Notes: generated by a model from the letters alone, not told the origin. Shown: positions 1 through 53,626, counted from the stretch's first letter. The stretch: DNA of 53,626 nt from a virus (IMGVR_UViG_3300030117_006365:1-53626), one strand, 5' to 3'. Translations and numbers: made by a program.

Positions 1-88
1 GGCCGGGGGCGGTAGTGGGGCCCGGGTGGGGGATTGGACTTTTGGGGGGAGGGGGGTAGGGTAGAAGAGAAGCGCAATACTCTACCCC
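1..88 (+). other. G-rich tract with G-quadruplex potential and an adjacent hairpin
   Basis: Runs of 3-6 G at 5-9, 17-20, 24-26, 28-32, 44-49, 51-56 and 59-61 in an otherwise AT-rich sequence; GGGTAGA (59-65) is complementary to TCTACCC (81-87). Confidence 0.55.
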
Positions 89-143
89 AATATTTGTAAT
101 ACGGGAGAAGTACGGGTACTTATAGTAAATGTACACTTCTATA

Positions 144-160
144 TGTAATTATCTACAATA
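144..160 (+). promoter_or_regulatory. Copy of recurrent intergenic motif TGTAAyTAT (candidate late promoter)
   Basis: TGTAATTATCTACAATA upstream of ORF 208; similar strings at 5585, 18443, 31000 and 46455. Confidence 0.35.
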
Positions 161-207
161 TGGAAAAACGACATAGTGTCGTATACAACAACTAAAAATT
201 AAAACGA

Positions 208-675
208 ATGTCAACATATATAAAACCCACATTAACAGTTGTTTCGAATGCTAATTCAGCTGCTAACGATAAAGGACCATTGAGTATAGCTTTAGCTTTA
301 ACAGCTAAACCTCTTAATAATAGAATAGGAATAGCACACGTTAAGTCTGGTATAATAACACCAACTACAGCGGCTACTGAGTTATTTCAAGATATAACAT
401 TAGCAGGTGACGCAGCAGGTACTAATGGTGCTTTTATATACTTAAAAAATACTAGCGCTGCTGATCACGATATTTATATTGGTGCTAAAGCATCAGGTAG
501 TGAAGGAGCTGGTGCTACGGAACTAGAAGGAGATGGTGATCCAGATAGATTAGGAACATTAAAACAAGGAGAATTTCTTTTTATGCCATATGATTATGCT
601 ATGGATATAACAGTAGATGCTGAGGACAACGCTGCTACTTTAGAGTGGTGGTTATTTTCAAGAACAACACCTTAA
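208..675 (+). CDS. Hypothetical virion-associated protein, paralog of 689..1243
   Basis: 155 aa; shares the Y(L/V)YLKNT motif and the C-terminal LKxxE.x.FxPxDY..DI.V....LEWWLF pattern with the next ORF. Confidence 0.7.
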   Translation: MSTYIKPTLTVVSNANSAANDKGPLSIALALTAKPLNNRIGIAHVKSGIITPTTAATELFQDITLAGDAAGTNGAFIYLKNTSAADHDIYIGAKASGSEGAGATELEGDGDPDRLGTLKQGEFLFMPYDYAMDITVDAEDNAATLEWWLFSRTTP

Positions 676-688
676 TAAAGAATAAAAT

Positions 689-1243
689 ATGGCAACAATA
701 ACACCAAAATTTAACTTAACATCGACAGCAGCTACAGGACCATCATCTGTAGCACTAACGTTATCAAACTCTAATACGTATACATGTGATAACTTTTTAC
801 AAGGCATGCATACATGTATTGAGTCAGATGGTAGTAATGATCCTCAGAAATTATTTGATGGTTCATATTACGCTGAATTATGGGCATCGGCAGCAACTAA
901 TGGAACTGGTTACACAGCGGGTACTGTTGGAGGGTATGTATATTTAAAGAATACAGCTTTAACTTCAGCAACAACAGAATTGATTGTTGTAGGTATAATG
1001 CCAGCTTCCACTGAAGCGGATGACGCTTCAATAACATTCACAAGAGATATAGTAGCACCTCATAGCAGCGAAGAAGCAGCTGAAAATGGTTTAGGGTTAG
1101 CAACTGGTGATTCAGCTAGAACGTTTACACTAAAACCGCAAGAGTGGACTTGGTTCCCTTGGGATTATAACAGTGATATATATGTTGAATCATTAAATGC
1201 AAATTCACCAGTATTAGAGTGGTGGTTATTCGATAGAGCATAA
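689..1243 (+). CDS. Hypothetical virion-associated protein, paralog of 208..675
   Basis: 184 aa; GYVYLKNT and LKPQEWTWFPWDYNSDIYVESLNANSPVLEWWLF align with the preceding ORF. Confidence 0.7.
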   Translation: MATITPKFNLTSTAATGPSSVALTLSNSNTYTCDNFLQGMHTCIESDGSNDPQKLFDGSYYAELWASAATNGTGYTAGTVGGYVYLKNTALTSATTELIVVGIMPASTEADDASITFTRDIVAPHSSEEAAENGLGLATGDSARTFTLKPQEWTWFPWDYNSDIYVESLNANSPVLEWWLFDRA

Positions 1244-1247
1244 TAAT

Positions 1248-2594
1248 ATGGGGTTTAAATTAAAATCAGGAAATAAACCAGAACTATCTGGAGGTGTACT
1301 AGCACCTAAAGTAGATGTAACTGTTGTACAGGTAACTACTGCTACACCTATAGTAGAAGGAGAATCTCCATCACCCCTACAAGATCATACACACGCGCAC
1401 AGAGTGAGGCAGGCTAACAGGAAGTATAAAAAGAACATAAAAAAGATAAACAAAGATTTTGCTGAAAAATACTCTAACAACGATAGCGATAATGAGAAAA
1501 TGTCTAGCGCGGAGGATATCGACGCAATAAGAGAGATAAATCAATCATATGCCCCTAAAACACCAGGTGCGTCTCTAGGATTACGTCAAAGACCAGAAGG
1601 TGATTCTGCTTTTGCTAAAACAGCTCCATTAAAACAAGGTGTTGATGCGGGAGAAGGGTATATGCCTGAAGGCGAAGCTGGACCAAGGAATTACAAAGCG
1701 CAACTCGGTGGACCTTATTTAAAAGCGTCTCCTTATAAAGAAGAAGATGACGATGACGATGATAGTAATGAGCCAGATCCGCCAGCGGAACCAGATCCAC
1801 CTGCTGAACCAGATCCACCAGCAGAACCGGATCCAGATCCGGGAGGGGGAGAACCTGGAGAGCAAGAACCATTACCTCCAGGTATAGGTGCTCCACCCGC
1901 AGAAGATGATAAAACTGCTGGACCAGCACAACAAACACCAGAGGAGAAGGCAGATGCGGAAGCTAAAGAACAAGCTGACAGAGCTGAAAGAGAGGCATAT
2001 GTTGATAACTACATGGAGGAGCAATTAGGTATAACACCTGATGAAATTTCTGAAATGAAAGATACTACAGCTGCTAAAGAAGCTAATATGACTGAAACAG
2101 AAAAGATAGAGGAATCTGTGAAATCTGATTCAGAGAAAATGGAAGAAGCTAATCAAGAAAGAATAGAAAAAGAAGCTAAAGAAGCTCAGGAGACAGCTAT
2201 GCCGACTATGCCAATGCCTGGCTCAGAGGATGGTGCAGCTATTGGTACAGCTAGTGGACCATTGACACCTCAACAACAAGCACAGTCAGAAGCAATAAAA
2301 CAACAACAAATTGCTCAGGAAAATAAAGGTGTAACAGATACGCTTAAAAAAACTAGAGACACTGCAGCAAAACAACCTGTTAAAAAACTTATAAAAACTG
2401 GACTTAAAAAAGGATTATTAAAGGCTGGTTTAAAAACAGGTGCAAGATTTATACCAGGCGTAGGACAAATATTAATGGCGAGAGATGCTATTAAATTAGG
2501 TGTTTACGCTTATAAAAATAGAGATGAAATAGCTGGTTGGGCGATGAGACAAAAGAGTAATATGAAGAACAAGCTAAACGAATGGATGGGATAA
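1248..2594 (+). CDS. Low-complexity protein of the MxFK-leader/SP[FLY]K family (putative internal virion protein)
   Basis: 448 aa; MGFKLKSGNKP start, SPLQ/APLK/SPYK motifs, EPDPPA repeats, acidic middle, cationic amphipathic C-terminus. Confidence 0.7.
   Translation: MGFKLKSGNKPELSGGVLAPKVDVTVVQVTTATPIVEGESPSPLQDHTHAHRVRQANRKYKKNIKKINKDFAEKYSNNDSDNEKMSSAEDIDAIREINQSYAPKTPGASLGLRQRPEGDSAFAKTAPLKQGVDAGEGYMPEGEAGPRNYKAQLGGPYLKASPYKEEDDDDDDSNEPDPPAEPDPPAEPDPPAEPDPDPGGGEPGEQEPLPPGIGAPPAEDDKTAGPAQQTPEEKADAEAKEQADRAEREAYVDNYMEEQLGITPDEISEMKDTTAAKEANMTETEKIEESVKSDSEKMEEANQERIEKEAKEAQETAMPTMPMPGSEDGAAIGTASGPLTPQQQAQSEAIKQQQIAQENKGVTDTLKKTRDTAAKQPVKKLIKTGLKKGLLKAGLKTGARFIPGVGQILMARDAIKLGVYAYKNRDEIAGWAMRQKSNMKNKLNEWMG
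1770..1841 (+). repeat. In-frame 18-nt tandem repeat (EPDPPA x3 plus one degenerate unit)
   Basis: gagccagatccgccagcg / gaaccagatccacctgct / gaaccagatccaccagca / gaaccggatccagatccg, varying mainly at synonymous positions. Confidence 0.9.
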
Positions 2595-2636
2595 ACCCAA
2601 ACCAATTAATTAATAACCAATAAAACAAAAACCAAT

Positions 2637-2930
2637 ATGACTTATTTTTATTATAGGAGTACTACGCGTACTTCTGAACCAAATGTATCAGAAAAAACAA
2701 TTTCAGAATGGAAGCATTTATCTGATAAAAAGAACTGGAGAATTACACAACTACCAAATGGATATTACCAAACAGAGGTAAGTGATCCTGACAACGAAGA
2801 CAAATGGGTTGATGTAACTAGAAGAGAGACGTTAGAGGGAGCTGAACAAGCTATAGAAAGCAGCATTGAGCATTTCTCTAAAAAATTAGAATATATTAAA
2901 GGACCAAAAGTAGTTAAAACTTTTAAGTAA
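2637..2930 (+). CDS. Hypothetical protein
   Basis: 97 aa with A-rich leader; stop overlaps the next start (TAATG). Confidence 0.75.
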   Translation: MTYFYYRSTTRTSEPNVSEKTISEWKHLSDKKNWRITQLPNGYYQTEVSDPDNEDKWVDVTRRETLEGAEQAIESSIEHFSKKLEYIKGPKVVKTFK

Positions 2931-3697
2931 TGGGATTTAAACTAGGGAGTGAAAGACGGAAAATGAATATACCTAACGGTAAAACACCTATTGTTAGAAA
3001 AAATCTAGCACCCGGTGTTCATGCTGAAGCTAATAATGATGGGTCAATATTTGTTGATAAAAAAATACCTGTTAATAGCAATAGGTTTAAGAAGTCTATA
3101 GCTCACGAGTTGCAACACATAAAGGATATAGATTCTGGTAAAGCTGACTACGGTGACGAATGGGTTGAGTGGGAAGGTAATATATATATCAGAAAAACTA
3201 TTGATGGTAAAAAGTTTATAGATGGCCCAGCGGGTAGATTACCTGAGGGCCATCCAAACCATCCTTGGGAAAAATCAGCTATAGATGCAGAGAGAAAAAA
3301 CGTAAATGTTACCATGGGTGATGGAGGGTTAGAAGCTGGATACGGAGAAGATGGTGAATCACCTTTGAAGTTTTGGAAAAAATTAAAGAAAGCTGCTAAA
3401 TTTGCTGTTCAGAATAATCCTATATCTATGGCTACAAGAGCTATAAAAGGAGATGATGTAATAAGAACAGACGCATTAACTGGAGGTAAAGGTGCTGAAG
3501 GTGAAGTTGCTGAAGAAGGAGGTGATCCACGTGATGGAGACGCTAGAGCTGCGGCTAAAAAGAAGCATGAAGAGATGAGAAATAAACTTTTTGGTGGTGG
3601 CATAGGTGGATTATTTGGCGCTGGATTTGCTTTTCAAAAAATGAAACAAAGAGCAGCAGAAAACGATGGAGACCATGGTGCTGGTGAAATGGTTTAA
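2930..3697 (+). CDS. Putative zincin-like metallopeptidase with MGFKL leader and SPLK-delimited C-terminal extension
   Basis: HELQH (HExxH) at 3104-3118, downstream HPWE as a likely third-ligand region; ESPLK at 3356-3370 followed by FWKKLKKAAKF. Confidence 0.65.
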   Translation: MGFKLGSERRKMNIPNGKTPIVRKNLAPGVHAEANNDGSIFVDKKIPVNSNRFKKSIAHELQHIKDIDSGKADYGDEWVEWEGNIYIRKTIDGKKFIDGPAGRLPEGHPNHPWEKSAIDAERKNVNVTMGDGGLEAGYGEDGESPLKFWKKLKKAAKFAVQNNPISMATRAIKGDDVIRTDALTGGKGAEGEVAEEGGDPRDGDARAAAKKKHEEMRNKLFGGGIGGLFGAGFAFQKMKQRAAENDGDHGAGEMV

Positions 3698-3752
3698 ATA
3701 CACTACATAATAGGTGATAATACCTATAACAATTTAATTAAATAAAATACAT

Positions 3753-5321
3753 ATGGAATATAATTTACCAAGTGAATTGGTGAAGAACCTCGATTTTGGA
3801 GGTGAAGCCAAAGAGAAGGTTATAACAGGAGTAAACAAATTAGCTCGAGCCGTTAAATCTACATTAGGTGCGTCAGGGAGATGTGTCGTGTATGAGGATG
3901 CGAGGGGCAAACCGGTCATTACAAAAGATGGAGTAACCGTAGCAGAAAGCGTAGTCTTGTATGATCCGGTTGAGAACATGGGTGCAACCTTAATAAAGGA
4001 AGCAGCTATGAACACGGTTAAAGAAGCTGGAGATGGTACTACTACAGCCACAGTGCTAGCAGAAGCACTAATCAAACAAATAGACGCTGCGATCGCAGAT
4101 GGTCTTACAATCAGAGAAATTAAAGATGGAGTAAACGAAACACTGGATAGTGTCATTAGCTATTTAAATAATATAGCTACAGACGTCGAAGGTGACATGC
4201 TTAAATCTATAAGTTCTATATCTTGTAATAATGATAAAGAACTTGGATCCATAATAGCTGAGGCATATGATAAGGTTGGGAAGAATGGAGTTGTGTTAAT
4301 GGAGACTAGTGATTCAGAAGACACTTATGTTGATATTGTTGATGGTGTTCAGATTGATTGTGGACTAACATCACCTCATTTCGTTACTAATACTGATAAA
4401 CATTTATGTGAATTAGATAAACCTTTAATACTAACTGTTTCGTCTGAAATACCTAATATTAGAAAAATACAATCTATATTGGAATACGTTATTAAAAACA
4501 ACCGATCTTTACTAATAATAGCTCAAGTAGCACAGTCGGTAAAGTCGGCGCTCATGATGAATAAAGTTAAAGGTAATATTAAAGTTAATATAATTGACAC
4601 ACCTGGATTTGGACCAACTAGAGTAGATGCAATAGAGGATATAGCTATATTAACTGGAGCAACAGTACTTAATGAAGAATTAGGTGATGATTTAGATCTC
4701 ATGAAGCCAGAACATTTAGGTGAAGCTGAATTTTCTGTAACCGATGATAACAACACGGTCTTGACATTGAGTGGAATGACAGATGACATAGAAAATAGAA
4801 TAGATGATTTAAACAAAAAGTTAGCTGAATGTAAGAATGGTTTTATAAAAAAGAAATTAGAGCAGCGTCTTGCAACGTTGTCGGGTAGTGTTGGTATTAT
4901 TAAGGTTGGTGCTAATTCTAAGGTTGAGTTAAAGGAAAAGAAGGATAGAGTAGAAGATGCGATTCATGCTACAAAAGCAGCATTAAAAGAAGGCATAGTA
5001 CCAGGTGGTGGAATAGCGTTGTTAAACGCATCTCAAAAAATTTCGACCGGACGAGCCGGTAAAGTATTACTAAACGCATTGTCTTCTCCATACGAAACTA
5101 TAATGGATAACGCTGGATTAATGATGAAGCCTAGTAATATGAAAGAGGGTTACGGATGTAATGTGGTTAATGGGACATTTCCTAATATGATTAAAGAAGG
5201 AATAATTGATCCAGTACTAGTAACTAAGTCTGCACTTAAGAATGCTGTGAGTGTAGCTTTAACTATTATGTCAGCAGATTGTGTAATTTCAAATATAAGA
5301 GTAGAAAATGCAAGCGATTAA
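3753..5321 (+). CDS. groEL: Phage chaperonin GroEL (Cpn60)
   Basis: 522 aa; ITKDGVTVA, AGDGTTTATVLA, PGFG, KEKKDRVEDA, EGIVPGGG and GIIDP motifs; no C-terminal GGM tail. Confidence 0.97.
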   Translation: MEYNLPSELVKNLDFGGEAKEKVITGVNKLARAVKSTLGASGRCVVYEDARGKPVITKDGVTVAESVVLYDPVENMGATLIKEAAMNTVKEAGDGTTTATVLAEALIKQIDAAIADGLTIREIKDGVNETLDSVISYLNNIATDVEGDMLKSISSISCNNDKELGSIIAEAYDKVGKNGVVLMETSDSEDTYVDIVDGVQIDCGLTSPHFVTNTDKHLCELDKPLILTVSSEIPNIRKIQSILEYVIKNNRSLLIIAQVAQSVKSALMMNKVKGNIKVNIIDTPGFGPTRVDAIEDIAILTGATVLNEELGDDLDLMKPEHLGEAEFSVTDDNNTVLTLSGMTDDIENRIDDLNKKLAECKNGFIKKKLEQRLATLSGSVGIIKVGANSKVELKEKKDRVEDAIHATKAALKEGIVPGGGIALLNASQKISTGRAGKVLLNALSSPYETIMDNAGLMMKPSNMKEGYGCNVVNGTFPNMIKEGIIDPVLVTKSALKNAVSVALTIMSADCVISNIRVENASD

Positions 5322-5565
5322 TGATTACGTTATAGTTGATATATTGAAAGATGGTCCAAAAAAAGTAGGAGGTCTTATATTAACAGATAACACAGATGAG
5401 ACAAATAGATATAAAAAAGCAAATATTATATCTGTTGGAAATATGGTTGAAGTTGTGAAAAAGGGCGATAGTATATATTATGACGCTATTGCTGGACATG
5501 ATATTGCTTATAATAATACTATGTACAGAGTTATACGCGCTAGAGATATAGTTATAGTAGAATAA
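5308..5565 (+). CDS. groES: Co-chaperonin GroES (Cpn10)
   Basis: 85 aa; D.VIV, KKVGGLIL mobile-loop region, IISVG, VKKGD, DIV pattern; overlaps the groEL 3' end. Confidence 0.85.
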   Translation: MQAINDYVIVDILKDGPKKVGGLILTDNTDETNRYKKANIISVGNMVEVVKKGDSIYYDAIAGHDIAYNNTMYRVIRARDIVIVE

Positions 5566-5584
5566 TTACTATTTCTAAAAAACA

Positions 5585-5600
5585 TGTAATATCTATTAAA
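5585..5600 (+). promoter_or_regulatory. Copy of recurrent intergenic motif (candidate late promoter)
   Basis: TGTAATATCTATTAAA in the 118-nt gap before ORF 5684. Confidence 0.35.
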
Positions 5601-5683
5601 AGAAGATTATACACAAACCTAATCCACAAACCTTAAACAATCAATCAGAATCAATTAATTAATAATCATTAAAAAAAGAAAAT

Positions 5684-6001
5684 ATGAAAAAATTATTATT
5701 TTTCCATGAAGATGCAGACGAAGGCGGATGTTATCCAGTGGATAAGTTTTTAGGAGCTAAAGTTTCCGGCATTAAACGGATAACTATGGCTTTTAAAAAA
5801 ATGGATGGTCAAAAACTAGCTGAGAATGCTACGGTGACAGCAGTAGAAGATCTAGATGGAGTAGCAATTAAAAGAGCTTTTCAAGTTCTAGCAAATAGTA
5901 TGGGCCCAACCGGTCCAAAAGCGGCTGTTAAAACCGTTATAGCAGATAAAATAAGTAATAACTACATTGGAGACGTTTTTAACGACGTTAACGCTGTTTA
6001 A
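5684..6001 (+). CDS. Hypothetical protein, first of three tandem paralogs
   Basis: 105 aa; LLFF...CYPVDKFLG pattern shared with the next two ORFs. Confidence 0.7.
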   Translation: MKKLLFFHEDADEGGCYPVDKFLGAKVSGIKRITMAFKKMDGQKLAENATVTAVEDLDGVAIKRAFQVLANSMGPTGPKAAVKTVIADKISNNYIGDVFNDVNAV

Positions 6002-6013
6002 AATATATAAATT

Positions 6014-6403
6014 ATGATACAAGAAAATTATTTATACTTCGCGAATAATGGTGAAAACGATGCAGATAAAGACGCTGCAATGTTCCCTGCCTCTGGTTGT
6101 TATGGTTTGGTTGCTGCAGGCTTTAGAGCAATGGAAATGGTTTTTGCTCCAATCGATGGAACAGAGACTGTTGGGGATAAAGTTACAATAACTTGCGGTG
6201 GTGAACCTTTAGTGGGAACTCACGCGACAGCTAAGCAAGCTGAAGCAGTCGTTGAACTAGTAAACAGCAATAGAGTTAATACAAATAATTTCACAGTAAT
6301 ATGTGATTTGAATACTAATAATCCAGCTAACGAAGGAGCTATCAGCAAGATTGGAATTGCTGATAAGTTTTCTCTTGCAAGCTGTGTAATAACAACAACT
6401 TAA
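6014..6403 (+). CDS. Hypothetical protein, second of three tandem paralogs
   Basis: 129 aa; ENYLYF...MFPASGCYG. Confidence 0.7.
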   Translation: MIQENYLYFANNGENDADKDAAMFPASGCYGLVAAGFRAMEMVFAPIDGTETVGDKVTITCGGEPLVGTHATAKQAEAVVELVNSNRVNTNNFTVICDLNTNNPANEGAISKIGIADKFSLASCVITTT

Positions 6404-6405
6404 TT

Positions 6406-7110
6406 ATGGAAAATTATTTATTTTTTAGAAAAATACGCCCGAAAGTGTTTAAGTATACTGTTACGGCAACAGATGTAAGTAACTGGGCAAACACCACTCA
6501 AGGTGGCGCAACAACCTATATTGATCCCAGTCCATTACTTGGTGCTGCTGACTTAAAGGCAAACGAGACAGCAAAGATAGAGATAAAATCAGCTGGTAGT
6601 AATAGTAATATTGGTAGTTCTTATGGATCAAGCGTTAGTGCTGGTGATGTAACAACACTCACACAATCTACGCTTTTCGCCACTCCTTCATCAAATAGAA
6701 TTACTTTTAAGGAAGCAAGTGGATCTGGATCTCCAGATACGACTTATGGTTACACTTGTATAGATGGTGATGAATTAACAATTTACTTTGGAGATGGACA
6801 AGAAAACTGGGTTGCTTATCCCGCTAGCAGGTTGCTTGGAGTATCTCTTGGCGGCGCCGATGCTAGTTCGGTGCATTTTAGATCATTAAAAGGAGGTGGT
6901 ACTGATGACGTAGTAGTTTTTAGGCATGAAGCTGGCAAATATCCACTTTTTTGCAAAATGATAAATGACGCTTGCAATTACAAAGCTGGAAAAGAGGGTA
7001 GTTTCGTTACTGTTTTTGATGGAGCAGGTGGTGAAAGTAAGTATCTAGGTTCTGAATATGCAGATTTAGGTATAGATAGAATTGATATTTCTCTTGAATC
7101 AGGATATTAA
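6406..7110 (+). CDS. Hypothetical protein, third paralog with a large internal insertion
   Basis: 234 aa; ENYLFF, then about 120 extra Ser/Thr/Gly-rich residues, then VAYPASRLLG...FVTVFD. Confidence 0.7.
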   Translation: MENYLFFRKIRPKVFKYTVTATDVSNWANTTQGGATTYIDPSPLLGAADLKANETAKIEIKSAGSNSNIGSSYGSSVSAGDVTTLTQSTLFATPSSNRITFKEASGSGSPDTTYGYTCIDGDELTIYFGDGQENWVAYPASRLLGVSLGGADASSVHFRSLKGGGTDDVVVFRHEAGKYPLFCKMINDACNYKAGKEGSFVTVFDGAGGESKYLGSEYADLGIDRIDISLESGY

Positions 7111-7550
7111 TGATATTAACTAGTCACGATCTTCGTGATTTACAAATCCTTAAGTATTACAGGCTCGTTAGAAAATGGGCCTGTAAAACTTATGGGTTGA
7201 CTGACGCAGACTTAGAACTTCTTATTTACTTAGATTGTAAAGGAAGATTCACGCGCCAAGAATTTATCGATGGTACTTATACCATGAGTTGGGATAAGAA
7301 CCGTTGGGAAAAATTAAGGAGGAATGGTTGGATAGAAACCTGGAGATATAGAAATAGAACAACCATCAAATACTCTGTATTCAAAACCTCCTTTAAGTGT
7401 TCACACTTAATAAGTAGAATTTATAGAATACTCTTAGGTGAAGAGGATATACCAACCTCTGAAAAGAGTGTTTTTTTTAATAACAAATCATACACCGATA
7501 AGGTAATGAATAAGTCTATCGATGATATGGTAAAAGATAATAAACGATGA
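7110..7550 (+). CDS. Basic protein, possible winged-helix DNA-binding protein
   Basis: 146 aa; YGLTDADLELLIYL...FTRQEF...LRRNGWIE resembles MarR-type wHTH spacing; coupled to both neighbours. Confidence 0.5.
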   Translation: MILTSHDLRDLQILKYYRLVRKWACKTYGLTDADLELLIYLDCKGRFTRQEFIDGTYTMSWDKNRWEKLRRNGWIETWRYRNRTTIKYSVFKTSFKCSHLISRIYRILLGEEDIPTSEKSVFFNNKSYTDKVMNKSIDDMVKDNKR

Positions 7551-7963
7551 TAGGAAAATTTATAGGTGGCTTATTCGGCAAAGTAGTTGAAAATGCAGAA
7601 GGTATACTTGACAAAGTTATTACAACAGACAAAGAAAGAGATGAAGCGAAACATGCTCTTAAGCGCTTACTACTCGATGCCGAAAAGCAAGCTTTCGCAA
7701 AGGAAGTTGAAGACAGAAAGAGCGCTAGAGATATGTACAAAGACGATGCACTTATTCAAAAAATACTTGCAACGTTATTTACAGCAGCGTACTTTGGATT
7801 AAGCTTCATGATGTTTAGGGTTTTTGTAATGCAAGATCTAGACCTTGGAGAATTTGAGATAAGTTTTATCTCTACAATATTTGGCGCAATGAGCGCAAAA
7901 GTTAATACGGTTGTCGATTTCTTTTTCGGCGGATCGTCAAAGAAAAATGAACAAACTAAATAA
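7547..7963 (+). CDS. Putative holin (GTA/3TM-holin-like)
   Basis: Amphipathic N-terminus, ILDKVITTDKERDEAK and EVEDRKSAR, two hydrophobic helices, FFFGGSSKK end. Confidence 0.65.
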   Translation: MIGKFIGGLFGKVVENAEGILDKVITTDKERDEAKHALKRLLLDAEKQAFAKEVEDRKSARDMYKDDALIQKILATLFTAAYFGLSFMMFRVFVMQDLDLGEFEISFISTIFGAMSAKVNTVVDFFFGGSSKKNEQTK

Positions 7964-7971
7964 TAAATAAA

Positions 7972-8835
7972 ATGGCAAGATATTACTCAACAGAAATAAT
8001 AAAACCTTATATTAATGGGGAAGACCAACACACACAGTTTACGATAGGGGATACCATATTTTCCTGGACTTCGTTCGAAATACCATCTGGTGCATGTAGG
8101 TTAATAGGAGTAGATGCGTGGGTTAAAAGTCAGGGAAATGCAGCTAAAACCACTAATGGTTACGGGATGGGAATTTATTTCGCTCATGATTTTTCATATA
8201 TAAAACAAGGAGTTGAAACACCTTGTGACAATCTATATGGTAACGAACTCATTGATCAACCCAATAGGGTTTTTGCCCCAACCGCTCCCATAGTGAATAA
8301 TATGATAGGTCAGGCAGCTATCGAATCAATAACCACCGCAAACAATGCTAACGGAAGAATGTGGACTCATCTTAGTGGTTGTGGTGCTAGTGGTACTTCC
8401 GTGGGTGCTCCTATACCGAGTTTAGTTTTCAATCCACCAGTAGATGTGGATTATCAATTGTCTAGTAGTGTTAGTAAAACGAGATATTGGATGCTTGGAG
8501 TTGCTGGTGGTAAAAGTACAGACACCTTGAAACTCACATCTGTTTTAAGTATTGCTGAAACTGGTACTGCTGGTCATGCTGCAACACAGGAGATAACAAC
8601 TGATGATGGTTCCGGTGGGACAACCGTTTCCCCTACACATCAGTTTGAAATAGGAGATAAGCTAGAGATTGGAACGTCAGTAGGAACCCCTGCTGCTGGA
8701 TCTGAACTTGGGACAGTACAAACCTTGAGTTCTAGTTCGATAACTCTAACAGCTCCATCTGCTATAGATCTAGTTGATGGTGATGTTATTTATTCGGTTA
8801 ATCCAATTAAAATAAGATTACACTTTGAATATTAA
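7972..8835 (+). CDS. Hypothetical beta-rich structural protein
   Basis: 287 aa, Gly/Thr/Ser-rich, ending NPIKIRLHFEY; located in the late gene cluster. Confidence 0.6.
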   Translation: MARYYSTEIIKPYINGEDQHTQFTIGDTIFSWTSFEIPSGACRLIGVDAWVKSQGNAAKTTNGYGMGIYFAHDFSYIKQGVETPCDNLYGNELIDQPNRVFAPTAPIVNNMIGQAAIESITTANNANGRMWTHLSGCGASGTSVGAPIPSLVFNPPVDVDYQLSSSVSKTRYWMLGVAGGKSTDTLKLTSVLSIAETGTAGHAATQEITTDDGSGGTTVSPTHQFEIGDKLEIGTSVGTPAAGSELGTVQTLSSSSITLTAPSAIDLVDGDVIYSVNPIKIRLHFEY

Positions 8836-8869
8836 TAAATAAAATTATAATTAAATAAAATTAAGTACA

Positions 8870-9154
8870 ATGGCAAAAACAAAAGAAAAAGAAATAAGAG
8901 TTAAAGAAAGAATGGAAAAAATTCACGACAAGCATTTGAAAGAAATGCAAGATTTAGTGAATACAATAAATGCAATACAATTTAATATCGGTAAAATGGA
9001 AGTTCAAAAACATACCGCTTTAGATGAAATGAAAAAACATCAAGGTAGAATTAGTGATTTTCAGAGCCTACTACTTAGGGAATATGGTTCTTTTGACGTA
9101 AATGTCAACGACGGTACTATAAATTGGCCTAAGGAAAAAGAAGATGAAAAATAA
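8870..9154 (+). CDS. Small coiled-coil hypothetical protein
   Basis: 94 aa, heptad-like helix followed by YGSFDVNVNDGTI. Confidence 0.7.
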   Translation: MAKTKEKEIRVKERMEKIHDKHLKEMQDLVNTINAIQFNIGKMEVQKHTALDEMKKHQGRISDFQSLLLREYGSFDVNVNDGTINWPKEKEDEK

Positions 9155-9371
9155 TATAATAAGAAAAATCACAATAGGTAGAGATTATAAAAATGACTCC
9201 ATGCATTATGCTGTTGGGCAAGAAGTTTATGGTGGGCATAAAATATGCGATATAATAGAGGAGGAAGATAAATATTGTATATATATTAGAAAAGAGGATG
9301 TAGTTATACCTTGGAAGGACTTCAATAAAAATATGGCTATATCGGTTGAGTATAATTTAGAGTATAAATGA
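9144..9371 (+). CDS. Hypothetical protein
   Basis: 75 aa, overlaps both neighbours in a tightly packed operon. Confidence 0.75.
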   Translation: MKNNIIRKITIGRDYKNDSMHYAVGQEVYGGHKICDIIEEEDKYCIYIRKEDVVIPWKDFNKNMAISVEYNLEYK

Positions 9372-9958
9372 AAGCCTACAAAGACTTTATTGTGACCCCA
9401 ATAGGAGAGCGTTATAATAATTCTAAAGAAATTGGCGATAAAGAACTTATACTTAACACTGAAGTATTTAATCACCAATATGTAAATAGAAAAGCAAAAG
9501 TAATCGCTACTCCACTATTATTTCAATCACCTATTAATGTAGGTGATGAAGTAATAGTACATCATAATGTATTTAGAAGATGGCATGATGTTAAGGGTAG
9601 AGAAAAAAATAGTAGATCTTACTGGGAGGATAATAAGTATCTAATAACTGAAGATCAAATATTTTTATATAATGAAAAAGCTATGCCTGGTTACAGTTTT
9701 GTTAAACCAATAAGATCAACAAATCCATATCATTATAATTTAGATTTAGATGTAGAAAAGCCACTAGTTGGTATTATAAAATACTCTGATGGAACTTATA
9801 ATAAAAAAGAGTTAATAGGTTTTACCCCGGGTAGCGAATATGAGTTTGTTATTAACGGTGAGAGATTATACAGAGTTTTAAATAAATTTATTACAATTAA
9901 ATATGAATATCAAGGAAACGAAGAAGAATATAATCCAAGCTGGGCACAAGGCGGTTGA
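9368..9958 (+). CDS. GroES-like protein (second, longer co-chaperonin-like gene)
   Basis: N-terminal DFIVTP...ELIL...AKVIATP...INVGDEVIVHH follows the Cpn10 pattern; a second FVKP...GIIKY...IGF half suggests a tandem domain. Confidence 0.5.
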   Translation: MKAYKDFIVTPIGERYNNSKEIGDKELILNTEVFNHQYVNRKAKVIATPLLFQSPINVGDEVIVHHNVFRRWHDVKGREKNSRSYWEDNKYLITEDQIFLYNEKAMPGYSFVKPIRSTNPYHYNLDLDVEKPLVGIIKYSDGTYNKKELIGFTPGSEYEFVINGERLYRVLNKFITIKYEYQGNEEEYNPSWAQGG

Positions 9959-10178
9959 AGAACTAATTAAAGTTGCTAGAGAAGAAATAGTTGACTCAGA
10001 TGAGGATATATCAGCAGATAGACTAAAGAATGCTGCAGCTACGAAGAAATTAGCTATATTCGATGCTTTTGAAATATTAACTAGAATCCAAGAGGAAGAA
10101 GCTATGCTTGATGGTAAACCCATTGAAGAGGAAAAGAAAAGTACTTTTAAAGGATTTGCAGAGGGTAGATCTAAGTAA
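9903..10178 (+). CDS. Putative terminase small subunit
   Basis: 91 aa helical protein directly upstream of and coupled (TAATG) to the large terminase; positional inference. Confidence 0.55.
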   Translation: MNIKETKKNIIQAGHKAVEELIKVAREEIVDSDEDISADRLKNAAATKKLAIFDAFEILTRIQEEEAMLDGKPIEEEKKSTFKGFAEGRSK

Positions 10179-12412
10179 TGTATAAACAAACATTATATAA
10201 GGTTGTAGAACCTATAAAATTAACTACCATTAAAAGACTTAATAAGTCTAAAAAATGGGAGTACGGTTATAACAAAGAGAATGATGTTGTTGTTATATCA
10301 AAAACTGGAATGATAGGAGATATACTTGAGATTCAAGGTTTTAAAATAGCTTTACCAAAAAAACCTGATAAAGTTTATTCTAGTAGTAAAAACCCGGTGG
10401 GACAAATGTGGAAACAGTTTCCTATAAATGAAGCTTTCAAAAGAATTAAAACTGTATTTGATTGGCAGGCATATCCAGATGATTTTAAGGAAAAACATTA
10501 TGGATATATAGACGAGGAGTTTAGAAGAAGAGAAGAGGGTTTTTGGTTCATGAATAATGGTAAACCAACCTATATTACAGGAACACACTACATGTATCTA
10601 CAGTGGAGTAAGATAGATGTTGGAGCGCCTGATTTTAGAGAAGCAAATAGATTGTTCTTTATATTTTGGGAGGCTTGTAAGGCAGATAGAAGATGTTATG
10701 GAATGTGTTATTTAAAAAATAGACGTTCTGGTTTTTCTTTTATGAGTTCAGCTGAAACTGTTAATTTAGCCACATTAGCTAGTGATAGTAGGTTTGGTAT
10801 ACTATCTAAAACCGGTGCTGATGCTAAGAAGATGTTTACGGATAAAGTAGTACCAATTAGTATTAACTATCCATTCTTCTTTAAACCAATACAAGACGGT
10901 ATGGATCGTCCTAAGTCAGAGCTAGCATATAGAGTTCCTGCTAAAAAGTTTACTCGTAGAAAAATGGGTGTACATGAGGAACAAGATGACATGGAAGGAT
11001 TAGATACAACTATTGACTGGAAAAATACAGGTGACAACAGTTATGATGGTGAAAAACTTTCTTTATTAGTTCATGATGAAAGTGGTAAGTGGGAGAGACC
11101 TGATAATATAAAAAACAACTGGAGAGTAACAAAAACTTGTTTACGATTAGGTAGTAGGATTATAGGTAAATGCATGATGGGATCAACAAGTAATGCTTTA
11201 GATAAAGGAGGTGATAATTTTAAGAACTTATATAACAATTCAGATGTTACACAGAGAAACAGAAACGGACAAACAAAATCTGGCTTATATTCCTTATTTA
11301 TCCCGATGGAATGGAACTACGAGGGTTTTATTGACAAATACGGACAACCTGTTTTTAATACTCCAGAAAAACCAACATTTGATCCACATGGAATAGAAAT
11401 AGATTACGGTGTAATAGACCACTGGGATAATGAAGCTGAGGGATTAAAAGATGACCAAGACGCTTTAAATGAATTTTTTAGACAATTCCCTAGAACAGAG
11501 GAGCACGCGTTTAGAGACGAGACTAATAATAGTTTATTTAATCTTGTTAAAATATACGAGCAAATAGATTACAATGAAGGAAATAGAAATTCATCTGTAT
11601 TAACAAATGGTAATTTCCAATGGATAGGAGGAATAAAAGATACTCAAGTTGTTTTTAATCCAGATCCAAATGGTAGGTTTAAAGTAAGTTGGGTGCCAAA
11701 TAATAATATGCAAAATAATATTATTATAAAAAATGGAATAAAATATCCAGGTAATGAGCACATGGGCGCTTTTGGTTGTGATTCATATGATATATCAGGA
11801 ACGGTAGATGGTACTGGATCAAAAGGAGCTTTACACGGATTAACAAAGTTTTCAATGGAAGACGCTCCTGCAAACACGTTTTTCTTAGAATACATAGCTA
11901 GACCACAAACAGCTGATATATTCTTCGAAGATGTTTTAATGGCACTAGTATTTTATGGTATGCCATTATTAGCAGAGAATAATAAACCTAGACTTTTATA
12001 CTATTTAAGAAGAAGAGGTTATAGAGGTTTTAGTATGAATAGACCTGATAAGGTTTGGAACAAACTATCTGTTGCGGAAAAGGAAGTTGGTGGAATACCA
12101 AACTCTAGTGAAGATATAAAACAAGCTCATGCTGCTGCAATAGAAATGTATATCAATGACCACGTTGGATTATTAGGAGATGGTACTTATGGAACCATGT
12201 ATTTTAATTCTACTTTGAATGATTGGGCTAAATTTGATATAACAAAAAGAACGAAACATGATGCTTCAATAAGTTCAGGTTTAGCTGTAATGGCTTGTAA
12301 CAGACATTTATACAAACCGAATCCAAATAGAGAAGCAACATCATTAGGTATAAATATATCAAAATACGATAATAAAGGATTTTCGTCAACAATAATAAAA
12401 CAAGAAATATGA
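10178..12412 (+). CDS. terL: Terminase large subunit
   Basis: 744 aa; Walker A-like KNRRSGFS, Walker B LLVHDESGKW, motif III GSTSN, RNase H-like FGCDSYD and HDASI. Confidence 0.9.
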   Translation: MYKQTLYKVVEPIKLTTIKRLNKSKKWEYGYNKENDVVVISKTGMIGDILEIQGFKIALPKKPDKVYSSSKNPVGQMWKQFPINEAFKRIKTVFDWQAYPDDFKEKHYGYIDEEFRRREEGFWFMNNGKPTYITGTHYMYLQWSKIDVGAPDFREANRLFFIFWEACKADRRCYGMCYLKNRRSGFSFMSSAETVNLATLASDSRFGILSKTGADAKKMFTDKVVPISINYPFFFKPIQDGMDRPKSELAYRVPAKKFTRRKMGVHEEQDDMEGLDTTIDWKNTGDNSYDGEKLSLLVHDESGKWERPDNIKNNWRVTKTCLRLGSRIIGKCMMGSTSNALDKGGDNFKNLYNNSDVTQRNRNGQTKSGLYSLFIPMEWNYEGFIDKYGQPVFNTPEKPTFDPHGIEIDYGVIDHWDNEAEGLKDDQDALNEFFRQFPRTEEHAFRDETNNSLFNLVKIYEQIDYNEGNRNSSVLTNGNFQWIGGIKDTQVVFNPDPNGRFKVSWVPNNNMQNNIIIKNGIKYPGNEHMGAFGCDSYDISGTVDGTGSKGALHGLTKFSMEDAPANTFFLEYIARPQTADIFFEDVLMALVFYGMPLLAENNKPRLLYYLRRRGYRGFSMNRPDKVWNKLSVAEKEVGGIPNSSEDIKQAHAAAIEMYINDHVGLLGDGTYGTMYFNSTLNDWAKFDITKRTKHDASISSGLAVMACNRHLYKPNPNREATSLGINISKYDNKGFSSTIIKQEI

Positions 12413-14796
12413 GAAACACTTTCATTAATTTTCCATCTCAAGCTGTTAGTGACAAGGAGAAATTAAGTCAAGAATACGGTGAAAAAGTAGCTAAAGCTAT
12501 TAGACATGAGTGGTTTTCGGATAGCACGAATAAGTTTGCTGGAAATTTAAGTGAATTTAGAAAAATGAGATTGTACGCTAGGGGCGAGCAAGATATACAA
12601 AAGTATAAAAACGAGTTATCAATAAACGGAGACTTATCATACTTAAATCTTGATTGGAAACCCGTACCTATTATTCCTAAATTTGTAGATATAGTTGTTA
12701 ATGGTATGGCTAATAGATCTTATGAGATAAATTGCTATTCTCAAGATAGATACGGTGTTAGTAAAAGAACTGAGTACATGGAATCCCTCATGAGAGACAT
12801 GATGGCGAGAAGTTACAATGACGCTGTTAAGTCTATGTTTAACTTTGATTTGTATGAAACTCCACCAGAGAGATTACCAGACACAGAAGAGGAATTACAA
12901 TTACACATGCAGCTTAGTTATAAACAAGCTGTTGAATTAGCTGAAGAACAAGCATTGAATGTTTTATTTGAAAATAGTGATTACGATCTTATAAGAAGAA
13001 GAACTCTTTATGATATATGTACTATAGGTATTGGAGCTACTAAAACAACATTTGATTTTTCAGAAGGAGCAAAGGTTGAATATGTTGACCCAGCTAATCT
13101 AGTTTGGTCACACACTGAATCACCATATTTTGATGATTTATATTATGTTGGAGAAATAAAAGAAATACCAGTAAATGAACTAGTAAAGCAGTTTCCAAAC
13201 TTATCACAAGAGGAGGTGAAAGAAATAACAGACTATTCTCATGACCCAATATCACGAAGTCCTCATGATGATAAAAACAAAGTTAGTGTTTTATATTTTA
13301 ATTATAAAACTCACTCTCACGATATATATAAATTAAAGAAAACAAAACAAGGTGGAGAAAAGGTTATTAAAAAAGATCAAAAATTTAATCCACCACAACA
13401 AAAACAACAAGATGGAGATTTTGAGAAATTAGAAAGAGTTACAGAGGTTTTATTTGAGGGTGTATATGTTATTGGTTCTGAGAAGCTACTAGAGTGGAGA
13501 ATGATGCCTAATATGATGCGAACAAAATCTAATTTCCAAAAGGTAAAAATGAACTATCAAATTGTCGCACCTAGAATGTACGAGGGAAGAATAGAATCTT
13601 TGGTTGGTAGAATAACAGGTTTTGCTGATATGATTCAATTAACTCACTTAAAGTTACAACAAGTAATGTCTAGAATGGTACCTGATGGAGTTTATCTTGA
13701 TGCGGACGGACTTGCTGAGATTGATTTAGGAAACGGTACAAACTACAACCCACAAGAAGCATTAAATATGTTCTTCCAAACTGGTAGTGTTATTGGTAGA
13801 AGTTTTACATCTGAAGGAGACATGAATCCTGGTAAAATACCTATACAGCAAATAAACAACGGTGTTTCAGGAGGAAAGATCCAAGCTTTAATACAAACCT
13901 ACAATTATTATCTACAGATGATAAGAGATGTAACCGGGTTGAATGAAGCTAGAGACGCTGCTTCACCAGATCCTAACGCTTTGGTTGGAGTTCAAAAAAT
14001 GGCAGCCGCTAATTCAAATACAGCAACTAGACATATACTACAATCAATGTTGTATTTAACCTCTGAAGGAGCTGAAAAATTATCACTAAGAATAGCTGAT
14101 ATACTTGAATACTCTCCAACAAAAGAAGCATTTATAAGAGCTATAGGTTCTCACAACGTTGCTACGTTAAAAGAGATGTCCGAGTTACACTTATATGATT
14201 TTGGTATATTTATAGAACTATTACCAGATGAAGAAGAAAAAGCTGTTTTGGAAAATAACATACAGGTTGCGTTAGGTCAACAAATGATAGATCTTGATGA
14301 CGCAATTGATGTTAGAGAGGTTAAGAATTTAAAGTTAGCTAACCAACTACTTAAGTTAAAAAGAAAACAAAAACAAACAAGAGATCAAAGACTAGCCCAA
14401 GAAAACATGCAGGTTCAAGCTCAACAAAATGCTCAACAACAACAAGCGGCGGCACAAGCGGAAGTACAGAAAAATCAAGCTCAAGCACAAATAGAGCAAC
14501 AGGTTGAACAAACAAAAAGTGATTTAAAAATACAGTATTTACTAGAGGAAGCTAAAGTAAAGAAAGAATTAATGGCGTTTGAGTATAACTTATCGTCAAA
14601 AGCTTCTGAGCTTGAAATGCAAAATACAACTAATCTCGAGAGTATGAGAGAAAGAGGTAAAGATAGACGAGAGAAGATGAAAATGAAGAATCAAAGAAAA
14701 ATAGAGAATAGTAGAAATTCAGCTAAATCTGTTAAAAGATTTGAATCTTCAGGTAATGATATAGTTACAGGGGACGCCGGTATTGATCGGTTTTAA
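12409..14796 (+). CDS. Portal protein
   Basis: 795 aa after terL; PIIPKFVDIVV, IRDVTGLNEARD and a Gln-rich C-terminal coiled coil typical of P22-like portals. Confidence 0.85.
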   Translation: MRNTFINFPSQAVSDKEKLSQEYGEKVAKAIRHEWFSDSTNKFAGNLSEFRKMRLYARGEQDIQKYKNELSINGDLSYLNLDWKPVPIIPKFVDIVVNGMANRSYEINCYSQDRYGVSKRTEYMESLMRDMMARSYNDAVKSMFNFDLYETPPERLPDTEEELQLHMQLSYKQAVELAEEQALNVLFENSDYDLIRRRTLYDICTIGIGATKTTFDFSEGAKVEYVDPANLVWSHTESPYFDDLYYVGEIKEIPVNELVKQFPNLSQEEVKEITDYSHDPISRSPHDDKNKVSVLYFNYKTHSHDIYKLKKTKQGGEKVIKKDQKFNPPQQKQQDGDFEKLERVTEVLFEGVYVIGSEKLLEWRMMPNMMRTKSNFQKVKMNYQIVAPRMYEGRIESLVGRITGFADMIQLTHLKLQQVMSRMVPDGVYLDADGLAEIDLGNGTNYNPQEALNMFFQTGSVIGRSFTSEGDMNPGKIPIQQINNGVSGGKIQALIQTYNYYLQMIRDVTGLNEARDAASPDPNALVGVQKMAAANSNTATRHILQSMLYLTSEGAEKLSLRIADILEYSPTKEAFIRAIGSHNVATLKEMSELHLYDFGIFIELLPDEEEKAVLENNIQVALGQQMIDLDDAIDVREVKNLKLANQLLKLKRKQKQTRDQRLAQENMQVQAQQNAQQQQAAAQAEVQKNQAQAQIEQQVEQTKSDLKIQYLLEEAKVKKELMAFEYNLSSKASELEMQNTTNLESMRERGKDRREKMKMKNQRKIENSRNSAKSVKRFESSGNDIVTGDAGIDRF

Positions 14797-14828
14797 TCCT
14801 TATTTTTAATATTTTATAAAATTTTATT

Positions 14829-15977
14829 ATGGCAGAAGAAAAAGAAAACAAAGCCAAAGAGGCTAAGGTTGAGGAACCTAAAAAACCAGAAGTAGCAAAG
14901 GTTGACTTAAAGAAAAGAGCTAAAGAATTAACTAGTAATGTTATAAAAGTAGATCTAGGAAAACCACAAGCAAATAACGAAGAGGTTGATAAACCTGCTG
15001 ATGACGAAGTTATTGTGGTTAATGAGGAACCTAAAGTCGAAGCTCCTAAGGAAGAAACAGAAAGCAAACCTACAATAGAAGATGTTACAAACGAAATACC
15101 TAAAGTTGATGTTCCTAAGGTGGATATACCTGATAATCCTGTAAATAACCTACCAGAAAAGTTACAAAAAGTAGCTGAGTTCATGAATGAAACAGGTGGT
15201 GATTTAAAAGATTTTGTAAACTTAAATAGGGATATTTCAAAAATGGACGACGCAGATGTGTTAGATGAGTATTATAGAAGTACTAAGTCACATCTCACAC
15301 CGGAAGAAAGAAGCTTTATATTAGAGGAAAAATTTAGTTATAATAAAGACGAAGATGATCCTAAAGATATAAAGAGAAAAAAAATAGCACTCAAAGAGCA
15401 AGTTGCCGAGGCTAGAAGCCACTTAGACGGGCAAAAGTCTAAATATTATGAAAATATAAAAGCAGGAACTGGTTTAACAGAAGACCAGAAGACAGCTATT
15501 AATTTTTATAACAAATATAACAAAGAATCTGCAGAGCAGAATCAGAAAACTCAAATTACAAAAGAAGCGTTTTTAAAACAAACTGAAAATGTTTTTAATG
15601 AAGATTTCAAAGGTTTTGATTATCAAATTGGAGACAAAAAATTTAGGTTTAATGTTAAGGATGTTGAGGATGTTAAGAATTTACAAAGTGATTTAAATAA
15701 CTTTGTAGGTAAGTTTTCTGATGAAAACAGAACTGCTATACAAGATCCCACTGGTTATCACAAGTCTTTATTTACAGCGATGAACGCTGATACTATTGCT
15801 AAGCATTTTTACGAACAAGGTAGAGCCGATGCAATTAAAGATACTGTTGCTAAAGATAAGAATATAGATCTTAATCCTAGACAAACACACGGTGATACTA
15901 ATGTTGGGGGAATGAAAGTTAGAGCTGTTGGGGATTCATCTGCTGATTTTAAGTTTAAGATTAAAAAAAATAGATAA
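14829..15977 (+). CDS. Putative capsid scaffolding protein
   Basis: 382 aa, charged with a disordered acidic N-terminus, between portal and major capsid genes. Confidence 0.65.
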   Translation: MAEEKENKAKEAKVEEPKKPEVAKVDLKKRAKELTSNVIKVDLGKPQANNEEVDKPADDEVIVVNEEPKVEAPKEETESKPTIEDVTNEIPKVDVPKVDIPDNPVNNLPEKLQKVAEFMNETGGDLKDFVNLNRDISKMDDADVLDEYYRSTKSHLTPEERSFILEEKFSYNKDEDDPKDIKRKKIALKEQVAEARSHLDGQKSKYYENIKAGTGLTEDQKTAINFYNKYNKESAEQNQKTQITKEAFLKQTENVFNEDFKGFDYQIGDKKFRFNVKDVEDVKNLQSDLNNFVGKFSDENRTAIQDPTGYHKSLFTAMNADTIAKHFYEQGRADAIKDTVAKDKNIDLNPRQTHGDTNVGGMKVRAVGDSSADFKFKIKKNR

Positions 15978-15996
15978 CTTTAAAAAAATATAAATT

Positions 15997-17481
15997 ATGG
16001 CAATTTCAAATCCCGGTGGTAATTTGAATAGTGTTCCAGCTTCACAGCAAGTAGCACTAGATACAAATTACATCGATTTTACGAGTGCAACAACAAAAGG
16101 TTGGGCTCAACAATACTTGCCTGACTTAATGGAAAAAGAAGCTGAAGTTTTTGGACAAAGAACTATAGCAGGATTTCTTGAGAAAGTCGGTGCAGAAGAG
16201 GCTATGTCCTCAGACCAAGTGATCTGGTCAGAACAATCAAGATTACATATTTCATTAAAAGGTACTATTGATTTAGATGGTAACGTATCTACATCAGGTG
16301 CTAAAGGTTCTTTTACTGTTACATCTGATATAGATGGAAACGCTGGAGCAGCTCCAGATTTCGTTGTCACTAAACATGGTGTTAGAAATCACGATATAGT
16401 TTTATTATCATCTCCAGGTAAAGTATCTAGATGTATGGTAGTGGCTGTTGATGGTGCTGCTATAGGTTTAAGAGCTTATGATGAAGATGTACTAACTGGT
16501 CACTCTGAAGTAGCAAGTGCTGCAACACTATTAGTTATCGGTTCTGAATTTAAGAAAGGTGATAACTACGATGGTTTATCTACTAAAGGATCTAACGAAC
16601 CTACTTTCAAGTCATTTTCAAACAAACCAATTATAATGAAGGATTTTTATTCTATATCAGGATCTGATACTTCAAGAGTTGGTTGGGTTGAAATCACTGG
16701 TGAAGAAGGTCAAAATGGTTACTTATGGTACTTGAAAGCAGAAGCTGATACAAGAGCTAGATTTAACGATCACTTAGAGATGACAATGTTAGAAGCTGTT
16801 AAAACTTCTAATTCGTCTAACGTAGATACTGAATTAGGTTTTAGTGCAAACGAAAGTGGTACTGAAGGTTTATTTGCTGCTATCGAAGATAGAGGTAATA
16901 TAACTACAGGTGTTACTGGTGTTAGTGCTGCTACTGATTTAGCTGAGTTCGATGCTATCTTAGCTGAGTTTGACAAACAAGGTGCTATTGAAGAATACAT
17001 GATGTTTGTAAACAGAGCTACTAGTTTAGCAATGGACGACATGCTTGCTTCAATGAATTCTTACGGAGCTGGAGGTACTTCTTACGGGGTATTTGACAAC
17101 GACGAAGATATGGCATTAAATTTAGGTTTCTCAGGATTCAGAAGAGGTTCTTACGACTTCTATAAATCTGACTTTAGATACTTAAATGATAAAGCAACTA
17201 GAGGTGGTGTAAATGCTACTGCTGGTTCTGCTGCTATCAGAGGAGTTATGATTCCAGCTGGTACATCTACTGTGTATGACCAATCGTTAGGTAAAAACCT
17301 AAAACGACCATTCTTACACGTTAGATATAGAGCTTCCGCAACAGACAATAGAAAGATGAAAACTTGGACTACTGGTTCTGTCGGTGCTACTACATCAGCG
17401 CTTGATGCAATGGAGATTCACATGTTATCAGAAAGATGTTTAATCACACAAGGTGCAAACAACTTTATGTTAATGAAGTAA
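15997..17481 (+). CDS. Major capsid protein
   Basis: 494 aa after the scaffold; WAQQYLPDL, GTEGLFAAIEDRG, SERCLITQGANNF; followed by a strong terminator. Confidence 0.85.
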   Translation: MAISNPGGNLNSVPASQQVALDTNYIDFTSATTKGWAQQYLPDLMEKEAEVFGQRTIAGFLEKVGAEEAMSSDQVIWSEQSRLHISLKGTIDLDGNVSTSGAKGSFTVTSDIDGNAGAAPDFVVTKHGVRNHDIVLLSSPGKVSRCMVVAVDGAAIGLRAYDEDVLTGHSEVASAATLLVIGSEFKKGDNYDGLSTKGSNEPTFKSFSNKPIIMKDFYSISGSDTSRVGWVEITGEEGQNGYLWYLKAEADTRARFNDHLEMTMLEAVKTSNSSNVDTELGFSANESGTEGLFAAIEDRGNITTGVTGVSAATDLAEFDAILAEFDKQGAIEEYMMFVNRATSLAMDDMLASMNSYGAGGTSYGVFDNDEDMALNLGFSGFRRGSYDFYKSDFRYLNDKATRGGVNATAGSAAIRGVMIPAGTSTVYDQSLGKNLKRPFLHVRYRASATDNRKMKTWTTGSVGATTSALDAMEIHMLSERCLITQGANNFMLMK

Positions 17482-17493
17482 TCTACTTTAAAT

Positions 17494-17527
17494 ATAGGGG
17501 CAGCTAAATGCTGCCTCTATTTTTTTT
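17494..17527 (+). terminator. Intrinsic terminator after the capsid gene
   Basis: 11-bp stem ATAGGGGCAGC / GCTGCCTCTAT (one G-U pair), 5-nt loop, followed by a T run. Confidence 0.85.
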
Positions 17528-17547
17528 AATTTTTATTATATTATATT

Positions 17548-18366
17548 ATGGCAAAGAAAAAACAAACAAAAACCGAGGTTACACCTCAGGAAGAAGTTGC
17601 TGTGGTTGAGCAACCCAAAACAAAACAACCTGTAAAACCTAAAAACTCTTGGGTTATTGAAGATAAGGTTTATTATTTAAAAAACAAAATGAGACCTTTA
17701 TCTTATTCTATTAGATCAGCTAACATTTATTATTTTGATGAAAACAAAGGTTATGAGAGAGAATTAAAATACTGTCAAAACCAAAAAACACCTTTTGTAG
17801 ATGAAATGAAGGGAGACCAAAGACTAGAACATATTATATTTAGAAATGGAGCTCTTCATGTTACTAGGGAAAAACAAACTTTACAGAAGCTTTTATCATT
17901 ATACCATCCAGATAGAGGTACTTTATTTTTTGAGTATAAACCTGTCGAGATAGCTAAGAATCAATTAGACTGGTTAGAGTTTGAGGTTGAGGCTTTAAAA
18001 ATAGCTAAAGAATTAGATGTTGATATGGCTGAAGCTATTATGAGAGCAGAGAAAGGATCTAGTGTGTCTAGGTTGAGTTCTAAGGAGCTTAGAAGAGATT
18101 TACTACTATTTGCTAGAGATAATCCCGCTTTGTTCTTAGAATTAGCCGCTGATGACAATGTACAGCTTAGAAACTATGGTATAAAAGCTGTTGAAGCTGG
18201 TATAATAGCTTTATCAGGTGACCAACGTCATTTTACTTGGGCTTCAAATGGAAGAAAGTTAATGACTGTTCCATTTGATGAACATCCATATTCAGCGTTA
18301 GCTCAATGGTTTAAGACCGACGAGGGTATGGAAATATTCTCAAATATAGAAAAAAGATTAGGTTAA
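17548..18366 (+). CDS. Hypothetical protein following the capsid gene
   Basis: 272 aa with A/T-rich start context, bracketed by terminators. Confidence 0.8.
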   Translation: MAKKKQTKTEVTPQEEVAVVEQPKTKQPVKPKNSWVIEDKVYYLKNKMRPLSYSIRSANIYYFDENKGYERELKYCQNQKTPFVDEMKGDQRLEHIIFRNGALHVTREKQTLQKLLSLYHPDRGTLFFEYKPVEIAKNQLDWLEFEVEALKIAKELDVDMAEAIMRAEKGSSVSRLSSKELRRDLLLFARDNPALFLELAADDNVQLRNYGIKAVEAGIIALSGDQRHFTWASNGRKLMTVPFDEHPYSALAQWFKTDEGMEIFSNIEKRLG

Positions 18367-18384
18367 TATCTTTTAACTAATATT

Positions 18385-18415
18385 AATAGCCACTCATTTT
18401 GGGTGGCTATTTTTA
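18385..18415 (+). terminator. Intrinsic terminator
   Basis: AATAGCCACTCA-TTT-TGGGTGGCTATT followed by TTT. Confidence 0.8.
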
Positions 18416-18442
18416 TTTAGGGGCTAACCTTCCGCTTTATTA

Positions 18443-18460
18443 TGTAACTATAATATAGTA
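18443..18460 (+). promoter_or_regulatory. Copy of recurrent intergenic motif (candidate late promoter)
   Basis: TGTAACTATAATATAGTA just downstream of a terminator and upstream of the tail genes. Confidence 0.45.
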
Positions 18461-18474
18461 AAATATATTATAAT

Positions 18475-18636
18475 ATGAGCACATCAAAAGGATTAGGAGA
18501 TACAGTAGAAAAGTTCACAAAAGCTACCGGTATAAAATCATTAATGGATATATCCATGGGAGCTATAGGTAAAAAAGATTGTGGATGTAATAAGCGAAAA
18601 CAATGGTTAAATAAAAATTTTCCATATAAAAAATAA
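18475..18636 (+). CDS. Small basic Cys-containing protein (53 aa, not in ORF track)
   Basis: Manual translation MSTSKGLGDTVEKFTKATGIKSLMDISMGAIGKKDCGCNKRKQWLNKNFPYKK; fills the gap in operon orientation and ends 5 nt before the next start. Confidence 0.8.
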   Translation: MSTSKGLGDTVEKFTKATGIKSLMDISMGAIGKKDCGCNKRKQWLNKNFPYKK

Positions 18637-18641
18637 ATGAA

Positions 18642-19373
18642 ATGGTAAATATAGACACGGTATATCAAAAGGTTTTAGCTCTAGCAAATAAAGAACAGAG
18701 AGGTTATATAACACCTCAAGAGTTTAACTTATTAGCTGACAAAGCTCAATTGGAAGTATTTGATAGTTATTTCCACGAGTTCAAAATGCTTGATCTGAAG
18801 CCAAAGACAAACAATGTTAAAAGTGATGACACTGAATTTGTTGAAGAAAAGCTTGCCCCATTTAAAACTGCGATGGCGTGGTCTCTTCCTGATTCAAATG
18901 GTCTTCCTTATCTTTCATTGCCATCGAATCTATATAGATTAAATAGTGTACATAAAATGGGGAGTTCAAATTTTGAATTTTTCCCTATAGAACCAATGAC
19001 TATAGAAGAAGTAACATACACTGAAATGAACCCTTTAACAAAAGCTACTAAAAAAAGAATGGTTTACGTTAGAGAACCAAACAACATACTTACTATACTT
19101 CCATTTTATCAAGATGGTGATGATCCTATAAGTGGTGTTGTTAATTTTTTTAGAAAGCCCACTACTCCAAAGTGGGGATACGTTGTAGTAAAGGGAAAAG
19201 CTTTGTGGAATAATAATACAACCTACACTACCCACTTCGAACTACATCCCTCTGAAGAAGAAATATTAGTTTCTAAAATAATAGCTATGGCTGGATTAAC
19301 TATAATGAAGCCAGAGATTATACAAGCTGGTGGTGGAATGGAAGCAGCAATTAAACAATCACAAAATGATTAA
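18642..19373 (+). CDS. Putative tail/neck ring (adaptor) protein
   Basis: 243 aa; NKEQRGYITPQEFN.LA..AQ start and FRKPTTPKW; position after the head genes. Confidence 0.6.
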   Translation: MVNIDTVYQKVLALANKEQRGYITPQEFNLLADKAQLEVFDSYFHEFKMLDLKPKTNNVKSDDTEFVEEKLAPFKTAMAWSLPDSNGLPYLSLPSNLYRLNSVHKMGSSNFEFFPIEPMTIEEVTYTEMNPLTKATKKRMVYVREPNNILTILPFYQDGDDPISGVVNFFRKPTTPKWGYVVVKGKALWNNNTTYTTHFELHPSEEEILVSKIIAMAGLTIMKPEIIQAGGGMEAAIKQSQND

Positions 19374-19375
19374 CT

Positions 19376-20287
19376 ATGGGATTACTAGATAACCAAACTC
19401 AATACGATTATTATACTGGAAACAATCTTGGTAACTACCAATTTGTTTCACTAGACAACATTATAAATGCTTTTATGGTTGCTTATGTTGGTGAAGGTAA
19501 ACTTATAGGTAAAGTAAATAGAACTGATGTGCAGTTCCACGCGATGCGAGCTATTCAAGAATTAACATACGATGTTTTTCGCTCTGTTAAAGCATATGAG
19601 ATTATAGTTCCTAATACTTTAAAAATGCCACTACCACATGACTATGTAAACTATACTAAAGTTTCTCTAGTTGGTAATGATGGTATAAAAAGAAATTTAT
19701 ATCCAACTGGTAAAACATCTAACCCGTTTAGTATAAAACAAAATGACGATGGTACATACACATATGATGACGCTAATGGAGATGGTTCTTTTGACCAATT
19801 AAATACTGGTGATGGTGATCCTTATATACATGGTGATAGTAAAACATGGCAAAAATATAGTCAATCTTCAGCTTCACAATCTACTAGTGAGAAAGATGGT
19901 TCTGACATAGAGATTGACTACAGAGGTAGAAGATACGGAATAGATCCACAACACGCTCATAGTCACGGTTCATTCTTTATAGATCAACAAAGAGGATATT
20001 TACATTTTAGCTCTTCGTTAGCTGGAGAGACAATTGTCTTAGATTATATAAGCGATGGTCTTGGAACAGACAGTGAAATGGTTGTACATAAATTTTGTGA
20101 AGAAGCTTGTTACAAATGGATAGCATATGGCGTGTTATCTTGTAGAACAGGTGTACCCGACAGTATACTGGGAAGATTTAAAATGGAAAAAACATCCGAA
20201 ACTAGAAAAGCAAAAATTAGACTATCTAATATAAAAATAGAAGAATTTACTCAAATCTTAAAAGGTATGAGCAAACAAATAAAATAG
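19376..20287 (+). CDS. Putative tail tubular/ring protein
   Basis: 303 aa; MPLPHDYVNYTKVS and LDYISDG motifs; lies between adaptor and large tail gene. Confidence 0.6.
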   Translation: MGLLDNQTQYDYYTGNNLGNYQFVSLDNIINAFMVAYVGEGKLIGKVNRTDVQFHAMRAIQELTYDVFRSVKAYEIIVPNTLKMPLPHDYVNYTKVSLVGNDGIKRNLYPTGKTSNPFSIKQNDDGTYTYDDANGDGSFDQLNTGDGDPYIHGDSKTWQKYSQSSASQSTSEKDGSDIEIDYRGRRYGIDPQHAHSHGSFFIDQQRGYLHFSSSLAGETIVLDYISDGLGTDSEMVVHKFCEEACYKWIAYGVLSCRTGVPDSILGRFKMEKTSETRKAKIRLSNIKIEEFTQILKGMSKQIK

Positions 20288-20291
20288 TATT

Positions 20292-23200
20292 ATGCCAGAA
20301 ATTAAACACGATTTTTCTGCTGGGAAAATGAACAAAGATCTCGACGAGAGAATTGTTCCCAATGGTCAATATAGAGATGCTATGAACGTCCAAGTAAGAA
20401 CTACAGGTTCTGAAGGTGGTGGCGTTGGAAACGCTGGGTGTATACAAAATATACCAGGAAATAAAGTTGTGACTCAGAGTTTAGATATACACTATGACGC
20501 TGTTTGGAATGCAGGACCAAACTTCGATGAAACAACTTTTATAGGTGGTGTTGCTAATGAAAAAAATAATAATGCATATTTTTTAATATCTTCACCGTCT
20601 TTCGATTTTGCGGAAAAAGATGCACTAGATATGTTAATTAATAATCAACTAACTGGTAACGAACCTAGAATGCTATTTATAGACTATATAGTAGAGGTTA
20701 ATACAGGTGAATCTGATGCTGAACCATCTTGTAAACCAGTTGTTGTAGATAAGTATGGCCTTATAGATTTTAGCCCAAGGGTTGTGCCGTGGAATGTTGG
20801 TTCGGGACAGGTTCAGGAGGTACAAGACAATTGGACCACACTATCTGTAACACAAGAGACCGCGGACGATTTAAGAGTTGGTATGGTAATGCAAGCTTAT
20901 GATGAAAACACAACACCATTAATAAAATCAACTAATATAGTAGATTTTGATGAAAACAACGATCCTGTAGAAGGTGTTAGTTGGGGTGCAGAAATAATGA
21001 AAATTAACCAAGGTTCAGGTTATAATACAATAAGTGTTTATACATCTTGTGATGAAGTTGATTGGGAGGATGCTGTGTTTTATACTTTTAAACACAAAGA
21101 GAGAGTTTTAAATTTCAACACAGACACTATAGTAACTGGTATTAATATCATAGAGGACTTGTTATTTTGGACTGATGGTCAAGACGAACCTAAAAGAATA
21201 AATATAAAAAAATGCAAATCTGGTACACCCAATTTTACTACTCACACGAAGCTGAGGCTAAGTGATCCTAATGATGATAGTATATTATTAGATTATACCG
21301 ACATAGAGCAATCTTTATCTTCAACTATCAATAATGATTTACAGAAAGAAAACATAACAGTTATTAAAAAAGCTCCTCACCAAGCTCCAATTATCGACAT
21401 GTCTATTACAGATAGAGTAGGAGAGGTTGCTGTGATATCAAACAATAATAACCTTGGAATTGTTTTTGATTTTGCTACATATACTGGTGACAACCAAGAG
21501 ATTCCACTTGGAACAACTTTTCAACTACCAAGACAAGAAGATATTGAAGCTTACACGGCTGATCCATTCACAGTTGTTAGTAATATGACCCTAAACAATC
21601 CCGTAACAATGTTTCAAAATACGGATTTTAGGGTTAATGATATAGTTACGTTCCGTGAGCAAACCTATGATGACGATTCTTGGTTGACAGCTATAATAGA
21701 TGATGTACAGCTTGTTGAAACAGATACATTCTCTTACACCACCATCTCATTTAGAGTATTAACAATAAACCAACAATTAACTCCTACTGTTTTTCAAGAT
21801 GATGTACCTACAGTATTAGGATCTGGTATGTGGGATATAGAGTTAATGCAAAAAGATCCAATGTTTGAACTTGTATTTGGTAGATTTTCTACTAGATACA
21901 AATATGAGGATGGAGAGTATTCTAGTTATGGACCTTGGTCTGAGATAGCATTTATACCAGGTCCATTTGATTTTAATCATAAAAAAGGTTACAACCTTGG
22001 AATGACTAATAGAATTAGAAAATTAGTTATAAAAGACTTTATTCCTCACCAAAGAAATAGACCGGCTGATGTTGTTAGTGTTGATGTGTTGTGGAAAACA
22101 ACAACAGGTCCCAACGTATATGTTGTTAAGTCTATAACTAGAGGTAGGGATCCAGAATGGGATAACTTTACTATAAATGATGAAAATTCAACATTATCTT
22201 TTGGGGAAATGGAGATAACATCAGAGATGATACGTAGACCTCTCCCAAATAATCAAAACTTAAGATCTTGGGATAATGTTCCAATAACAGCTAAAGCTCA
22301 AGAAATAGCTGCTAATAGACTTGTTTTTAGTAATTACACTCAGGGATATGAAATAATTAACAAACCTAAATTAAAGCAAAATCTTAAAAATTATGGAGTT
22401 GGACAAGGAGGACCATCACTGATTAGTCCTAAAAAATCAATGAAGTCGATAAGAGATTATAAGATTGGAATGGTTTTTGGAGATAAGTATGGTAGAGAAA
22501 CACCGATAATAGCTCCAGGTTATTTGGAAGAAAAACATCACGGAAGATGGGGGCTCGTAGATGGTAATGTTAAAGTTCCAAAAAGTTTTTCAATATATAA
22601 AAATACTTTAGAAGTGCAACAATTGTGGGGTGATGAAATGAGTGGTATCCCAGATAATTGGATATCGTATGTTAAATACTTCATAAAAGAAACCTCTAAT
22701 GAGTACTATAATCTAGTTATGGATAGATGGTATGAAGCTGAAGATGGTAACATATGGATATCATTTGCTTCTGCTGATAGAAATAAAGTAGATGAAGACA
22801 CATATCTAATATTGAAAAATGAACATGGCACTGATCAAGCTGTAATTGAACCTGCTAAATATAAGATCATAGCAATTGAAAATGAAGCTCCAGATTTTAT
22901 CAAACAACAAATTAGAAATATGGGTGAGGTTACATTAGGTAACTTTACAACAGTAACTGACTTAGGTTCTGACCCTAACTGGGAGGAGTTTATGTGGGAC
23001 GGTTCTCCCGATCCACTAAATTTACCACCACAACAATTAATGAGTGGAACTGAGATAGGTATAAGAGCTGACAAGTGGAATGGTTTTTTAGATAACTATC
23101 AAGAAAAAGGTGATTTACAGGTTAGATTAAAATGTATAAACTCGGAAGGTGTTTTTTACTCACCAGATTGGAGATTGGTAACATATAATCACAAGGTGGA

Positions 23201-26200
23201 TTTACCAGATCCAGAAGACGATCCAGAAAACCTAAATGGAACTGGTGCTGTTAGATGGGACGAACCATTCAATGCAACAGATATGTTTGTACAATTACAA
23301 GCTGCCAGTGGTGTTGAAGCTGGTCAATCACTACCTAGTATAAGGTGGGCGATGGAGTTTAGAGAGTTGATAACTAAAAGTCAACCTGAGTTTGAAGGTA
23401 AGTTTTTCTGTAAAATTGAAAAAGATCAAATATTGTCTGCAGCTGTATTATCAACAACTGCTATTCAGACATCTTATACTGCCGCTAGAAATTATGCTAT
23501 AGCCTATATTGAAAACACTGAGTATAACCCAGCGGCTATTGACCCTATATATCCTGGACAAAGAAGAACGTACAAGTGGTTAAACCAACCGGGACTAGTT
23601 CACTATGGTGGAGACTATGATGGTAGTTGGAGTATACCTGACAACACGAACACTGAAAACATGGAGTCATACGGTGACTTCGAAGACTTTAACGGTGAGT
23701 TACTAGCTGTTAATGCTGAAAAGAACGGTGGAGACGATGTTTCAGCTTCTAATAGAGTTGCCGACGTAAAACCACTTTGGGATGGTGGTACAAGTAGTGT
23801 AATGAATCACGGTGGGTATAGAGGTTCAGGTGGTTGGGGTCCAAGGTGTGGTAACTCTCACACTGTTGGTTGCCACCCTTATGATGCAGAGTATCTTGCT
23901 CTTGGGTGTTTTGATACGGAATCTTATCATGACAATGATTACGGTACTGGCAACCCTGGATATAACAGCGCTACACAAGGAGGTCTATATGGTCAAGATC
24001 GAAATCAGAATATTTATAATAGAACCATAGAAACAGCTGACTTCTGGGGTTGGTATGGTGATTATTGTATTGAGGGTGCTAATGAGTATTCTCATGACGC
24101 AGTAGCGTTTATAGACGGAGCAAGAGCTAGACACGTTAAGTTTTCTAACTCACCCAACGTTAATGGGTATGGGATACGTGAAACTAGTGATGGTGAGATT
24201 GTGGGTGAATATCCTAGTGATTATTATAAACCAACTGGATTAGATCCTGGTATACTAACTAATACCGACGGAATGGGTGGTCCTCCAGATACTTTTGGCG
24301 CCACTGATGGTGAGTTAGGTAGAATGGTTATATCAACCCTTGGTGAATTTACTGGAGCAGCATTAGAATTAAAGCAAGATTTAGAAACATATGGAACACT
24401 ATTTAGATTTCAAGATGATCCAAATGGAAAAATTTATAAAGTTATAAGTTCACCTGGCTACGGAACTACAGTTATGATGGACATGAAAAACCATTCTCAA
24501 GCAGGTGACACTTTACAAGGTGAAGGTGTTAATTTCGCTGCTGGTGTAGCAGTTGGTTGTTTATGGTCAAATAGTCCTCAATACAACAACGCGAATTCAT
24601 CTGTTTCCGTGCAAGGCGAAAACCATATTTACAGTGACGGTGTATACTCGGGAGTTGGTTATGATGGGTTTAATGGTTGGGGAAATAATGGTAGTAATGA
24701 CGCGTACACTACAATAAGTTTTACAAATCGTAATCCTAGAAATGATTGGCAAACTTATTTTCCTAGTGATAGTAGTGGTTTTACAGATCCTGATGGTGAT
24801 GGTCCAGATTGGGCGCAAGACGGTTTAGTTAGAGCTGGTGGTATATTAAATGATAACGAGGGTTATAATGGTGGACCATCTAACCAAAACCCAGCTTTAC
24901 ACTCTAGTTGCCACCCATGTGGTATGGTTGATTTCTCAATGGCTGTACCTGGAGATCACTCTCAATGGGGCGTTCTTTTTGATAATAATGGTCTTAGTGA
25001 AAACGGTTATGGACCAGCAGAATATTTAGATGGGTACGGTGTTGGAAGTGGAAAACAGGGAGGACCACACTGTCAAAGAAATGGTATTAGAGTTGAGTTT
25101 AGAGAATATGATATTGTAAATGAAACGTTAGTAGATAACGGAACAAAAGGTATAGACACAAGTATTTGGGATCCTAGAGGAGAAATATGTCATGATGGTA
25201 GAGAAGCTATGAGAATAAGTATTATAGAATCTACAGTATCAGGTGGAGAAATATATATACCTCCAGCGGATCCAGCTATATTTGAAACAGAACCAAAAGA
25301 AGATGTTGGTTTAGATATATACTACGAAGCTTCAAATGCTATACCAGTTAAGTTAACTAGTGAAAATACTCCACGTTTCGCTCCTTATGGATCTACAGTT
25401 GGATTGAGACAATGGAATAACGCTACACCTGGCTATGTAGATATACAACCAAGTAATGGTGATTGGAATTTAAACAACAAAAACGTACATGTTGGATATA
25501 TAGGTTATACTAAAAATCACTCTATAGTTGGCCTTAAGGTGCAAAAACAATACTCTTCAAATCTTGATGATGATTCCGATGTTGATTCGATAGAGGTTGG
25601 TGAAGTGGGGTATTTGAATCAGTATGTTGATATAGGTGATTTTTTAGTTTTTCAACATCCAGATGGTACAAAAACAATGTCTAGAGTGTTAGCCTACATG
25701 CAACCCATAGATGATGATGATTCAAATATGAGTTCTAGTACACTAATTGGTGTTAATAGTGTGGAGTATGGAATTGATTATCCATATATCAACCATTTAG
25801 AAGAACGTAGGTTTAGAGAGTCTAGTACAAATAAGGGGTTTTATAAAATTGATTCTGATGTTTGGAAATTCCCAGTAGAGTTATCTTGGTTTAATTGTTA
25901 TTCATTTGGCAATGGTGTTGAGTCAGATAGAATAAGAGATGATTTTAACACGCCAACAATAGATAATGGTGTAAAAGTTTCTTCAACCCTACTCGGTTAT
26001 GGGAGAGAAACAATGGCTAGTATGATGATATATTCTGGTATATATAATTCAACTTCAAGTACAAATAACTTGAATGAATTCAACATGGCAGAAAAGATAA
26101 CTAAAGAAATAAATCCTGCTTATGGATCAATACAGAGGTTAAAAACAAGAAATACAGATATGGTTGTTTTAACTGAAGACAAAGCATTAAGAGTTGTTAC

Positions 26201-27326
26201 AAATAAAGACGCACTCTATAACGCTGATGGTAATCCACAGTTAATAGCTTCTAATAGGGTTTTAGGTACAGCTGTTCCTTTTGCTGGCGATTATGGAATA
26301 TCTAAAAATCCAGAATCATTAGCTTGGGACCAATTTAGATTATACTTCACAGATAAACAAAGAGGTGCAGTTCTTAGGTTGTCAATGGACGGTTTAACTC
26401 CAATATCAGACGTTGGAATGAAAACGTTTTTTAGAGAACATCTTAGAAAAACAAAAACAGCTATAGGTACTTTTGATGTTGTGAACGGAGAATATAACTT
26501 AACGTTAAATCCAGGTAACAACAACATGCAACCATTAACTGCTTCTTTTAACGAGGAATCTAAAGGTTGGGTTAGTTTTAAATCTTTTATACCACAAGTA
26601 GGTGTTAGTGTTGGTGGTAAGTATTTAACATCTATATCTAAAGATGTAAAAAGTGAAACTAAAAATAAAGTAGGTATATATCAACATTATGTTGATATCA
26701 AAAAAAGTGATCCAACAGCGTTAAATTATAATGAGATAATTAATAAGAATGTTTTTTATGCTCCTAACGAAAAAATTGAAGATGAAGATGTAGATGAATA
26801 CTTTGAACCATCATCATTTACTGTTTTATTTAACGATATGCCTGAAGTTGTAAAAGCTTTTAGAGCTGTTAACTATGATGGTTCACAAGCTAAAGTTAAT
26901 CAATTCACATCTGAACAAGCTAGTGATTCACTCTTTTATTCAGACGGAGAGTATTATAACTTGACACCCGAAGAAGGATGGTGGGTTGATAATATAAAAA
27001 CAGATTTATCAAACGAAGGTGATGTACAGGATTTCGAGAAAAAAGAAGGTAAATGGTTTCAGAAAATTGGAGGTGGAGATAGAGCTTTTGGTAATGATGA
27101 TTTAAGTGAATTCAGTGTTCAGGGCTTAGGACAAGCTATAGCCGAACCAGATCTTAGTACTGATACCAATGGGGATGGTAGTGGTGATGGTAGTGGTGAT
27201 GATAGTGGAGATGGTGATGAAGTGGGTGGTATAAACTGGGTGGACAACCAACAAGACATGCAAATACAATTAATAGACAACCCTAATGATCCTCAAGAAG
27301 GAAGTCCGGGTAATCAACAAGGTTAA
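20292..27326 (+). CDS. Large tail stabilisation/nozzle-type protein with a big central insertion
   Basis: 2344 aa; N-terminal FSAGKMNKDLDER.VPNGQYRDAMNV, LLFWTDG..EPKRINI, C-terminal YGISKNPES...YFTDKQRGAVLRLS and KKEGKWF. Confidence 0.75.
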   Translation: MPEIKHDFSAGKMNKDLDERIVPNGQYRDAMNVQVRTTGSEGGGVGNAGCIQNIPGNKVVTQSLDIHYDAVWNAGPNFDETTFIGGVANEKNNNAYFLISSPSFDFAEKDALDMLINNQLTGNEPRMLFIDYIVEVNTGESDAEPSCKPVVVDKYGLIDFSPRVVPWNVGSGQVQEVQDNWTTLSVTQETADDLRVGMVMQAYDENTTPLIKSTNIVDFDENNDPVEGVSWGAEIMKINQGSGYNTISVYTSCDEVDWEDAVFYTFKHKERVLNFNTDTIVTGINIIEDLLFWTDGQDEPKRINIKKCKSGTPNFTTHTKLRLSDPNDDSILLDYTDIEQSLSSTINNDLQKENITVIKKAPHQAPIIDMSITDRVGEVAVISNNNNLGIVFDFATYTGDNQEIPLGTTFQLPRQEDIEAYTADPFTVVSNMTLNNPVTMFQNTDFRVNDIVTFREQTYDDDSWLTAIIDDVQLVETDTFSYTTISFRVLTINQQLTPTVFQDDVPTVLGSGMWDIELMQKDPMFELVFGRFSTRYKYEDGEYSSYGPWSEIAFIPGPFDFNHKKGYNLGMTNRIRKLVIKDFIPHQRNRPADVVSVDVLWKTTTGPNVYVVKSITRGRDPEWDNFTINDENSTLSFGEMEITSEMIRRPLPNNQNLRSWDNVPITAKAQEIAANRLVFSNYTQGYEIINKPKLKQNLKNYGVGQGGPSLISPKKSMKSIRDYKIGMVFGDKYGRETPIIAPGYLEEKHHGRWGLVDGNVKVPKSFSIYKNTLEVQQLWGDEMSGIPDNWISYVKYFIKETSNEYYNLVMDRWYEAEDGNIWISFASADRNKVDEDTYLILKNEHGTDQAVIEPAKYKIIAIENEAPDFIKQQIRNMGEVTLGNFTTVTDLGSDPNWEEFMWDGSPDPLNLPPQQLMSGTEIGIRADKWNGFLDNYQEKGDLQVRLKCINSEGVFYSPDWRLVTYNHKVDLPDPEDDPENLNGTGAVRWDEPFNATDMFVQLQAASGVEAGQSLPSIRWAMEFRELITKSQPEFEGKFFCKIEKDQILSAAVLSTTAIQTSYTAARNYAIAYIENTEYNPAAIDPIYPGQRRTYKWLNQPGLVHYGGDYDGSWSIPDNTNTENMESYGDFEDFNGELLAVNAEKNGGDDVSASNRVADVKPLWDGGTSSVMNHGGYRGSGGWGPRCGNSHTVGCHPYDAEYLALGCFDTESYHDNDYGTGNPGYNSATQGGLYGQDRNQNIYNRTIETADFWGWYGDYCIEGANEYSHDAVAFIDGARARHVKFSNSPNVNGYGIRETSDGEIVGEYPSDYYKPTGLDPGILTNTDGMGGPPDTFGATDGELGRMVISTLGEFTGAALELKQDLETYGTLFRFQDDPNGKIYKVISSPGYGTTVMMDMKNHSQAGDTLQGEGVNFAAGVAVGCLWSNSPQYNNANSSVSVQGENHIYSDGVYSGVGYDGFNGWGNNGSNDAYTTISFTNRNPRNDWQTYFPSDSSGFTDPDGDGPDWAQDGLVRAGGILNDNEGYNGGPSNQNPALHSSCHPCGMVDFSMAVPGDHSQWGVLFDNNGLSENGYGPAEYLDGYGVGSGKQGGPHCQRNGIRVEFREYDIVNETLVDNGTKGIDTSIWDPRGEICHDGREAMRISIIESTVSGGEIYIPPADPAIFETEPKEDVGLDIYYEASNAIPVKLTSENTPRFAPYGSTVGLRQWNNATPGYVDIQPSNGDWNLNNKNVHVGYIGYTKNHSIVGLKVQKQYSSNLDDDSDVDSIEVGEVGYLNQYVDIGDFLVFQHPDGTKTMSRVLAYMQPIDDDDSNMSSSTLIGVNSVEYGIDYPYINHLEERRFRESSTNKGFYKIDSDVWKFPVELSWFNCYSFGNGVESDRIRDDFNTPTIDNGVKVSSTLLGYGRETMASMMIYSGIYNSTSSTNNLNEFNMAEKITKEINPAYGSIQRLKTRNTDMVVLTEDKALRVVTNKDALYNADGNPQLIASNRVLGTAVPFAGDYGISKNPESLAWDQFRLYFTDKQRGAVLRLSMDGLTPISDVGMKTFFREHLRKTKTAIGTFDVVNGEYNLTLNPGNNNMQPLTASFNEESKGWVSFKSFIPQVGVSVGGKYLTSISKDVKSETKNKVGIYQHYVDIKKSDPTALNYNEIINKNVFYAPNEKIEDEDVDEYFEPSSFTVLFNDMPEVVKAFRAVNYDGSQAKVNQFTSEQASDSLFYSDGEYYNLTPEEGWWVDNIKTDLSNEGDVQDFEKKEGKWFQKIGGGDRAFGNDDLSEFSVQGLGQAIAEPDLSTDTNGDGSGDGSGDDSGDGDEVGGINWVDNQQDMQIQLIDNPNDPQEGSPGNQQG

Positions 27327-27331
27327 AGAAT

Positions 27332-29284
27332 ATGGCACAACCAAATTATATAGTAATAGGTAACTCACCTTTAACAATATCCTCTGGAGGATTTTGGGTA
27401 GATAAAGATGTGGCAACACCACTATCTAATTCTACAGTTGGAGATGGTGTAGTAGATAATGCTGAGGTTCCATTACACTTGCAGATGAGACCAGAAAGTC
27501 CTTCTGTGTGGATACATAGTGATATGTTTACAATAGGTGGAGTTGATCCTCAAGGTGGTAGCCTACCTGGAAATGGTGAGCAGTTATGGCCAAATGGTGT
27601 AACTATCACCAACTGGGTAGCTAGATGGAATGGAACTGACGGTGAATTTCCAGAGGGGGTAGATAAGATATATATGGTAAACACTATAGCAGCTGACGAC
27701 ATGAATGTTACTGGTGTTTTACCGGACAACTATATAGATGTTTATGTTTGGTTGAAACCAGATTTCGCTTTAGATAATTCAAACTACCAATCGATTGTAA
27801 TAGATATAGATGGTTTTGCTGGTAATATTATGCAGTGGGAGGGTAACAGTAATAATAACACTACTACTACTACTACCACTGATGCTCTATTAGTTCCAAA
27901 CGTGGTCATTGAGGTTCAATTAGAAAGTAGTAGTTCAAACTGCAAGGTACTTTGGATGCCAACAAGGGAGATTAGTTATAACACGAATGTACCACACTGG
28001 GAACCAATGAGTATTCAATCATCTCAATCCAACAACACTGCTAAAAGGGTGACATTTAAACCGATTATTCCTGGTGTAGCTTCCTCCAACGTGACTGTTG
28101 ATCAATTTCCTAATGATACGCCTTTAACAGGTGGTGGTGGTGTGGGGAGTTATGGTCATTTTCTTATAATACCAAATGAAGGTTACACTGTTTGTCGACA
28201 CAACTTCGCTCTTCAAGTTTTACAACCACCGAGACCAGAGACATCATCATATATAGCTGGTCTAGATAACCCATATACTATATCATCTGATTCATATTAT
28301 CCTAATGGTTGTCCTATGTGGAAAGTTCCACATAATTCAGATTCTATAGCGTCTTATAGCGACTTCGTTAATAACATACCAGCCAGTACGGGTGGTGGGG
28401 CTGAAGGATCAGTTGGTCCTGATTGGAGTCAAGGGTTTAACTTAGGTGCTTTTGAGGATATGAGTATTTTACCTGGTGGTAGTGATGGTGGCCCTTCACC
28501 AGTAGGTGCTTTTGACGAGATTCAAATGCTTGTTGATTTTTTATCAACGCAATATCCTGATTGGCAAACTTACACTTCAGCTGGCACACCTTCAGGAGAA
28601 TTCCAAGTGGAGTCTGGATTGAGTAGCATAGCTCCTAGTTCTGGAAACTACGCTAGAACGACTTATCGTAAAGTTAGTGTTGATATAGGAATAAACCCAA
28701 CTAACTACGCTAACGATGGTGAGCCGTGGGGACAAAATCTTGTTTGGTACAGAGATGTTTGGGAGAACCACAAGGGAAACGCAAGTGGTATTGATGGAGG
28801 TGTATCTCTTTTAGATTTCAAATCTTATCAAGCATCAGGGTCAGTTCAGACTAGTTCAAACGATGAATGGCAAGAGCAGGGATATGGTTCTGGTCAAGAG
28901 TGGATCACACCAGCTATTTACAATGGTAGTTATGATAACCCGTATAACGGACCTTTTCCATATAAACGCAATAACCAAATGACAGGCGTAGGAAGTGTTC
29001 CATCGGTGAGTGTGAATAGTGAAGGGTGGACGCAGTATAACCCCACGTATGATAATTCACAGGAAGCTACTATACCAAACGATATATGTCCATCTGATTT
29101 TGTCGGTAATTTTGTTATAGTTCATATTAGTGGATTGGAGACGATGACACCAGGAGTTAGTACGCCGTGGGGTCCCACGCAAAATCCTAATCAGCATAAA
29201 TATATTTTTAGAATATATGGTAAAGCTATGCCCTACGACCCAGATGAAGAGTGTGTTAATTTTAATATTGATATAGATGGCTAA
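27332..29284 (+). CDS. Putative tail-associated/receptor-binding protein
   Basis: 650 aa rich in Gly/Ser/Asn/Pro/Trp and nearly devoid of Lys; tail cluster. Confidence 0.55.
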   Translation: MAQPNYIVIGNSPLTISSGGFWVDKDVATPLSNSTVGDGVVDNAEVPLHLQMRPESPSVWIHSDMFTIGGVDPQGGSLPGNGEQLWPNGVTITNWVARWNGTDGEFPEGVDKIYMVNTIAADDMNVTGVLPDNYIDVYVWLKPDFALDNSNYQSIVIDIDGFAGNIMQWEGNSNNNTTTTTTTDALLVPNVVIEVQLESSSSNCKVLWMPTREISYNTNVPHWEPMSIQSSQSNNTAKRVTFKPIIPGVASSNVTVDQFPNDTPLTGGGGVGSYGHFLIIPNEGYTVCRHNFALQVLQPPRPETSSYIAGLDNPYTISSDSYYPNGCPMWKVPHNSDSIASYSDFVNNIPASTGGGAEGSVGPDWSQGFNLGAFEDMSILPGGSDGGPSPVGAFDEIQMLVDFLSTQYPDWQTYTSAGTPSGEFQVESGLSSIAPSSGNYARTTYRKVSVDIGINPTNYANDGEPWGQNLVWYRDVWENHKGNASGIDGGVSLLDFKSYQASGSVQTSSNDEWQEQGYGSGQEWITPAIYNGSYDNPYNGPFPYKRNNQMTGVGSVPSVSVNSEGWTQYNPTYDNSQEATIPNDICPSDFVGNFVIVHISGLETMTPGVSTPWGPTQNPNQHKYIFRIYGKAMPYDPDEECVNFNIDIDG

Positions 29285-30563
29285 AGAAACATTAAAAAAT
29301 CAAAATAATTTAGAGATACTAACTAATAGAGGTAGTGTAACAACATCTATTATCAATGGAGGTACCACACAGGAAAAGATTAGATTTAATCTAAAAGGTA
29401 GAGTTAGAAAAAACGTACCAACAGTTATAGGTACTTTAGAGCTAACACCTGAAGCAAGTAAATATATACCTAAGAAACCAAGCTTGATATCGGGTGGTAA
29501 TGTTGGATTAAATAGTTTACTAAAACTAAAATTAAAAAAGACAATAACAAACGAAAAAGGTAGGGTTACTAGTTATCTTTTTGATGTTATATATACCGCT
29601 AAAGAGAGTTTAAAGTTTAAAAAAATAGCATACTCTTTAAAAAGCAACACTAGAGTAGATACTGCAATTGATACCACAAAGAAAATATACAAAGTTGATT
29701 GGGGTAGAAGAACTAAAATATCACCAGCCGGAGAAAGTAAATATATAGTAATACATGGTGATCCTGGAGCTTCGTTTAAATTTTCAATTAATCAATATAT
29801 AGATTCTAGAGATTCTAATAATAAAGTATTAAGTTACACTGAAAAAAGTATTCTTGAAAGAAAATATTTCAAAGCTGGACTTGTGGGTGATGCACTACAC
29901 ACGCAGCTTACAATAGGTAGTAGCGGTAAATATATTATAAACCAAAGCTTTCCAAAAATAAGTAACAATTATAATAATGGATACAATCTAAACACGTATC
30001 CTGATCAAAATAGATACTCTATAAACATACGCCCCGCATACTCGGGTTTTGCTAATTCTAGTGGTTGGGATTTTGATCCTGTTAGAAATCCAAAACCTGA
30101 ATGGTTAGATTGTTACAGTAAAACCTTAACTCAAAATGCTGAAACTGTATTTGTGTTTAGAGCTACAACAGAGAGCGCTAGATATAAGATAAACAACCAA
30201 ACAGTGGCACTAGTTGATCACGATAGCGACGGTGGAACACATGCTGTTCAGGTGTACGATAAGAGAATAAGACCTAGAGTGGGAAATATACATGTTAGAT
30301 TAGATCTATCTGTTGTAAATACAGTTCATGCTATAACTGGCAAAGGGACGTCGTTTGTTCAAGATACTCATTTTACTAATTCCGACTTCACAGCTATCGG
30401 ACACCCTAGTTTAGGTAGTGGAACAATTTTCCAAATAAGGAACTTTACTATCCAAGCTTCTGACGACACAGCTGTATTATCTTTTGATTTAGGTTTAACA
30501 AAGCTTGGAAGTAGAAATTTATTAACAACATTAAACTTAGACACATTTATAAACTGCGCTTAA
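29277..30563 (+). CDS. Hypothetical structural protein
   Basis: 428 aa, beta-strand-like and basic; overlaps the previous ORF. Confidence 0.65.
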   Translation: MAKETLKNQNNLEILTNRGSVTTSIINGGTTQEKIRFNLKGRVRKNVPTVIGTLELTPEASKYIPKKPSLISGGNVGLNSLLKLKLKKTITNEKGRVTSYLFDVIYTAKESLKFKKIAYSLKSNTRVDTAIDTTKKIYKVDWGRRTKISPAGESKYIVIHGDPGASFKFSINQYIDSRDSNNKVLSYTEKSILERKYFKAGLVGDALHTQLTIGSSGKYIINQSFPKISNNYNNGYNLNTYPDQNRYSINIRPAYSGFANSSGWDFDPVRNPKPEWLDCYSKTLTQNAETVFVFRATTESARYKINNQTVALVDHDSDGGTHAVQVYDKRIRPRVGNIHVRLDLSVVNTVHAITGKGTSFVQDTHFTNSDFTAIGHPSLGSGTIFQIRNFTIQASDDTAVLSFDLGLTKLGSRNLLTTLNLDTFINCA

Positions 30564-30564
30564 T

Positions 30565-30984
30565 ATGGACGAAACAATAGTATATTTACCATTACCTCTA
30601 AACCAATCAGTTCAAGTTGGTGATATCTTATATTACACACCAACATCTGGTAGTGCTGGAGCAGATCAATTTGGACAAAACTTCATTGTTGATCAACCTG
30701 GTACAAGTATTGTTGAGGTTGGTAAAATCAAATCAATAGTAGAACTAGATGTACCTTTTGGTGGATCACTTGATGGTGTTAATGATGTAGCGGCGATATA
30801 TTGCGAGATAGATTTAACAACAACTAGTCCACCTAATCCAAGTGATTTTATACTATTCGCTAAAGATAGAAATGTTAATGAGGCGTCTATATTGGGATAT
30901 TACGGTGAGTTTGTTTTTAAAAACGATTCAAAAAAACATGCTGAGTTATTTATGAGTGGCGTGGAGGTGACATCAAGCAGCTAA
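30565..30984 (+). CDS. Hypothetical tail-associated protein
   Basis: 139 aa; LNQSVQVGDILYY, FILFAKD..VNEASILGYY, AELF. Confidence 0.65.
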   Translation: MDETIVYLPLPLNQSVQVGDILYYTPTSGSAGADQFGQNFIVDQPGTSIVEVGKIKSIVELDVPFGGSLDGVNDVAAIYCEIDLTTTSPPNPSDFILFAKDRNVNEASILGYYGEFVFKNDSKKHAELFMSGVEVTSSS

Positions 30985-30999
30985 ATAATCAACAAAAAA

Positions 31000-31017
31000 T
31001 GTAACTATATTACTATA
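31000..31017 (+). promoter_or_regulatory. Copy of recurrent intergenic motif (candidate late promoter)
   Basis: TGTAACTATATTACTATA upstream of the internal-protein block; first 10 nt identical to the copy at 18443. Confidence 0.45.
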
Positions 31018-31028
31018 AATAAAGAATA

Positions 31029-32471
31029 ATGGCAAGGAAAAAATTTAACTTAAGATCTGGAAATAAATCAAGCTTTAAATTAATGGGACATAGACAGTCT
31101 CCTTTAGCAAAAGCTAACATGGATAGTGCGGCTGAAGACCCAAGAGGTGAAGCTAGATCTGTTTTTATAAAATCTGACCCTATGTTAACTAGAGGCATAG
31201 ACCCGGATAATTATAAAAAAAGATCTCCACTTACTGATACAGAAGATGAACCAGTGGAGGTTGACACTCCAGAGCCGGTAGAGGTTGACACTCCAGAACC
31301 AGTAGAGGTTGATACTCCAGAGCCAGTAGATAATGAACCAGCAACTGAAACTAATAATGTTACAGACGCTACTAATGAGGATGATACTACATCTAAAGAA
31401 AATATGTCTTTTGAAATACCAGAAGAAAACGTCCCTGATCCGGATAGAGAAGATGGTGGGTTTGAAGACCCAGATTACGACTTAGATCCTATGCCAGAAA
31501 AGGGAGAGGACTTATCTGGAACCGATTGGGCTTATGACGCTAAAGGGAATATAGTGAGAAGAGATGGTAGTGATATGACCGATGAAGATTTGGAAGATCC
31601 TAATTTAAATTACTATGGTGAAGACAAAGATGTAGTAACAGGTATTACATCAGAAGATTTAGAATCAATTGGACAAAGAGGTCGTGATTATGATGGAAAA
31701 CTTAGTGGTCATCACACAATTTTTGGACCTAACCCAAATCCTTTAATAGAAGATTTAGGTCAAGACGTTGCTGACACTATAGATGGTAGAACTCAAACAA
31801 CTGGAATTGATGCTGATGGTAACGAAGTTACAATGATAGAAAGTATGGGTGACGCTAAAAATAGATTACTAAACAAAACAGTAACTAGAGATCAAAAGGG
31901 GATTCTTGGGAATGATGGTATTCTGAGAATTAGACCAAACAGAAAAGTTGAAAAAAGTAAATACAAAGGTCACAAGGGGAATCTTGTGGTTAATTCAGAT
32001 ACAGGTGAATTAGAATTTAAAAAAGGAGGTGTTGTACAAAAAGAAGGTGAAGGATTCTTAGGATTACAAAATAGAAAGCAATATATTGATGGAAAAGAAA
32101 TAACACCAGAATATAAAAAACAGATTAAAGAAGTTAAAAAGCAAGAGAAGAAAGACGCTAAAGCAGAAGAGAAAGCAAAGAAGAAAGAGGAAAAAAGAGT
32201 GCATAACGAAACAAAACATATCTACAGAGGTATGAACGTTAATGAGGCTCAAAAACTTAAAGAAGAAATTGGATCAAAAGCAATTGCAGCTGGTATGTCC
32301 TATGAGCAATATATAAAAAAGAATTTCCCACCACCACCAAAAGACGATAGTATATTAGCTGGTGGACCTTTTGGTACTAAAGAGGAAAGACAACAAAGAA
32401 GAAAAGAAAGAAAAGAAAGAGAGCAAAGAGAAAATTACGACAACTATTACGCCTCTAACGAACCTTATTAA
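31029..32471 (+). CDS. Low-complexity protein of the leader/SP[FLY]x family (putative internal virion protein)
   Basis: 480 aa; FNLRSGNKSSFKLMG, SPLAK, SPLT followed by EPVEVDTP repeats; acidic first half, Lys/Glu-rich end. Confidence 0.7.
   Translation: MARKKFNLRSGNKSSFKLMGHRQSPLAKANMDSAAEDPRGEARSVFIKSDPMLTRGIDPDNYKKRSPLTDTEDEPVEVDTPEPVEVDTPEPVEVDTPEPVDNEPATETNNVTDATNEDDTTSKENMSFEIPEENVPDPDREDGGFEDPDYDLDPMPEKGEDLSGTDWAYDAKGNIVRRDGSDMTDEDLEDPNLNYYGEDKDVVTGITSEDLESIGQRGRDYDGKLSGHHTIFGPNPNPLIEDLGQDVADTIDGRTQTTGIDADGNEVTMIESMGDAKNRLLNKTVTRDQKGILGNDGILRIRPNRKVEKSKYKGHKGNLVVNSDTGELEFKKGGVVQKEGEGFLGLQNRKQYIDGKEITPEYKKQIKEVKKQEKKDAKAEEKAKKKEEKRVHNETKHIYRGMNVNEAQKLKEEIGSKAIAAGMSYEQYIKKNFPPPPKDDSILAGGPFGTKEERQQRRKERKEREQRENYDNYYASNEPY
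31248..31330 (+). repeat. In-frame 24-nt tandem repeat (EPVEVDTP x3)
   Basis: gaaccagtggaggttgacactcca / gagccggtagaggttgacactcca / gaaccagtagaggttgatactcca. Confidence 0.9.
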
Positions 32472-32482
32472 AAAAAATAATT

Positions 32483-34408
32483 ATGGCATTTAAACAAAGA
32501 TCATCATTTAAATCATCAGATGGAGCATCAGCTTTCAAGCAAATGGGAAGTGGTAGAAGTATGGCTGAAGGGGGAGAAAGTCCTTTTGGTAAACACGCTT
32601 TAGCTCATTATAGATTTGGTAATAAAACTAGAAAAGATTTTGGTAGAGGGTTGAAAGGAGAAAAAAAGTACAGAGAGTACATGGCTAAGGTTCAAGCTGA
32701 ATCAAATAGGAAAACAGTAGAGGATAGAAAGTATCATGCTGATAAAGGTAATGATCATTTTGGAAATCAATTGCTAAGTCCTCTTCAAATTAAGCAAAAC
32801 AGAAAATGGATTGAAAAATATGGTAAACCAAAATGGGAGATACACAAGTCTCCACATGGTCAATTATATGAAAAGCAAAATCACCTAGATGAGAACAATA
32901 GGATTGAGGAAAGTAATGCTACTATATCTAGACTAGCTGGAGGAGGTAATTCTGGGTTAGATCAAAGAGATAAAGATTATTTAAGACACTTTGACTTTAG
33001 TAATCCAGACGCAGACTGGCAACAAGCTGCTGACGACAAAAGAACTGCAGATAGAGAGCAAAAGGAACTAGAAGCACAGTGGAAAAAAGATCCTAGAACA
33101 AAATATAATAAAGAGGGAGGTTCTAGATTATATGCTTCTGATGAAGCTATGAAAGACTATAAACACCTACCTGACTTGAATGAAGGTTTTAGTAGAGTTA
33201 CATTTTCTGGAATGGACGATTATGATAAAATTAGAACATTAGCTAGAAGTAAAAACATAAGCGATCAACAAAGAATAAAGCTTAATGACATGGCTGACAG
33301 ACTTAGATCGGGTAGAATGGTATCAATTACCTTTAAAGACAAAAACATTGCTAGCAACTGGACGGAGTATGATGATCCTACTACTGAAGAAGTAGAAAAC
33401 AAAAGATCTATAAGTGGTGGAGATTACGGCTCTATGACCGTGGGACATGACTTAACGACTAGAGGTGGTACAGATCCAGAATTAACTAGATATTTAGTTG
33501 GATTGGTTGACACTGGAAATAGAATGACAGAGCTTCCAAGTAAAGAAGGCAACAACAATGAGAATCAAAAGAAGATTCTTGACGCCACTAATAATGAAAA
33601 CAATGGTACTCCTGAAAACAATAATACCGAAACTAATACTAATAAAGTTATAAAAACAGATGACGAAGGTAACATAGATGTTGAAACAAAAGATAACGCT
33701 AAAAAAACAGATACAGAGAAAAAAGTAGATGAAAAACTTGACAACAAAAGGAGAGTTAAACCAATGCCAGATGAAGATAACGACGGTATTCCTGATTATG
33801 TTGACGCTGATACTGGTAGAGTTGAGTATGGTCCTGAAAATAAACCTGAAGAAGTTGGTAACTTTAGTGAAGCCTTTAGAAACGCTAGGAATGCTGGTTT
33901 ATCTGAGTTTGAATGGAATGGTAAAAAGTTCCACACTAGAAGAGCTGATGAAACAGTTGAGGACTGGCAAAATAAATTTAATACAGATGCTGACGCTCCT
34001 GGTCCTACACCAGATAGCGACACCGATGTACAGATTGATACTAGTGAAGATGATACAGCTGATACAACCAGTGCGGATGATACAACTGATACAACCAGTG
34101 CAGATGATACAACTGAAGAGAACGTTCCACAGACTCAAATGAGTGATGAACAATTAGCTGAAAAAGCATATGGGCCAACAGGTAAACCACAGACTCAACA
34201 AACTGATGAGGAAATGGACGAAACAGCGTATGGAGAAACTGGTGGACCACAAGCAGATATGACTGACGAGGAGTTAGCAGAAGCAGCATATGGAGAAACT
34301 GGTCAAGCACAATCTCAACAAGATGATACACCAGTTGATGATGGTGGTGACGATGAGTTAGTCTTGAACGACGCTGATGACGATGATGACGATGATGAAG
34401 ACGCTTAA
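32483..34408 (+). CDS. Low-complexity protein of the MAFK-leader family (putative internal virion protein)
   Basis: 641 aa; MAFKQRSSFK..SAFKQMG, ESPFGK; DEDNDGIPD motif; FSEAFRNARNAGLSEFEWNGKKFHT module; very acidic repeat tail. Confidence 0.7.
   Translation: MAFKQRSSFKSSDGASAFKQMGSGRSMAEGGESPFGKHALAHYRFGNKTRKDFGRGLKGEKKYREYMAKVQAESNRKTVEDRKYHADKGNDHFGNQLLSPLQIKQNRKWIEKYGKPKWEIHKSPHGQLYEKQNHLDENNRIEESNATISRLAGGGNSGLDQRDKDYLRHFDFSNPDADWQQAADDKRTADREQKELEAQWKKDPRTKYNKEGGSRLYASDEAMKDYKHLPDLNEGFSRVTFSGMDDYDKIRTLARSKNISDQQRIKLNDMADRLRSGRMVSITFKDKNIASNWTEYDDPTTEEVENKRSISGGDYGSMTVGHDLTTRGGTDPELTRYLVGLVDTGNRMTELPSKEGNNNENQKKILDATNNENNGTPENNNTETNTNKVIKTDDEGNIDVETKDNAKKTDTEKKVDEKLDNKRRVKPMPDEDNDGIPDYVDADTGRVEYGPENKPEEVGNFSEAFRNARNAGLSEFEWNGKKFHTRRADETVEDWQNKFNTDADAPGPTPDSDTDVQIDTSEDDTADTTSADDTTDTTSADDTTEENVPQTQMSDEQLAEKAYGPTGKPQTQQTDEEMDETAYGETGGPQADMTDEELAEAAYGETGQAQSQQDDTPVDDGGDDELVLNDADDDDDDDEDA
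34049..34309 (+). repeat. In-frame repeats: 27-nt (DDTxDTTSA x2+) then 60-nt (QxxxxDExxxExAYGxTGxx x3)
   Basis: Visible in DNA and protein: DDTADTTSA/DDTTDTTSA; QTQMSDEQLAEKAYGPTGKP / QTQQTDEEMDETAYGETGGP / QADMTDEELAEAAYGETGQA. Confidence 0.85.
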
Positions 34409-34419
34409 AATTAAATAAT

Positions 34420-35454
34420 ATGAATAACTATAAACAAGAACGTAGACTACAAGAACCATCTCCTTTTAAGGCTATGCCATGGGGAGCTATTGGTGGTATT
34501 GTTGGTGCTGGTATAAGTTACTTTGGCGCTAAGAAAAGAGCTGACACAGCTAGTGGGTTGCTAAAAGATGCACAGACCGCAATGTCAGACGCTAAGGATG
34601 TTTACGCAACAACCGATATATCTAATCCATTTGAAAACATGAAAAACCAATATCAGGGAATGGAAAACCAATTTGCTGGTATGAAGAATCAATTTGCTGG
34701 AATGGAAAATACTATGGAAGATCTAACAGTCAACCAGCAGCAAGCTCAATTTGAAGCTCAACAATTTCAACAATCACAAGCTAACATAATGGATACAATG
34801 GGTCAAGCGGCTGGTGGATCTGGTATAGCAGCTACAGTTCAAGCTTTAGCACAACAAGGTCAATTGCAAGCTCAACAATCATCAGCTAGTATAGGTCAAC
34901 AAGAATCTCAAAATCAAGCAATGGCCGCTCAACAAGCAGCTCAATTACAACAACTAGAGGCACAAGGAGCAGCTGATGTAGACTTACAACAAAGACAAGG
35001 TGCAGCGGCTGTGGATATGGCTACTAGAAAAGGTGCGTCTGACGTTGATAGAATGAGAGCTCAAGGAAAACAAGTTGAACAACAAAGACAACTAGATTTA
35101 AATGCTACAATGTTAGGTATGGCACAATCAGAGGTCGCAGCGTATCAACAACAAGCTATGCAGGCTGAAGCTCAAAAAACAGAGGCTTTAGGAGGTTTAG
35201 TGGGAGCTGGTGGTAACCTCATAGGTAGTTTATTCTCTGACAGGAGATTAAAAGAAAATATCAAACATATAGGTAGATCACCTAGTGGTATAAAAATATA
35301 TACATTTGAATATAAAAACAAAAACATAGGTGATGGTATATATCAAGGTGTAATGTCCGATGAAATACCAAGAGATGCTGTTGTAAAACACGACAGTGGA
35401 TATGACATGGTAGATTACTCTAAATTGGATGTTGAATTTAAAAATTTAATTTAA
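34420..35454 (+). CDS. Putative DNA-ejection/pilot-like protein with a C-terminal peptidase S74 intramolecular chaperone domain
   Basis: SPFK then Gly-zipper WGAIGGIVGAGISYFG; Gln/Ala coiled coil; second Gly-rich helix; SDRRLKENI...IYTFEY...GVMSDE...VDYSKL. Confidence 0.75.
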   Translation: MNNYKQERRLQEPSPFKAMPWGAIGGIVGAGISYFGAKKRADTASGLLKDAQTAMSDAKDVYATTDISNPFENMKNQYQGMENQFAGMKNQFAGMENTMEDLTVNQQQAQFEAQQFQQSQANIMDTMGQAAGGSGIAATVQALAQQGQLQAQQSSASIGQQESQNQAMAAQQAAQLQQLEAQGAADVDLQQRQGAAAVDMATRKGASDVDRMRAQGKQVEQQRQLDLNATMLGMAQSEVAAYQQQAMQAEAQKTEALGGLVGAGGNLIGSLFSDRRLKENIKHIGRSPSGIKIYTFEYKNKNIGDGIYQGVMSDEIPRDAVVKHDSGYDMVDYSKLDVEFKNLI

Positions 35455-36875
35455 TGGCTTATAAAAATAAAAAAAAATCACCACTAAAAGGAGCTGATCC
35501 AGTATTAGTAAAAGGTGCTTATGAGGCAGCTGGAGGTGGATTATACCAACAGTATGTAGAGCAGTACCATAGAGCTATGATGAATCTAGCTAACCAATTC
35601 CGTTCTTGGGATTTTGGTACTGGTGCTCAAAGAATAATAGACGCTAACGGTAGATTACCTCAGGGAGAAATAAATGGTATTAGAAAGCAGTTGGGAGGTA
35701 AAATGAAAGATGACTACATAAACGGTGATAATGCTAAAAAAGAAGAGTTAACAGCTGAAGTACAGAAGATGCATGAAGAGATGGGACAGTATGCTGATCT
35801 TAGAAAAAACTTAGCAGAAAATTTTAAAAGCAAAAGTCTTAGTCAATCTTTTCTAAGAACACCTCAGGGACAAGAGATGTTGGAGATAATGAAAGACCAA
35901 ACTAGATTAACTAAAAAGAAATGTCCTGATGGTCAAGATGATTGTGATGACAAAGGTAGTTTAGGTGTCATGATGACTGACTGGAAATTAATAAACGATA
36001 CAAACAAAGCTAAGAGAGATATAGAGATGCAAATCCGCCAAATGGAGAAGCTATATCAAGATGGAGCTGTATATCATGATGGCACAGACTTAGATGCACT
36101 ATACGATCAATTAAATGATTTAAACGCATTGATAGAATCAAAGCCAAAAAAATGGACATCTATATCTGAAATGGCTAATTCAATATCATTAATAGATCAA
36201 AGCGCTATAGACTTATTAGCTCAAGCCAGAAACTCAGCTTACCTAAAAGGTAAAGATACTCTTCCAGAAGATAAAACTAAGTTTCAAAGAGATAAAGCTG
36301 GACAGATTGTTAAAGATGTTATTATGAAATCTAGTAATCAAGGTTCTTTAATATATGACGTTATGTTTGGTGACAAGTCATTTTATGATAACATGGTTTC
36401 TCATATTATGGACAATAAATATTCAGACTTTGGATTAACTGAAGAGTATTTAGATTCAATGGGTATATTTGATGATGGTACGATAGATGAACAAGAAGCT
36501 CAACATATTGCAAATGAATTTATAGGTGATGGAGATTTTGAGGAAAATGAAGCGCTACAAAAGGAGATGCAAGAATATTTTGTTCAGCACTTAGAAAACA
36601 ACTATAATCTAGGTAAAGAAGATAGAAGACAATCATATTTAGAGTATGATGAAAGTTTAAATAAAACACAAATTGAAGACAGAGACGCTGATGGTAATTA
36701 TATACCTGACTCACAAAGAGAGGATAACACAACATCAACAGCGACTGATACATCAGAAGAAAACACTGACAACCAAGAAGATACATCGGAAACTGATACA
36801 AGCGACGCTAACATAAATGACGATACGGATGTTAACGACGATGATGAAGAGGACGATGACGACACGCAACAATAA
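35454..36875 (+). CDS. Putative internal virion/ejection protein
   Basis: 473 aa, helical; MAYKNKKKSPLK start; acidic tail; lies between the pilot-like gene and the giant gene. Confidence 0.65.
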   Translation: MAYKNKKKSPLKGADPVLVKGAYEAAGGGLYQQYVEQYHRAMMNLANQFRSWDFGTGAQRIIDANGRLPQGEINGIRKQLGGKMKDDYINGDNAKKEELTAEVQKMHEEMGQYADLRKNLAENFKSKSLSQSFLRTPQGQEMLEIMKDQTRLTKKKCPDGQDDCDDKGSLGVMMTDWKLINDTNKAKRDIEMQIRQMEKLYQDGAVYHDGTDLDALYDQLNDLNALIESKPKKWTSISEMANSISLIDQSAIDLLAQARNSAYLKGKDTLPEDKTKFQRDKAGQIVKDVIMKSSNQGSLIYDVMFGDKSFYDNMVSHIMDNKYSDFGLTEEYLDSMGIFDDGTIDEQEAQHIANEFIGDGDFEENEALQKEMQEYFVQHLENNYNLGKEDRRQSYLEYDESLNKTQIEDRDADGNYIPDSQREDNTTSTATDTSEENTDNQEDTSETDTSDANINDDTDVNDDDEEDDDDTQQ

Positions 36876-36902
36876 TTATTAACGGGTAACTAACGATACA
36901 GT

Positions 36903-39900
36903 ATGAGTAAAAAAGAATATTGGGTTGGCGACAACCTATACACAGTCGATGATGAACATGAAGAAGAGTTTCTTCAGAATCACGAGAATGCAAAATTAAA
37001 AGAAGAAGACACTGACGATTATACTGTTGGCGAAGACGGTCAACGATATACAGTAAATAAGAACGATAAAGAAGAGTTCTTAGAAAAATATCCTGAAGCA
37101 AAACTGCTGTCGGGAAACCAATCAAGCTCTACAGAAAGTGCGACTGTAGGGCAATCAACTCAAGCACGGAAAAATCAATACGACGATTCGGAATTTGCTA
37201 CGGAAGGTATTTTATCGGAATCACAACTCAATCTTAATTCACTATCAGATCATAATATAGACTTCGGGCCTATGCCCGAGATAACCACTGACATCACTGG
37301 TGTTAGTGAGGAAAAGGCTCAAAAACTACTTCAAGACAAGTGGATGGAGCATGGTTTCACATTTGAACAAAAAACTGTTGGTTTAAATAGAATAGAGGTT
37401 ACAGCTTTAAACGGAGAAAAAGAGATATTTAATCTAGGTGGTTTTAAAGGCACGCAAGAAGAAGAAGCTAAACGTATGGACGCTTGGATGAGAGAAAGAG
37501 CTCAACACCAAGGAGACAAACTTCAAACTTTACTATCACATGTTAATGTCACTCAAGATCAAACTAGCACTATTAGACCAACTCAAGATAATGCTCAAGA
37601 TCAAATAAATAAATTAAGAGAAGCTTGGGAGTTAGAGGGTATGTCTGACGAAGATGTTTTAGAAGTCTATAACAAGTATATGGACAACAATAGAAAATTT
37701 GTTCAATATGACATGGACGAAGGGTATGGTCCCGGAGCATCTCAGTGGGTTGATGATATGCATAAAAAACAAGACCAACTGGAGAAAGCTGGTTTTAATA
37801 AGTCTGGAAGGGACTTTAAAAAAAATATAGATAATTTAAACACTCTTGTTGAGGGTAGAAAAGATTATAGAAAACAGGAGGCGTTAAAAAAATACGAAGC
37901 TCAAACAGGTGTTAGTATAGACGGTATGTACGATGACGATGGTATAACTGATAAGGGTATCAAAATACTAAATAGTCAAGAATACAAAAATATATACAAT
38001 AGTTTAAAAGTAGATAAGGATAAACAACAGAAGCACCTTGACAAATATTTTTTAAATAGTAAAACTCAAGATTTCTTAGAAGCAAATCTTAAAAAAGAAA
38101 TCGAAAAATTTTCAAACAATCCGTTTGTAAAATCTTCCACTCAAAAAGAATTACTTGAACTAGCTATTGACAAAAAGAACGCTATGAGCGATAAGTTAAC
38201 TGAAAAAGTTAATAAGTTTAACGTTGCTCATGGTGATTTAGAAAATATATACACTGAGTTATCTGACGCTGCTAAATGGTTAAACTCGATAGGTAATGGA
38301 GAGGAAAAACTAGAGGAGATAAAAGCGAAACATGATTTAACAACCGAAGAGGGTGTTAGAGCTGCTCAAGCTGAATTAAATTTATTTCAAGCTCAATATC
38401 AAGAGAAGAGAGATAGGTTTGATTTTCTACAGAAAAAAAGAGGTCAATATGAAAAGTTCGCTAACAATATAGCTAAAGACTTAAACTCTAAAGACGCTTT
38501 AACAGAAGGTCAAATAACAACCGTTATTGACGCCTTAAACAGAAACTACCAACAAGGTACAGTTATGAGTGTTCAACTAATGAATGCTACTATAGATCTA
38601 GCTCAAGGTATAGGTGAGGCTGGTGATATGATACTATCTATACCTAAAGAAATAGTTAAAGCTATAGACAATCCAGCTGTTGATGGTTATATACAAGCTA
38701 ATCCAGGTGTTAATTCAAATACATCTAATAAAGAAAAAGAAAATTGGTGGAGTGAACTAAATGCTAGCATAGATGATTGGCAAAAGGGAACACAACTACT
38801 AATTGAAAAACCAACTAAATTTAATGAGATAAATTCTTTAAGTAGTTTTGGAGAATGGGTTAGTGGTATGGCTGCTGGTCAAGTACCAATACTAGCAACA
38901 ATGGCTGTTAGTGGTGGTGCTTCATTATATATTATGGGTGCTTCAAGCGCTGGTTCTAAATGGAGAGAAATGAACGATGCTAAGGACGAATATAATAGAA
39001 CTGGTGGTTTGTATGGTACTAATCATGCTTGGGGAACTATGTTTGCTAATTCTGTATTTACTGGTACAGCTGAAGCATTATCTGAAAGAATAACACTTGG
39101 TCAAGTTAATAGAATGAAAGGTATACTTGGTTTTGGTGACGTTGCTAAACTAGGTTTTGAAAAAACTCTAAGACAGTCAGTTTTTCAAACAGCTAGATTA
39201 GCCGCGACAGATAGATTAACAGAGGGTGTATCTGAGTCTGTTGCACAATTATCTAGTAATTTTGCTGATGTTGTTTCTGGTAGTAAGAGTTATGCTGATA
39301 TATGGGAAGGTATACCAGAGTCATTTGTTAGTGGAGTTATAATATCACAGGGATTAGCAACTCCTGGTCTAGGTAAAGCGCTATCTGCTCCATTTAGATC
39401 AGCTGATACAAACCAAAGGGTTGGTGAAATGTCTAAGAAGATAAACGAACTAACTAAACGTGCTGGAAGATTTGATATTGATTCTAAAGAAAGAAAAGCT
39501 ATAGAGGCTGAAATCGCTGGACTAGTTGATAAGAGTAATAGTTTAATAGAACAAGATATTAAGAGAGTCAATCTACTAACAGATGGGGAAAAGAAAGCTC
39601 TTATAAACATAGAGAAACAAAACTACGAAGCTAGGAAGAAAGCTGAAGATATAATGTTAGATAAGAAACTAACAGATAAAGAAAAGAAACAACAATTAGC
39701 TGATCTACAAGCTAAGGTTGACATGAGGGCTAAAACCAAAAATGATATAATAGGTAAGTACGAGCCTAACGTTGTTGACGCTAATTACGAAAGAGAGATG
39801 GATTGGTTTAAAAGACAAGCTGAACTATCTAATCAACGTGGTGATATTAAAACGAAAGTAAGAGAAGTTAGTAGAGATGAATTTATAGATCTTAATGCTA

Positions 39901-42900
39901 AACAAGAGGGTGAAAAATCTAAAGCAGCAGTTGATGATGCTATTATGCAAAAACAAGGTGAGATAGAGGGTTTGTTAAATGTACTTAGATCACCACGTAG
40001 AAAAAATCAAAGTGTAGAACAATATAATGAAACTAAAAAAGACGCTTCAAGATTACTAAAACAAGCTAGATCACAAGAAAGTCAAATGATGTCTGTCTTA
40101 GCCCAAGGTAATGATTACGGTATGATGATACCTAAAATTAAAAATGGAAACCTAGTTGGAATGGATGTTGTTATAAATAGAAATGCAGCATTAACTGATG
40201 GTCAACTAAACACTGGTGCTCATGAATTTTTACATGCTCAATTTGCTAACACACTTAAAGGAGATCCTGGTGCTAGAAGTGTATTAGGTCAACAAATGAA
40301 TAAAATTATCAACACTGGTAAAATGCGATTTAAAAACCCTAGTGCTAAAGCTGAGTACGCTAATAGAATATCTATGTACGAAAAGGATAAAAGAGGGGAG
40401 GAGCAGTTTACTATACTATCTGAAATGATGAGAGATGGTAAGGTGTCTATAAATGAAGGAACGACACAGAAGTTTAAAGACTTTTTTAGAAGGTTTAGTA
40501 GAAATTATAACAATAGACCTATAGCTTTTAATGAAACTCAAGATGTATTAGACTTTATAAAAGACTTTGATTATAATATAAGAAAAAACAAACTAAGTCC
40601 TGCTATGGCAGAAATGCTACAGAAAGGAGCTAACGGAAGAATGTTTGAAGACGTCAAAGATAGTAAGACTAGAGATCAAATGAAATCTTTTAATAGAGCT
40701 GTTGATTTAAATAGAAGGCAGAATCCAGATTTAAAAAGAGAATACGATCAGTTTGTTCAAAACAGTGATGGGACTAGAAAATACGAAGACCACAAGATGT
40801 TTACAGACTCTCCAGATTATTATGGGGCTTATTTGAATATAGTTGAAGGGAGAGCTCTAGACGGTTTAATTCAGCATGGTATGACTGAACGTGGTTTACC
40901 ACCAGAAGCTTTAAGAGAGTTTACGAGAATGGCTAAGGAGGAGGTTGGAAGACGTTTCTTAGAAAACTACGACTACGATAAGAATGATAGTTTATTTGGT
41001 TGGTTAACTGGTGTGTCAGGAGGAGCTGGTATGTCTATTATATATAGAGCTAAAGGTGACGTGATGGTTAAATATAAGAAAGATAACAAAGCTGAACTAA
41101 CCTCTATAGATAAACCTGTTAGTGATGATGGTGCTAGACTAAGTGATGTGATACAGGACGAAAGAGATATACTGTTAGAAGAAATAGACAATCAAGATTT
41201 ATCTTTAAATAGAAGAAGAGAAGCTAAGCAGGCTGTTAGAGATCTTAAAGTTAAAGAAATGTTAAATTTCTCTGACAACGCTAGAAAAGCTATTATATTA
41301 AATATCCGTGAAATGGATATTCCATTAGATGGGTTAACATACAAGGGTGTTAAAGATCTTTTAATTAGTGTTGATAAAAAAGCTACATCAGAAAAGAAGA
41401 TTACTCCTAATGGACCTTTATTTCCAGTATTAAATGCTGTTGCTACTGAATTTGGTGTTGACCCATTAAGAATATTAGCTAAGCAAGATTTAAACGGGGA
41501 GCAAAGAGAAGCAGCTCAAAGTTACATACTAGACAAAACAACAAACGAAGATGGTAGCTTTAACACCGATTTATTAGATATGTTACCAGAGGGAGAAACG
41601 AGGAGTGGTGAGGCAACTGGTATAGCAAACACCAAACTAGGTCAATTGTATCAAACAGGTGCTAGGCTAAAAGTTGCTGAAGGTGCTGACAAAGCTTTAG
41701 GTCAAAAGAAAGCTCAAATAAAAAGAAGTAACATATCAAAAGCAGAGTTCTTAGATATATTTGGTATTGAACCAAATGGTAAACTTAGGAAAGGAACTAA
41801 AGCTGACGGTGCTATAAGAGCTTTAGTTGTTGCTACTGCTCAAATAGCTGCTAATCAAGATATGCGAATAAACGCATTAACAAATGGTACTACCAATGAG
41901 GCTGTTGCGGCTAAGTTGGGTGATGGAAGATCTGAGGTTATGCTTAGTAAAAAAATAAAAGCAGAAAACCTAGATGTGTTTCAAGATCGTTGGGCTGAAG
42001 CTATTAGTGGTTTAGATTCTATAAACGTTCACGATTGGAAGTCTATAAAAGGACACTTAGTCAATGTGTATGGTGATGTTATGGAAAACAACGAGCTAAC
42101 AGGTATGGCTAAAGATTGGGCCAAGTGGAGTCAAGAGTTTGATGAGTTGAAGTTACCAGATAACTTTGAAAACGTTAATCACTTAGATTATTACAATAGG
42201 GAAACATATGTAATATCTAAAACAAATGAAGCATTATTAGATACCAGTATATTAAAAATGTTTGCTGGTAATTTTGTTTCACCAGTTAAAAGTGTTACAG
42301 AGTTGTTTAATAGTAGAGACAGGGTTAATAAAGCTAGAGGTTCAATTGTTGATTTTGGAAATCACGCTATAGAGAATTTAAAATGGAAACCTGAAAAACT
42401 AATTAGAACGTTATTTACACAGTACCAAGGCATGTATGCTGGTGCTTATAGAATAGGTGATGGTAGATGGACCGTTAAAAAGGGTAGAGTTGTAGCAGCA
42501 CCATTACCAGAGGGTCAAACAAAACACGGAACAAACAGAGGTCAAGTTTTTACTGGAATAGAAGATTTTATATCTACACTATCTAAGATTAATGGTTTTA
42601 AAAATATAAAAGGAAAAAGTAGAAAACAAATAGGTGAGATGTTCAACGTTGATTTAAAAACGTTTTCTGAAACATCTGATGCAGCTATTAAAGATCAAGA
42701 TTACGAAGGTAGATTAAACCAAGCTAAGGAAGCTAGGGAGGCCGTACAAGACTTAGTGGATTTTTATGTTGATAGAATATACAATGGAGAGGCTCAATTT
42801 GAGGACCTAGCTATGTTAACTAGAATGTTTGGTTCTAATATGAAGTCTCCTATGAAAAGAGCGGCTAATTTAGCTTATATAGCTAAAGGTGCTTCTAGTA

Positions 42901-45900
42901 TACCATCAGATCAAAGAGGTAAAAAGTTAGAATATGAACACATGGTTCCAACTAACTTAAAGATATTACAACTGGTAGACAGTTATGTTAACCAAAGAGG
43001 TGTTGTTGATGGATTTTGGGACGATTATACTGTCGCTGTTATACCTAAGACTATGGATAGAGTTTTAATAGATTCTGGTCTTAGAGATTTCATGCAACTA
43101 GGTTATCAACCTGGTATGGCCTCGTGGAAAAGATACTATAACAACCAAACCTTTGGTAAGAAAGGAATAGTACCAATTAAAAACATACAAACCGGAGAAA
43201 TAGTAGGACAAGAGTTTGTTAAAGCTAGTGATAAGTTTGTTGTCAATAAAAATGCTCAAACAGTTATACAAAATACTAGAGCTGAGGTTATGAAAAGTAA
43301 GTGGGGTTGGAAAAAGAAAAAACCAGAGATAAGAGGTATGTCTGCGTTTGACTTTGATGAAACACTTATTATAGATGGAGATAACTTTATAATGGCTAAC
43401 AACCCTGAGACTGGTGAGACAGAAAGAATAAGCTCTGAGGATTGGCCAACTAGAGGAACTGAATTAATGGATCAAGGTTGGGAGTTTGATTTTGATGATT
43501 TTATAAATGTAAGAGGAGGTGTTGAAGGTCCATTGTTTCAAAAGCTTTTAAATAGAATAGAAAAGTATGGACCAGAAAATAACTTTATATTAACAGCTAG
43601 ACCTCAAGAGTCCGCTATTGCTATACATGGTTGGTTAAAATCTAAAGGTGTTGAAATACCATTAGAAAATATAACTGGATTAGGTGATAGTAAAGGTGAT
43701 TCTAAAGCTGCTTGGATATTAGAGAAGTACAAAGAGGGTTACAACGATATGTATTTTGTTGATGACGCTTTGCCAAACGTGAAGGCTGTTAAGCATGTTA
43801 TGGATCAGTTAGATGTTAAGGGTAGTTCTGTTCAAGTTGGTGTAAGAAAAATTGGTGGTTTACTAGTTGATACCAATACACCTGAAGGTAAAAAGATTTG
43901 GGAAGAAATAAAAAACATACCAACTGTTAGATCTTCAACAACCAACTCTGTTAAGAAGTTTGGTCGATGGCTATTAGACACAGCAACACCTGAGGGCAAA
44001 GCTATACTAAAAGAATTTGAAAGCATACCAACAGTGAGCTCAAGTGAACCAGGTAGAGTTGTTAAAAGAGATAGTGACGCTATGAAAAGCAAATCTCTTA
44101 AAGAAAGAATTATTGACACTCAGTCTATAGATAAAGATTTTAACGACATGTTAGCTAGAACTTCTTTTGTTGGAGCTGACAGAGTTATATCAAAATCAGA
44201 AGCTCAACGTTTGGGTATAGGTAAAGGTAGATATGATTGGTTTGTTCCACCTTCAGCTGAGGATATGAAAGGTTTATTCTATAGGTTTTTAGGTAAAGGG
44301 GAACAGGGTAACGCTGATATGAAGTGGTACAGAGAGTTCTTGTCTGATCCATATGCTAAAGGAATAAAAGCTTGGACGAACTATGTTCAAGGTATGGCTA
44401 ATGATTATACGGCTCTTAGAAAAGCCATGCCAAATGCAGCTAAAGTGTTAAAACAAAACCTACCAAATTCTCCGTTTACAGGCGATGCTGCTATTAGAGT
44501 ATACCTGTGGAATAAAAATGGTATTGAAATACCAGGTTCCTCGCCCCAACAAGTTCAACAAATGGTTGAATTCGTAGAGGCTGATCCTGATTTAGTTGGT
44601 TTTGCTGAAGCCTTAAGTAGAGTTAGTAAGAGACCAGAGGGATATGTACAACCTACAGAAAATTGGGCTGTACAGAGTATAGCGTATGATTTAAAAGAAG
44701 CTGGTTATACTTTAGGCAGAAAAGATTTTTTACATGAGTGGGTTGAAAATAAAAACATTATTTTCTCAGATAAAAATTTAAATAAAATAGAGGCTATATA
44801 CGGTAAGCCAACTAGAACAGCTTTAGAAAACATGCTTCATAGAATGGAGACTGGTGTTAATAGACCTACCGGTAGAGATGGTGCTACTAATAGATTTTTA
44901 AACTGGATAAATGGTTCGGTTGGAGCAGTGATGTTCTTTAATATGAGATCTGCTTTACTACAAACTATATCTACAGTTAACTTTATAAACTGGGAGGATA
45001 ATAACATATTTAGAGCCGCTCAAGCTTTTGCTAATCAACCTCAATTCTGGAGTGATTTCGCGATGATATTTAATTCAGATATGCTTAAACAAAGAAGATC
45101 TGGATTACAAATAGATGTCAACGCTAATGAGCTATCTAATGCTTTTAGAGATGGAAGAAGTAAACCAGAAGCTGTTATTAGATGGTTGTTAGAAAAAGGT
45201 TTTATGCCTACTCAAATAGCTGATAGTTTTGCTATAGCTATGGGTGGTTCTAGTTTTTATAGAAACAGGTTGAATGATTATATAAGAGAGGGTGCTACAC
45301 CAGAGCAAGCGCAGAATCAGGCTTGGTTAGACTTCCAAGAGATAGCTGAAGAAACACAACAGTCTTCTAGACCTGATTTAATATCAGAACAACAAGCTGG
45401 TGTTTTAGGTAGATTAATACTTGCTTGGCAAAACACTCCAATGCAGATGACTAGGTTAACAAAGAAAGCTTTGTCCGATCTTGCTAACGGTAGAGGTAGT
45501 GCTAAAGCTAATATATCAAGAATAATGTATTATGGATTTATTCAAAATATTATATTTGGTATACTACAAAGTGGATTAGCGTTTATTGCTTTTGGTGATG
45601 AAGAGGAAGAAAAGAAAAAGAAAACAGAAAGAGTTTTAAATGGAGCGTTTGACACGTTATTAAGAGGTACTGGGGTTGGTGGTGCTGTTGTAGCAACATT
45701 AAAAAACACTATATTAAAATTCATAGAACAGAGAAAGAAAGGTTGGACGGGTGATCAAACATATACTATTATTGAAGCCATAAACTTATCACCTCCTCTT
45801 GGTAGTAAGTTTAGAAAAATATATAACGCTATACAAACTGACAAGTTTAATAAGGGTGTTAGTGAGAAGTTAAAATATAGAATTGAAAATCCATTTTTAA

Positions 45901-46451
45901 GTATAGTTGGTAATGTTGTTGAAGCATTAACTAACTTCCCAATGGCTAGATTAATAAACAAAGCTAATAACATAGAAGAAGCTATAACTGGTAATCACGA
46001 TCTTTGGCAAAGAATAGCAATGTTAGGTGGTTGGAATAGATGGACTGTTGGTGCTGAAGACGAAGAGCTAGAAGAAGCTAAACAAGAAGTTAAAGATGAA
46101 AAGGCTGAAAAAAAGAAAATAGAAAAAGAAATAAAAAAAGAGGAAGAGAAAAAGAAAAAAGAAGAAGAAAAGAAAGCTGAAGAAGAGAAAAAGAAAAAAG
46201 ATGGAATAAAACAAGTTAGATGCTCTGCTACCAAATCAAACGGTCAAAGATGTAACATGATGGTTGAGACTAAAAACAAAACAGCTAAGTGTGTGTATCA
46301 TAGAGATTTAACTGATGAGGAGAAAAAAGAAGGTACTGATAGGGATAACGATGGAATAAAGGAGTTTAGATGTACAGCAACAAAGAAAAATGGTCAACGT
46401 TGTAAAAATAGAACAGAGAATAAAAACAAGAAATGTTATGCTCATCAATAA
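36903..46451 (+). CDS. Giant multidomain (polyvalent) internal virion protein: zincin motif, HAD-like domain, C-terminal Cys/His repeats
   Basis: 3182 aa; HEFLH at 40221-40235; DFDET (43350), LTAR, K and VDD (43761) HAD motifs; two C-x9-C-x10/12-C-x2-H repeats at the C-terminus; Gly/Ala hydrophobic stretches. Confidence 0.75.
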   Translation: MSKKEYWVGDNLYTVDDEHEEEFLQNHENAKLKEEDTDDYTVGEDGQRYTVNKNDKEEFLEKYPEAKLLSGNQSSSTESATVGQSTQARKNQYDDSEFATEGILSESQLNLNSLSDHNIDFGPMPEITTDITGVSEEKAQKLLQDKWMEHGFTFEQKTVGLNRIEVTALNGEKEIFNLGGFKGTQEEEAKRMDAWMRERAQHQGDKLQTLLSHVNVTQDQTSTIRPTQDNAQDQINKLREAWELEGMSDEDVLEVYNKYMDNNRKFVQYDMDEGYGPGASQWVDDMHKKQDQLEKAGFNKSGRDFKKNIDNLNTLVEGRKDYRKQEALKKYEAQTGVSIDGMYDDDGITDKGIKILNSQEYKNIYNSLKVDKDKQQKHLDKYFLNSKTQDFLEANLKKEIEKFSNNPFVKSSTQKELLELAIDKKNAMSDKLTEKVNKFNVAHGDLENIYTELSDAAKWLNSIGNGEEKLEEIKAKHDLTTEEGVRAAQAELNLFQAQYQEKRDRFDFLQKKRGQYEKFANNIAKDLNSKDALTEGQITTVIDALNRNYQQGTVMSVQLMNATIDLAQGIGEAGDMILSIPKEIVKAIDNPAVDGYIQANPGVNSNTSNKEKENWWSELNASIDDWQKGTQLLIEKPTKFNEINSLSSFGEWVSGMAAGQVPILATMAVSGGASLYIMGASSAGSKWREMNDAKDEYNRTGGLYGTNHAWGTMFANSVFTGTAEALSERITLGQVNRMKGILGFGDVAKLGFEKTLRQSVFQTARLAATDRLTEGVSESVAQLSSNFADVVSGSKSYADIWEGIPESFVSGVIISQGLATPGLGKALSAPFRSADTNQRVGEMSKKINELTKRAGRFDIDSKERKAIEAEIAGLVDKSNSLIEQDIKRVNLLTDGEKKALINIEKQNYEARKKAEDIMLDKKLTDKEKKQQLADLQAKVDMRAKTKNDIIGKYEPNVVDANYEREMDWFKRQAELSNQRGDIKTKVREVSRDEFIDLNAKQEGEKSKAAVDDAIMQKQGEIEGLLNVLRSPRRKNQSVEQYNETKKDASRLLKQARSQESQMMSVLAQGNDYGMMIPKIKNGNLVGMDVVINRNAALTDGQLNTGAHEFLHAQFANTLKGDPGARSVLGQQMNKIINTGKMRFKNPSAKAEYANRISMYEKDKRGEEQFTILSEMMRDGKVSINEGTTQKFKDFFRRFSRNYNNRPIAFNETQDVLDFIKDFDYNIRKNKLSPAMAEMLQKGANGRMFEDVKDSKTRDQMKSFNRAVDLNRRQNPDLKREYDQFVQNSDGTRKYEDHKMFTDSPDYYGAYLNIVEGRALDGLIQHGMTERGLPPEALREFTRMAKEEVGRRFLENYDYDKNDSLFGWLTGVSGGAGMSIIYRAKGDVMVKYKKDNKAELTSIDKPVSDDGARLSDVIQDERDILLEEIDNQDLSLNRRREAKQAVRDLKVKEMLNFSDNARKAIILNIREMDIPLDGLTYKGVKDLLISVDKKATSEKKITPNGPLFPVLNAVATEFGVDPLRILAKQDLNGEQREAAQSYILDKTTNEDGSFNTDLLDMLPEGETRSGEATGIANTKLGQLYQTGARLKVAEGADKALGQKKAQIKRSNISKAEFLDIFGIEPNGKLRKGTKADGAIRALVVATAQIAANQDMRINALTNGTTNEAVAAKLGDGRSEVMLSKKIKAENLDVFQDRWAEAISGLDSINVHDWKSIKGHLVNVYGDVMENNELTGMAKDWAKWSQEFDELKLPDNFENVNHLDYYNRETYVISKTNEALLDTSILKMFAGNFVSPVKSVTELFNSRDRVNKARGSIVDFGNHAIENLKWKPEKLIRTLFTQYQGMYAGAYRIGDGRWTVKKGRVVAAPLPEGQTKHGTNRGQVFTGIEDFISTLSKINGFKNIKGKSRKQIGEMFNVDLKTFSETSDAAIKDQDYEGRLNQAKEAREAVQDLVDFYVDRIYNGEAQFEDLAMLTRMFGSNMKSPMKRAANLAYIAKGASSIPSDQRGKKLEYEHMVPTNLKILQLVDSYVNQRGVVDGFWDDYTVAVIPKTMDRVLIDSGLRDFMQLGYQPGMASWKRYYNNQTFGKKGIVPIKNIQTGEIVGQEFVKASDKFVVNKNAQTVIQNTRAEVMKSKWGWKKKKPEIRGMSAFDFDETLIIDGDNFIMANNPETGETERISSEDWPTRGTELMDQGWEFDFDDFINVRGGVEGPLFQKLLNRIEKYGPENNFILTARPQESAIAIHGWLKSKGVEIPLENITGLGDSKGDSKAAWILEKYKEGYNDMYFVDDALPNVKAVKHVMDQLDVKGSSVQVGVRKIGGLLVDTNTPEGKKIWEEIKNIPTVRSSTTNSVKKFGRWLLDTATPEGKAILKEFESIPTVSSSEPGRVVKRDSDAMKSKSLKERIIDTQSIDKDFNDMLARTSFVGADRVISKSEAQRLGIGKGRYDWFVPPSAEDMKGLFYRFLGKGEQGNADMKWYREFLSDPYAKGIKAWTNYVQGMANDYTALRKAMPNAAKVLKQNLPNSPFTGDAAIRVYLWNKNGIEIPGSSPQQVQQMVEFVEADPDLVGFAEALSRVSKRPEGYVQPTENWAVQSIAYDLKEAGYTLGRKDFLHEWVENKNIIFSDKNLNKIEAIYGKPTRTALENMLHRMETGVNRPTGRDGATNRFLNWINGSVGAVMFFNMRSALLQTISTVNFINWEDNNIFRAAQAFANQPQFWSDFAMIFNSDMLKQRRSGLQIDVNANELSNAFRDGRSKPEAVIRWLLEKGFMPTQIADSFAIAMGGSSFYRNRLNDYIREGATPEQAQNQAWLDFQEIAEETQQSSRPDLISEQQAGVLGRLILAWQNTPMQMTRLTKKALSDLANGRGSAKANISRIMYYGFIQNIIFGILQSGLAFIAFGDEEEEKKKKTERVLNGAFDTLLRGTGVGGAVVATLKNTILKFIEQRKKGWTGDQTYTIIEAINLSPPLGSKFRKIYNAIQTDKFNKGVSEKLKYRIENPFLSIVGNVVEALTNFPMARLINKANNIEEAITGNHDLWQRIAMLGGWNRWTVGAEDEELEEAKQEVKDEKAEKKKIEKEIKKEEEKKKKEEEKKAEEEKKKKDGIKQVRCSATKSNGQRCNMMVETKNKTAKCVYHRDLTDEEKKEGTDRDNDGIKEFRCTATKKNGQRCKNRTENKNKKCYAHQ

Positions 46452-46454
46452 ACG

Positions 46455-46472
46455 TGTAATAATAATAGTATA
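46455..46472 (+). promoter_or_regulatory. Copy of recurrent intergenic motif (candidate late promoter)
   Basis: TGTAATAATAATAGTATA immediately after the giant gene's stop codon. Confidence 0.35.
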
Positions 46473-46490
46473 ACAAAAAAGATTTAAAAT

Positions 46491-46670
46491 ATGATAAATT
46501 GGATAAATTCCTGGACATCAGGTAATAAGAAAGATAGATATGAACTAACATTTAGAATAAGTACACTAACTGTATTTGAACTAATGTTTTGTCCTTGTTG
46601 GAAGTGCAAGAATAAAGGTACTTGCCCAAGATTTAGATTTATGGTTTTAAACTTTGGGTTTGAAATATAA
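46491..46670 (+). CDS. Small Cys-cluster protein (59 aa, not in ORF track)
   Basis: Manual translation MINWINSWTSGNKKDRYELTFRISTLTVFELMFCPCWKCKNKGTCPRFRFMVLNFGFEI; A-rich start context. Confidence 0.7.
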   Translation: MINWINSWTSGNKKDRYELTFRISTLTVFELMFCPCWKCKNKGTCPRFRFMVLNFGFEI

Positions 46671-46738
46671 TGTGTCCTTGTCCGATATGTGTGACAGCAA
46701 TCGTTCTTGCGGCATGTAGTTATAAGTTGTTAAAATGA
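46670..46738 (+). CDS. Putative 22-aa micro-protein
   Basis: MCPCPICVTAIVLAACSYKLLK; start overlaps the upstream stop (TAATG) and stop overlaps the downstream start (ATGA). Confidence 0.5.
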   Translation: MCPCPICVTAIVLAACSYKLLK

Positions 46739-47172
46739 AATGGATAGGTAGAGAGTATTGGCATTATGACGTAAAGACTTACTATTGGGAGTCAAGTGAC
46801 ACAGATGCTGTTTGGATACCACTAGGTGGAGGAGTTGTAGAAGGGGAAACAACTAACCCTTCATTAACTTACGCTAAAGAATACTTTATGGCCCCATATG
46901 ATGGTAGTATTGTGTTGATAAATGTAGCAGCCGGTGGAAGCAGTACTGGTAACGTAGCTTTTACTTATCATAAAAATGCTAGCTCTGGAGCGGTGGGTAC
47001 AACCCATACAACTGGAAACTTTGGAGGCGCAGGTGGTGGTTCATTAAGTACCATTGGAGAAGTTAATGACTGGACATTTGAAAAATATGACAAAATATTT
47101 ATAAAAGCAAATCCAAGTGCAGTTAAGTTTTACTATAATTGTACGGTGGTATATAGATACATAATAACATAA
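46735..47172 (+). CDS. Hypothetical beta-sandwich-like structural protein (short fibre-tip-like)
   Basis: 145 aa; FMAPYDGSIVLI...FEKYDKIFI...CTVVYRY pattern, Gly-rich. Confidence 0.55.
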   Translation: MKWIGREYWHYDVKTYYWESSDTDAVWIPLGGGVVEGETTNPSLTYAKEYFMAPYDGSIVLINVAAGGSSTGNVAFTYHKNASSGAVGTTHTTGNFGGAGGGSLSTIGEVNDWTFEKYDKIFIKANPSAVKFYYNCTVVYRYIIT

Positions 47173-47173
47173 T

Positions 47174-47560
47174 ATGGCTTTAACAGGTAAAAAATATACT
47201 AGAGTATTCTCTACTGGTGGTAGTGACTCTGATAACGTATCAACTGATTTAAAAGATAAGTTTAAGGCAGATTTTGATAACAACGATTATCTTAATCTCC
47301 CAAACATGAATGCTACATTGTCTCCAGTTTTACATATACTACAACAACTAACAGAGGAGTTGGATTATCTCAGAACTGAGATATCTTCTAATAAAGACCA
47401 TAAGATAACTGTAGGTTCTAACACAACATTATCGTTTGGGGAGATGACAGAAACATTGGTTAAAGGTAAACCAGCTTACAGTATAGTATTAACAGTAACA
47501 AGAGATTTTGGTGGCAAAACTGGTGTGGTAACTAAAACATCAACTATAACACTAACATGA
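47174..47560 (+). CDS. Hypothetical protein with a short coiled coil
   Basis: 128 aa; LHILQQLTEELDYLRTEISSNK. Confidence 0.7.
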   Translation: MALTGKKYTRVFSTGGSDSDNVSTDLKDKFKADFDNNDYLNLPNMNATLSPVLHILQQLTEELDYLRTEISSNKDHKITVGSNTTLSFGEMTETLVKGKPAYSIVLTVTRDFGGKTGVVTKTSTITLT

Positions 47561-47561
47561 T

Positions 47562-47885
47562 ATGGCTATTTATAAAAACATAACATCAAACACTGAAACA
47601 CCTTTAATAGCTAAGATAACGTCAGCCGGGTCTATAGCTAAAGGAACTAAAGTGGCTAATCCTGGTTCTATAAAATCTATAGCTATAGCTAATTCTCACG
47701 CGACAACAAACACCTTGGTTAATTTATATTTATCAGAAGGTGTTACAGATTACCAAATAATACAAACTGTTATACCAGCACAAACAACTTTAATATTAGA
47801 TCACAACGTGGCCTTTGATGCTACTAAATATACACTTAATTTTAAAGCTAGTGCTACATGTGAGATAACCGTAATAATTAAATAA
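47562..47885 (+). CDS. Hypothetical small structural protein
   Basis: 107 aa, beta-rich; IKSIAIANSH...VNLYL...VIPAQTTLIL. Confidence 0.65.
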   Translation: MAIYKNITSNTETPLIAKITSAGSIAKGTKVANPGSIKSIAIANSHATTNTLVNLYLSEGVTDYQIIQTVIPAQTTLILDHNVAFDATKYTLNFKASATCEITVIIK

Positions 47886-48377
47886 ATGGAATTAGAAGTA
47901 ATTAGAATAAGTAGTGGCACTGATAGTACAAATGGTATATTATTAGAGACAATACAACAAGGTAATGAAATAGATGGAATTTTTAAACAAAAAAAATTTC
48001 TAGCATACACACTAGAAGATGAATATAGAAGTGAAAAAGTATTTGGGGAAACAAGGATACCGGATGGTAGGTATAGGCTGGGCCTTAGAAAGGTTGGCGG
48101 ATATCATGCGAAATATTCTAAGCGCTTTCCTCATATTCACGTTGGGATGCTCCACGTGCTTGACGTTCCTGGTTTTGAGTATATACTTATTCATTGTGGA
48201 AATACTGACGAACATACAGCGGGCTGCTTACTCGTCGGAGATTCCCAAGAAAACAATCAAATCACGAAGGACGGTTTTATAGGTAAATCCACTCAAGCAT
48301 ATAAAAGAATTTATCCACGGATAGCAGAAGCTATTGATTGTGGAGAGGAAGTAACAATAACATATAAAACAATATAA
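47886..48377 (+). CDS. DUF5675-type protein, candidate endolysin/peptidoglycan-acting enzyme
   Basis: YTLEDE...TRIPDGRY...DVPGFEYILIHCGNTDEHTAGCLLVG; His...Cys arrangement like L,D-transpeptidase-fold enzymes. Confidence 0.7.
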   Translation: MELEVIRISSGTDSTNGILLETIQQGNEIDGIFKQKKFLAYTLEDEYRSEKVFGETRIPDGRYRLGLRKVGGYHAKYSKRFPHIHVGMLHVLDVPGFEYILIHCGNTDEHTAGCLLVGDSQENNQITKDGFIGKSTQAYKRIYPRIAEAIDCGEEVTITYKTI

Positions 48378-48378
48378 T

Positions 48379-48732
48379 ATGAGTTTTAAGTTAAGTGATA
48401 AACAAATGCAAATGCTTATTGAAACACAAACAGCACCACCATCTACTGGTGATTTGTTTCTATGGGGGTATGTAGATCGTAAGGAGAAGAAAGCTAAAAA
48501 GAAAAAAGATAAAGCTGCTGATCTTAGACAGAGAGCTAACGAAGCTGAAGCCGCTGGGAGGTGGCGTAAAGCTCAAAGACTCAGAAAGAGAGCGGAAAGA
48601 AAATCTGCTAAAGGACAAAAAAAGCAAGACCAAGCTAGCAAGATGAAATCAAGACCAGATTATTGGTTGAGAAGAGGTGAGAGCGCTGGAGGAAGTGGTG
48701 GTGGATATGGAGATGATTTTACTAGTGTTTAA
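48379..48732 (+). CDS. Small, highly basic protein with MSFKL leader
   Basis: 117 aa; Lys/Arg/Ala-rich helical core. Confidence 0.65.
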   Translation: MSFKLSDKQMQMLIETQTAPPSTGDLFLWGYVDRKEKKAKKKKDKAADLRQRANEAEAAGRWRKAQRLRKRAERKSAKGQKKQDQASKMKSRPDYWLRRGESAGGSGGGYGDDFTSV

Positions 48733-48747
48733 AATAAATAATTAATT

Positions 48748-49029
48748 ATGAGATCAAGAAAACAAATGACACCTGGCATGAAGAAGTGTAAGGATAAATA
48801 TGGTTCACCGTACAAAGCTGCAGACGCTAACTTAGTTAAGGGGGCTTCTGAAGTTGCTCAAGGTAATATGAATGCGGCGGTTAATCAAAAGACAACAACG
48901 GAAAAACTAGCTGATATAGGGCAACAACAAGTTAATAAATACATGGGAGACGACGCTATCGATTTTGGTAGTTATGGTTACACGTCTAATCAACAGATAC
49001 AAGAAAACAACGAAGCTGCAAGCGTATGA
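48748..49029 (+). CDS. Small protein with RKQMTPG leader and SPYK motif
   Basis: 93 aa; leader matches ORF 51797; SPYKAADANLVKGA matches ORF 35454. Confidence 0.7.
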   Translation: MRSRKQMTPGMKKCKDKYGSPYKAADANLVKGASEVAQGNMNAAVNQKTTTEKLADIGQQQVNKYMGDDAIDFGSYGYTSNQQIQENNEAASV

Positions 49030-50075
49030 GACTTTTAATATTATTATTGTTTGTTTGCACTATAGGTAGTGCTCAAATAAAAGACTTCTTTAAATACTCA
49101 ACATTCTACACTTCCATGACAATGGGTACATCTTTCACTGAGGAAGAAGATTATGTTGCTATAGATAAAGGTTATGAAGATGTTACCTGGGTTAATCCAT
49201 ATGATTATAACTTAACAATCGGTTTGAGAAAAATTGCTCGTATGGATTATGAGTACAAGGTTAAAACGTGGTATTACGGAACTGAAGATGGAGTTAGTGA
49301 CAACGTTACTATTGGTAATGCTATTGGATGGGAATATCTTTTAAACTATTCTTTTATACGTGAGCGTGGGGAAAAGTTTAATAATCAAAATCTTTGGTTA
49401 AGATATTTGGGTAATAGCTGCGTAACAAAACTACAGTATACGGATAACCAAAGAGTTAATTTAAGATTTGGGTCATTTGATACTAGATTTAGATTAACAA
49501 AAGGTAATTGGGATTTCACTGTTGGTGCGGTAGCTAGAATACACCCTGTTTATGGGGTAACTCCAATAGATGATTTCTGGGTACCAGGAGAAAACACGTT
49601 CCAGGATTTAGCGGAAGACTTTGGTTATGCCGCAGAACCTTGGATGCAGGGATTTTATATCGACCAGAATTGGTACGATGTTAGTGGTGGAGATTCCGTA
49701 CTTATCGCTACCTCAAACGACGAGTTTTTCCACCACTATTTCGGAGACGCAGTTGCTAGGTTTAATGAGAGGGAATTAGAGAAGTTGGGATTACAAAGAG
49801 AATTAAGCGCTGTTATTGGTTTAGCTTACTACAAGTACACTCCTAAAATGTGGTTACACGTTTGGGCTAATTGCTTACCATTACACTATGGGTTAGATGA
49901 ATATTCATTTGAATACGGAAAAGAAAAATATGACAACATAGAATGGGATGCTGGTATTGTTTTTGGTTCTAGAATAACAAAATCTTTAGGAATGTTTGTA
50001 GAAGGAACTCACATGAAGTACTGGGAAAAACCAGTATATGAAGTGAAGTTTGGTTTTAACTATTTAATACTTTAA
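49026..50075 (+). CDS. Putative outer-membrane beta-barrel protein
   Basis: Signal peptide MRLLILLLFVCTIGSA|Q; alternating aromatic/hydrophobic strands; C-terminal YEVKFGFNYLIL resembling a beta-signal. Confidence 0.65.
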   Translation: MRLLILLLFVCTIGSAQIKDFFKYSTFYTSMTMGTSFTEEEDYVAIDKGYEDVTWVNPYDYNLTIGLRKIARMDYEYKVKTWYYGTEDGVSDNVTIGNAIGWEYLLNYSFIRERGEKFNNQNLWLRYLGNSCVTKLQYTDNQRVNLRFGSFDTRFRLTKGNWDFTVGAVARIHPVYGVTPIDDFWVPGENTFQDLAEDFGYAAEPWMQGFYIDQNWYDVSGGDSVLIATSNDEFFHHYFGDAVARFNERELEKLGLQRELSAVIGLAYYKYTPKMWLHVWANCLPLHYGLDEYSFEYGKEKYDNIEWDAGIVFGSRITKSLGMFVEGTHMKYWEKPVYEVKFGFNYLIL

Positions 50076-50077
50076 TT

Positions 50078-50269
50078 ATGGCGTTTAAAATGAAAAGACC
50101 TCCATATAAGGAACACTCTAAATTTGCTCCGTTTTCGGACGAACATAAATACGGTGGGGACGATGACACGGATGGGCCTTATGGCATGCATCCATCAGAC
50201 TGGAAGAGTCCAGAAAGAATAGAAAGAGAAAAAGCAGAAAAAGAAAATAAAAAAGAAGATAATGAATAA
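50078..50269 (+). CDS. Small protein with MAFKMK leader
   Basis: 63 aa; MAFKMKRPPYK; overlaps the next start. Confidence 0.65.
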   Translation: MAFKMKRPPYKEHSKFAPFSDEHKYGGDDDTDGPYGMHPSDWKSPERIEREKAEKENKKEDNE

Positions 50270-51056
50270 ATATATATTAATACTATTTGCGTTTATTGGC
50301 TCGTTCGCTAATGCGCAAGGATATGACTTTCAACAATTGTGTTTAGATTGTGTAGAGCAAAATGGTTTTTATTGTGGAGATGATCCAGCAAACTGGACAC
50401 AATACTCACCTAACGGTTGTGTACCTAACGGTGCTGGTGGATTAGAATATTTAAATGACGGTTGGGAAGACTGTGTAGATGGTAGTGATGAGAATGGAGC
50501 AGTACCAACACCAGCTGAAGAGTGTGGACCCGTTAATCCACCTGATGGTTGTGATACTGTCTACGTTGATGTTCCAATTGTAGAAATAGATACAGTAGAA
50601 GTTGAAGTTCCATTTTATATATATGAAACCGAATTTATATTTGACACAATTATTGAAACAGAATACATCACAAACATCGTTATAGACACGTTTGAGATTG
50701 AAACATTTGTTCCGGAATACATTTATATAACTGATACAGTTTTTGTTTACGAGGATGTGTTAGACACATTATTCGTTGATGTTATTGAATACGTTGAAGT
50801 TGTTGTTTATGATACTGTCGTGGAAACACAAACAGAATATATTGAGATTTTCGTTGTTGACACCGTTGTAGAGTATGTAGAAGTAATAAACACTGAGTAT
50901 ATCGATTGTGACTCTGGTTTACCTTGTAATTCTGGAATACAAGAGGTTATAGATAAATCACTTCAAAACTCTGTAATATATAATCTACAGGGACAAGCGA
51001 TATTAACAAGAGAAGGATTATACATAGAGAACGGTAAAATTTATTATAAAAAATAA
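50262..51056 (+). CDS. Secreted protein with LDL-receptor class A-like motif, acidic VxDT repeats and T9SS-like C-terminal signal
   Basis: Signal peptide ...SFANA|Q; NDGWEDCVDGSDE; repeated (V/I)xDT; GIQEV...IYNLQGQ...GLYIENGKIYYKK. Confidence 0.7.
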   Translation: MNKYILILFAFIGSFANAQGYDFQQLCLDCVEQNGFYCGDDPANWTQYSPNGCVPNGAGGLEYLNDGWEDCVDGSDENGAVPTPAEECGPVNPPDGCDTVYVDVPIVEIDTVEVEVPFYIYETEFIFDTIIETEYITNIVIDTFEIETFVPEYIYITDTVFVYEDVLDTLFVDVIEYVEVVVYDTVVETQTEYIEIFVVDTVVEYVEVINTEYIDCDSGLPCNSGIQEVIDKSLQNSVIYNLQGQAILTREGLYIENGKIYYKK

Positions 51057-51400
51057 TGGCTAAAGAATTATCAGAAGATAGCAAGTTTCAAATAAGTGTT
51101 AAAACATTGATAGCTATAGTGATGGCTGTTGTTACAGTCGTTTCAGCTTATTTTGGTTTAATGGCAACAATCAACTCTAAGTTTTCAGAACTTGAAGTTA
51201 AGGTTAATGAAGCATTGGAACTACCAAAACCAGGTACTGGTACATATACTATAGACATGGGCGATCCAGCTGCTACCAACACGTGGCCTCCAACTAGAAT
51301 GGAGTTTAACATGAAAGATCAAATGGCTCGTAATAAAATCGATGCAGTAATAAAGGAGATGGATGAGATAAAAGAAGATATAAAATATTTAAGAAAATGA
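51056..51400 (+). CDS. Single-pass membrane protein with coiled-coil segments
   Basis: 114 aa; TM segment LIAIVMAVVTVVSAYFGLM; coupled to both neighbours. Confidence 0.7.
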   Translation: MAKELSEDSKFQISVKTLIAIVMAVVTVVSAYFGLMATINSKFSELEVKVNEALELPKPGTGTYTIDMGDPAATNTWPPTRMEFNMKDQMARNKIDAVIKEMDEIKEDIKYLRK

Positions 51401-51795
51401 TGAAACAAATAGACATTTCAAACTACCTTTATATATTACTAATGCTACTAGCCTTTGGTTGTGGTACTGTTATGGGTCAAGATTTTATCAATGGAGATTT
51501 TGATGAGAAGATAGCTAAAGATATTGTTGCTGTAGAGTTTTGGGCTGATTGGAATTCTGCTAATCAATTCAACGATTTAGTTAAATTAAAAGAGTGTGAG
51601 AAGTATAGATTAGATATAATGGCTAAAGCTGATATACAAGCTGAATATAATATAACAGGTATTCCAACTGTTATTATATTTGATAACGGAATAGAGAAAG
51701 CTAGGTTTAATCCTAATATAATGTTTAAATTAGATGCTTGTAAAAAAACAGTGCAACATTCTGTTGACACAATTAAACTAAGTAAATTTCAGTAA
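51397..51795 (+). CDS. Exported thioredoxin-fold protein lacking CxxC
   Basis: VAVEFWADWNSAN in place of WCxxC; YNITGIPTVIIFDNG cis-Pro motif; hydrophobic signal sequence. Confidence 0.75.
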   Translation: MMKQIDISNYLYILLMLLAFGCGTVMGQDFINGDFDEKIAKDIVAVEFWADWNSANQFNDLVKLKECEKYRLDIMAKADIQAEYNITGIPTVIIFDNGIEKARFNPNIMFKLDACKKTVQHSVDTIKLSKFQ

Positions 51796-51796
51796 T

Positions 51797-52015
51797 ATGA
51801 ATTATAGGAAGCAAATGACACCTGGGTTAAAAAAATTAAAAGATGATAGCCCTTTCAAAAACCCACAAAGTGGATTTGGAATGTGGAATCAAGAGAGAAA
51901 ATTAAGAAGACAGGATAGAGTTAGAGACAGAAGAATAGCAAAAGGTAAATTAAGTGTCGACCCAGGTATGCCTCATTTGGGTTATCAAAAAACACCTAGA
52001 GGAGGTTGGGATTAA
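51797..52015 (+). CDS. Small basic protein with RKQMTPG leader and SPFK motif
   Basis: 72 aa; MNYRKQMTPGLKKLKDDSPFK. Confidence 0.7.
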   Translation: MNYRKQMTPGLKKLKDDSPFKNPQSGFGMWNQERKLRRQDRVRDRRIAKGKLSVDPGMPHLGYQKTPRGGWD

Positions 52016-52026
52016 AATAAATTATT

Positions 52027-52815
52027 ATGGCTTATAAAATGAGAAGGGGTAATAGACCGGCTTTTAAGTCGCTTGGAAGTACACCATATAAAGCAGAAGA
52101 ATATCACGAATCAGAACCAACTGAGGTTGTAGAGCCAGATCCAGTTGAGACGCCGGAGCCTGTAGAAGTTGAAACAAACGAACCAACTGAAGATTTTAAC
52201 ATGATGGATAATCCTCCACCAGAAGACAACCAAGATCAAAATGTGCCAGAACCACCTCCAGAAGAAGATCGTATTGAAAACGAAGATGACACAGAGGAGG
52301 TTGTTGAAGAAAAAGAAGAAAAAGAATATGATGATCCAGAATTACAAAAGCTAGCTGATGACGCGAAAGCGTTTGAAGAGGAAGCTTTAAAAGCAGAAGA
52401 AGAAGGTAGTTTGTATCAGGATTTATCACCAGAAGAACAGGCTGCGATTGATGCTAATATGGAAAAATTTGCAACTTGGCCACCTAAGTTTGAAAATCAA
52501 GCAGAAGCTAATGCACATGGTTTTTATATAGACGGTAGTGGTAATGTGTGGCCAGACTCTGCAAAAGGCACCGCCAAGTACGACCCAACAAGTTTAATAC
52601 CAACAGGTGCTGCTTTTAATGCGTTTAAAGGTGGTATAAAATTATTAGGTAAAGGTGGGCAATGGTTAGCTAGAACGTTAAAACCAGCGAAAACTATTGC
52701 AAAAGTTAAAACAAAATTAGATAAATTTAAAGACAAAGATGGAAAATATCCACCAGGATATGATCCATTTCCATATAACACAAACGTTCAAGCTCAATAT
52801 GAGGATGAAAAATAA
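52027..52815 (+). CDS. Low-complexity protein of the MAYK-leader family
   Basis: 262 aa; MAYKMRRGNRPAFKSLGSTPYK, Glu/Pro-rich tract like ORF 31029, cationic amphipathic C-terminal part. Confidence 0.7.
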   Translation: MAYKMRRGNRPAFKSLGSTPYKAEEYHESEPTEVVEPDPVETPEPVEVETNEPTEDFNMMDNPPPEDNQDQNVPEPPPEEDRIENEDDTEEVVEEKEEKEYDDPELQKLADDAKAFEEEALKAEEEGSLYQDLSPEEQAAIDANMEKFATWPPKFENQAEANAHGFYIDGSGNVWPDSAKGTAKYDPTSLIPTGAAFNAFKGGIKLLGKGGQWLARTLKPAKTIAKVKTKLDKFKDKDGKYPPGYDPFPYNTNVQAQYEDEK

Positions 52816-52846
52816 AAAAAAGGGAGCCGAAGCTCCCTTTATTGTT
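52814..52846. terminator. Bidirectional intrinsic terminator between convergent gene blocks
   Basis: AAAGGGAGC-CGAA-GCTCCCTTT; the loop reads cUUCGg on the - strand; A-run on the left and T-rich sequence on the right. Confidence 0.9.
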
Positions 52847-53026
52847 TTAACTATTTTTAATAGCTTGAATTTGTTTTCTCACATTCTGAGCAGCCTCCTT
52901 AATTGTTTGCATACTCTTCCTAGCTCTAGTTCCGGCTGATTTATTTCCACCCATAAACTTTTCTATTTCTTCATGTGCGCTGTGCATTTCATCTTGCATA
53001 ACGTCTAATAATTCTTCTAAATTCAT
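52847..53026 (-). CDS. Histone H1-like (Hc1-family) small DNA-binding protein (59 aa, not in ORF track)
   Basis: Manual translation MNLEELLDVMQDEMHSAHEEIEKFMGGNKSAGTRARKSMQTIKEAAQNVRKQIQAIKNS; GNKSAGTRARK is the Hc1-like signature. Confidence 0.8.
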   Translation of the reverse strand: MNLEELLDVMQDEMHSAHEEIEKFMGGNKSAGTRARKSMQTIKEAAQNVRKQIQAIKNS

Positions 53027-53044
53027 ATTTTAAATTTTATTAAA

Positions 53045-53626
53045 TTAAACAACTTCACATGATCCACCAGCACAAGCTAACTCGCCTGATAAATCTGTGT
53101 TATCTTCAGCTTCAATAACTTTTGTTAAATCTACATTAGATAATACTTTGGACATTTTATTATATTTAGCTTCGTCAATGTCCTCAAACGGAGCTTGAGT
53201 ATATGTACCACCATCATATGGTAATACTGACAACCCATTGTAATACTCTCTATTTTCCCACATCCAATCACCTGCTTTTTTCCATTCATTCTCTTTTAAA
53301 GATATTGTAGCTGAAACATTGTGAGTGTTACTACCTCGTCTGTGGCCAGGTCGTATCCACTCTTGTGCAACACGCTTAACTCTCTCAAGAGTATCAAATG
53401 GTGATTCAGTTCTAAGTATTGAACCATTAGGTGCTTTTTGTGGTATGGAAATAACAGCGGTATCGTGAGGTCTGAAGTACTCATCTTCAATTAATTCATT
53501 ATGATTACCTAATAGATAGTTATATATAGCCTCATTCTTCCCTACGCGCATTCTACGGACATAATAATCATTATGCCAAGCATGAATACCCGAGGATGTT
53601 CCGAGGACCAGAGATGTCGTCCCTGC
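53045..53626 (-). CDS. nrdJ: Class II (adenosylcobalamin-dependent) ribonucleotide reductase, C-terminal part, truncated by the window edge
   Basis: Frame open to the window end: AGTTSLVLGTSSGIHAWHNDYYVRR...THNVSATI...GLSVLP...YTQAPFEDI...ACAGGSCEV with the C-terminal Cys pair. Confidence 0.9.
   Translation of the reverse strand, partial: AGTTSLVLGTSSGIHAWHNDYYVRRMRVGKNEAIYNYLLGNHNELIEDEYFRPHDTAVISIPQKAPNGSILRTESPFDTLERVKRVAQEWIRPGHRRGSNTHNVSATISLKENEWKKAGDWMWENREYYNGLSVLPYDGGTYTQAPFEDIDEAKYNKMSKVLSNVDLTKVIEAEDNTDLSGELACAGGSCEVV

Follow-up and report, generated by a model that had tools for sequence, protein, structure and literature searches.

The cargo-loading peptides of encapsulins are short, lie at either terminus and bring unrelated cargo into an HK97-fold shell. 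In phage T4, the CTS is MKTYQEFIAE, with cleavage after Glu, and the internal-protein genes of the T-even phages are polymorphic. Oligopeptidase A is a zinc metallopeptidase. CTS-tagged internal proteins of T4 are described as being trimmed by the head protease (PMC9958956, which cites Mullaney and Black 1996 for the CTS). For P22 gp7, a host protease is described as cutting a 20-residue N-terminal leader before assembly (PMC4992974, which cites Conlin et al. 1992 for oligopeptidase A). Zincin domains of phage polyvalent proteins have been predicted to process these proteins, and 12 MPTase clades have been defined (Iyer, Burroughs, Anand, de Souza, Aravind 2017; PMC5512222).

Here we analyze a stretch of 53,626 nucleotides from an uncultured marine phage (IMGVR_UViG_3300030117_006365:1-53626; the window), whose clade consists of marine flavobacterial podophages. 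A common start tag occurs on about 10 otherwise unrelated late proteins, including a tiny candidate zincin and DNA-ejection proteins.

A shared N-terminal leader on unrelated late proteins

The leader is made up of a start tag, M-[AG]-F-K-[LM]-..., together with an S-P-hydrophobic-K boundary (SPxK) at most about 30 residues further on. Translation reproduced all 11 ORF starts of the initial annotation, and its 13 motif coordinates all converted to the residues given there (Table 1). The shared basic leader that it had proposed is conserved in its first 5-8 residues (M-[AG]-[FY]-K-[LM]...) and in SPxK; the stretch ahead of SPxK ranges from 3 to ~30 residues, and its sequence differs between proteins. 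Tag and SPxK are separable, ORF 48379 having the start tag alone and ORF 34420 having little tag. The motif serine is encoded by both TCN and AGC codons, and upstream sequences compared among the tagged genes showed no likeness in their DNA; conservation is therefore at the protein level.

Enrichment was assessed on 48 chosen plus-strand proteins with 200 within-protein shuffles. SP[FLY]K occurred six times against a shuffled mean of 0.39 (sd 0.68, max 4), no shuffle reaching six, and [STAP]P[FLY]K occurred ten times against 1.58 expected (max 6; 0/200 shuffles reached ten), with six of these ten matches in the first 20 residues. Exact SP[FLY]K had been said to be absent from GroEL, terminase, portal and capsid, and none was found there; a looser match, APFK, is present in virion protein 18642.

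Overall pI values of 4.4-4.9 make several of the tagged proteins strongly acidic. In ORF 1248, the internal APLK and SPYK precede an acidic PAEPDP-type repeat, and its C-terminal helix, like that of ORF 52027, is basic and amphipathic. Neither ORF 1248 nor ORF 32483 matched a family in the Pfam and PHROGs searches. The sequence after the motif in ORF 48748 resembles ORF 35454.

Table 1. Features of the window; ORFs are named in the text by their first nucleotide.
Feature	Coordinates	Strand	Product	Leader, motifs and remarks
tagged protein	1248..2594	+	448 aa, acidic, pI 4.8	starts MGFKLKSGNKP; SPLQ residue 42 (nt 1371); APLK residue 126; SPYK residue 161 (nt 1728)
untagged protein	2637..2930	+	97 aa	stop overlaps start of ORF 2930 (TAATG)
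tagged candidate mini-zincin	2930..3697	+	255 aa	tag MGFKLG nt 2930-2947; HELQH residues 59-63 (nt 3104-3118); SPLK residue 144 (nt 3359-3370)
tagged protein	31029..32471	+	480 aa, acidic	leader MARKKFNLRSGNKSSFKLMG..SPLAK, then PEPVEVDT repeats
tagged protein	32483..34408	+	641 aa, acidic	leader MAFKQRSSFK..SAFKQMG..SPFGK
ejection-type protein	34420..35454	+	344 aa	17-residue extension ending SPFK (residue 14, nt 34459)
protein just upstream of giant gene	35454..36875	+	473 aa	MAYKNKKKSPLK, then GADPVLVKGAY...
untagged giant internal protein (context gene)	36903..46451	+	3182 aa	
small basic protein	48379..48732	+	117 aa, pI 10.3	start tag MSFKL only, no SPxK
small tagged protein	48748..49029	+	93 aa	MRSRKQMTPG..GSPYK, then AADANLVKGA
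small tagged protein	50078..50269	+	63 aa	MAFKMKRPPYK
small basic tagged protein	51797..52015	+	72 aa, pI 10.8	MNYRKQMTPG..DSPFK
tagged acidic protein	52027..52815	+	262 aa	MAYKMRRGNRPAFKSLGSTPYK, then acidic Pro/Glu-rich region; TPYK residue 19 (nt 52081)

Distribution of the tag and motif among related phages

Seven clade genomes with 401 ORFs were compared, taking the first 30 residues as the N-terminus. This region held 21 matches to [ST]P[FLY]K, or 1.75 per 1000 residues, whereas 300 shuffles of the N-termini averaged 1.03 matches and never exceeded 6. The remainder of the proteins held eight (0.072 per 1000), which makes the N-terminal density about 24 times higher. By position, the motif reaches 1.68 per 1000 residues at 1-10 and drops to 0.02 beyond 400. 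Enrichment and position support the earlier claim that unrelated proteins have an N-terminal element in common. No N-terminal [ST]P[FLY]K was found in four cultured relatives, and a search of the phage collection found no cultured member of the clade. Among 257 matches to the start-tag pattern, a set in large part collected through the tag itself, 215 lie at residue 2 and 28 between residues 3 and 12, the other 14 being further downstream; exact MAFKMKGF occurs at no fewer than 120 sites in IMG/VR. The 55 distinct SPxK sites have no downstream consensus and are enriched in G, K and S upstream, and their position 3 is L, F, M or Y in every case, never basic.

The tagged genes belong to the late, virion-linked set: they lie only on the structural strand (18/150 ORFs in G012, G011 and G009, vs 0/83 on the other strand; Fisher p = 4e-4, ignoring shared ancestry), ORF 34420 matches virion PHROGs, and the zincin is found fused to homologues of the giant protein.

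The initial annotation had suggested examining whether motif-bearing ORFs differ from relative to relative with the motifs themselves kept, and this is the pattern found. Ten genomes (six of the clade and four isolates) were compared by tblastn. ORFs 1248, 31029, 32483, 48379, 48748, 50078, 51797 and 52027 had no match in five clade genomes; 1248, 51797 and 52027 also had none in G021, the closest relative, nor in any of the ten. Portal, capsid and terminase are 55-91% identical across the compared clade genomes. Clade genomes without the tagged ORFs of the window hold different tagged ORFs instead; many other genes are just as clade-specific as the tag. An orthologue of ORF 50078 was found only in G021 (84% over residues 1-44), where the orthologue of ORF 48379 starts MAFKLTNEQ, and the positional orthologue of ORF 31029 in L007/L027 starts MGFKLRSGNSSGFKMMGSSASPYK.

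The candidate zincin and its fused homologues

ORF 2930 comprises the tag, a variable linker, HELQH, EGHPNHPWE, an acidic linker, SPLK, and a cationic and Gly-rich tail. Its HExxH motif and model topology make it a candidate zincin. It had no match in Pfam, and neither a PDB profile search (E 1.2) nor Foldseek, in which minigluzincins were the best matches (E 0.65), gave a significant match. In 34 homologues collected by zincin sequence search and aligned, M1, F3, K4, L5, G6, H59, E60 and H63 are invariant, and a core-only zincin HMM recovered 66 zincin ORFs, 60 of them tag-started and two more with the tag at an inner Met. The linker varies in length by about 20 residues while the tag stays invariant. 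In the AF2 model (pLDDT 75.9), residues 1-9 fall below 50, as expected of a linear motif that is not part of the fold. Among long zincin forms, [ED]-SP-x-K marks the joint between zincin and cationic tail in 15/19.

The 2637 protein, a possible partner protein, is well conserved in the clade (72-78% identity in five genomes) and was absent from the four isolates (tblastn). It was found in 30/80 MAFKMKGF loci, and in many relatives it adjoins GroEL, not the zincin.

The zincin domain also occurs C-terminally on proteins of 2100-4000 aa (431 representative proteins at E <= 1e-3). Two of these fused-zincin proteins, P0125 and P0131, were compared with the giant protein of the window and, judged by sequence identity, are homologous to it: residues 2397-3054 align with P0131 1922-2577 at 45% identity (E 3e-168), and P0125 aligns at 36% (E 3e-99). 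P0131 carries its zincin domain at residues 2617-2721 and also has a Zeta-toxin/AAA_33-type kinase domain. Residues ~641-952 of the window giant match the elemoA and phi38:1 genomes at 23% identity (tblastn, a match at genome level), and the giant genes of these phages are labelled 'structural protein'. Tagged ORFs numbered 0/193 at 13 fused-zincin loci of sister phages, versus 37/311 at 22 loci around the giant gene in the clade of the window (Fisher p = 1.2e-8, uncorrected for relatedness). Zincin and tag are linked at the level of the clade only. The earlier idea that some ORFs act as polyproteins has the fused zincin forms as its sole basis; the internal APLK and SPYK of ORF 1248 gave it no support.

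Leaderless orthologues of the ejection-cluster proteins

The SPFK of ORF 34420 is followed by a hydrophobic helix rich in Gly and then by a region rich in Q and A, with an SDRRLK / S74-like domain at the C-terminus. The protein matched phrog_6121 (virion structural protein, 2.5e-19), phrog_4287 (DNA ejection protein, 3.2e-9) and, weakly, Pfam Peptidase_S74 (0.0036). In the 19 aligned rows of this family, the extension is missing from 10 clade orthologues and four isolate proteins, and the leaderless proteins start at the helix that follows SPFK in ORF 34420; three of the four isolate proteins are annotated as structural in GenBank. The ORF 35454 family (12 aligned rows) includes nine leaderless orthologues. 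Leaderless members have starts of the form M-GAD..LV.GA that align immediately behind SPLK, as in L009 and L028 with M-GAD..LVQGA. In distant phages with few tags, the Gly-rich hydrophobic helix of ejection proteins comes immediately after SP[LF]K. That SPxK sits at a real module boundary, as the initial annotation held, is borne out by these starts and by the joint in the long zincin forms. Leaderless orthologues and isolate proteins labelled structural argue that the leader is dispensable for packaging of the ejection-cluster proteins; these families, as their alignments indicate, mostly have no leader in the clade and in cultured relatives, and it cannot be required for their packaging.

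Discussion

Our leading reading, held tentatively, is that the leader may combine a virion-address tag with a trimming site, in a lineage-wide two-part N-terminal code on late proteins. Encapsidation, cleavage and the identity of the protease are parts of it that we infer. The start tag, M-[AG]-[FY]-K-[LM]-[KRG] with, in many cases, G-[FWY] after it, would serve as a short linear address, guiding separately made polypeptides to an internal, ejected complex of virion proteins assembled around the giant protein. Candidate cargo would be the free mini-zincin, some ejection-cluster proteins and the changing small proteins, several of them very basic or acidic. The second part, S/T-P-[FLYM]-K, would close the leader. 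Its most likely role is in trimming, where a cut at or just after Lys would give the mature N-terminus; the most likely trimming enzyme would be the tagged HExxH mini-zincin.

The tag, SPxK or both could instead stay on the mature proteins and bind one hub, for which the giant protein, the portal, the capsid interior and the 2637 protein are candidates, in the manner of encapsulin cargo-loading peptides, the zincin then being an injected effector or a self-processing domain and not a leader peptidase. We regard such docking without cleavage as rather unlikely, although it accounts equally well for the alternation of fused and free zincin and is consistent with a tag that never varies on the zincin although the AF2 model leaves it disordered. 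Tag-like motifs also occur at C-termini (...FKMSGYG... in P0100 and P0136, the related ...PFTMPGFGKRK in P0138, and ...RGYKMNSPLKNYKK... in a G012 protein), which suits a motif binding from either end better than an N-terminal propeptide, and extensions before SPxK can be as short as 3-4 residues (MSSSPFK, MSKSSPLK), which are hard to call an address. Leaderless orthologues that start exactly after SPxK nevertheless argue that the motif acts as an add-on to a mature domain, and the lack of a consensus downstream of SPxK likewise speaks against docking. The position of SPxK before predicted helices, in the ejection proteins of distant phages and in the full-length zincin model (where the helix begins at the Pro of SPLK, at low pLDDT), means that it could act as a helix N-cap or at a membrane interface (Ser cap, Pro N1, Lys snorkelling). 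The MAFK starts would then be the legacy of one small-gene family that duplicated and recombined repeatedly, with no common function in addressing or processing. ORFs 48748, 35454 and 51797 are indeed alike beyond the motif, but acidic, disordered or basic sequence follows it just as often, the 24-fold N-terminal bias is unexpected for a general helix cap, the tag is invariant on the zincin despite its variable linker, and Ser codons differ, with no DNA-level cassette in common; structure and paralogy thus appear an improbable explanation.

An origin in turnover or expression we consider more improbable still. ClpX N-motifs follow the pattern hydrophobic-hydrophobic-basic-hydrophobic, which the first residues of M-[AG]-F-K-[LM] fit as a possible N-terminal degron, and the A/T-rich tag codons (TTT AAA ATG AAA) would suit an A/U-rich translation-start enhancer, a variant that assumes a host without Shine-Dalgarno pairing. 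However, wobble positions of the tag vary while its residues are fixed (third base of the Gly codon: G 24, T 28, C 27, A 14), the tag is missing from capsid, portal and scaffold, the late genes with the highest expression, and SPxK, its boundary behaviour and the fused or free zincin are left unexplained. That the basic leaders bind the packaged AT-rich genome (33-40% G+C) through SPKK-like S/T-P-basic-basic turns is scarcely credible, given a hydrophobic or aromatic residue at position 3 in all 55 sites and the strong acidity of several tagged proteins.

Comparison with known systems

As with the T4 CTS, a short N-terminal peptide is common to unrelated late proteins and is followed by a candidate processing site; T4 internal proteins are non-essential and are trimmed by the prohead protease gp21, a member of the same assembly. 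The sequences are unlike (MAFKMKG.../SPxK here), and, in contrast to T4-like myophages, the phage of the window is a podophage with a P22-like portal. PHROGs and Pfam searches revealed no gp21-, HK97- or ClpP-type protease in the 41 of 48 window proteins scanned, and the candidate enzyme, unlike gp21, is a HExxH zincin of about 100 residues. The likeness to encapsulin peptides is one of analogy, the window tag having no sequence likeness to them.

P22 gp7 offers a short-tailed-phage ejection protein with an N-terminal extension of about 20 residues, which is cut off; ORF 34420 may be compared with it through its PHROG 'DNA ejection protein' matches. P22 involves one protein and a host enzyme, whereas here about 10 proteins per genome bear extensions and the zincin is tagged and phage-encoded. 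The candidate zincin resembles the minigluzincins selecase, abylysin and jannalysin (PDB 4qhi, 4jiu, 4jix; ~110 residues) in having HExxH and a downstream Glu helix, although the Foldseek matches are not significant (E 0.65-2.9, TM 0.30-0.41) and in its AF2 model a beta-hairpin of about 35 residues is inserted between the two helices. With the polyvalent proteins, as PMC5512222 presents them, the lineage would share a small HExxH domain at the end of giant multidomain phage proteins; unlike their MPTase domains, the zincin of the window is encoded by a free gene and begins with an invariant N-terminal tag common to other free proteins.

Gene content of the window and occurrence of the leader

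The window is the structural, late part of an uncultured podophage, and its long open reading frames (ORFs), called with a simple greedy rule and not with a gene finder, all lie on the plus strand. Genes for GroEL/GroES, large terminase, portal, capsid, tail proteins, and a scaffold-like protein are present, with a four-gene cluster upstream of the 3182-residue giant protein and a run of small genes downstream of it. The capsid and portal proteins are 35-51% identical to those of the environmental podovirus MW202828, Maribacter phage Panino, Flavobacterium elemo phages, and Cellulophaga phage phi38:1; no cultured member of the clade was present in the collections searched.

Coordinates of the features discussed in the text
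Feature	Sequence	Coordinates	Detail
Leader, acidic repeat and basic helix protein	window	1248-2594
Leader, acidic repeat and basic helix protein	window	31029-32471
Leader, acidic repeat and basic helix protein	window	52027-52815
Conserved small protein	window	2637-2930	97 aa
Zincin (ORF 2930)	window	2930..3697	plus strand, 255 aa, tagged
GroEL/GroES pair	window	3753-5565
Second GroES-like gene	window	9368-9958	just upstream of the terminase
Giant protein	window	36903..46451	3182 aa, untagged
Cys-rich protein	window	46491-46670	59 aa, CPCWKC...CPRF, directly after the giant gene
Frame MPFKSK..MKACY	MW202828 (L001)	9593-9724	42-43 aa, within giant-gene coordinates
Frame MPFKSK..MKACY	elemoA (L005)	3582-3710	42-43 aa, within giant-gene coordinates
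Neighbour of the zincin	G012	52605-53351 (L035 742-1488)	ends ...RGYKMNSPLKNYKK...

Two small genes deserve separate mention. The second GroES-like gene (phrog_13932, co-chaperonin GroES, 5.5e-15, residues 1-104) is additional to the GroEL/GroES pair, and its conservation reaches phi38:1. The Cys-rich protein is 72-88% identical across the clade and was not found in the four named relatives (MW202828, Panino, elemoA, and phi38:1).

The initial annotation had listed eleven ORF starts with related basic leaders and thirteen positions of a downstream SP[FLY]K-like motif, all of which proved correct, and the comparison with a shuffled background that it had suggested gave six SP[FLY]K observed versus 0.39 expected, six being reached in none of 200 shuffles. 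The looser form [STAP]P[FLY]K occurs ten times in the window proteins versus 1.58 expected, six of the ten within the first 20 residues. The leader consists of two parts, a start tag of the form M-[AG]-[FY]-K-[LM]-[KRG], often continuing G-[FWY]-[ST]-[PAG]-F-[TK]-K, and further on an S/T-P-[LFMY]-K boundary, hereafter SPxK. Tagged ORFs make up 10 of the 49 in the window and, beyond the leader, show no similarity to each other or across genomes, so that a short conserved N-terminal peptide is common to otherwise unrelated proteins. Serine codons of both the TCN and the AGC type are used and the upstream DNA differs, and therefore selection acts on the peptide; by eye, without a motif finder, no shared promoter or 5' cassette was seen upstream of the tagged genes. 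Inspected in the same manner, the leaders contain no hydrophobic stretch before SPxK of the kind found in Sec or lipoprotein signal peptides.

In seven clade genomes (401 greedy ORFs), [ST]P[FLY]K was found 21 times in the first 30 residues and eight times in the remaining 111,022 residues, corresponding to 1.75 versus 0.072 per 1000 residues, and shuffling within the N-termini gave a mean of 1.03 and a maximum of 6. Neither N-terminal [ST]P[FLY]K, among 360 ORFs, nor N-terminal SPxK proteins were found in the four named relatives. Fifty-five distinct SPxK sites, gathered, like the MAFKMKGF loci described below, by means of the tag itself, favour G, K, and S upstream and have no consensus downstream; the third position is L in 20, F in 17, M in 12, and Y in 6, and never K or R.

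As separate observations, the proteins of ORFs 1248, 31029, and 52027 have one layout, in which a basic leader precedes a long acidic Pro/Glu repeat (PEPVEVDT, PAEPDP) and a basic amphipathic C-terminal helix, with an overall pI of 4.4-4.9. MW202828 and elemoA, otherwise without the tag, each hold the short frame MPFKSK..MKACY.

Leaderless orthologues of two tagged proteins

ORF 34420, an ejection-type protein with a Gly-rich hydrophobic helix after SPFK, matches PHROGs annotated as virion structural protein and as DNA ejection protein. Within its family of 19 aligned members, ten clade orthologues begin at this helix, as do the counterparts in phi38:1, elemoA, Panino, and MW202828, the first three of which carry the label structural protein in their GenBank annotation lines. 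The extension is thus absent from 14 of 19 members (ten clade, four isolate), and it ends in SP[FLN]K in five lineages. A similar picture was obtained for ORF 35454, encoded just upstream of the giant gene: nine aligned orthologues are leaderless, and two of them, from L009 and L028, begin M-GAD..LVQGA., which are the residues after SPLK in the window. In the window itself no alternative start codon follows this SPLK, and therefore the leader is translated.

Orthologues that start after SPxK are our strongest argument that the motif ends a removable or optional segment. They also imply that these two proteins need no leader for packaging. In the more distant phages L177, L180, L184, and L185, where few start tags were seen in the flanks, the Gly-helix ejection proteins bear a short N-terminal extension that ends in SP[LF]K and is immediately followed by the hydrophobic helix.

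A tagged HExxH protein and its homologues

ORF 2930 encodes a small tagged protein with an HExxH motif, here called the zincin. Its 66 near-length homologues are from marine metagenomes, and none contains a Pfam domain. Residues H59, E60, and H63 do not vary in either of two sets, of 34 and of 19 sequences, and in the alignment of 34 the tag residues M1, F3, K4, L5, and G6 are just as invariant, followed by a linker of variable length. With an HMM of the core only, 66 zincin ORFs were identified in the loci examined, 60 of which begin with the tag; of the other six, two have the tag at an internal Met, three are broken, and one is untagged.

An AF2 model (pLDDT 75.9) has a sheet of three strands, the HExxH helix, an inserted beta-hairpin, and another helix, which bears an invariant Glu; residues 1-9 are unstructured. 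Candidates for the third ligand Glu are E114 and E121, both invariant or almost invariant and situated on model helix 112-125, the model itself being metal-free. The zincin has no Pfam match and, among PHROGs, matches only phrog_16532, of unknown function; the zincin part of one homologue matches phrog_87, a metallo-protease (3.3e-6). Comparisons with solved structures were non-significant (PDB profile search, E 1.2; Foldseek, E 0.65 to selecase), and the nearest Atlas clusters with a family, SprT-like, M78, and DUF3920 at 0.89-0.91, are leads only. In the full-length model the SPLK joint and the N-terminal tag are not confidently placed in the active-site cleft (pLDDT <50 there), which is uninformative, and a complex prediction of zincin residues 1-128, ORF 52027 residues 1-40, and Zn, run without controls, gave a score of 0.02 and a mark of 0.32, values that speak for binding as little as against it.

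Fifteen forms are longer, with an acidic linker, the conserved sequence [ED]-SP-x-K-(W)-F, a helix that is cationic, and a tail rich in Gly, and seven of the longer forms terminate in the SDRRLK/S74-type domain. This self-cleaving chaperone domain (SDRRLK...S74-type) ends ORF 34420 as well as the long zincin forms P0070, P0073, P0077, and P0080-P0082, and thereby joins the ejection protein and the tail of the zincin in a single family of modules.

The stop of the 97-residue protein overlaps the start of the zincin in the window, and in many relatives this protein adjoins GroEL instead. At 72-78% identity across the clade it surpasses the capsid protein in conservation; it gives a weak, sub-threshold match to Pfam Y_Y_Y (0.0028) and could be a receptor for the tag.

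Fused and free zincins

A search of 1.84 billion representatives with the zincin profile yielded 431 proteins at E <= 1e-3, many of which are 2100-4000 residues long with the zincin forming the last ~110 residues. Two of these fused proteins were compared with the window giant: P0131 (residues 1922-2577) is 45% identical to giant residues 2397-3054 (E 3e-168), in an alignment that stops where the linker of P0131 to its zincin starts, and P0125 is 36% identical (E 3e-99). P0131 also bears a Zeta-toxin/AAA_33-type kinase domain. A MuF or SPP1-gp7-type head protein was considered for the region before the fused zincin and dropped for want of Pfam support.

Tagged ORFs within +/-10 kb of the giant gene
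Loci	Tagged ORFs
13 IMG/VR loci with the zincin fused to the giant	0/193
52 related loci without the fusion	21/837
22 loci of the window's clade	37/311

The fused loci differ from those of the window's clade with a Fisher p of 1.2e-8, a value that ignores shared ancestry and covers the +/-10 kb only. The simplest reading is that a zincin covalently held in the giant needs no tag, and that a free zincin is tagged, as are other free proteins.

Spread of the tag and turnover of the tagged genes

With the giant protein as query, 22 IMG/VR loci were retrieved, and six of those contigs were fetched whole. An exact degenerate DNA pattern for MAFKMKGF occurs in at least 120 stretches of IMG/VR; in the 80 such loci examined, 93 of 93 sites head open frames of at least 40 residues. 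Genes in common with the window were found in 76 of the 80 (the zincin in 43, GroEL in 37), which makes the tag characteristic of one large group of marine phages and not of phages at large. One contig, L108, carries a dense array of four exact MAFKMKGF starts in ~5 kb, on ORFs of 105-246 residues.

The expectation that motif-bearing ORFs vary between relatives while the motif persists was confirmed: eight tagged window ORFs have no tblastn match in five clade genomes, three of them not even in the closest, G021, and core genes of the same genomes are 55-91% identical to the window. Different tagged ORFs occupy the same three sites in those genomes: close to the zincin and GroEL, upstream of the giant gene, and beyond the envelope-gene cassette. 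The structural-gene strand has 18 tagged ORFs among 150 in the three most complete genomes, and the other strand 0 among 83 (p = 4e-4, ignoring phylogeny). ORF 35454 had no tblastn match in the phage collection, nor in a related-locus search of IMG/VR, and the first 40 residues of ORF 31029 retrieved only the window's own protein from a 5.8-billion-protein index, a word index being ill suited to so short and variable a leader. Searches of one literature library turned up no printed description of the motif.

Possible roles of the leader

Indirectly, a capsid location is predicted for the tagged proteins from their restriction to the structural strand, the PHROG matches of ORF 34420, and the structural labels of leaderless relatives. 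We tentatively favour, at somewhat less than an even chance, a reading in which the start tag would direct proteins to the internal complex that is ejected and SPxK would be a trimming site, with the tagged zincin as the likely peptidase, whose own leader may be removed too. A more specific version, in which a small gene gaining a 6-13-residue tag would join the ejected complex and the same tag would recruit the free mini-zincin, a domain still fused to the giant in sister lineages, to trim the cargo at SPxK, is doubtful.

The main rival, that the leader is a docking motif that stays uncleaved, appears unlikely; 'leaders' of only 3-4 residues and, in some homologues, C-terminal motifs that resemble the tag speak for it. 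Such C-terminal motifs were seen in three proteins with an N-terminal zincin, as ...FKMSGYG... in P0100 and P0136 and as the related ...PFTMPGFGKRK in P0138; the neighbour of the zincin in G012 likewise has one at its end. That the leader reflects structure or paralogy is improbable, and that it serves as a degron or translation signal more improbable still. Binding of DNA in the manner of SPKK motifs (S/T-P-basic-basic) is hardly credible, as the absence of K and R from the third position of the boundary argues against it.

To our knowledge, beyond a few model phages, sequence alone cannot tell which proteins of a phage are carried in the particle and delivered to the cell with the DNA. If the tag is an address, it labels dozens of fast-changing candidates for injected proteins in uncultured flavobacterial phages of the sea, an abundant group, and would give a means of loading foreign proteins into their particles. 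The fused and the free, tagged zincins constitute a natural experiment that makes the hypothesis directly testable. Recruitment of cargo and zincin by the tag with trimming at SPxK, if true, would be the first case of a tailed phage whose virion cargo is matured by a metalloprotease, and would provide a sequence rule predicting injected proteins from metagenomes. Should the tag serve just for docking or structure, it nevertheless marks this phage lineage cleanly.

Comparison with known systems

The capsid-targeting sequence of T4 and its protease gp21 (PMC9958956) form a precedent, and the window too has a short N-terminal peptide on unrelated proteins. However, no serine prohead protease of the gp21, HK97, or ClpP type was among the PHROG and Pfam matches of the 41 of 48 window proteins scanned, and the window motif ends in Lys, not in Glu, the residue after which gp21-type enzymes cut. 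In P22, a 20-residue leader of gp7 is removed by a host protease before assembly, with Conlin et al. 1992 cited for oligopeptidase A in PMC4992974. In polyvalent proteins, zincin domains are predicted to act in processing, according to Iyer et al. 2017 (PMC5512222). A zincin inside a giant multidomain protein is found in homologues of the window giant, but not in the window's free zincin; P0131, with a zincin and a kinase domain in one giant, has the same make-up as the polyvalent proteins of that study.

Follow-up and report, generated by a model that had tools for sequence, protein, structure and literature searches.

A conserved trio of barrel, anchor and thioredoxin-fold genes at the lysis end of a marine podophage late operon, with a possible role in outer-membrane disruption

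Introduction

Why would a phage devote a run of tightly packed genes to proteins destined for the inner membrane, the periplasm and the outer membrane of its host? The question is raised by one region of the viral sequence IMGVR_UViG_3300030117_006365, of which the whole 53,626-nt (53.6-kb) stretch was analysed and is called the window below. An earlier note, made from the sequence, had read four genes in this region as a cell-envelope cassette encoding a β-barrel, a T9SS-like cargo, a membrane anchor and a redox-inactive thioredoxin. We place the region in a marine podophage of Flavobacteriia, at the end of its late operon where lysis genes lie. The phage is apparently lytic, and no integrase is found among the annotated genes.

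About 15% of phages are spanin-less according to the accessible part of a preprint (bioRxiv 515445). The accessible part of Kongari et al. 2018 places Bacteroides and Croceibacter phages among the spanin-less ones and offers the speculation that "an OMP could act as an o-spanin". As detailed below, the conserved unit at this locus is a trio of barrel, anchor and thioredoxin rather than four genes. The trio is quite possibly a spanin-like outer-membrane disruption module of Bacteroidota phages in which an integral barrel replaces the lipoprotein o-spanin, a function that we infer from context only.

Results and Discussion

Layout of the locus

The features discussed here are the following.

47886..48377, + strand: DUF5675 protein, 163 aa, candidate endolysin with a C82/YkuD-like peptidase fold (Pfam PF18925)
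48019..48282, + strand: +1-frame ORF inside the DUF5675 gene, 87 aa, conserved open frame, holin-like candidate
49026..50075, + strand: outer-membrane β-barrel protein, 349 aa, signal peptide GSA/Q, no named family
50078..50269, + strand: small basic ORF, 63 aa, variable, outside the conserved module
50262..51056, + strand: secreted accessory protein, 264 aa, signal peptide ANA/Q, domains taken from alignments
51056..51400, + strand: type II single-pass membrane protein, 114 aa, with a conserved 17-aa N-terminus, a transmembrane segment at about 18-39 and a predicted helical periplasmic C-terminus
51397..51795, + strand: periplasmic thioredoxin-fold protein lacking CXXC, 132 aa, signal peptide VMG/Q
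52819..52840, either strand: bidirectional terminator-like hairpin at the end of the late operon, with a 9-bp stem (5 GC pairs) and a T-run on each strand

The four genes lie where the earlier note had placed them, as confirmed ORFs at 49026-50075 (349 aa), 50262-51056 (264 aa), 51056-51400 (114 aa) and 51397-51795 (132 aa), and their spacing is tight. The stop codon of the 264-aa gene and the start codon of the 114-aa gene have 1 nt in common (TAATG), and between the 114-aa and 132-aa genes there is a 4-nt overlap (ATGATGA); the earlier note had described the last three genes as translationally coupled. The start of the barrel gene likewise overlaps the stop of a 93-aa gene upstream (ATGA). 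The three signal peptides that the same note had described as exposing Gln were judged by eye from their n, h and c regions and are indeed seen, with the Gln retained in 23/23 barrel homologues, 30/30 homologues of the 264-aa protein and 35/35 thioredoxin homologues.

An additional ORF of 63 aa (50078-50269), absent from the earlier note, lies between the barrel gene and the 264-aa gene, sharing 8 nt with the latter. By tblastn against 48 loci it is matched in only one (L013), and contigs from sequencing run X5 skip positions 50080-50268. Its N-terminal motif is common to five other genes of the window.

No strong terminator-like hairpin was found inside the cassette, and the one at 52819..52840 is the strongest (9 pairs) listed for 46300-53626. 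A scan for sigma-70 promoters gave a chance-level result, with 32 found versus 28.9 expected. Of the sequencing runs compared, one contains 0.92 of the sampled words and may be the source. One RNA-library run yielded a single 478-nt contig spanning 51694-52171 with 8 differences, which is not proof of transcription, and stretches that lack RNA coverage are uninformative.

The three conserved proteins

The AlphaFold2 model of the 49026 gene product (pLDDT 71.4) has about 15 strands, and its best PDB fold matches in Foldseek are outer-membrane barrels (NanC at 1.3e-4, FapF and others), which upholds the assignment of this gene as a β-barrel. The hallmarks of the outer-membrane class are present: a signal peptide, an antiparallel barrel and, in the homologues, a C-terminal aromatic β-signal. 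The homologues end in NYLIF, which is an aromatic C-terminus, with F as the last residue in most of them and L in the window copy. The nearest named clusters in the ESM Atlas are also outer-membrane barrels, at 0.93, a value that serves as a lead only. No sequence match to the barrel was found in Pfam, NCBIfam, PHROG or the PDB. The family is large, comprising 364 representative clusters at 50% identity in a library of 1.84 billion proteins.

Among the proteins encoded by the window's coding strand, the 114-aa protein is the only convincing standard transmembrane protein and, as the earlier note had it, a membrane anchor, with one transmembrane segment at about 18-39. Lys residues lie on the N-terminal side of this segment and an acidic flank on the C-terminal side, and the last ~40 residues, free of Pro and Gly in the family alignment, follow a heptad-like pattern, as in a short coiled coil; both helix and topology are taken from the sequence alone. 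The periplasmic part measures about 55-75 aa. In shape, the anchor appears i-spanin-like. At least 7993 relatives are present in a set of 5.8 billion proteins, and the ESM Atlas gave only viral hypotheticals for the anchor. Some relatives bear names at source, for example "copper chaperone CopZ", that seem to have been wrongly assigned by automatic annotation.

The 132-aa protein matches Pfam PF00085 with E=8.8e-7 and 29.3 bits, above the cut-off of 23.5, and its family profile matches PDB thioredoxins with E values down to 6e-15. The cis-Pro is kept in the family, and CXXC is missing in all 35 aligned members, where W-A-x-W/F-N-x-x-N takes its place. The description of this protein as a redox-inactive thioredoxin thus seems well founded. 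The window copy carries a lipobox-like Cys (FGC) that is absent in many homologues. Because this Cys is not conserved, the 132-aa protein was rejected as an o-spanin; the signal peptidase I site before Gln, by contrast, is kept in 35/35 members.

The 264-aa protein and the variable slot

The 264-aa protein consists, in order, of a Cys-rich N-terminal domain whose DGSDE motif is LDL-receptor-A-like, an acidic repeat, variable among homologues, of V, E, I, T, Y and D, and a conserved C-terminal piece of ~50 aa with two Cys residues. Its homologues range from 189 to 305 aa, and the repeat region varies. The match of the N-terminal domain to Pfam Ldl_recept_a reaches only E=0.11. The AlphaFold2 model is poor (pLDDT 46.7, about 25 in the repeat region), and a fold search with it returned nothing below E=1.8.

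The label "T9SS-like cargo" in the earlier note is not supported. No match to TIGR04183, TIGR04131 or PF18962 was found at E<=1 in Pfam and NCBIfam, the C-terminal piece models as a short helix and three strands rather than as a CTD sandwich, and the Foldseek match to the RgpB CTD has E=8.8. A T9SS C-terminal domain on this protein was therefore rejected.

The gene is missing from all 81 loci of the distant subfamily described below and from L048. It fills a variable slot after the barrel gene, and we regard its product as an accessory specific to the clade. The same slot holds, in 14 distant loci, lipobox proteins of 136-242 aa, 11 of which carry K/D/E-rich residues after the Cys, a stretch that we take to resemble the signal for surface export in Bacteroidota. 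Most distant loci have nothing in the slot while they retain the trio.

Linkage and distribution of the trio

In the window clade, 37 of 48 viral loci keep the order barrel, 264-aa gene, anchor, thioredoxin, and the 4-nt overlap of the anchor and thioredoxin genes is seen in 32/38. In the distant subfamily, whose barrel is about 30% identical, barrel and anchor occur together in 81/81 loci and the thioredoxin in 78/81, the three misses being at loci that end at the locus edge. The order of the trio is the same in 80/81; the exception (L050) reads anchor, thioredoxin, barrel. L035, a clade locus, carries the barrel gene and the 264-aa gene, with neither anchor nor thioredoxin within 5.2 kb downstream. 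Treatment of the four genes as one unit is not supported, the distant loci and L048 lacking the 264-aa gene; the conserved unit is the trio.

One subfamily alone accounts for 221 viral loci. The trio is in no cultured phage: DNA and protein searches of GenBank phages gave no match to the region, to the anchor or to either the window barrel or a distant one, and only two weak partial matches to the thioredoxin. Pattern scans of bacterial genomes were negative for the clade alignment, whereas the distant subfamily matched one contig, from a Flavobacteriaceae MAG, in which the trio lies beside apparent housekeeping genes. Flavobacteriaceae of coastal blooms are likely hosts for phages with the trio.

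The putative multi-component envelope structure that had been proposed for these genes is consistent with the outer-membrane, periplasmic and inner-membrane features of the products and with their very strong linkage. A complex prediction with barrel residues 17-349, anchor residues 40-114 and thioredoxin residues 28-132 scored 0.05, a value that speaks neither for nor against binding.

The lysis-gene neighborhood

The DUF5675 protein matches PF18925 with E=1.6e-24 and 86.4 bits (cut-off 26.7). The accessible part of a 2026 preprint groups DUF5675 structurally with C82 peptidases among candidate lysins, and we regard the window protein as a lysin candidate. DUF5675 is present in the locus of 30 of the 48 clade relatives and directly 3' of the trio in 6/81 distant loci.

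Inside this gene, the +1-frame ORF at 48019-48282 encodes a run of about 30 hydrophobic residues and then a basic C-terminus. The frame is open for 85-92 codons in 29/30 unique clade homologues (73 in L049), whereas after synonymous recoding the longest open frame averages about 30 codons (P<=0.004 per sequence). DUF5675 genes of the distant subfamily lack the embedded frame, none was found in the other window genes tested as controls, and the ORF has no family match. From these features, it is a candidate holin.

The distant loci typically have two small 2-TM genes, then barrel, anchor, thioredoxin, endolysin and a holin-like gene. Three unrelated types occupy the endolysin slot: PG_binding_1+Amidase_2, a PHROG-33083 endolysin-like protein, and DUF5675. 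An endolysin-type gene lies within 3.5 kb in 46/81 of these loci (within 400 bp in 39), and a small holin-like TM gene is found in 47/81. For the remaining 35, a search within 3.5 kb gave no member of these three endolysin families, and a short flank explains only 6 of these cases. In 17 clade loci, a 2-TM gene lies just 5' of the anchor gene, and one such gene matches PHROG 9987 "holin" at 3.7e-5. The exchange of endolysin types beside the trio is lysis-cassette mosaicism, and the swapped endolysins indicate a lysis-cassette setting.

No canonical o-spanin emerged from a lipobox scan of the window's coding strand: the sole sites were in the embedded ORF, inside a large gene and at the thioredoxin Cys, which is not conserved. 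A 63-aa Pro-rich lipoprotein occurs in two loci only (L020 and L021).

Proposed mechanism

Among the functions that the earlier note had listed, which ran from superinfection exclusion, receptor masking, uptake and adhesion to non-canonical outer-membrane lysis, context favors the last, given the endolysin-type genes beside the trio in the distant loci and DUF5675 in the clade. Starting from the observed genes, export features, folds of two of the products, linkage and lysis-gene neighborhood, we infer physical contact, timing and a lytic role for the trio in the following model. The three proteins would act jointly as an envelope-spanning device that disrupts the outer membrane, the final stage of lysis, with the Cys-less thioredoxin as a periplasmic link or trigger. 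All three would be exported by Sec, and signal peptidase I would cut the barrel and the thioredoxin, exposing Gln; BAM would then insert the barrel. A holin, for which the ORF embedded in the DUF5675 gene is the candidate, would free the DUF5675 peptidase, which would remove the murein cage. Finally, the module would destabilize or fuse the outer membrane.

Several observations count against a spanin-like role. A periplasmic anchor part of 55-75 aa is short for bridging the periplasm alone. The distant loci in which no endolysin was found, L035 with its missing anchor and thioredoxin, and the housekeeping surroundings of the trio in the MAG contig also fit it poorly. Phage outer-membrane proteins unrelated to lysis may moreover adjoin lysis genes, as lambda bor does.

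Alternative explanations

The most substantial alternative is that the barrel and its variable partner alter the cell surface, for superinfection exclusion, receptor masking or other remodelling, with the anchor and thioredoxin serving assembly or signalling. A cell-surface role is hinted at by what occupies the slot after the barrel, namely surface-type proteins (the 264-aa protein, or in 14 loci lipoproteins); these are fast-varying exported proteins, and the charged residues after the lipoprotein Cys point the same way. Phage outer-membrane proteins with surface roles are known in lambda Lom and Bor and T5 Llp. The trio, however, persists where the slot is empty, late exclusion would protect little when the genes stand at the late-operon end of an apparently lytic phage, and the exchanged endolysins favor a lysis cassette. 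Surface remodelling is unlikely; if correct, it would mean that a widespread phage system rebuilds the envelope of flavobacteria. We consider control of lysis timing somewhat less probable still. Here the 114-aa protein would be a holin or antiholin, following a logic like that of T4 T/RI, the thioredoxin-fold protein its regulator and the barrel an envelope sensor. The standing of the 114-aa protein as the sole standard TM protein of the coding strand, the translational coupling of its gene to that of a periplasmic protein and the position of this pair among holin-like genes would all suit such a role. However, two or three other holin-like genes are already present in most distant loci, the window clade has its embedded holin-like ORF, and a regulator has no obvious need of a dedicated barrel that is kept in 81/81 distant loci.

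Two further readings are highly improbable. In one, the 264-aa protein is a T9SS cargo and the barrel a PorP/SprF- or PorV-like adaptor. Flavobacteriia hosts have T9SS, the two genes lie 1-3 nt apart in 21/42 clade loci, and the last ~30 residues of the 264-aa protein are, to our eye, loosely like the end of type A CTDs. This reading is contradicted by the profile and model results for the 264-aa protein, by the barrel, which gave no Pfam or NCBIfam match at E<=1 to a PorP_SprF or PorV profile for the window protein and 25 diverse homologues, and by the occurrence of the barrel without the 264-aa protein throughout the distant subfamily. In the other, the barrel is an auxiliary uptake porin, a channel for nutrients that enhances the metabolism of the infected host. 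Phage-encoded porins exist, and phage OmpC-/PhoE-like proteins in BFVD are weak fold matches of the barrel (E about 1e-3, TM about 0.25). These matches are generic, though, the gene lies in a late operon, and the obligate link to the anchor and thioredoxin is left unexplained, as is the lysis-gene context.

Returning to outer-membrane disruption, the trio is a concrete and abundant candidate for how Bacteroidota phages breach the outer membrane. If this is true, it represents a new way of bursting Gram-negative cells, allows three large families now called "hypothetical" in marine viromes to be annotated, and offers a natural case of the thioredoxin fold reused without redox chemistry. In its fullest form, the proposal is that the trio is a very common, previously unrecognized three-part "barrel spanin" of marine Bacteroidota phages, made up of the barrel, a short coiled coil anchored in the inner membrane and the catalytically dead thioredoxin, with a variable surface-exposed partner in some clades and paired here with a holin gene in the +1 frame of an endolysin gene; this broader claim is doubtful as a whole, and we put it forward as a possibility.

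Comparison with known systems

The earlier note did not recognize the combination as a described phage system, and the literature searched agrees: the trio is undescribed there, and two supplements (PMC8776804 SI file 7 and PMC10367356 Supplementary Data 4) may list relevant flavobacterial or Porphyromonas phage lysis or Q-rule genes. Like disruptin (phage phiKT gp28, as the accessible part of its description presents it), the trio would disrupt the outer membrane in phages that have no recognizable spanin; unlike disruptin, a single small cationic peptide, it comprises three exported proteins in different compartments.

Lambda Lom and Bor and T5 Llp resemble the barrel in being phage-encoded proteins that enter the host outer membrane, and lambda bor adjoins the lambda lysis genes. 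These, however, are single morons of temperate phages (or an early exclusion gene), belong to known families and have no obligate inner-membrane or periplasmic partners, whereas the barrel is without a family and has a linked anchor and thioredoxin. The T4 holin T and antiholin RI also pair a single-pass membrane protein with a secreted periplasmic partner in a lysis program. T has 218 aa and a large periplasmic domain, and T/RI includes no barrel, in contrast to the trio; the likeness drawn here is one of description. The 132-aa protein shares with PF00085 the fold, the profile match and the cis-Pro loop, and differs from typical members in the replacement of CXXC and in its export by a signal peptide.

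The closest parallel is with the two-component spanins, such as lambda Rz/Rz1, although no sequence similarity of the trio proteins to spanin families was found. As with these spanins, the trio lies in a lysis cassette by holin and endolysin genes, its genes are coupled or overlapping, its inner-membrane partner is by prediction a type II protein with a helical periplasmic domain, and a link between inner and outer membranes is presumed. Rz has a far longer periplasmic part than the anchor. Unlike the two-component spanins, the trio has an integral barrel of ~330 aa in place of a conserved outer-membrane lipoprotein, and it includes a third, thioredoxin-fold protein in the periplasm.

Gene layout and linkage

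The window (an IMG/VR viral contig of 53.6 kb, rated 81% complete) carries nearly all of its genes on the + strand, including those for the large terminase, the portal and structural proteins as well as two giant ORFs, and the cassette lies at the 3′ end of its late operon. The four ORFs that the earlier note had placed there are borne out in their coordinates, and there is an additional 63-aa ORF that it did not mention. The features are:

47886–48377, DUF5675 gene, the neighbour of the cassette
48019–48282, +, 87-codon ORF in the +1 frame inside the DUF5675 gene
49026–50075, +, 349-aa protein (barrel)
50078–50269, +, additional 63-aa ORF
50262–51056, +, 264-aa secreted accessory protein
51056–51400, +, 114-aa single-pass protein (anchor)
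51397–51795, +, 132-aa Cys-less thioredoxin
52819–52840, strong bidirectional hairpin that terminates the late operon

The start of the barrel gene overlaps the gene upstream of it, the 264-aa and anchor genes overlap by 1 nt (TAATG), and the anchor and thioredoxin genes by 4 nt (ATGATGA). Contigs from one seawater run join 50080 directly to 50268, which is a natural variant without the 63-aa ORF that sets the barrel gene immediately before the 264-aa gene.

A scan of viral contigs yielded 48 loci with a barrel relative (33–94% identity; the clade loci), whose ORFs were then profile-searched. The full order of barrel, 264-aa protein, anchor and thioredoxin is seen in 37 of them. Five loci are cut within or just after the barrel gene, three end at the locus edge after the anchor gene, and L036 ends ∼330 nt past the 264-aa gene. 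In L035, anchor and thioredoxin were not found within 5.2 kb, and L048, the most distant clade locus at 33% identity, has barrel, anchor and thioredoxin in that order without the 264-aa gene. The 4-nt overlap of anchor and thioredoxin genes recurs in 32 of 38 clade loci and a distance of 1–3 nt between barrel and 264-aa genes in 21 of 42, while the spacing from the 264-aa to the anchor gene runs from overlap up to 4 kb.

We also took the viral loci of a distant barrel representative from an all-against-all library search, keeping 80 of the 221 loci that encode a relative and adding one locus from another representative (81 distant loci). An anchor homologue adjoins the barrel in all 81, and a thioredoxin homologue is present in 78, the three misses running out at the locus edge; the 264-aa protein is found in none (0/81). 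The contigs span 4–168 kb, so the arrangement is found in contigs of very different lengths. The conserved core is the trio of barrel, anchor and thioredoxin.

The three core proteins

The signal peptide of the 349-aa protein ends GSA↓Q, and the model is a barrel of ∼15 antiparallel strands (pLDDT 71.4, pTM 0.68). Its top PDB fold matches are outer-membrane barrels (NanC at 1.3e-4, FapF, EstA and OMPLA), with TM-scores of only ∼0.3, which establish the class but not the family. In the homologues, an alternating hydrophobic strand leads up to a C-terminal aromatic residue. No sequence relative was found in Pfam, NCBIfam, PHROG or the PDB, even when 25 diverse members were scanned.

The 114-aa protein has one TM segment, a strongly conserved N-terminus and a helical-looking C-terminus; the coding strand of the window encodes no other convincing membrane protein, and the family of the anchor has at least 7993 members in a large protein set. 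The 132-aa protein is a thioredoxin by profile, with W-A-D-W-N-S-A-N at the position expected for W-C-G-P-C, and CXXC occurs in none of 35 relatives. It is predicted to be periplasmic and not a lipoprotein, since its “lipobox” Cys is not conserved and the SPI site before Gln is.

The variable slot

The 264-aa protein combines a signal peptide (ANA↓Q), a Cys-rich N-domain bearing a DGSDE motif (E = 0.11 against the LDL-receptor-A profile, not significant), an extremely acidic, beta-branched repeat that differs in length among relatives, and a conserved tail of ∼50 aa. The model is poor (pLDDT 46.7), and a fold search with it found nothing. The label of T9SS-like cargo is not upheld, as the protein has no match to any T9SS sorting-domain profile.

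Between the barrel and anchor genes, the clade loci hold the 264-aa protein and assorted small basic ORFs; in L012 (7983–8411) and four more, a staphylococcal-nuclease-like gene (Pfam SNase, 1.3e-12) lies between the 264-aa and anchor genes. L020 and L021 alone encode a 63-aa Pro-rich lipoprotein (7047–7238), o-spanin-like in shape, between barrel and 264-aa genes. The slot is empty in most distant loci, and in 14 it holds lipobox proteins of 136–242 aa (L052–54, L076, L081, L084, L085, L087, L095, L103, L107, L110, L129, L130). The lipobox Cys is followed in 11 of the 14 by K/D/E-rich residues, which we take to resemble the Bacteroidota surface-export signal. Given the varying slot contents, the barrel may pair with an interchangeable partner, probably one directed to the surface.

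Six + strand genes of the window (starts 34420, 35454, 48748, 50078, 51797 and 52027) share a basic N-terminal motif, M-A-F/Y-K... or ...R-K-Q-M-T-P-G..., then S/T-P-F/L/Y-K. One of them matches a PHROG ejection/structural family, and many further small ORFs of this type fill the variable gaps of related loci. The motif may direct internal proteins to the capsid or mark them for processing.

Host

The nearest relatives of the window terminase (43% identity) are podophages of Flavobacterium, Cellulophaga and Tenacibaculum. The signal peptides of the cassette follow the Q rule, a bias towards Gln as the first residue after cleavage that has been described in Bacteroidota and also remarked on in genes of Porphyromonas phages. 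Together with the trio at the end (7983–9877) of L131, a 27.8 kb Flavobacteriaceae MAG contig, these features point to a host among the Flavobacteriia. The L131 ORFs upstream of the trio resemble HtpG and FabH by eye and are presumably housekeeping genes; the trio here may mark the edge of a prophage, belong to a mis-binned piece or be a domesticated copy. The window also encodes a phage GroEL-like chaperonin (3753–5321, +; PHROG 5725, E = 2.9e-137) and a giant 3182-aa ORF (36903–46451, +) whose translation shows HExxH-type and DxDxT (HAD-like) motifs, a long K/E-rich stretch and two C-terminal Cys/His-rich repeats.

Lysis-gene neighbourhood

Neighbours of the trio in the distant loci were clustered, and the cluster representatives were named by family. 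The recurring 5′ part is a 2-TM 80-aa gene, a 2-TM 84-aa gene, barrel, anchor and thioredoxin; in the 3′ part, the thioredoxin is followed by an endolysin, a Phage_holin_4_1-like gene (E = 7e-4, below cut-off) and a 383-aa multi-TM protein. Three protein types alternate in the endolysin position, PG_binding_1+Amidase_2 (17 loci), PHROG-33083 endolysin-like (23 loci) and DUF5675 (6 loci), and one of them lies ≤3.5 kb from the trio in 46 of the 81 loci, at ≤400 bp in 39 of those. Lysis cassettes typically show this pattern, in which the catalytic gene is exchanged and the surrounding set of membrane-protein genes stays fixed. A homologous 2-TM gene directly precedes the anchor gene in 17 clade loci, the window not among them, and one variant matches a PHROG holin family at 3.7e-5. 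Downstream of the cassette, L066 (10534–10959) and 11 more distant loci encode a second protein of the outer membrane, small (141 aa) and beta-barrel-like, whose signal is ANA↓Q and whose Pfam match to OMP_b-brl (E = 0.0018) is below cut-off. Among the candidate lysins of a 2026 preprint, DUF5675 is grouped with C82 peptidases on structural grounds.

In the product of the ORF embedded in the DUF5675 gene, a hydrophobic stretch of ∼30 residues is followed by a basic tail. The frame of this ORF is open for 85–92 codons in 29 of 30 unique clade homologues, and synonymous recoding of each DUF5675 gene leaves ∼30 open codons on average (P ≤ 0.004 each). No comparable frame is seen in the other window genes tested as controls or in the DUF5675 genes of the distant subfamily (P 0.8–1.0), whose loci carry separate holin-like genes. 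The embedded ORF is probably a holin-like gene.

Possible functions

Protein features and gene linkage speak for a set of proteins in the outer membrane, inner membrane and periplasm that act together, and the gene neighbourhood supports a role for the trio in lysis. Our leading reading, held at somewhat under even odds, is a spanin-like module that would disrupt the outer membrane. Remodelling or exclusion at the cell surface, in keeping with the variable slot and known precedents, nevertheless seems unlikely. Control of lysis timing, suggested by a single-pass protein with a periplasmic partner, strikes us as slightly less likely still, and both a T9SS and a porin function, each with little support, appear very improbable.

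Our search of the literature on spanins, beta-barrels, thioredoxins, T9SS and flavobacterial phages found no description of the trio. The relevant part of Bartlau et al. describes few annotated lysis genes in flavobacterial phages, and that of a Crassvirales review mentions “spanins and lysins” only generically. A preprint describes a peptide alternative to spanins in phiKT. In the survey of Kongari et al. (2018), 91 of 677 phages are given as lacking spanins, Bacteroides and Croceibacter phages among them, and the authors remark that an OMP could serve as o-spanin.
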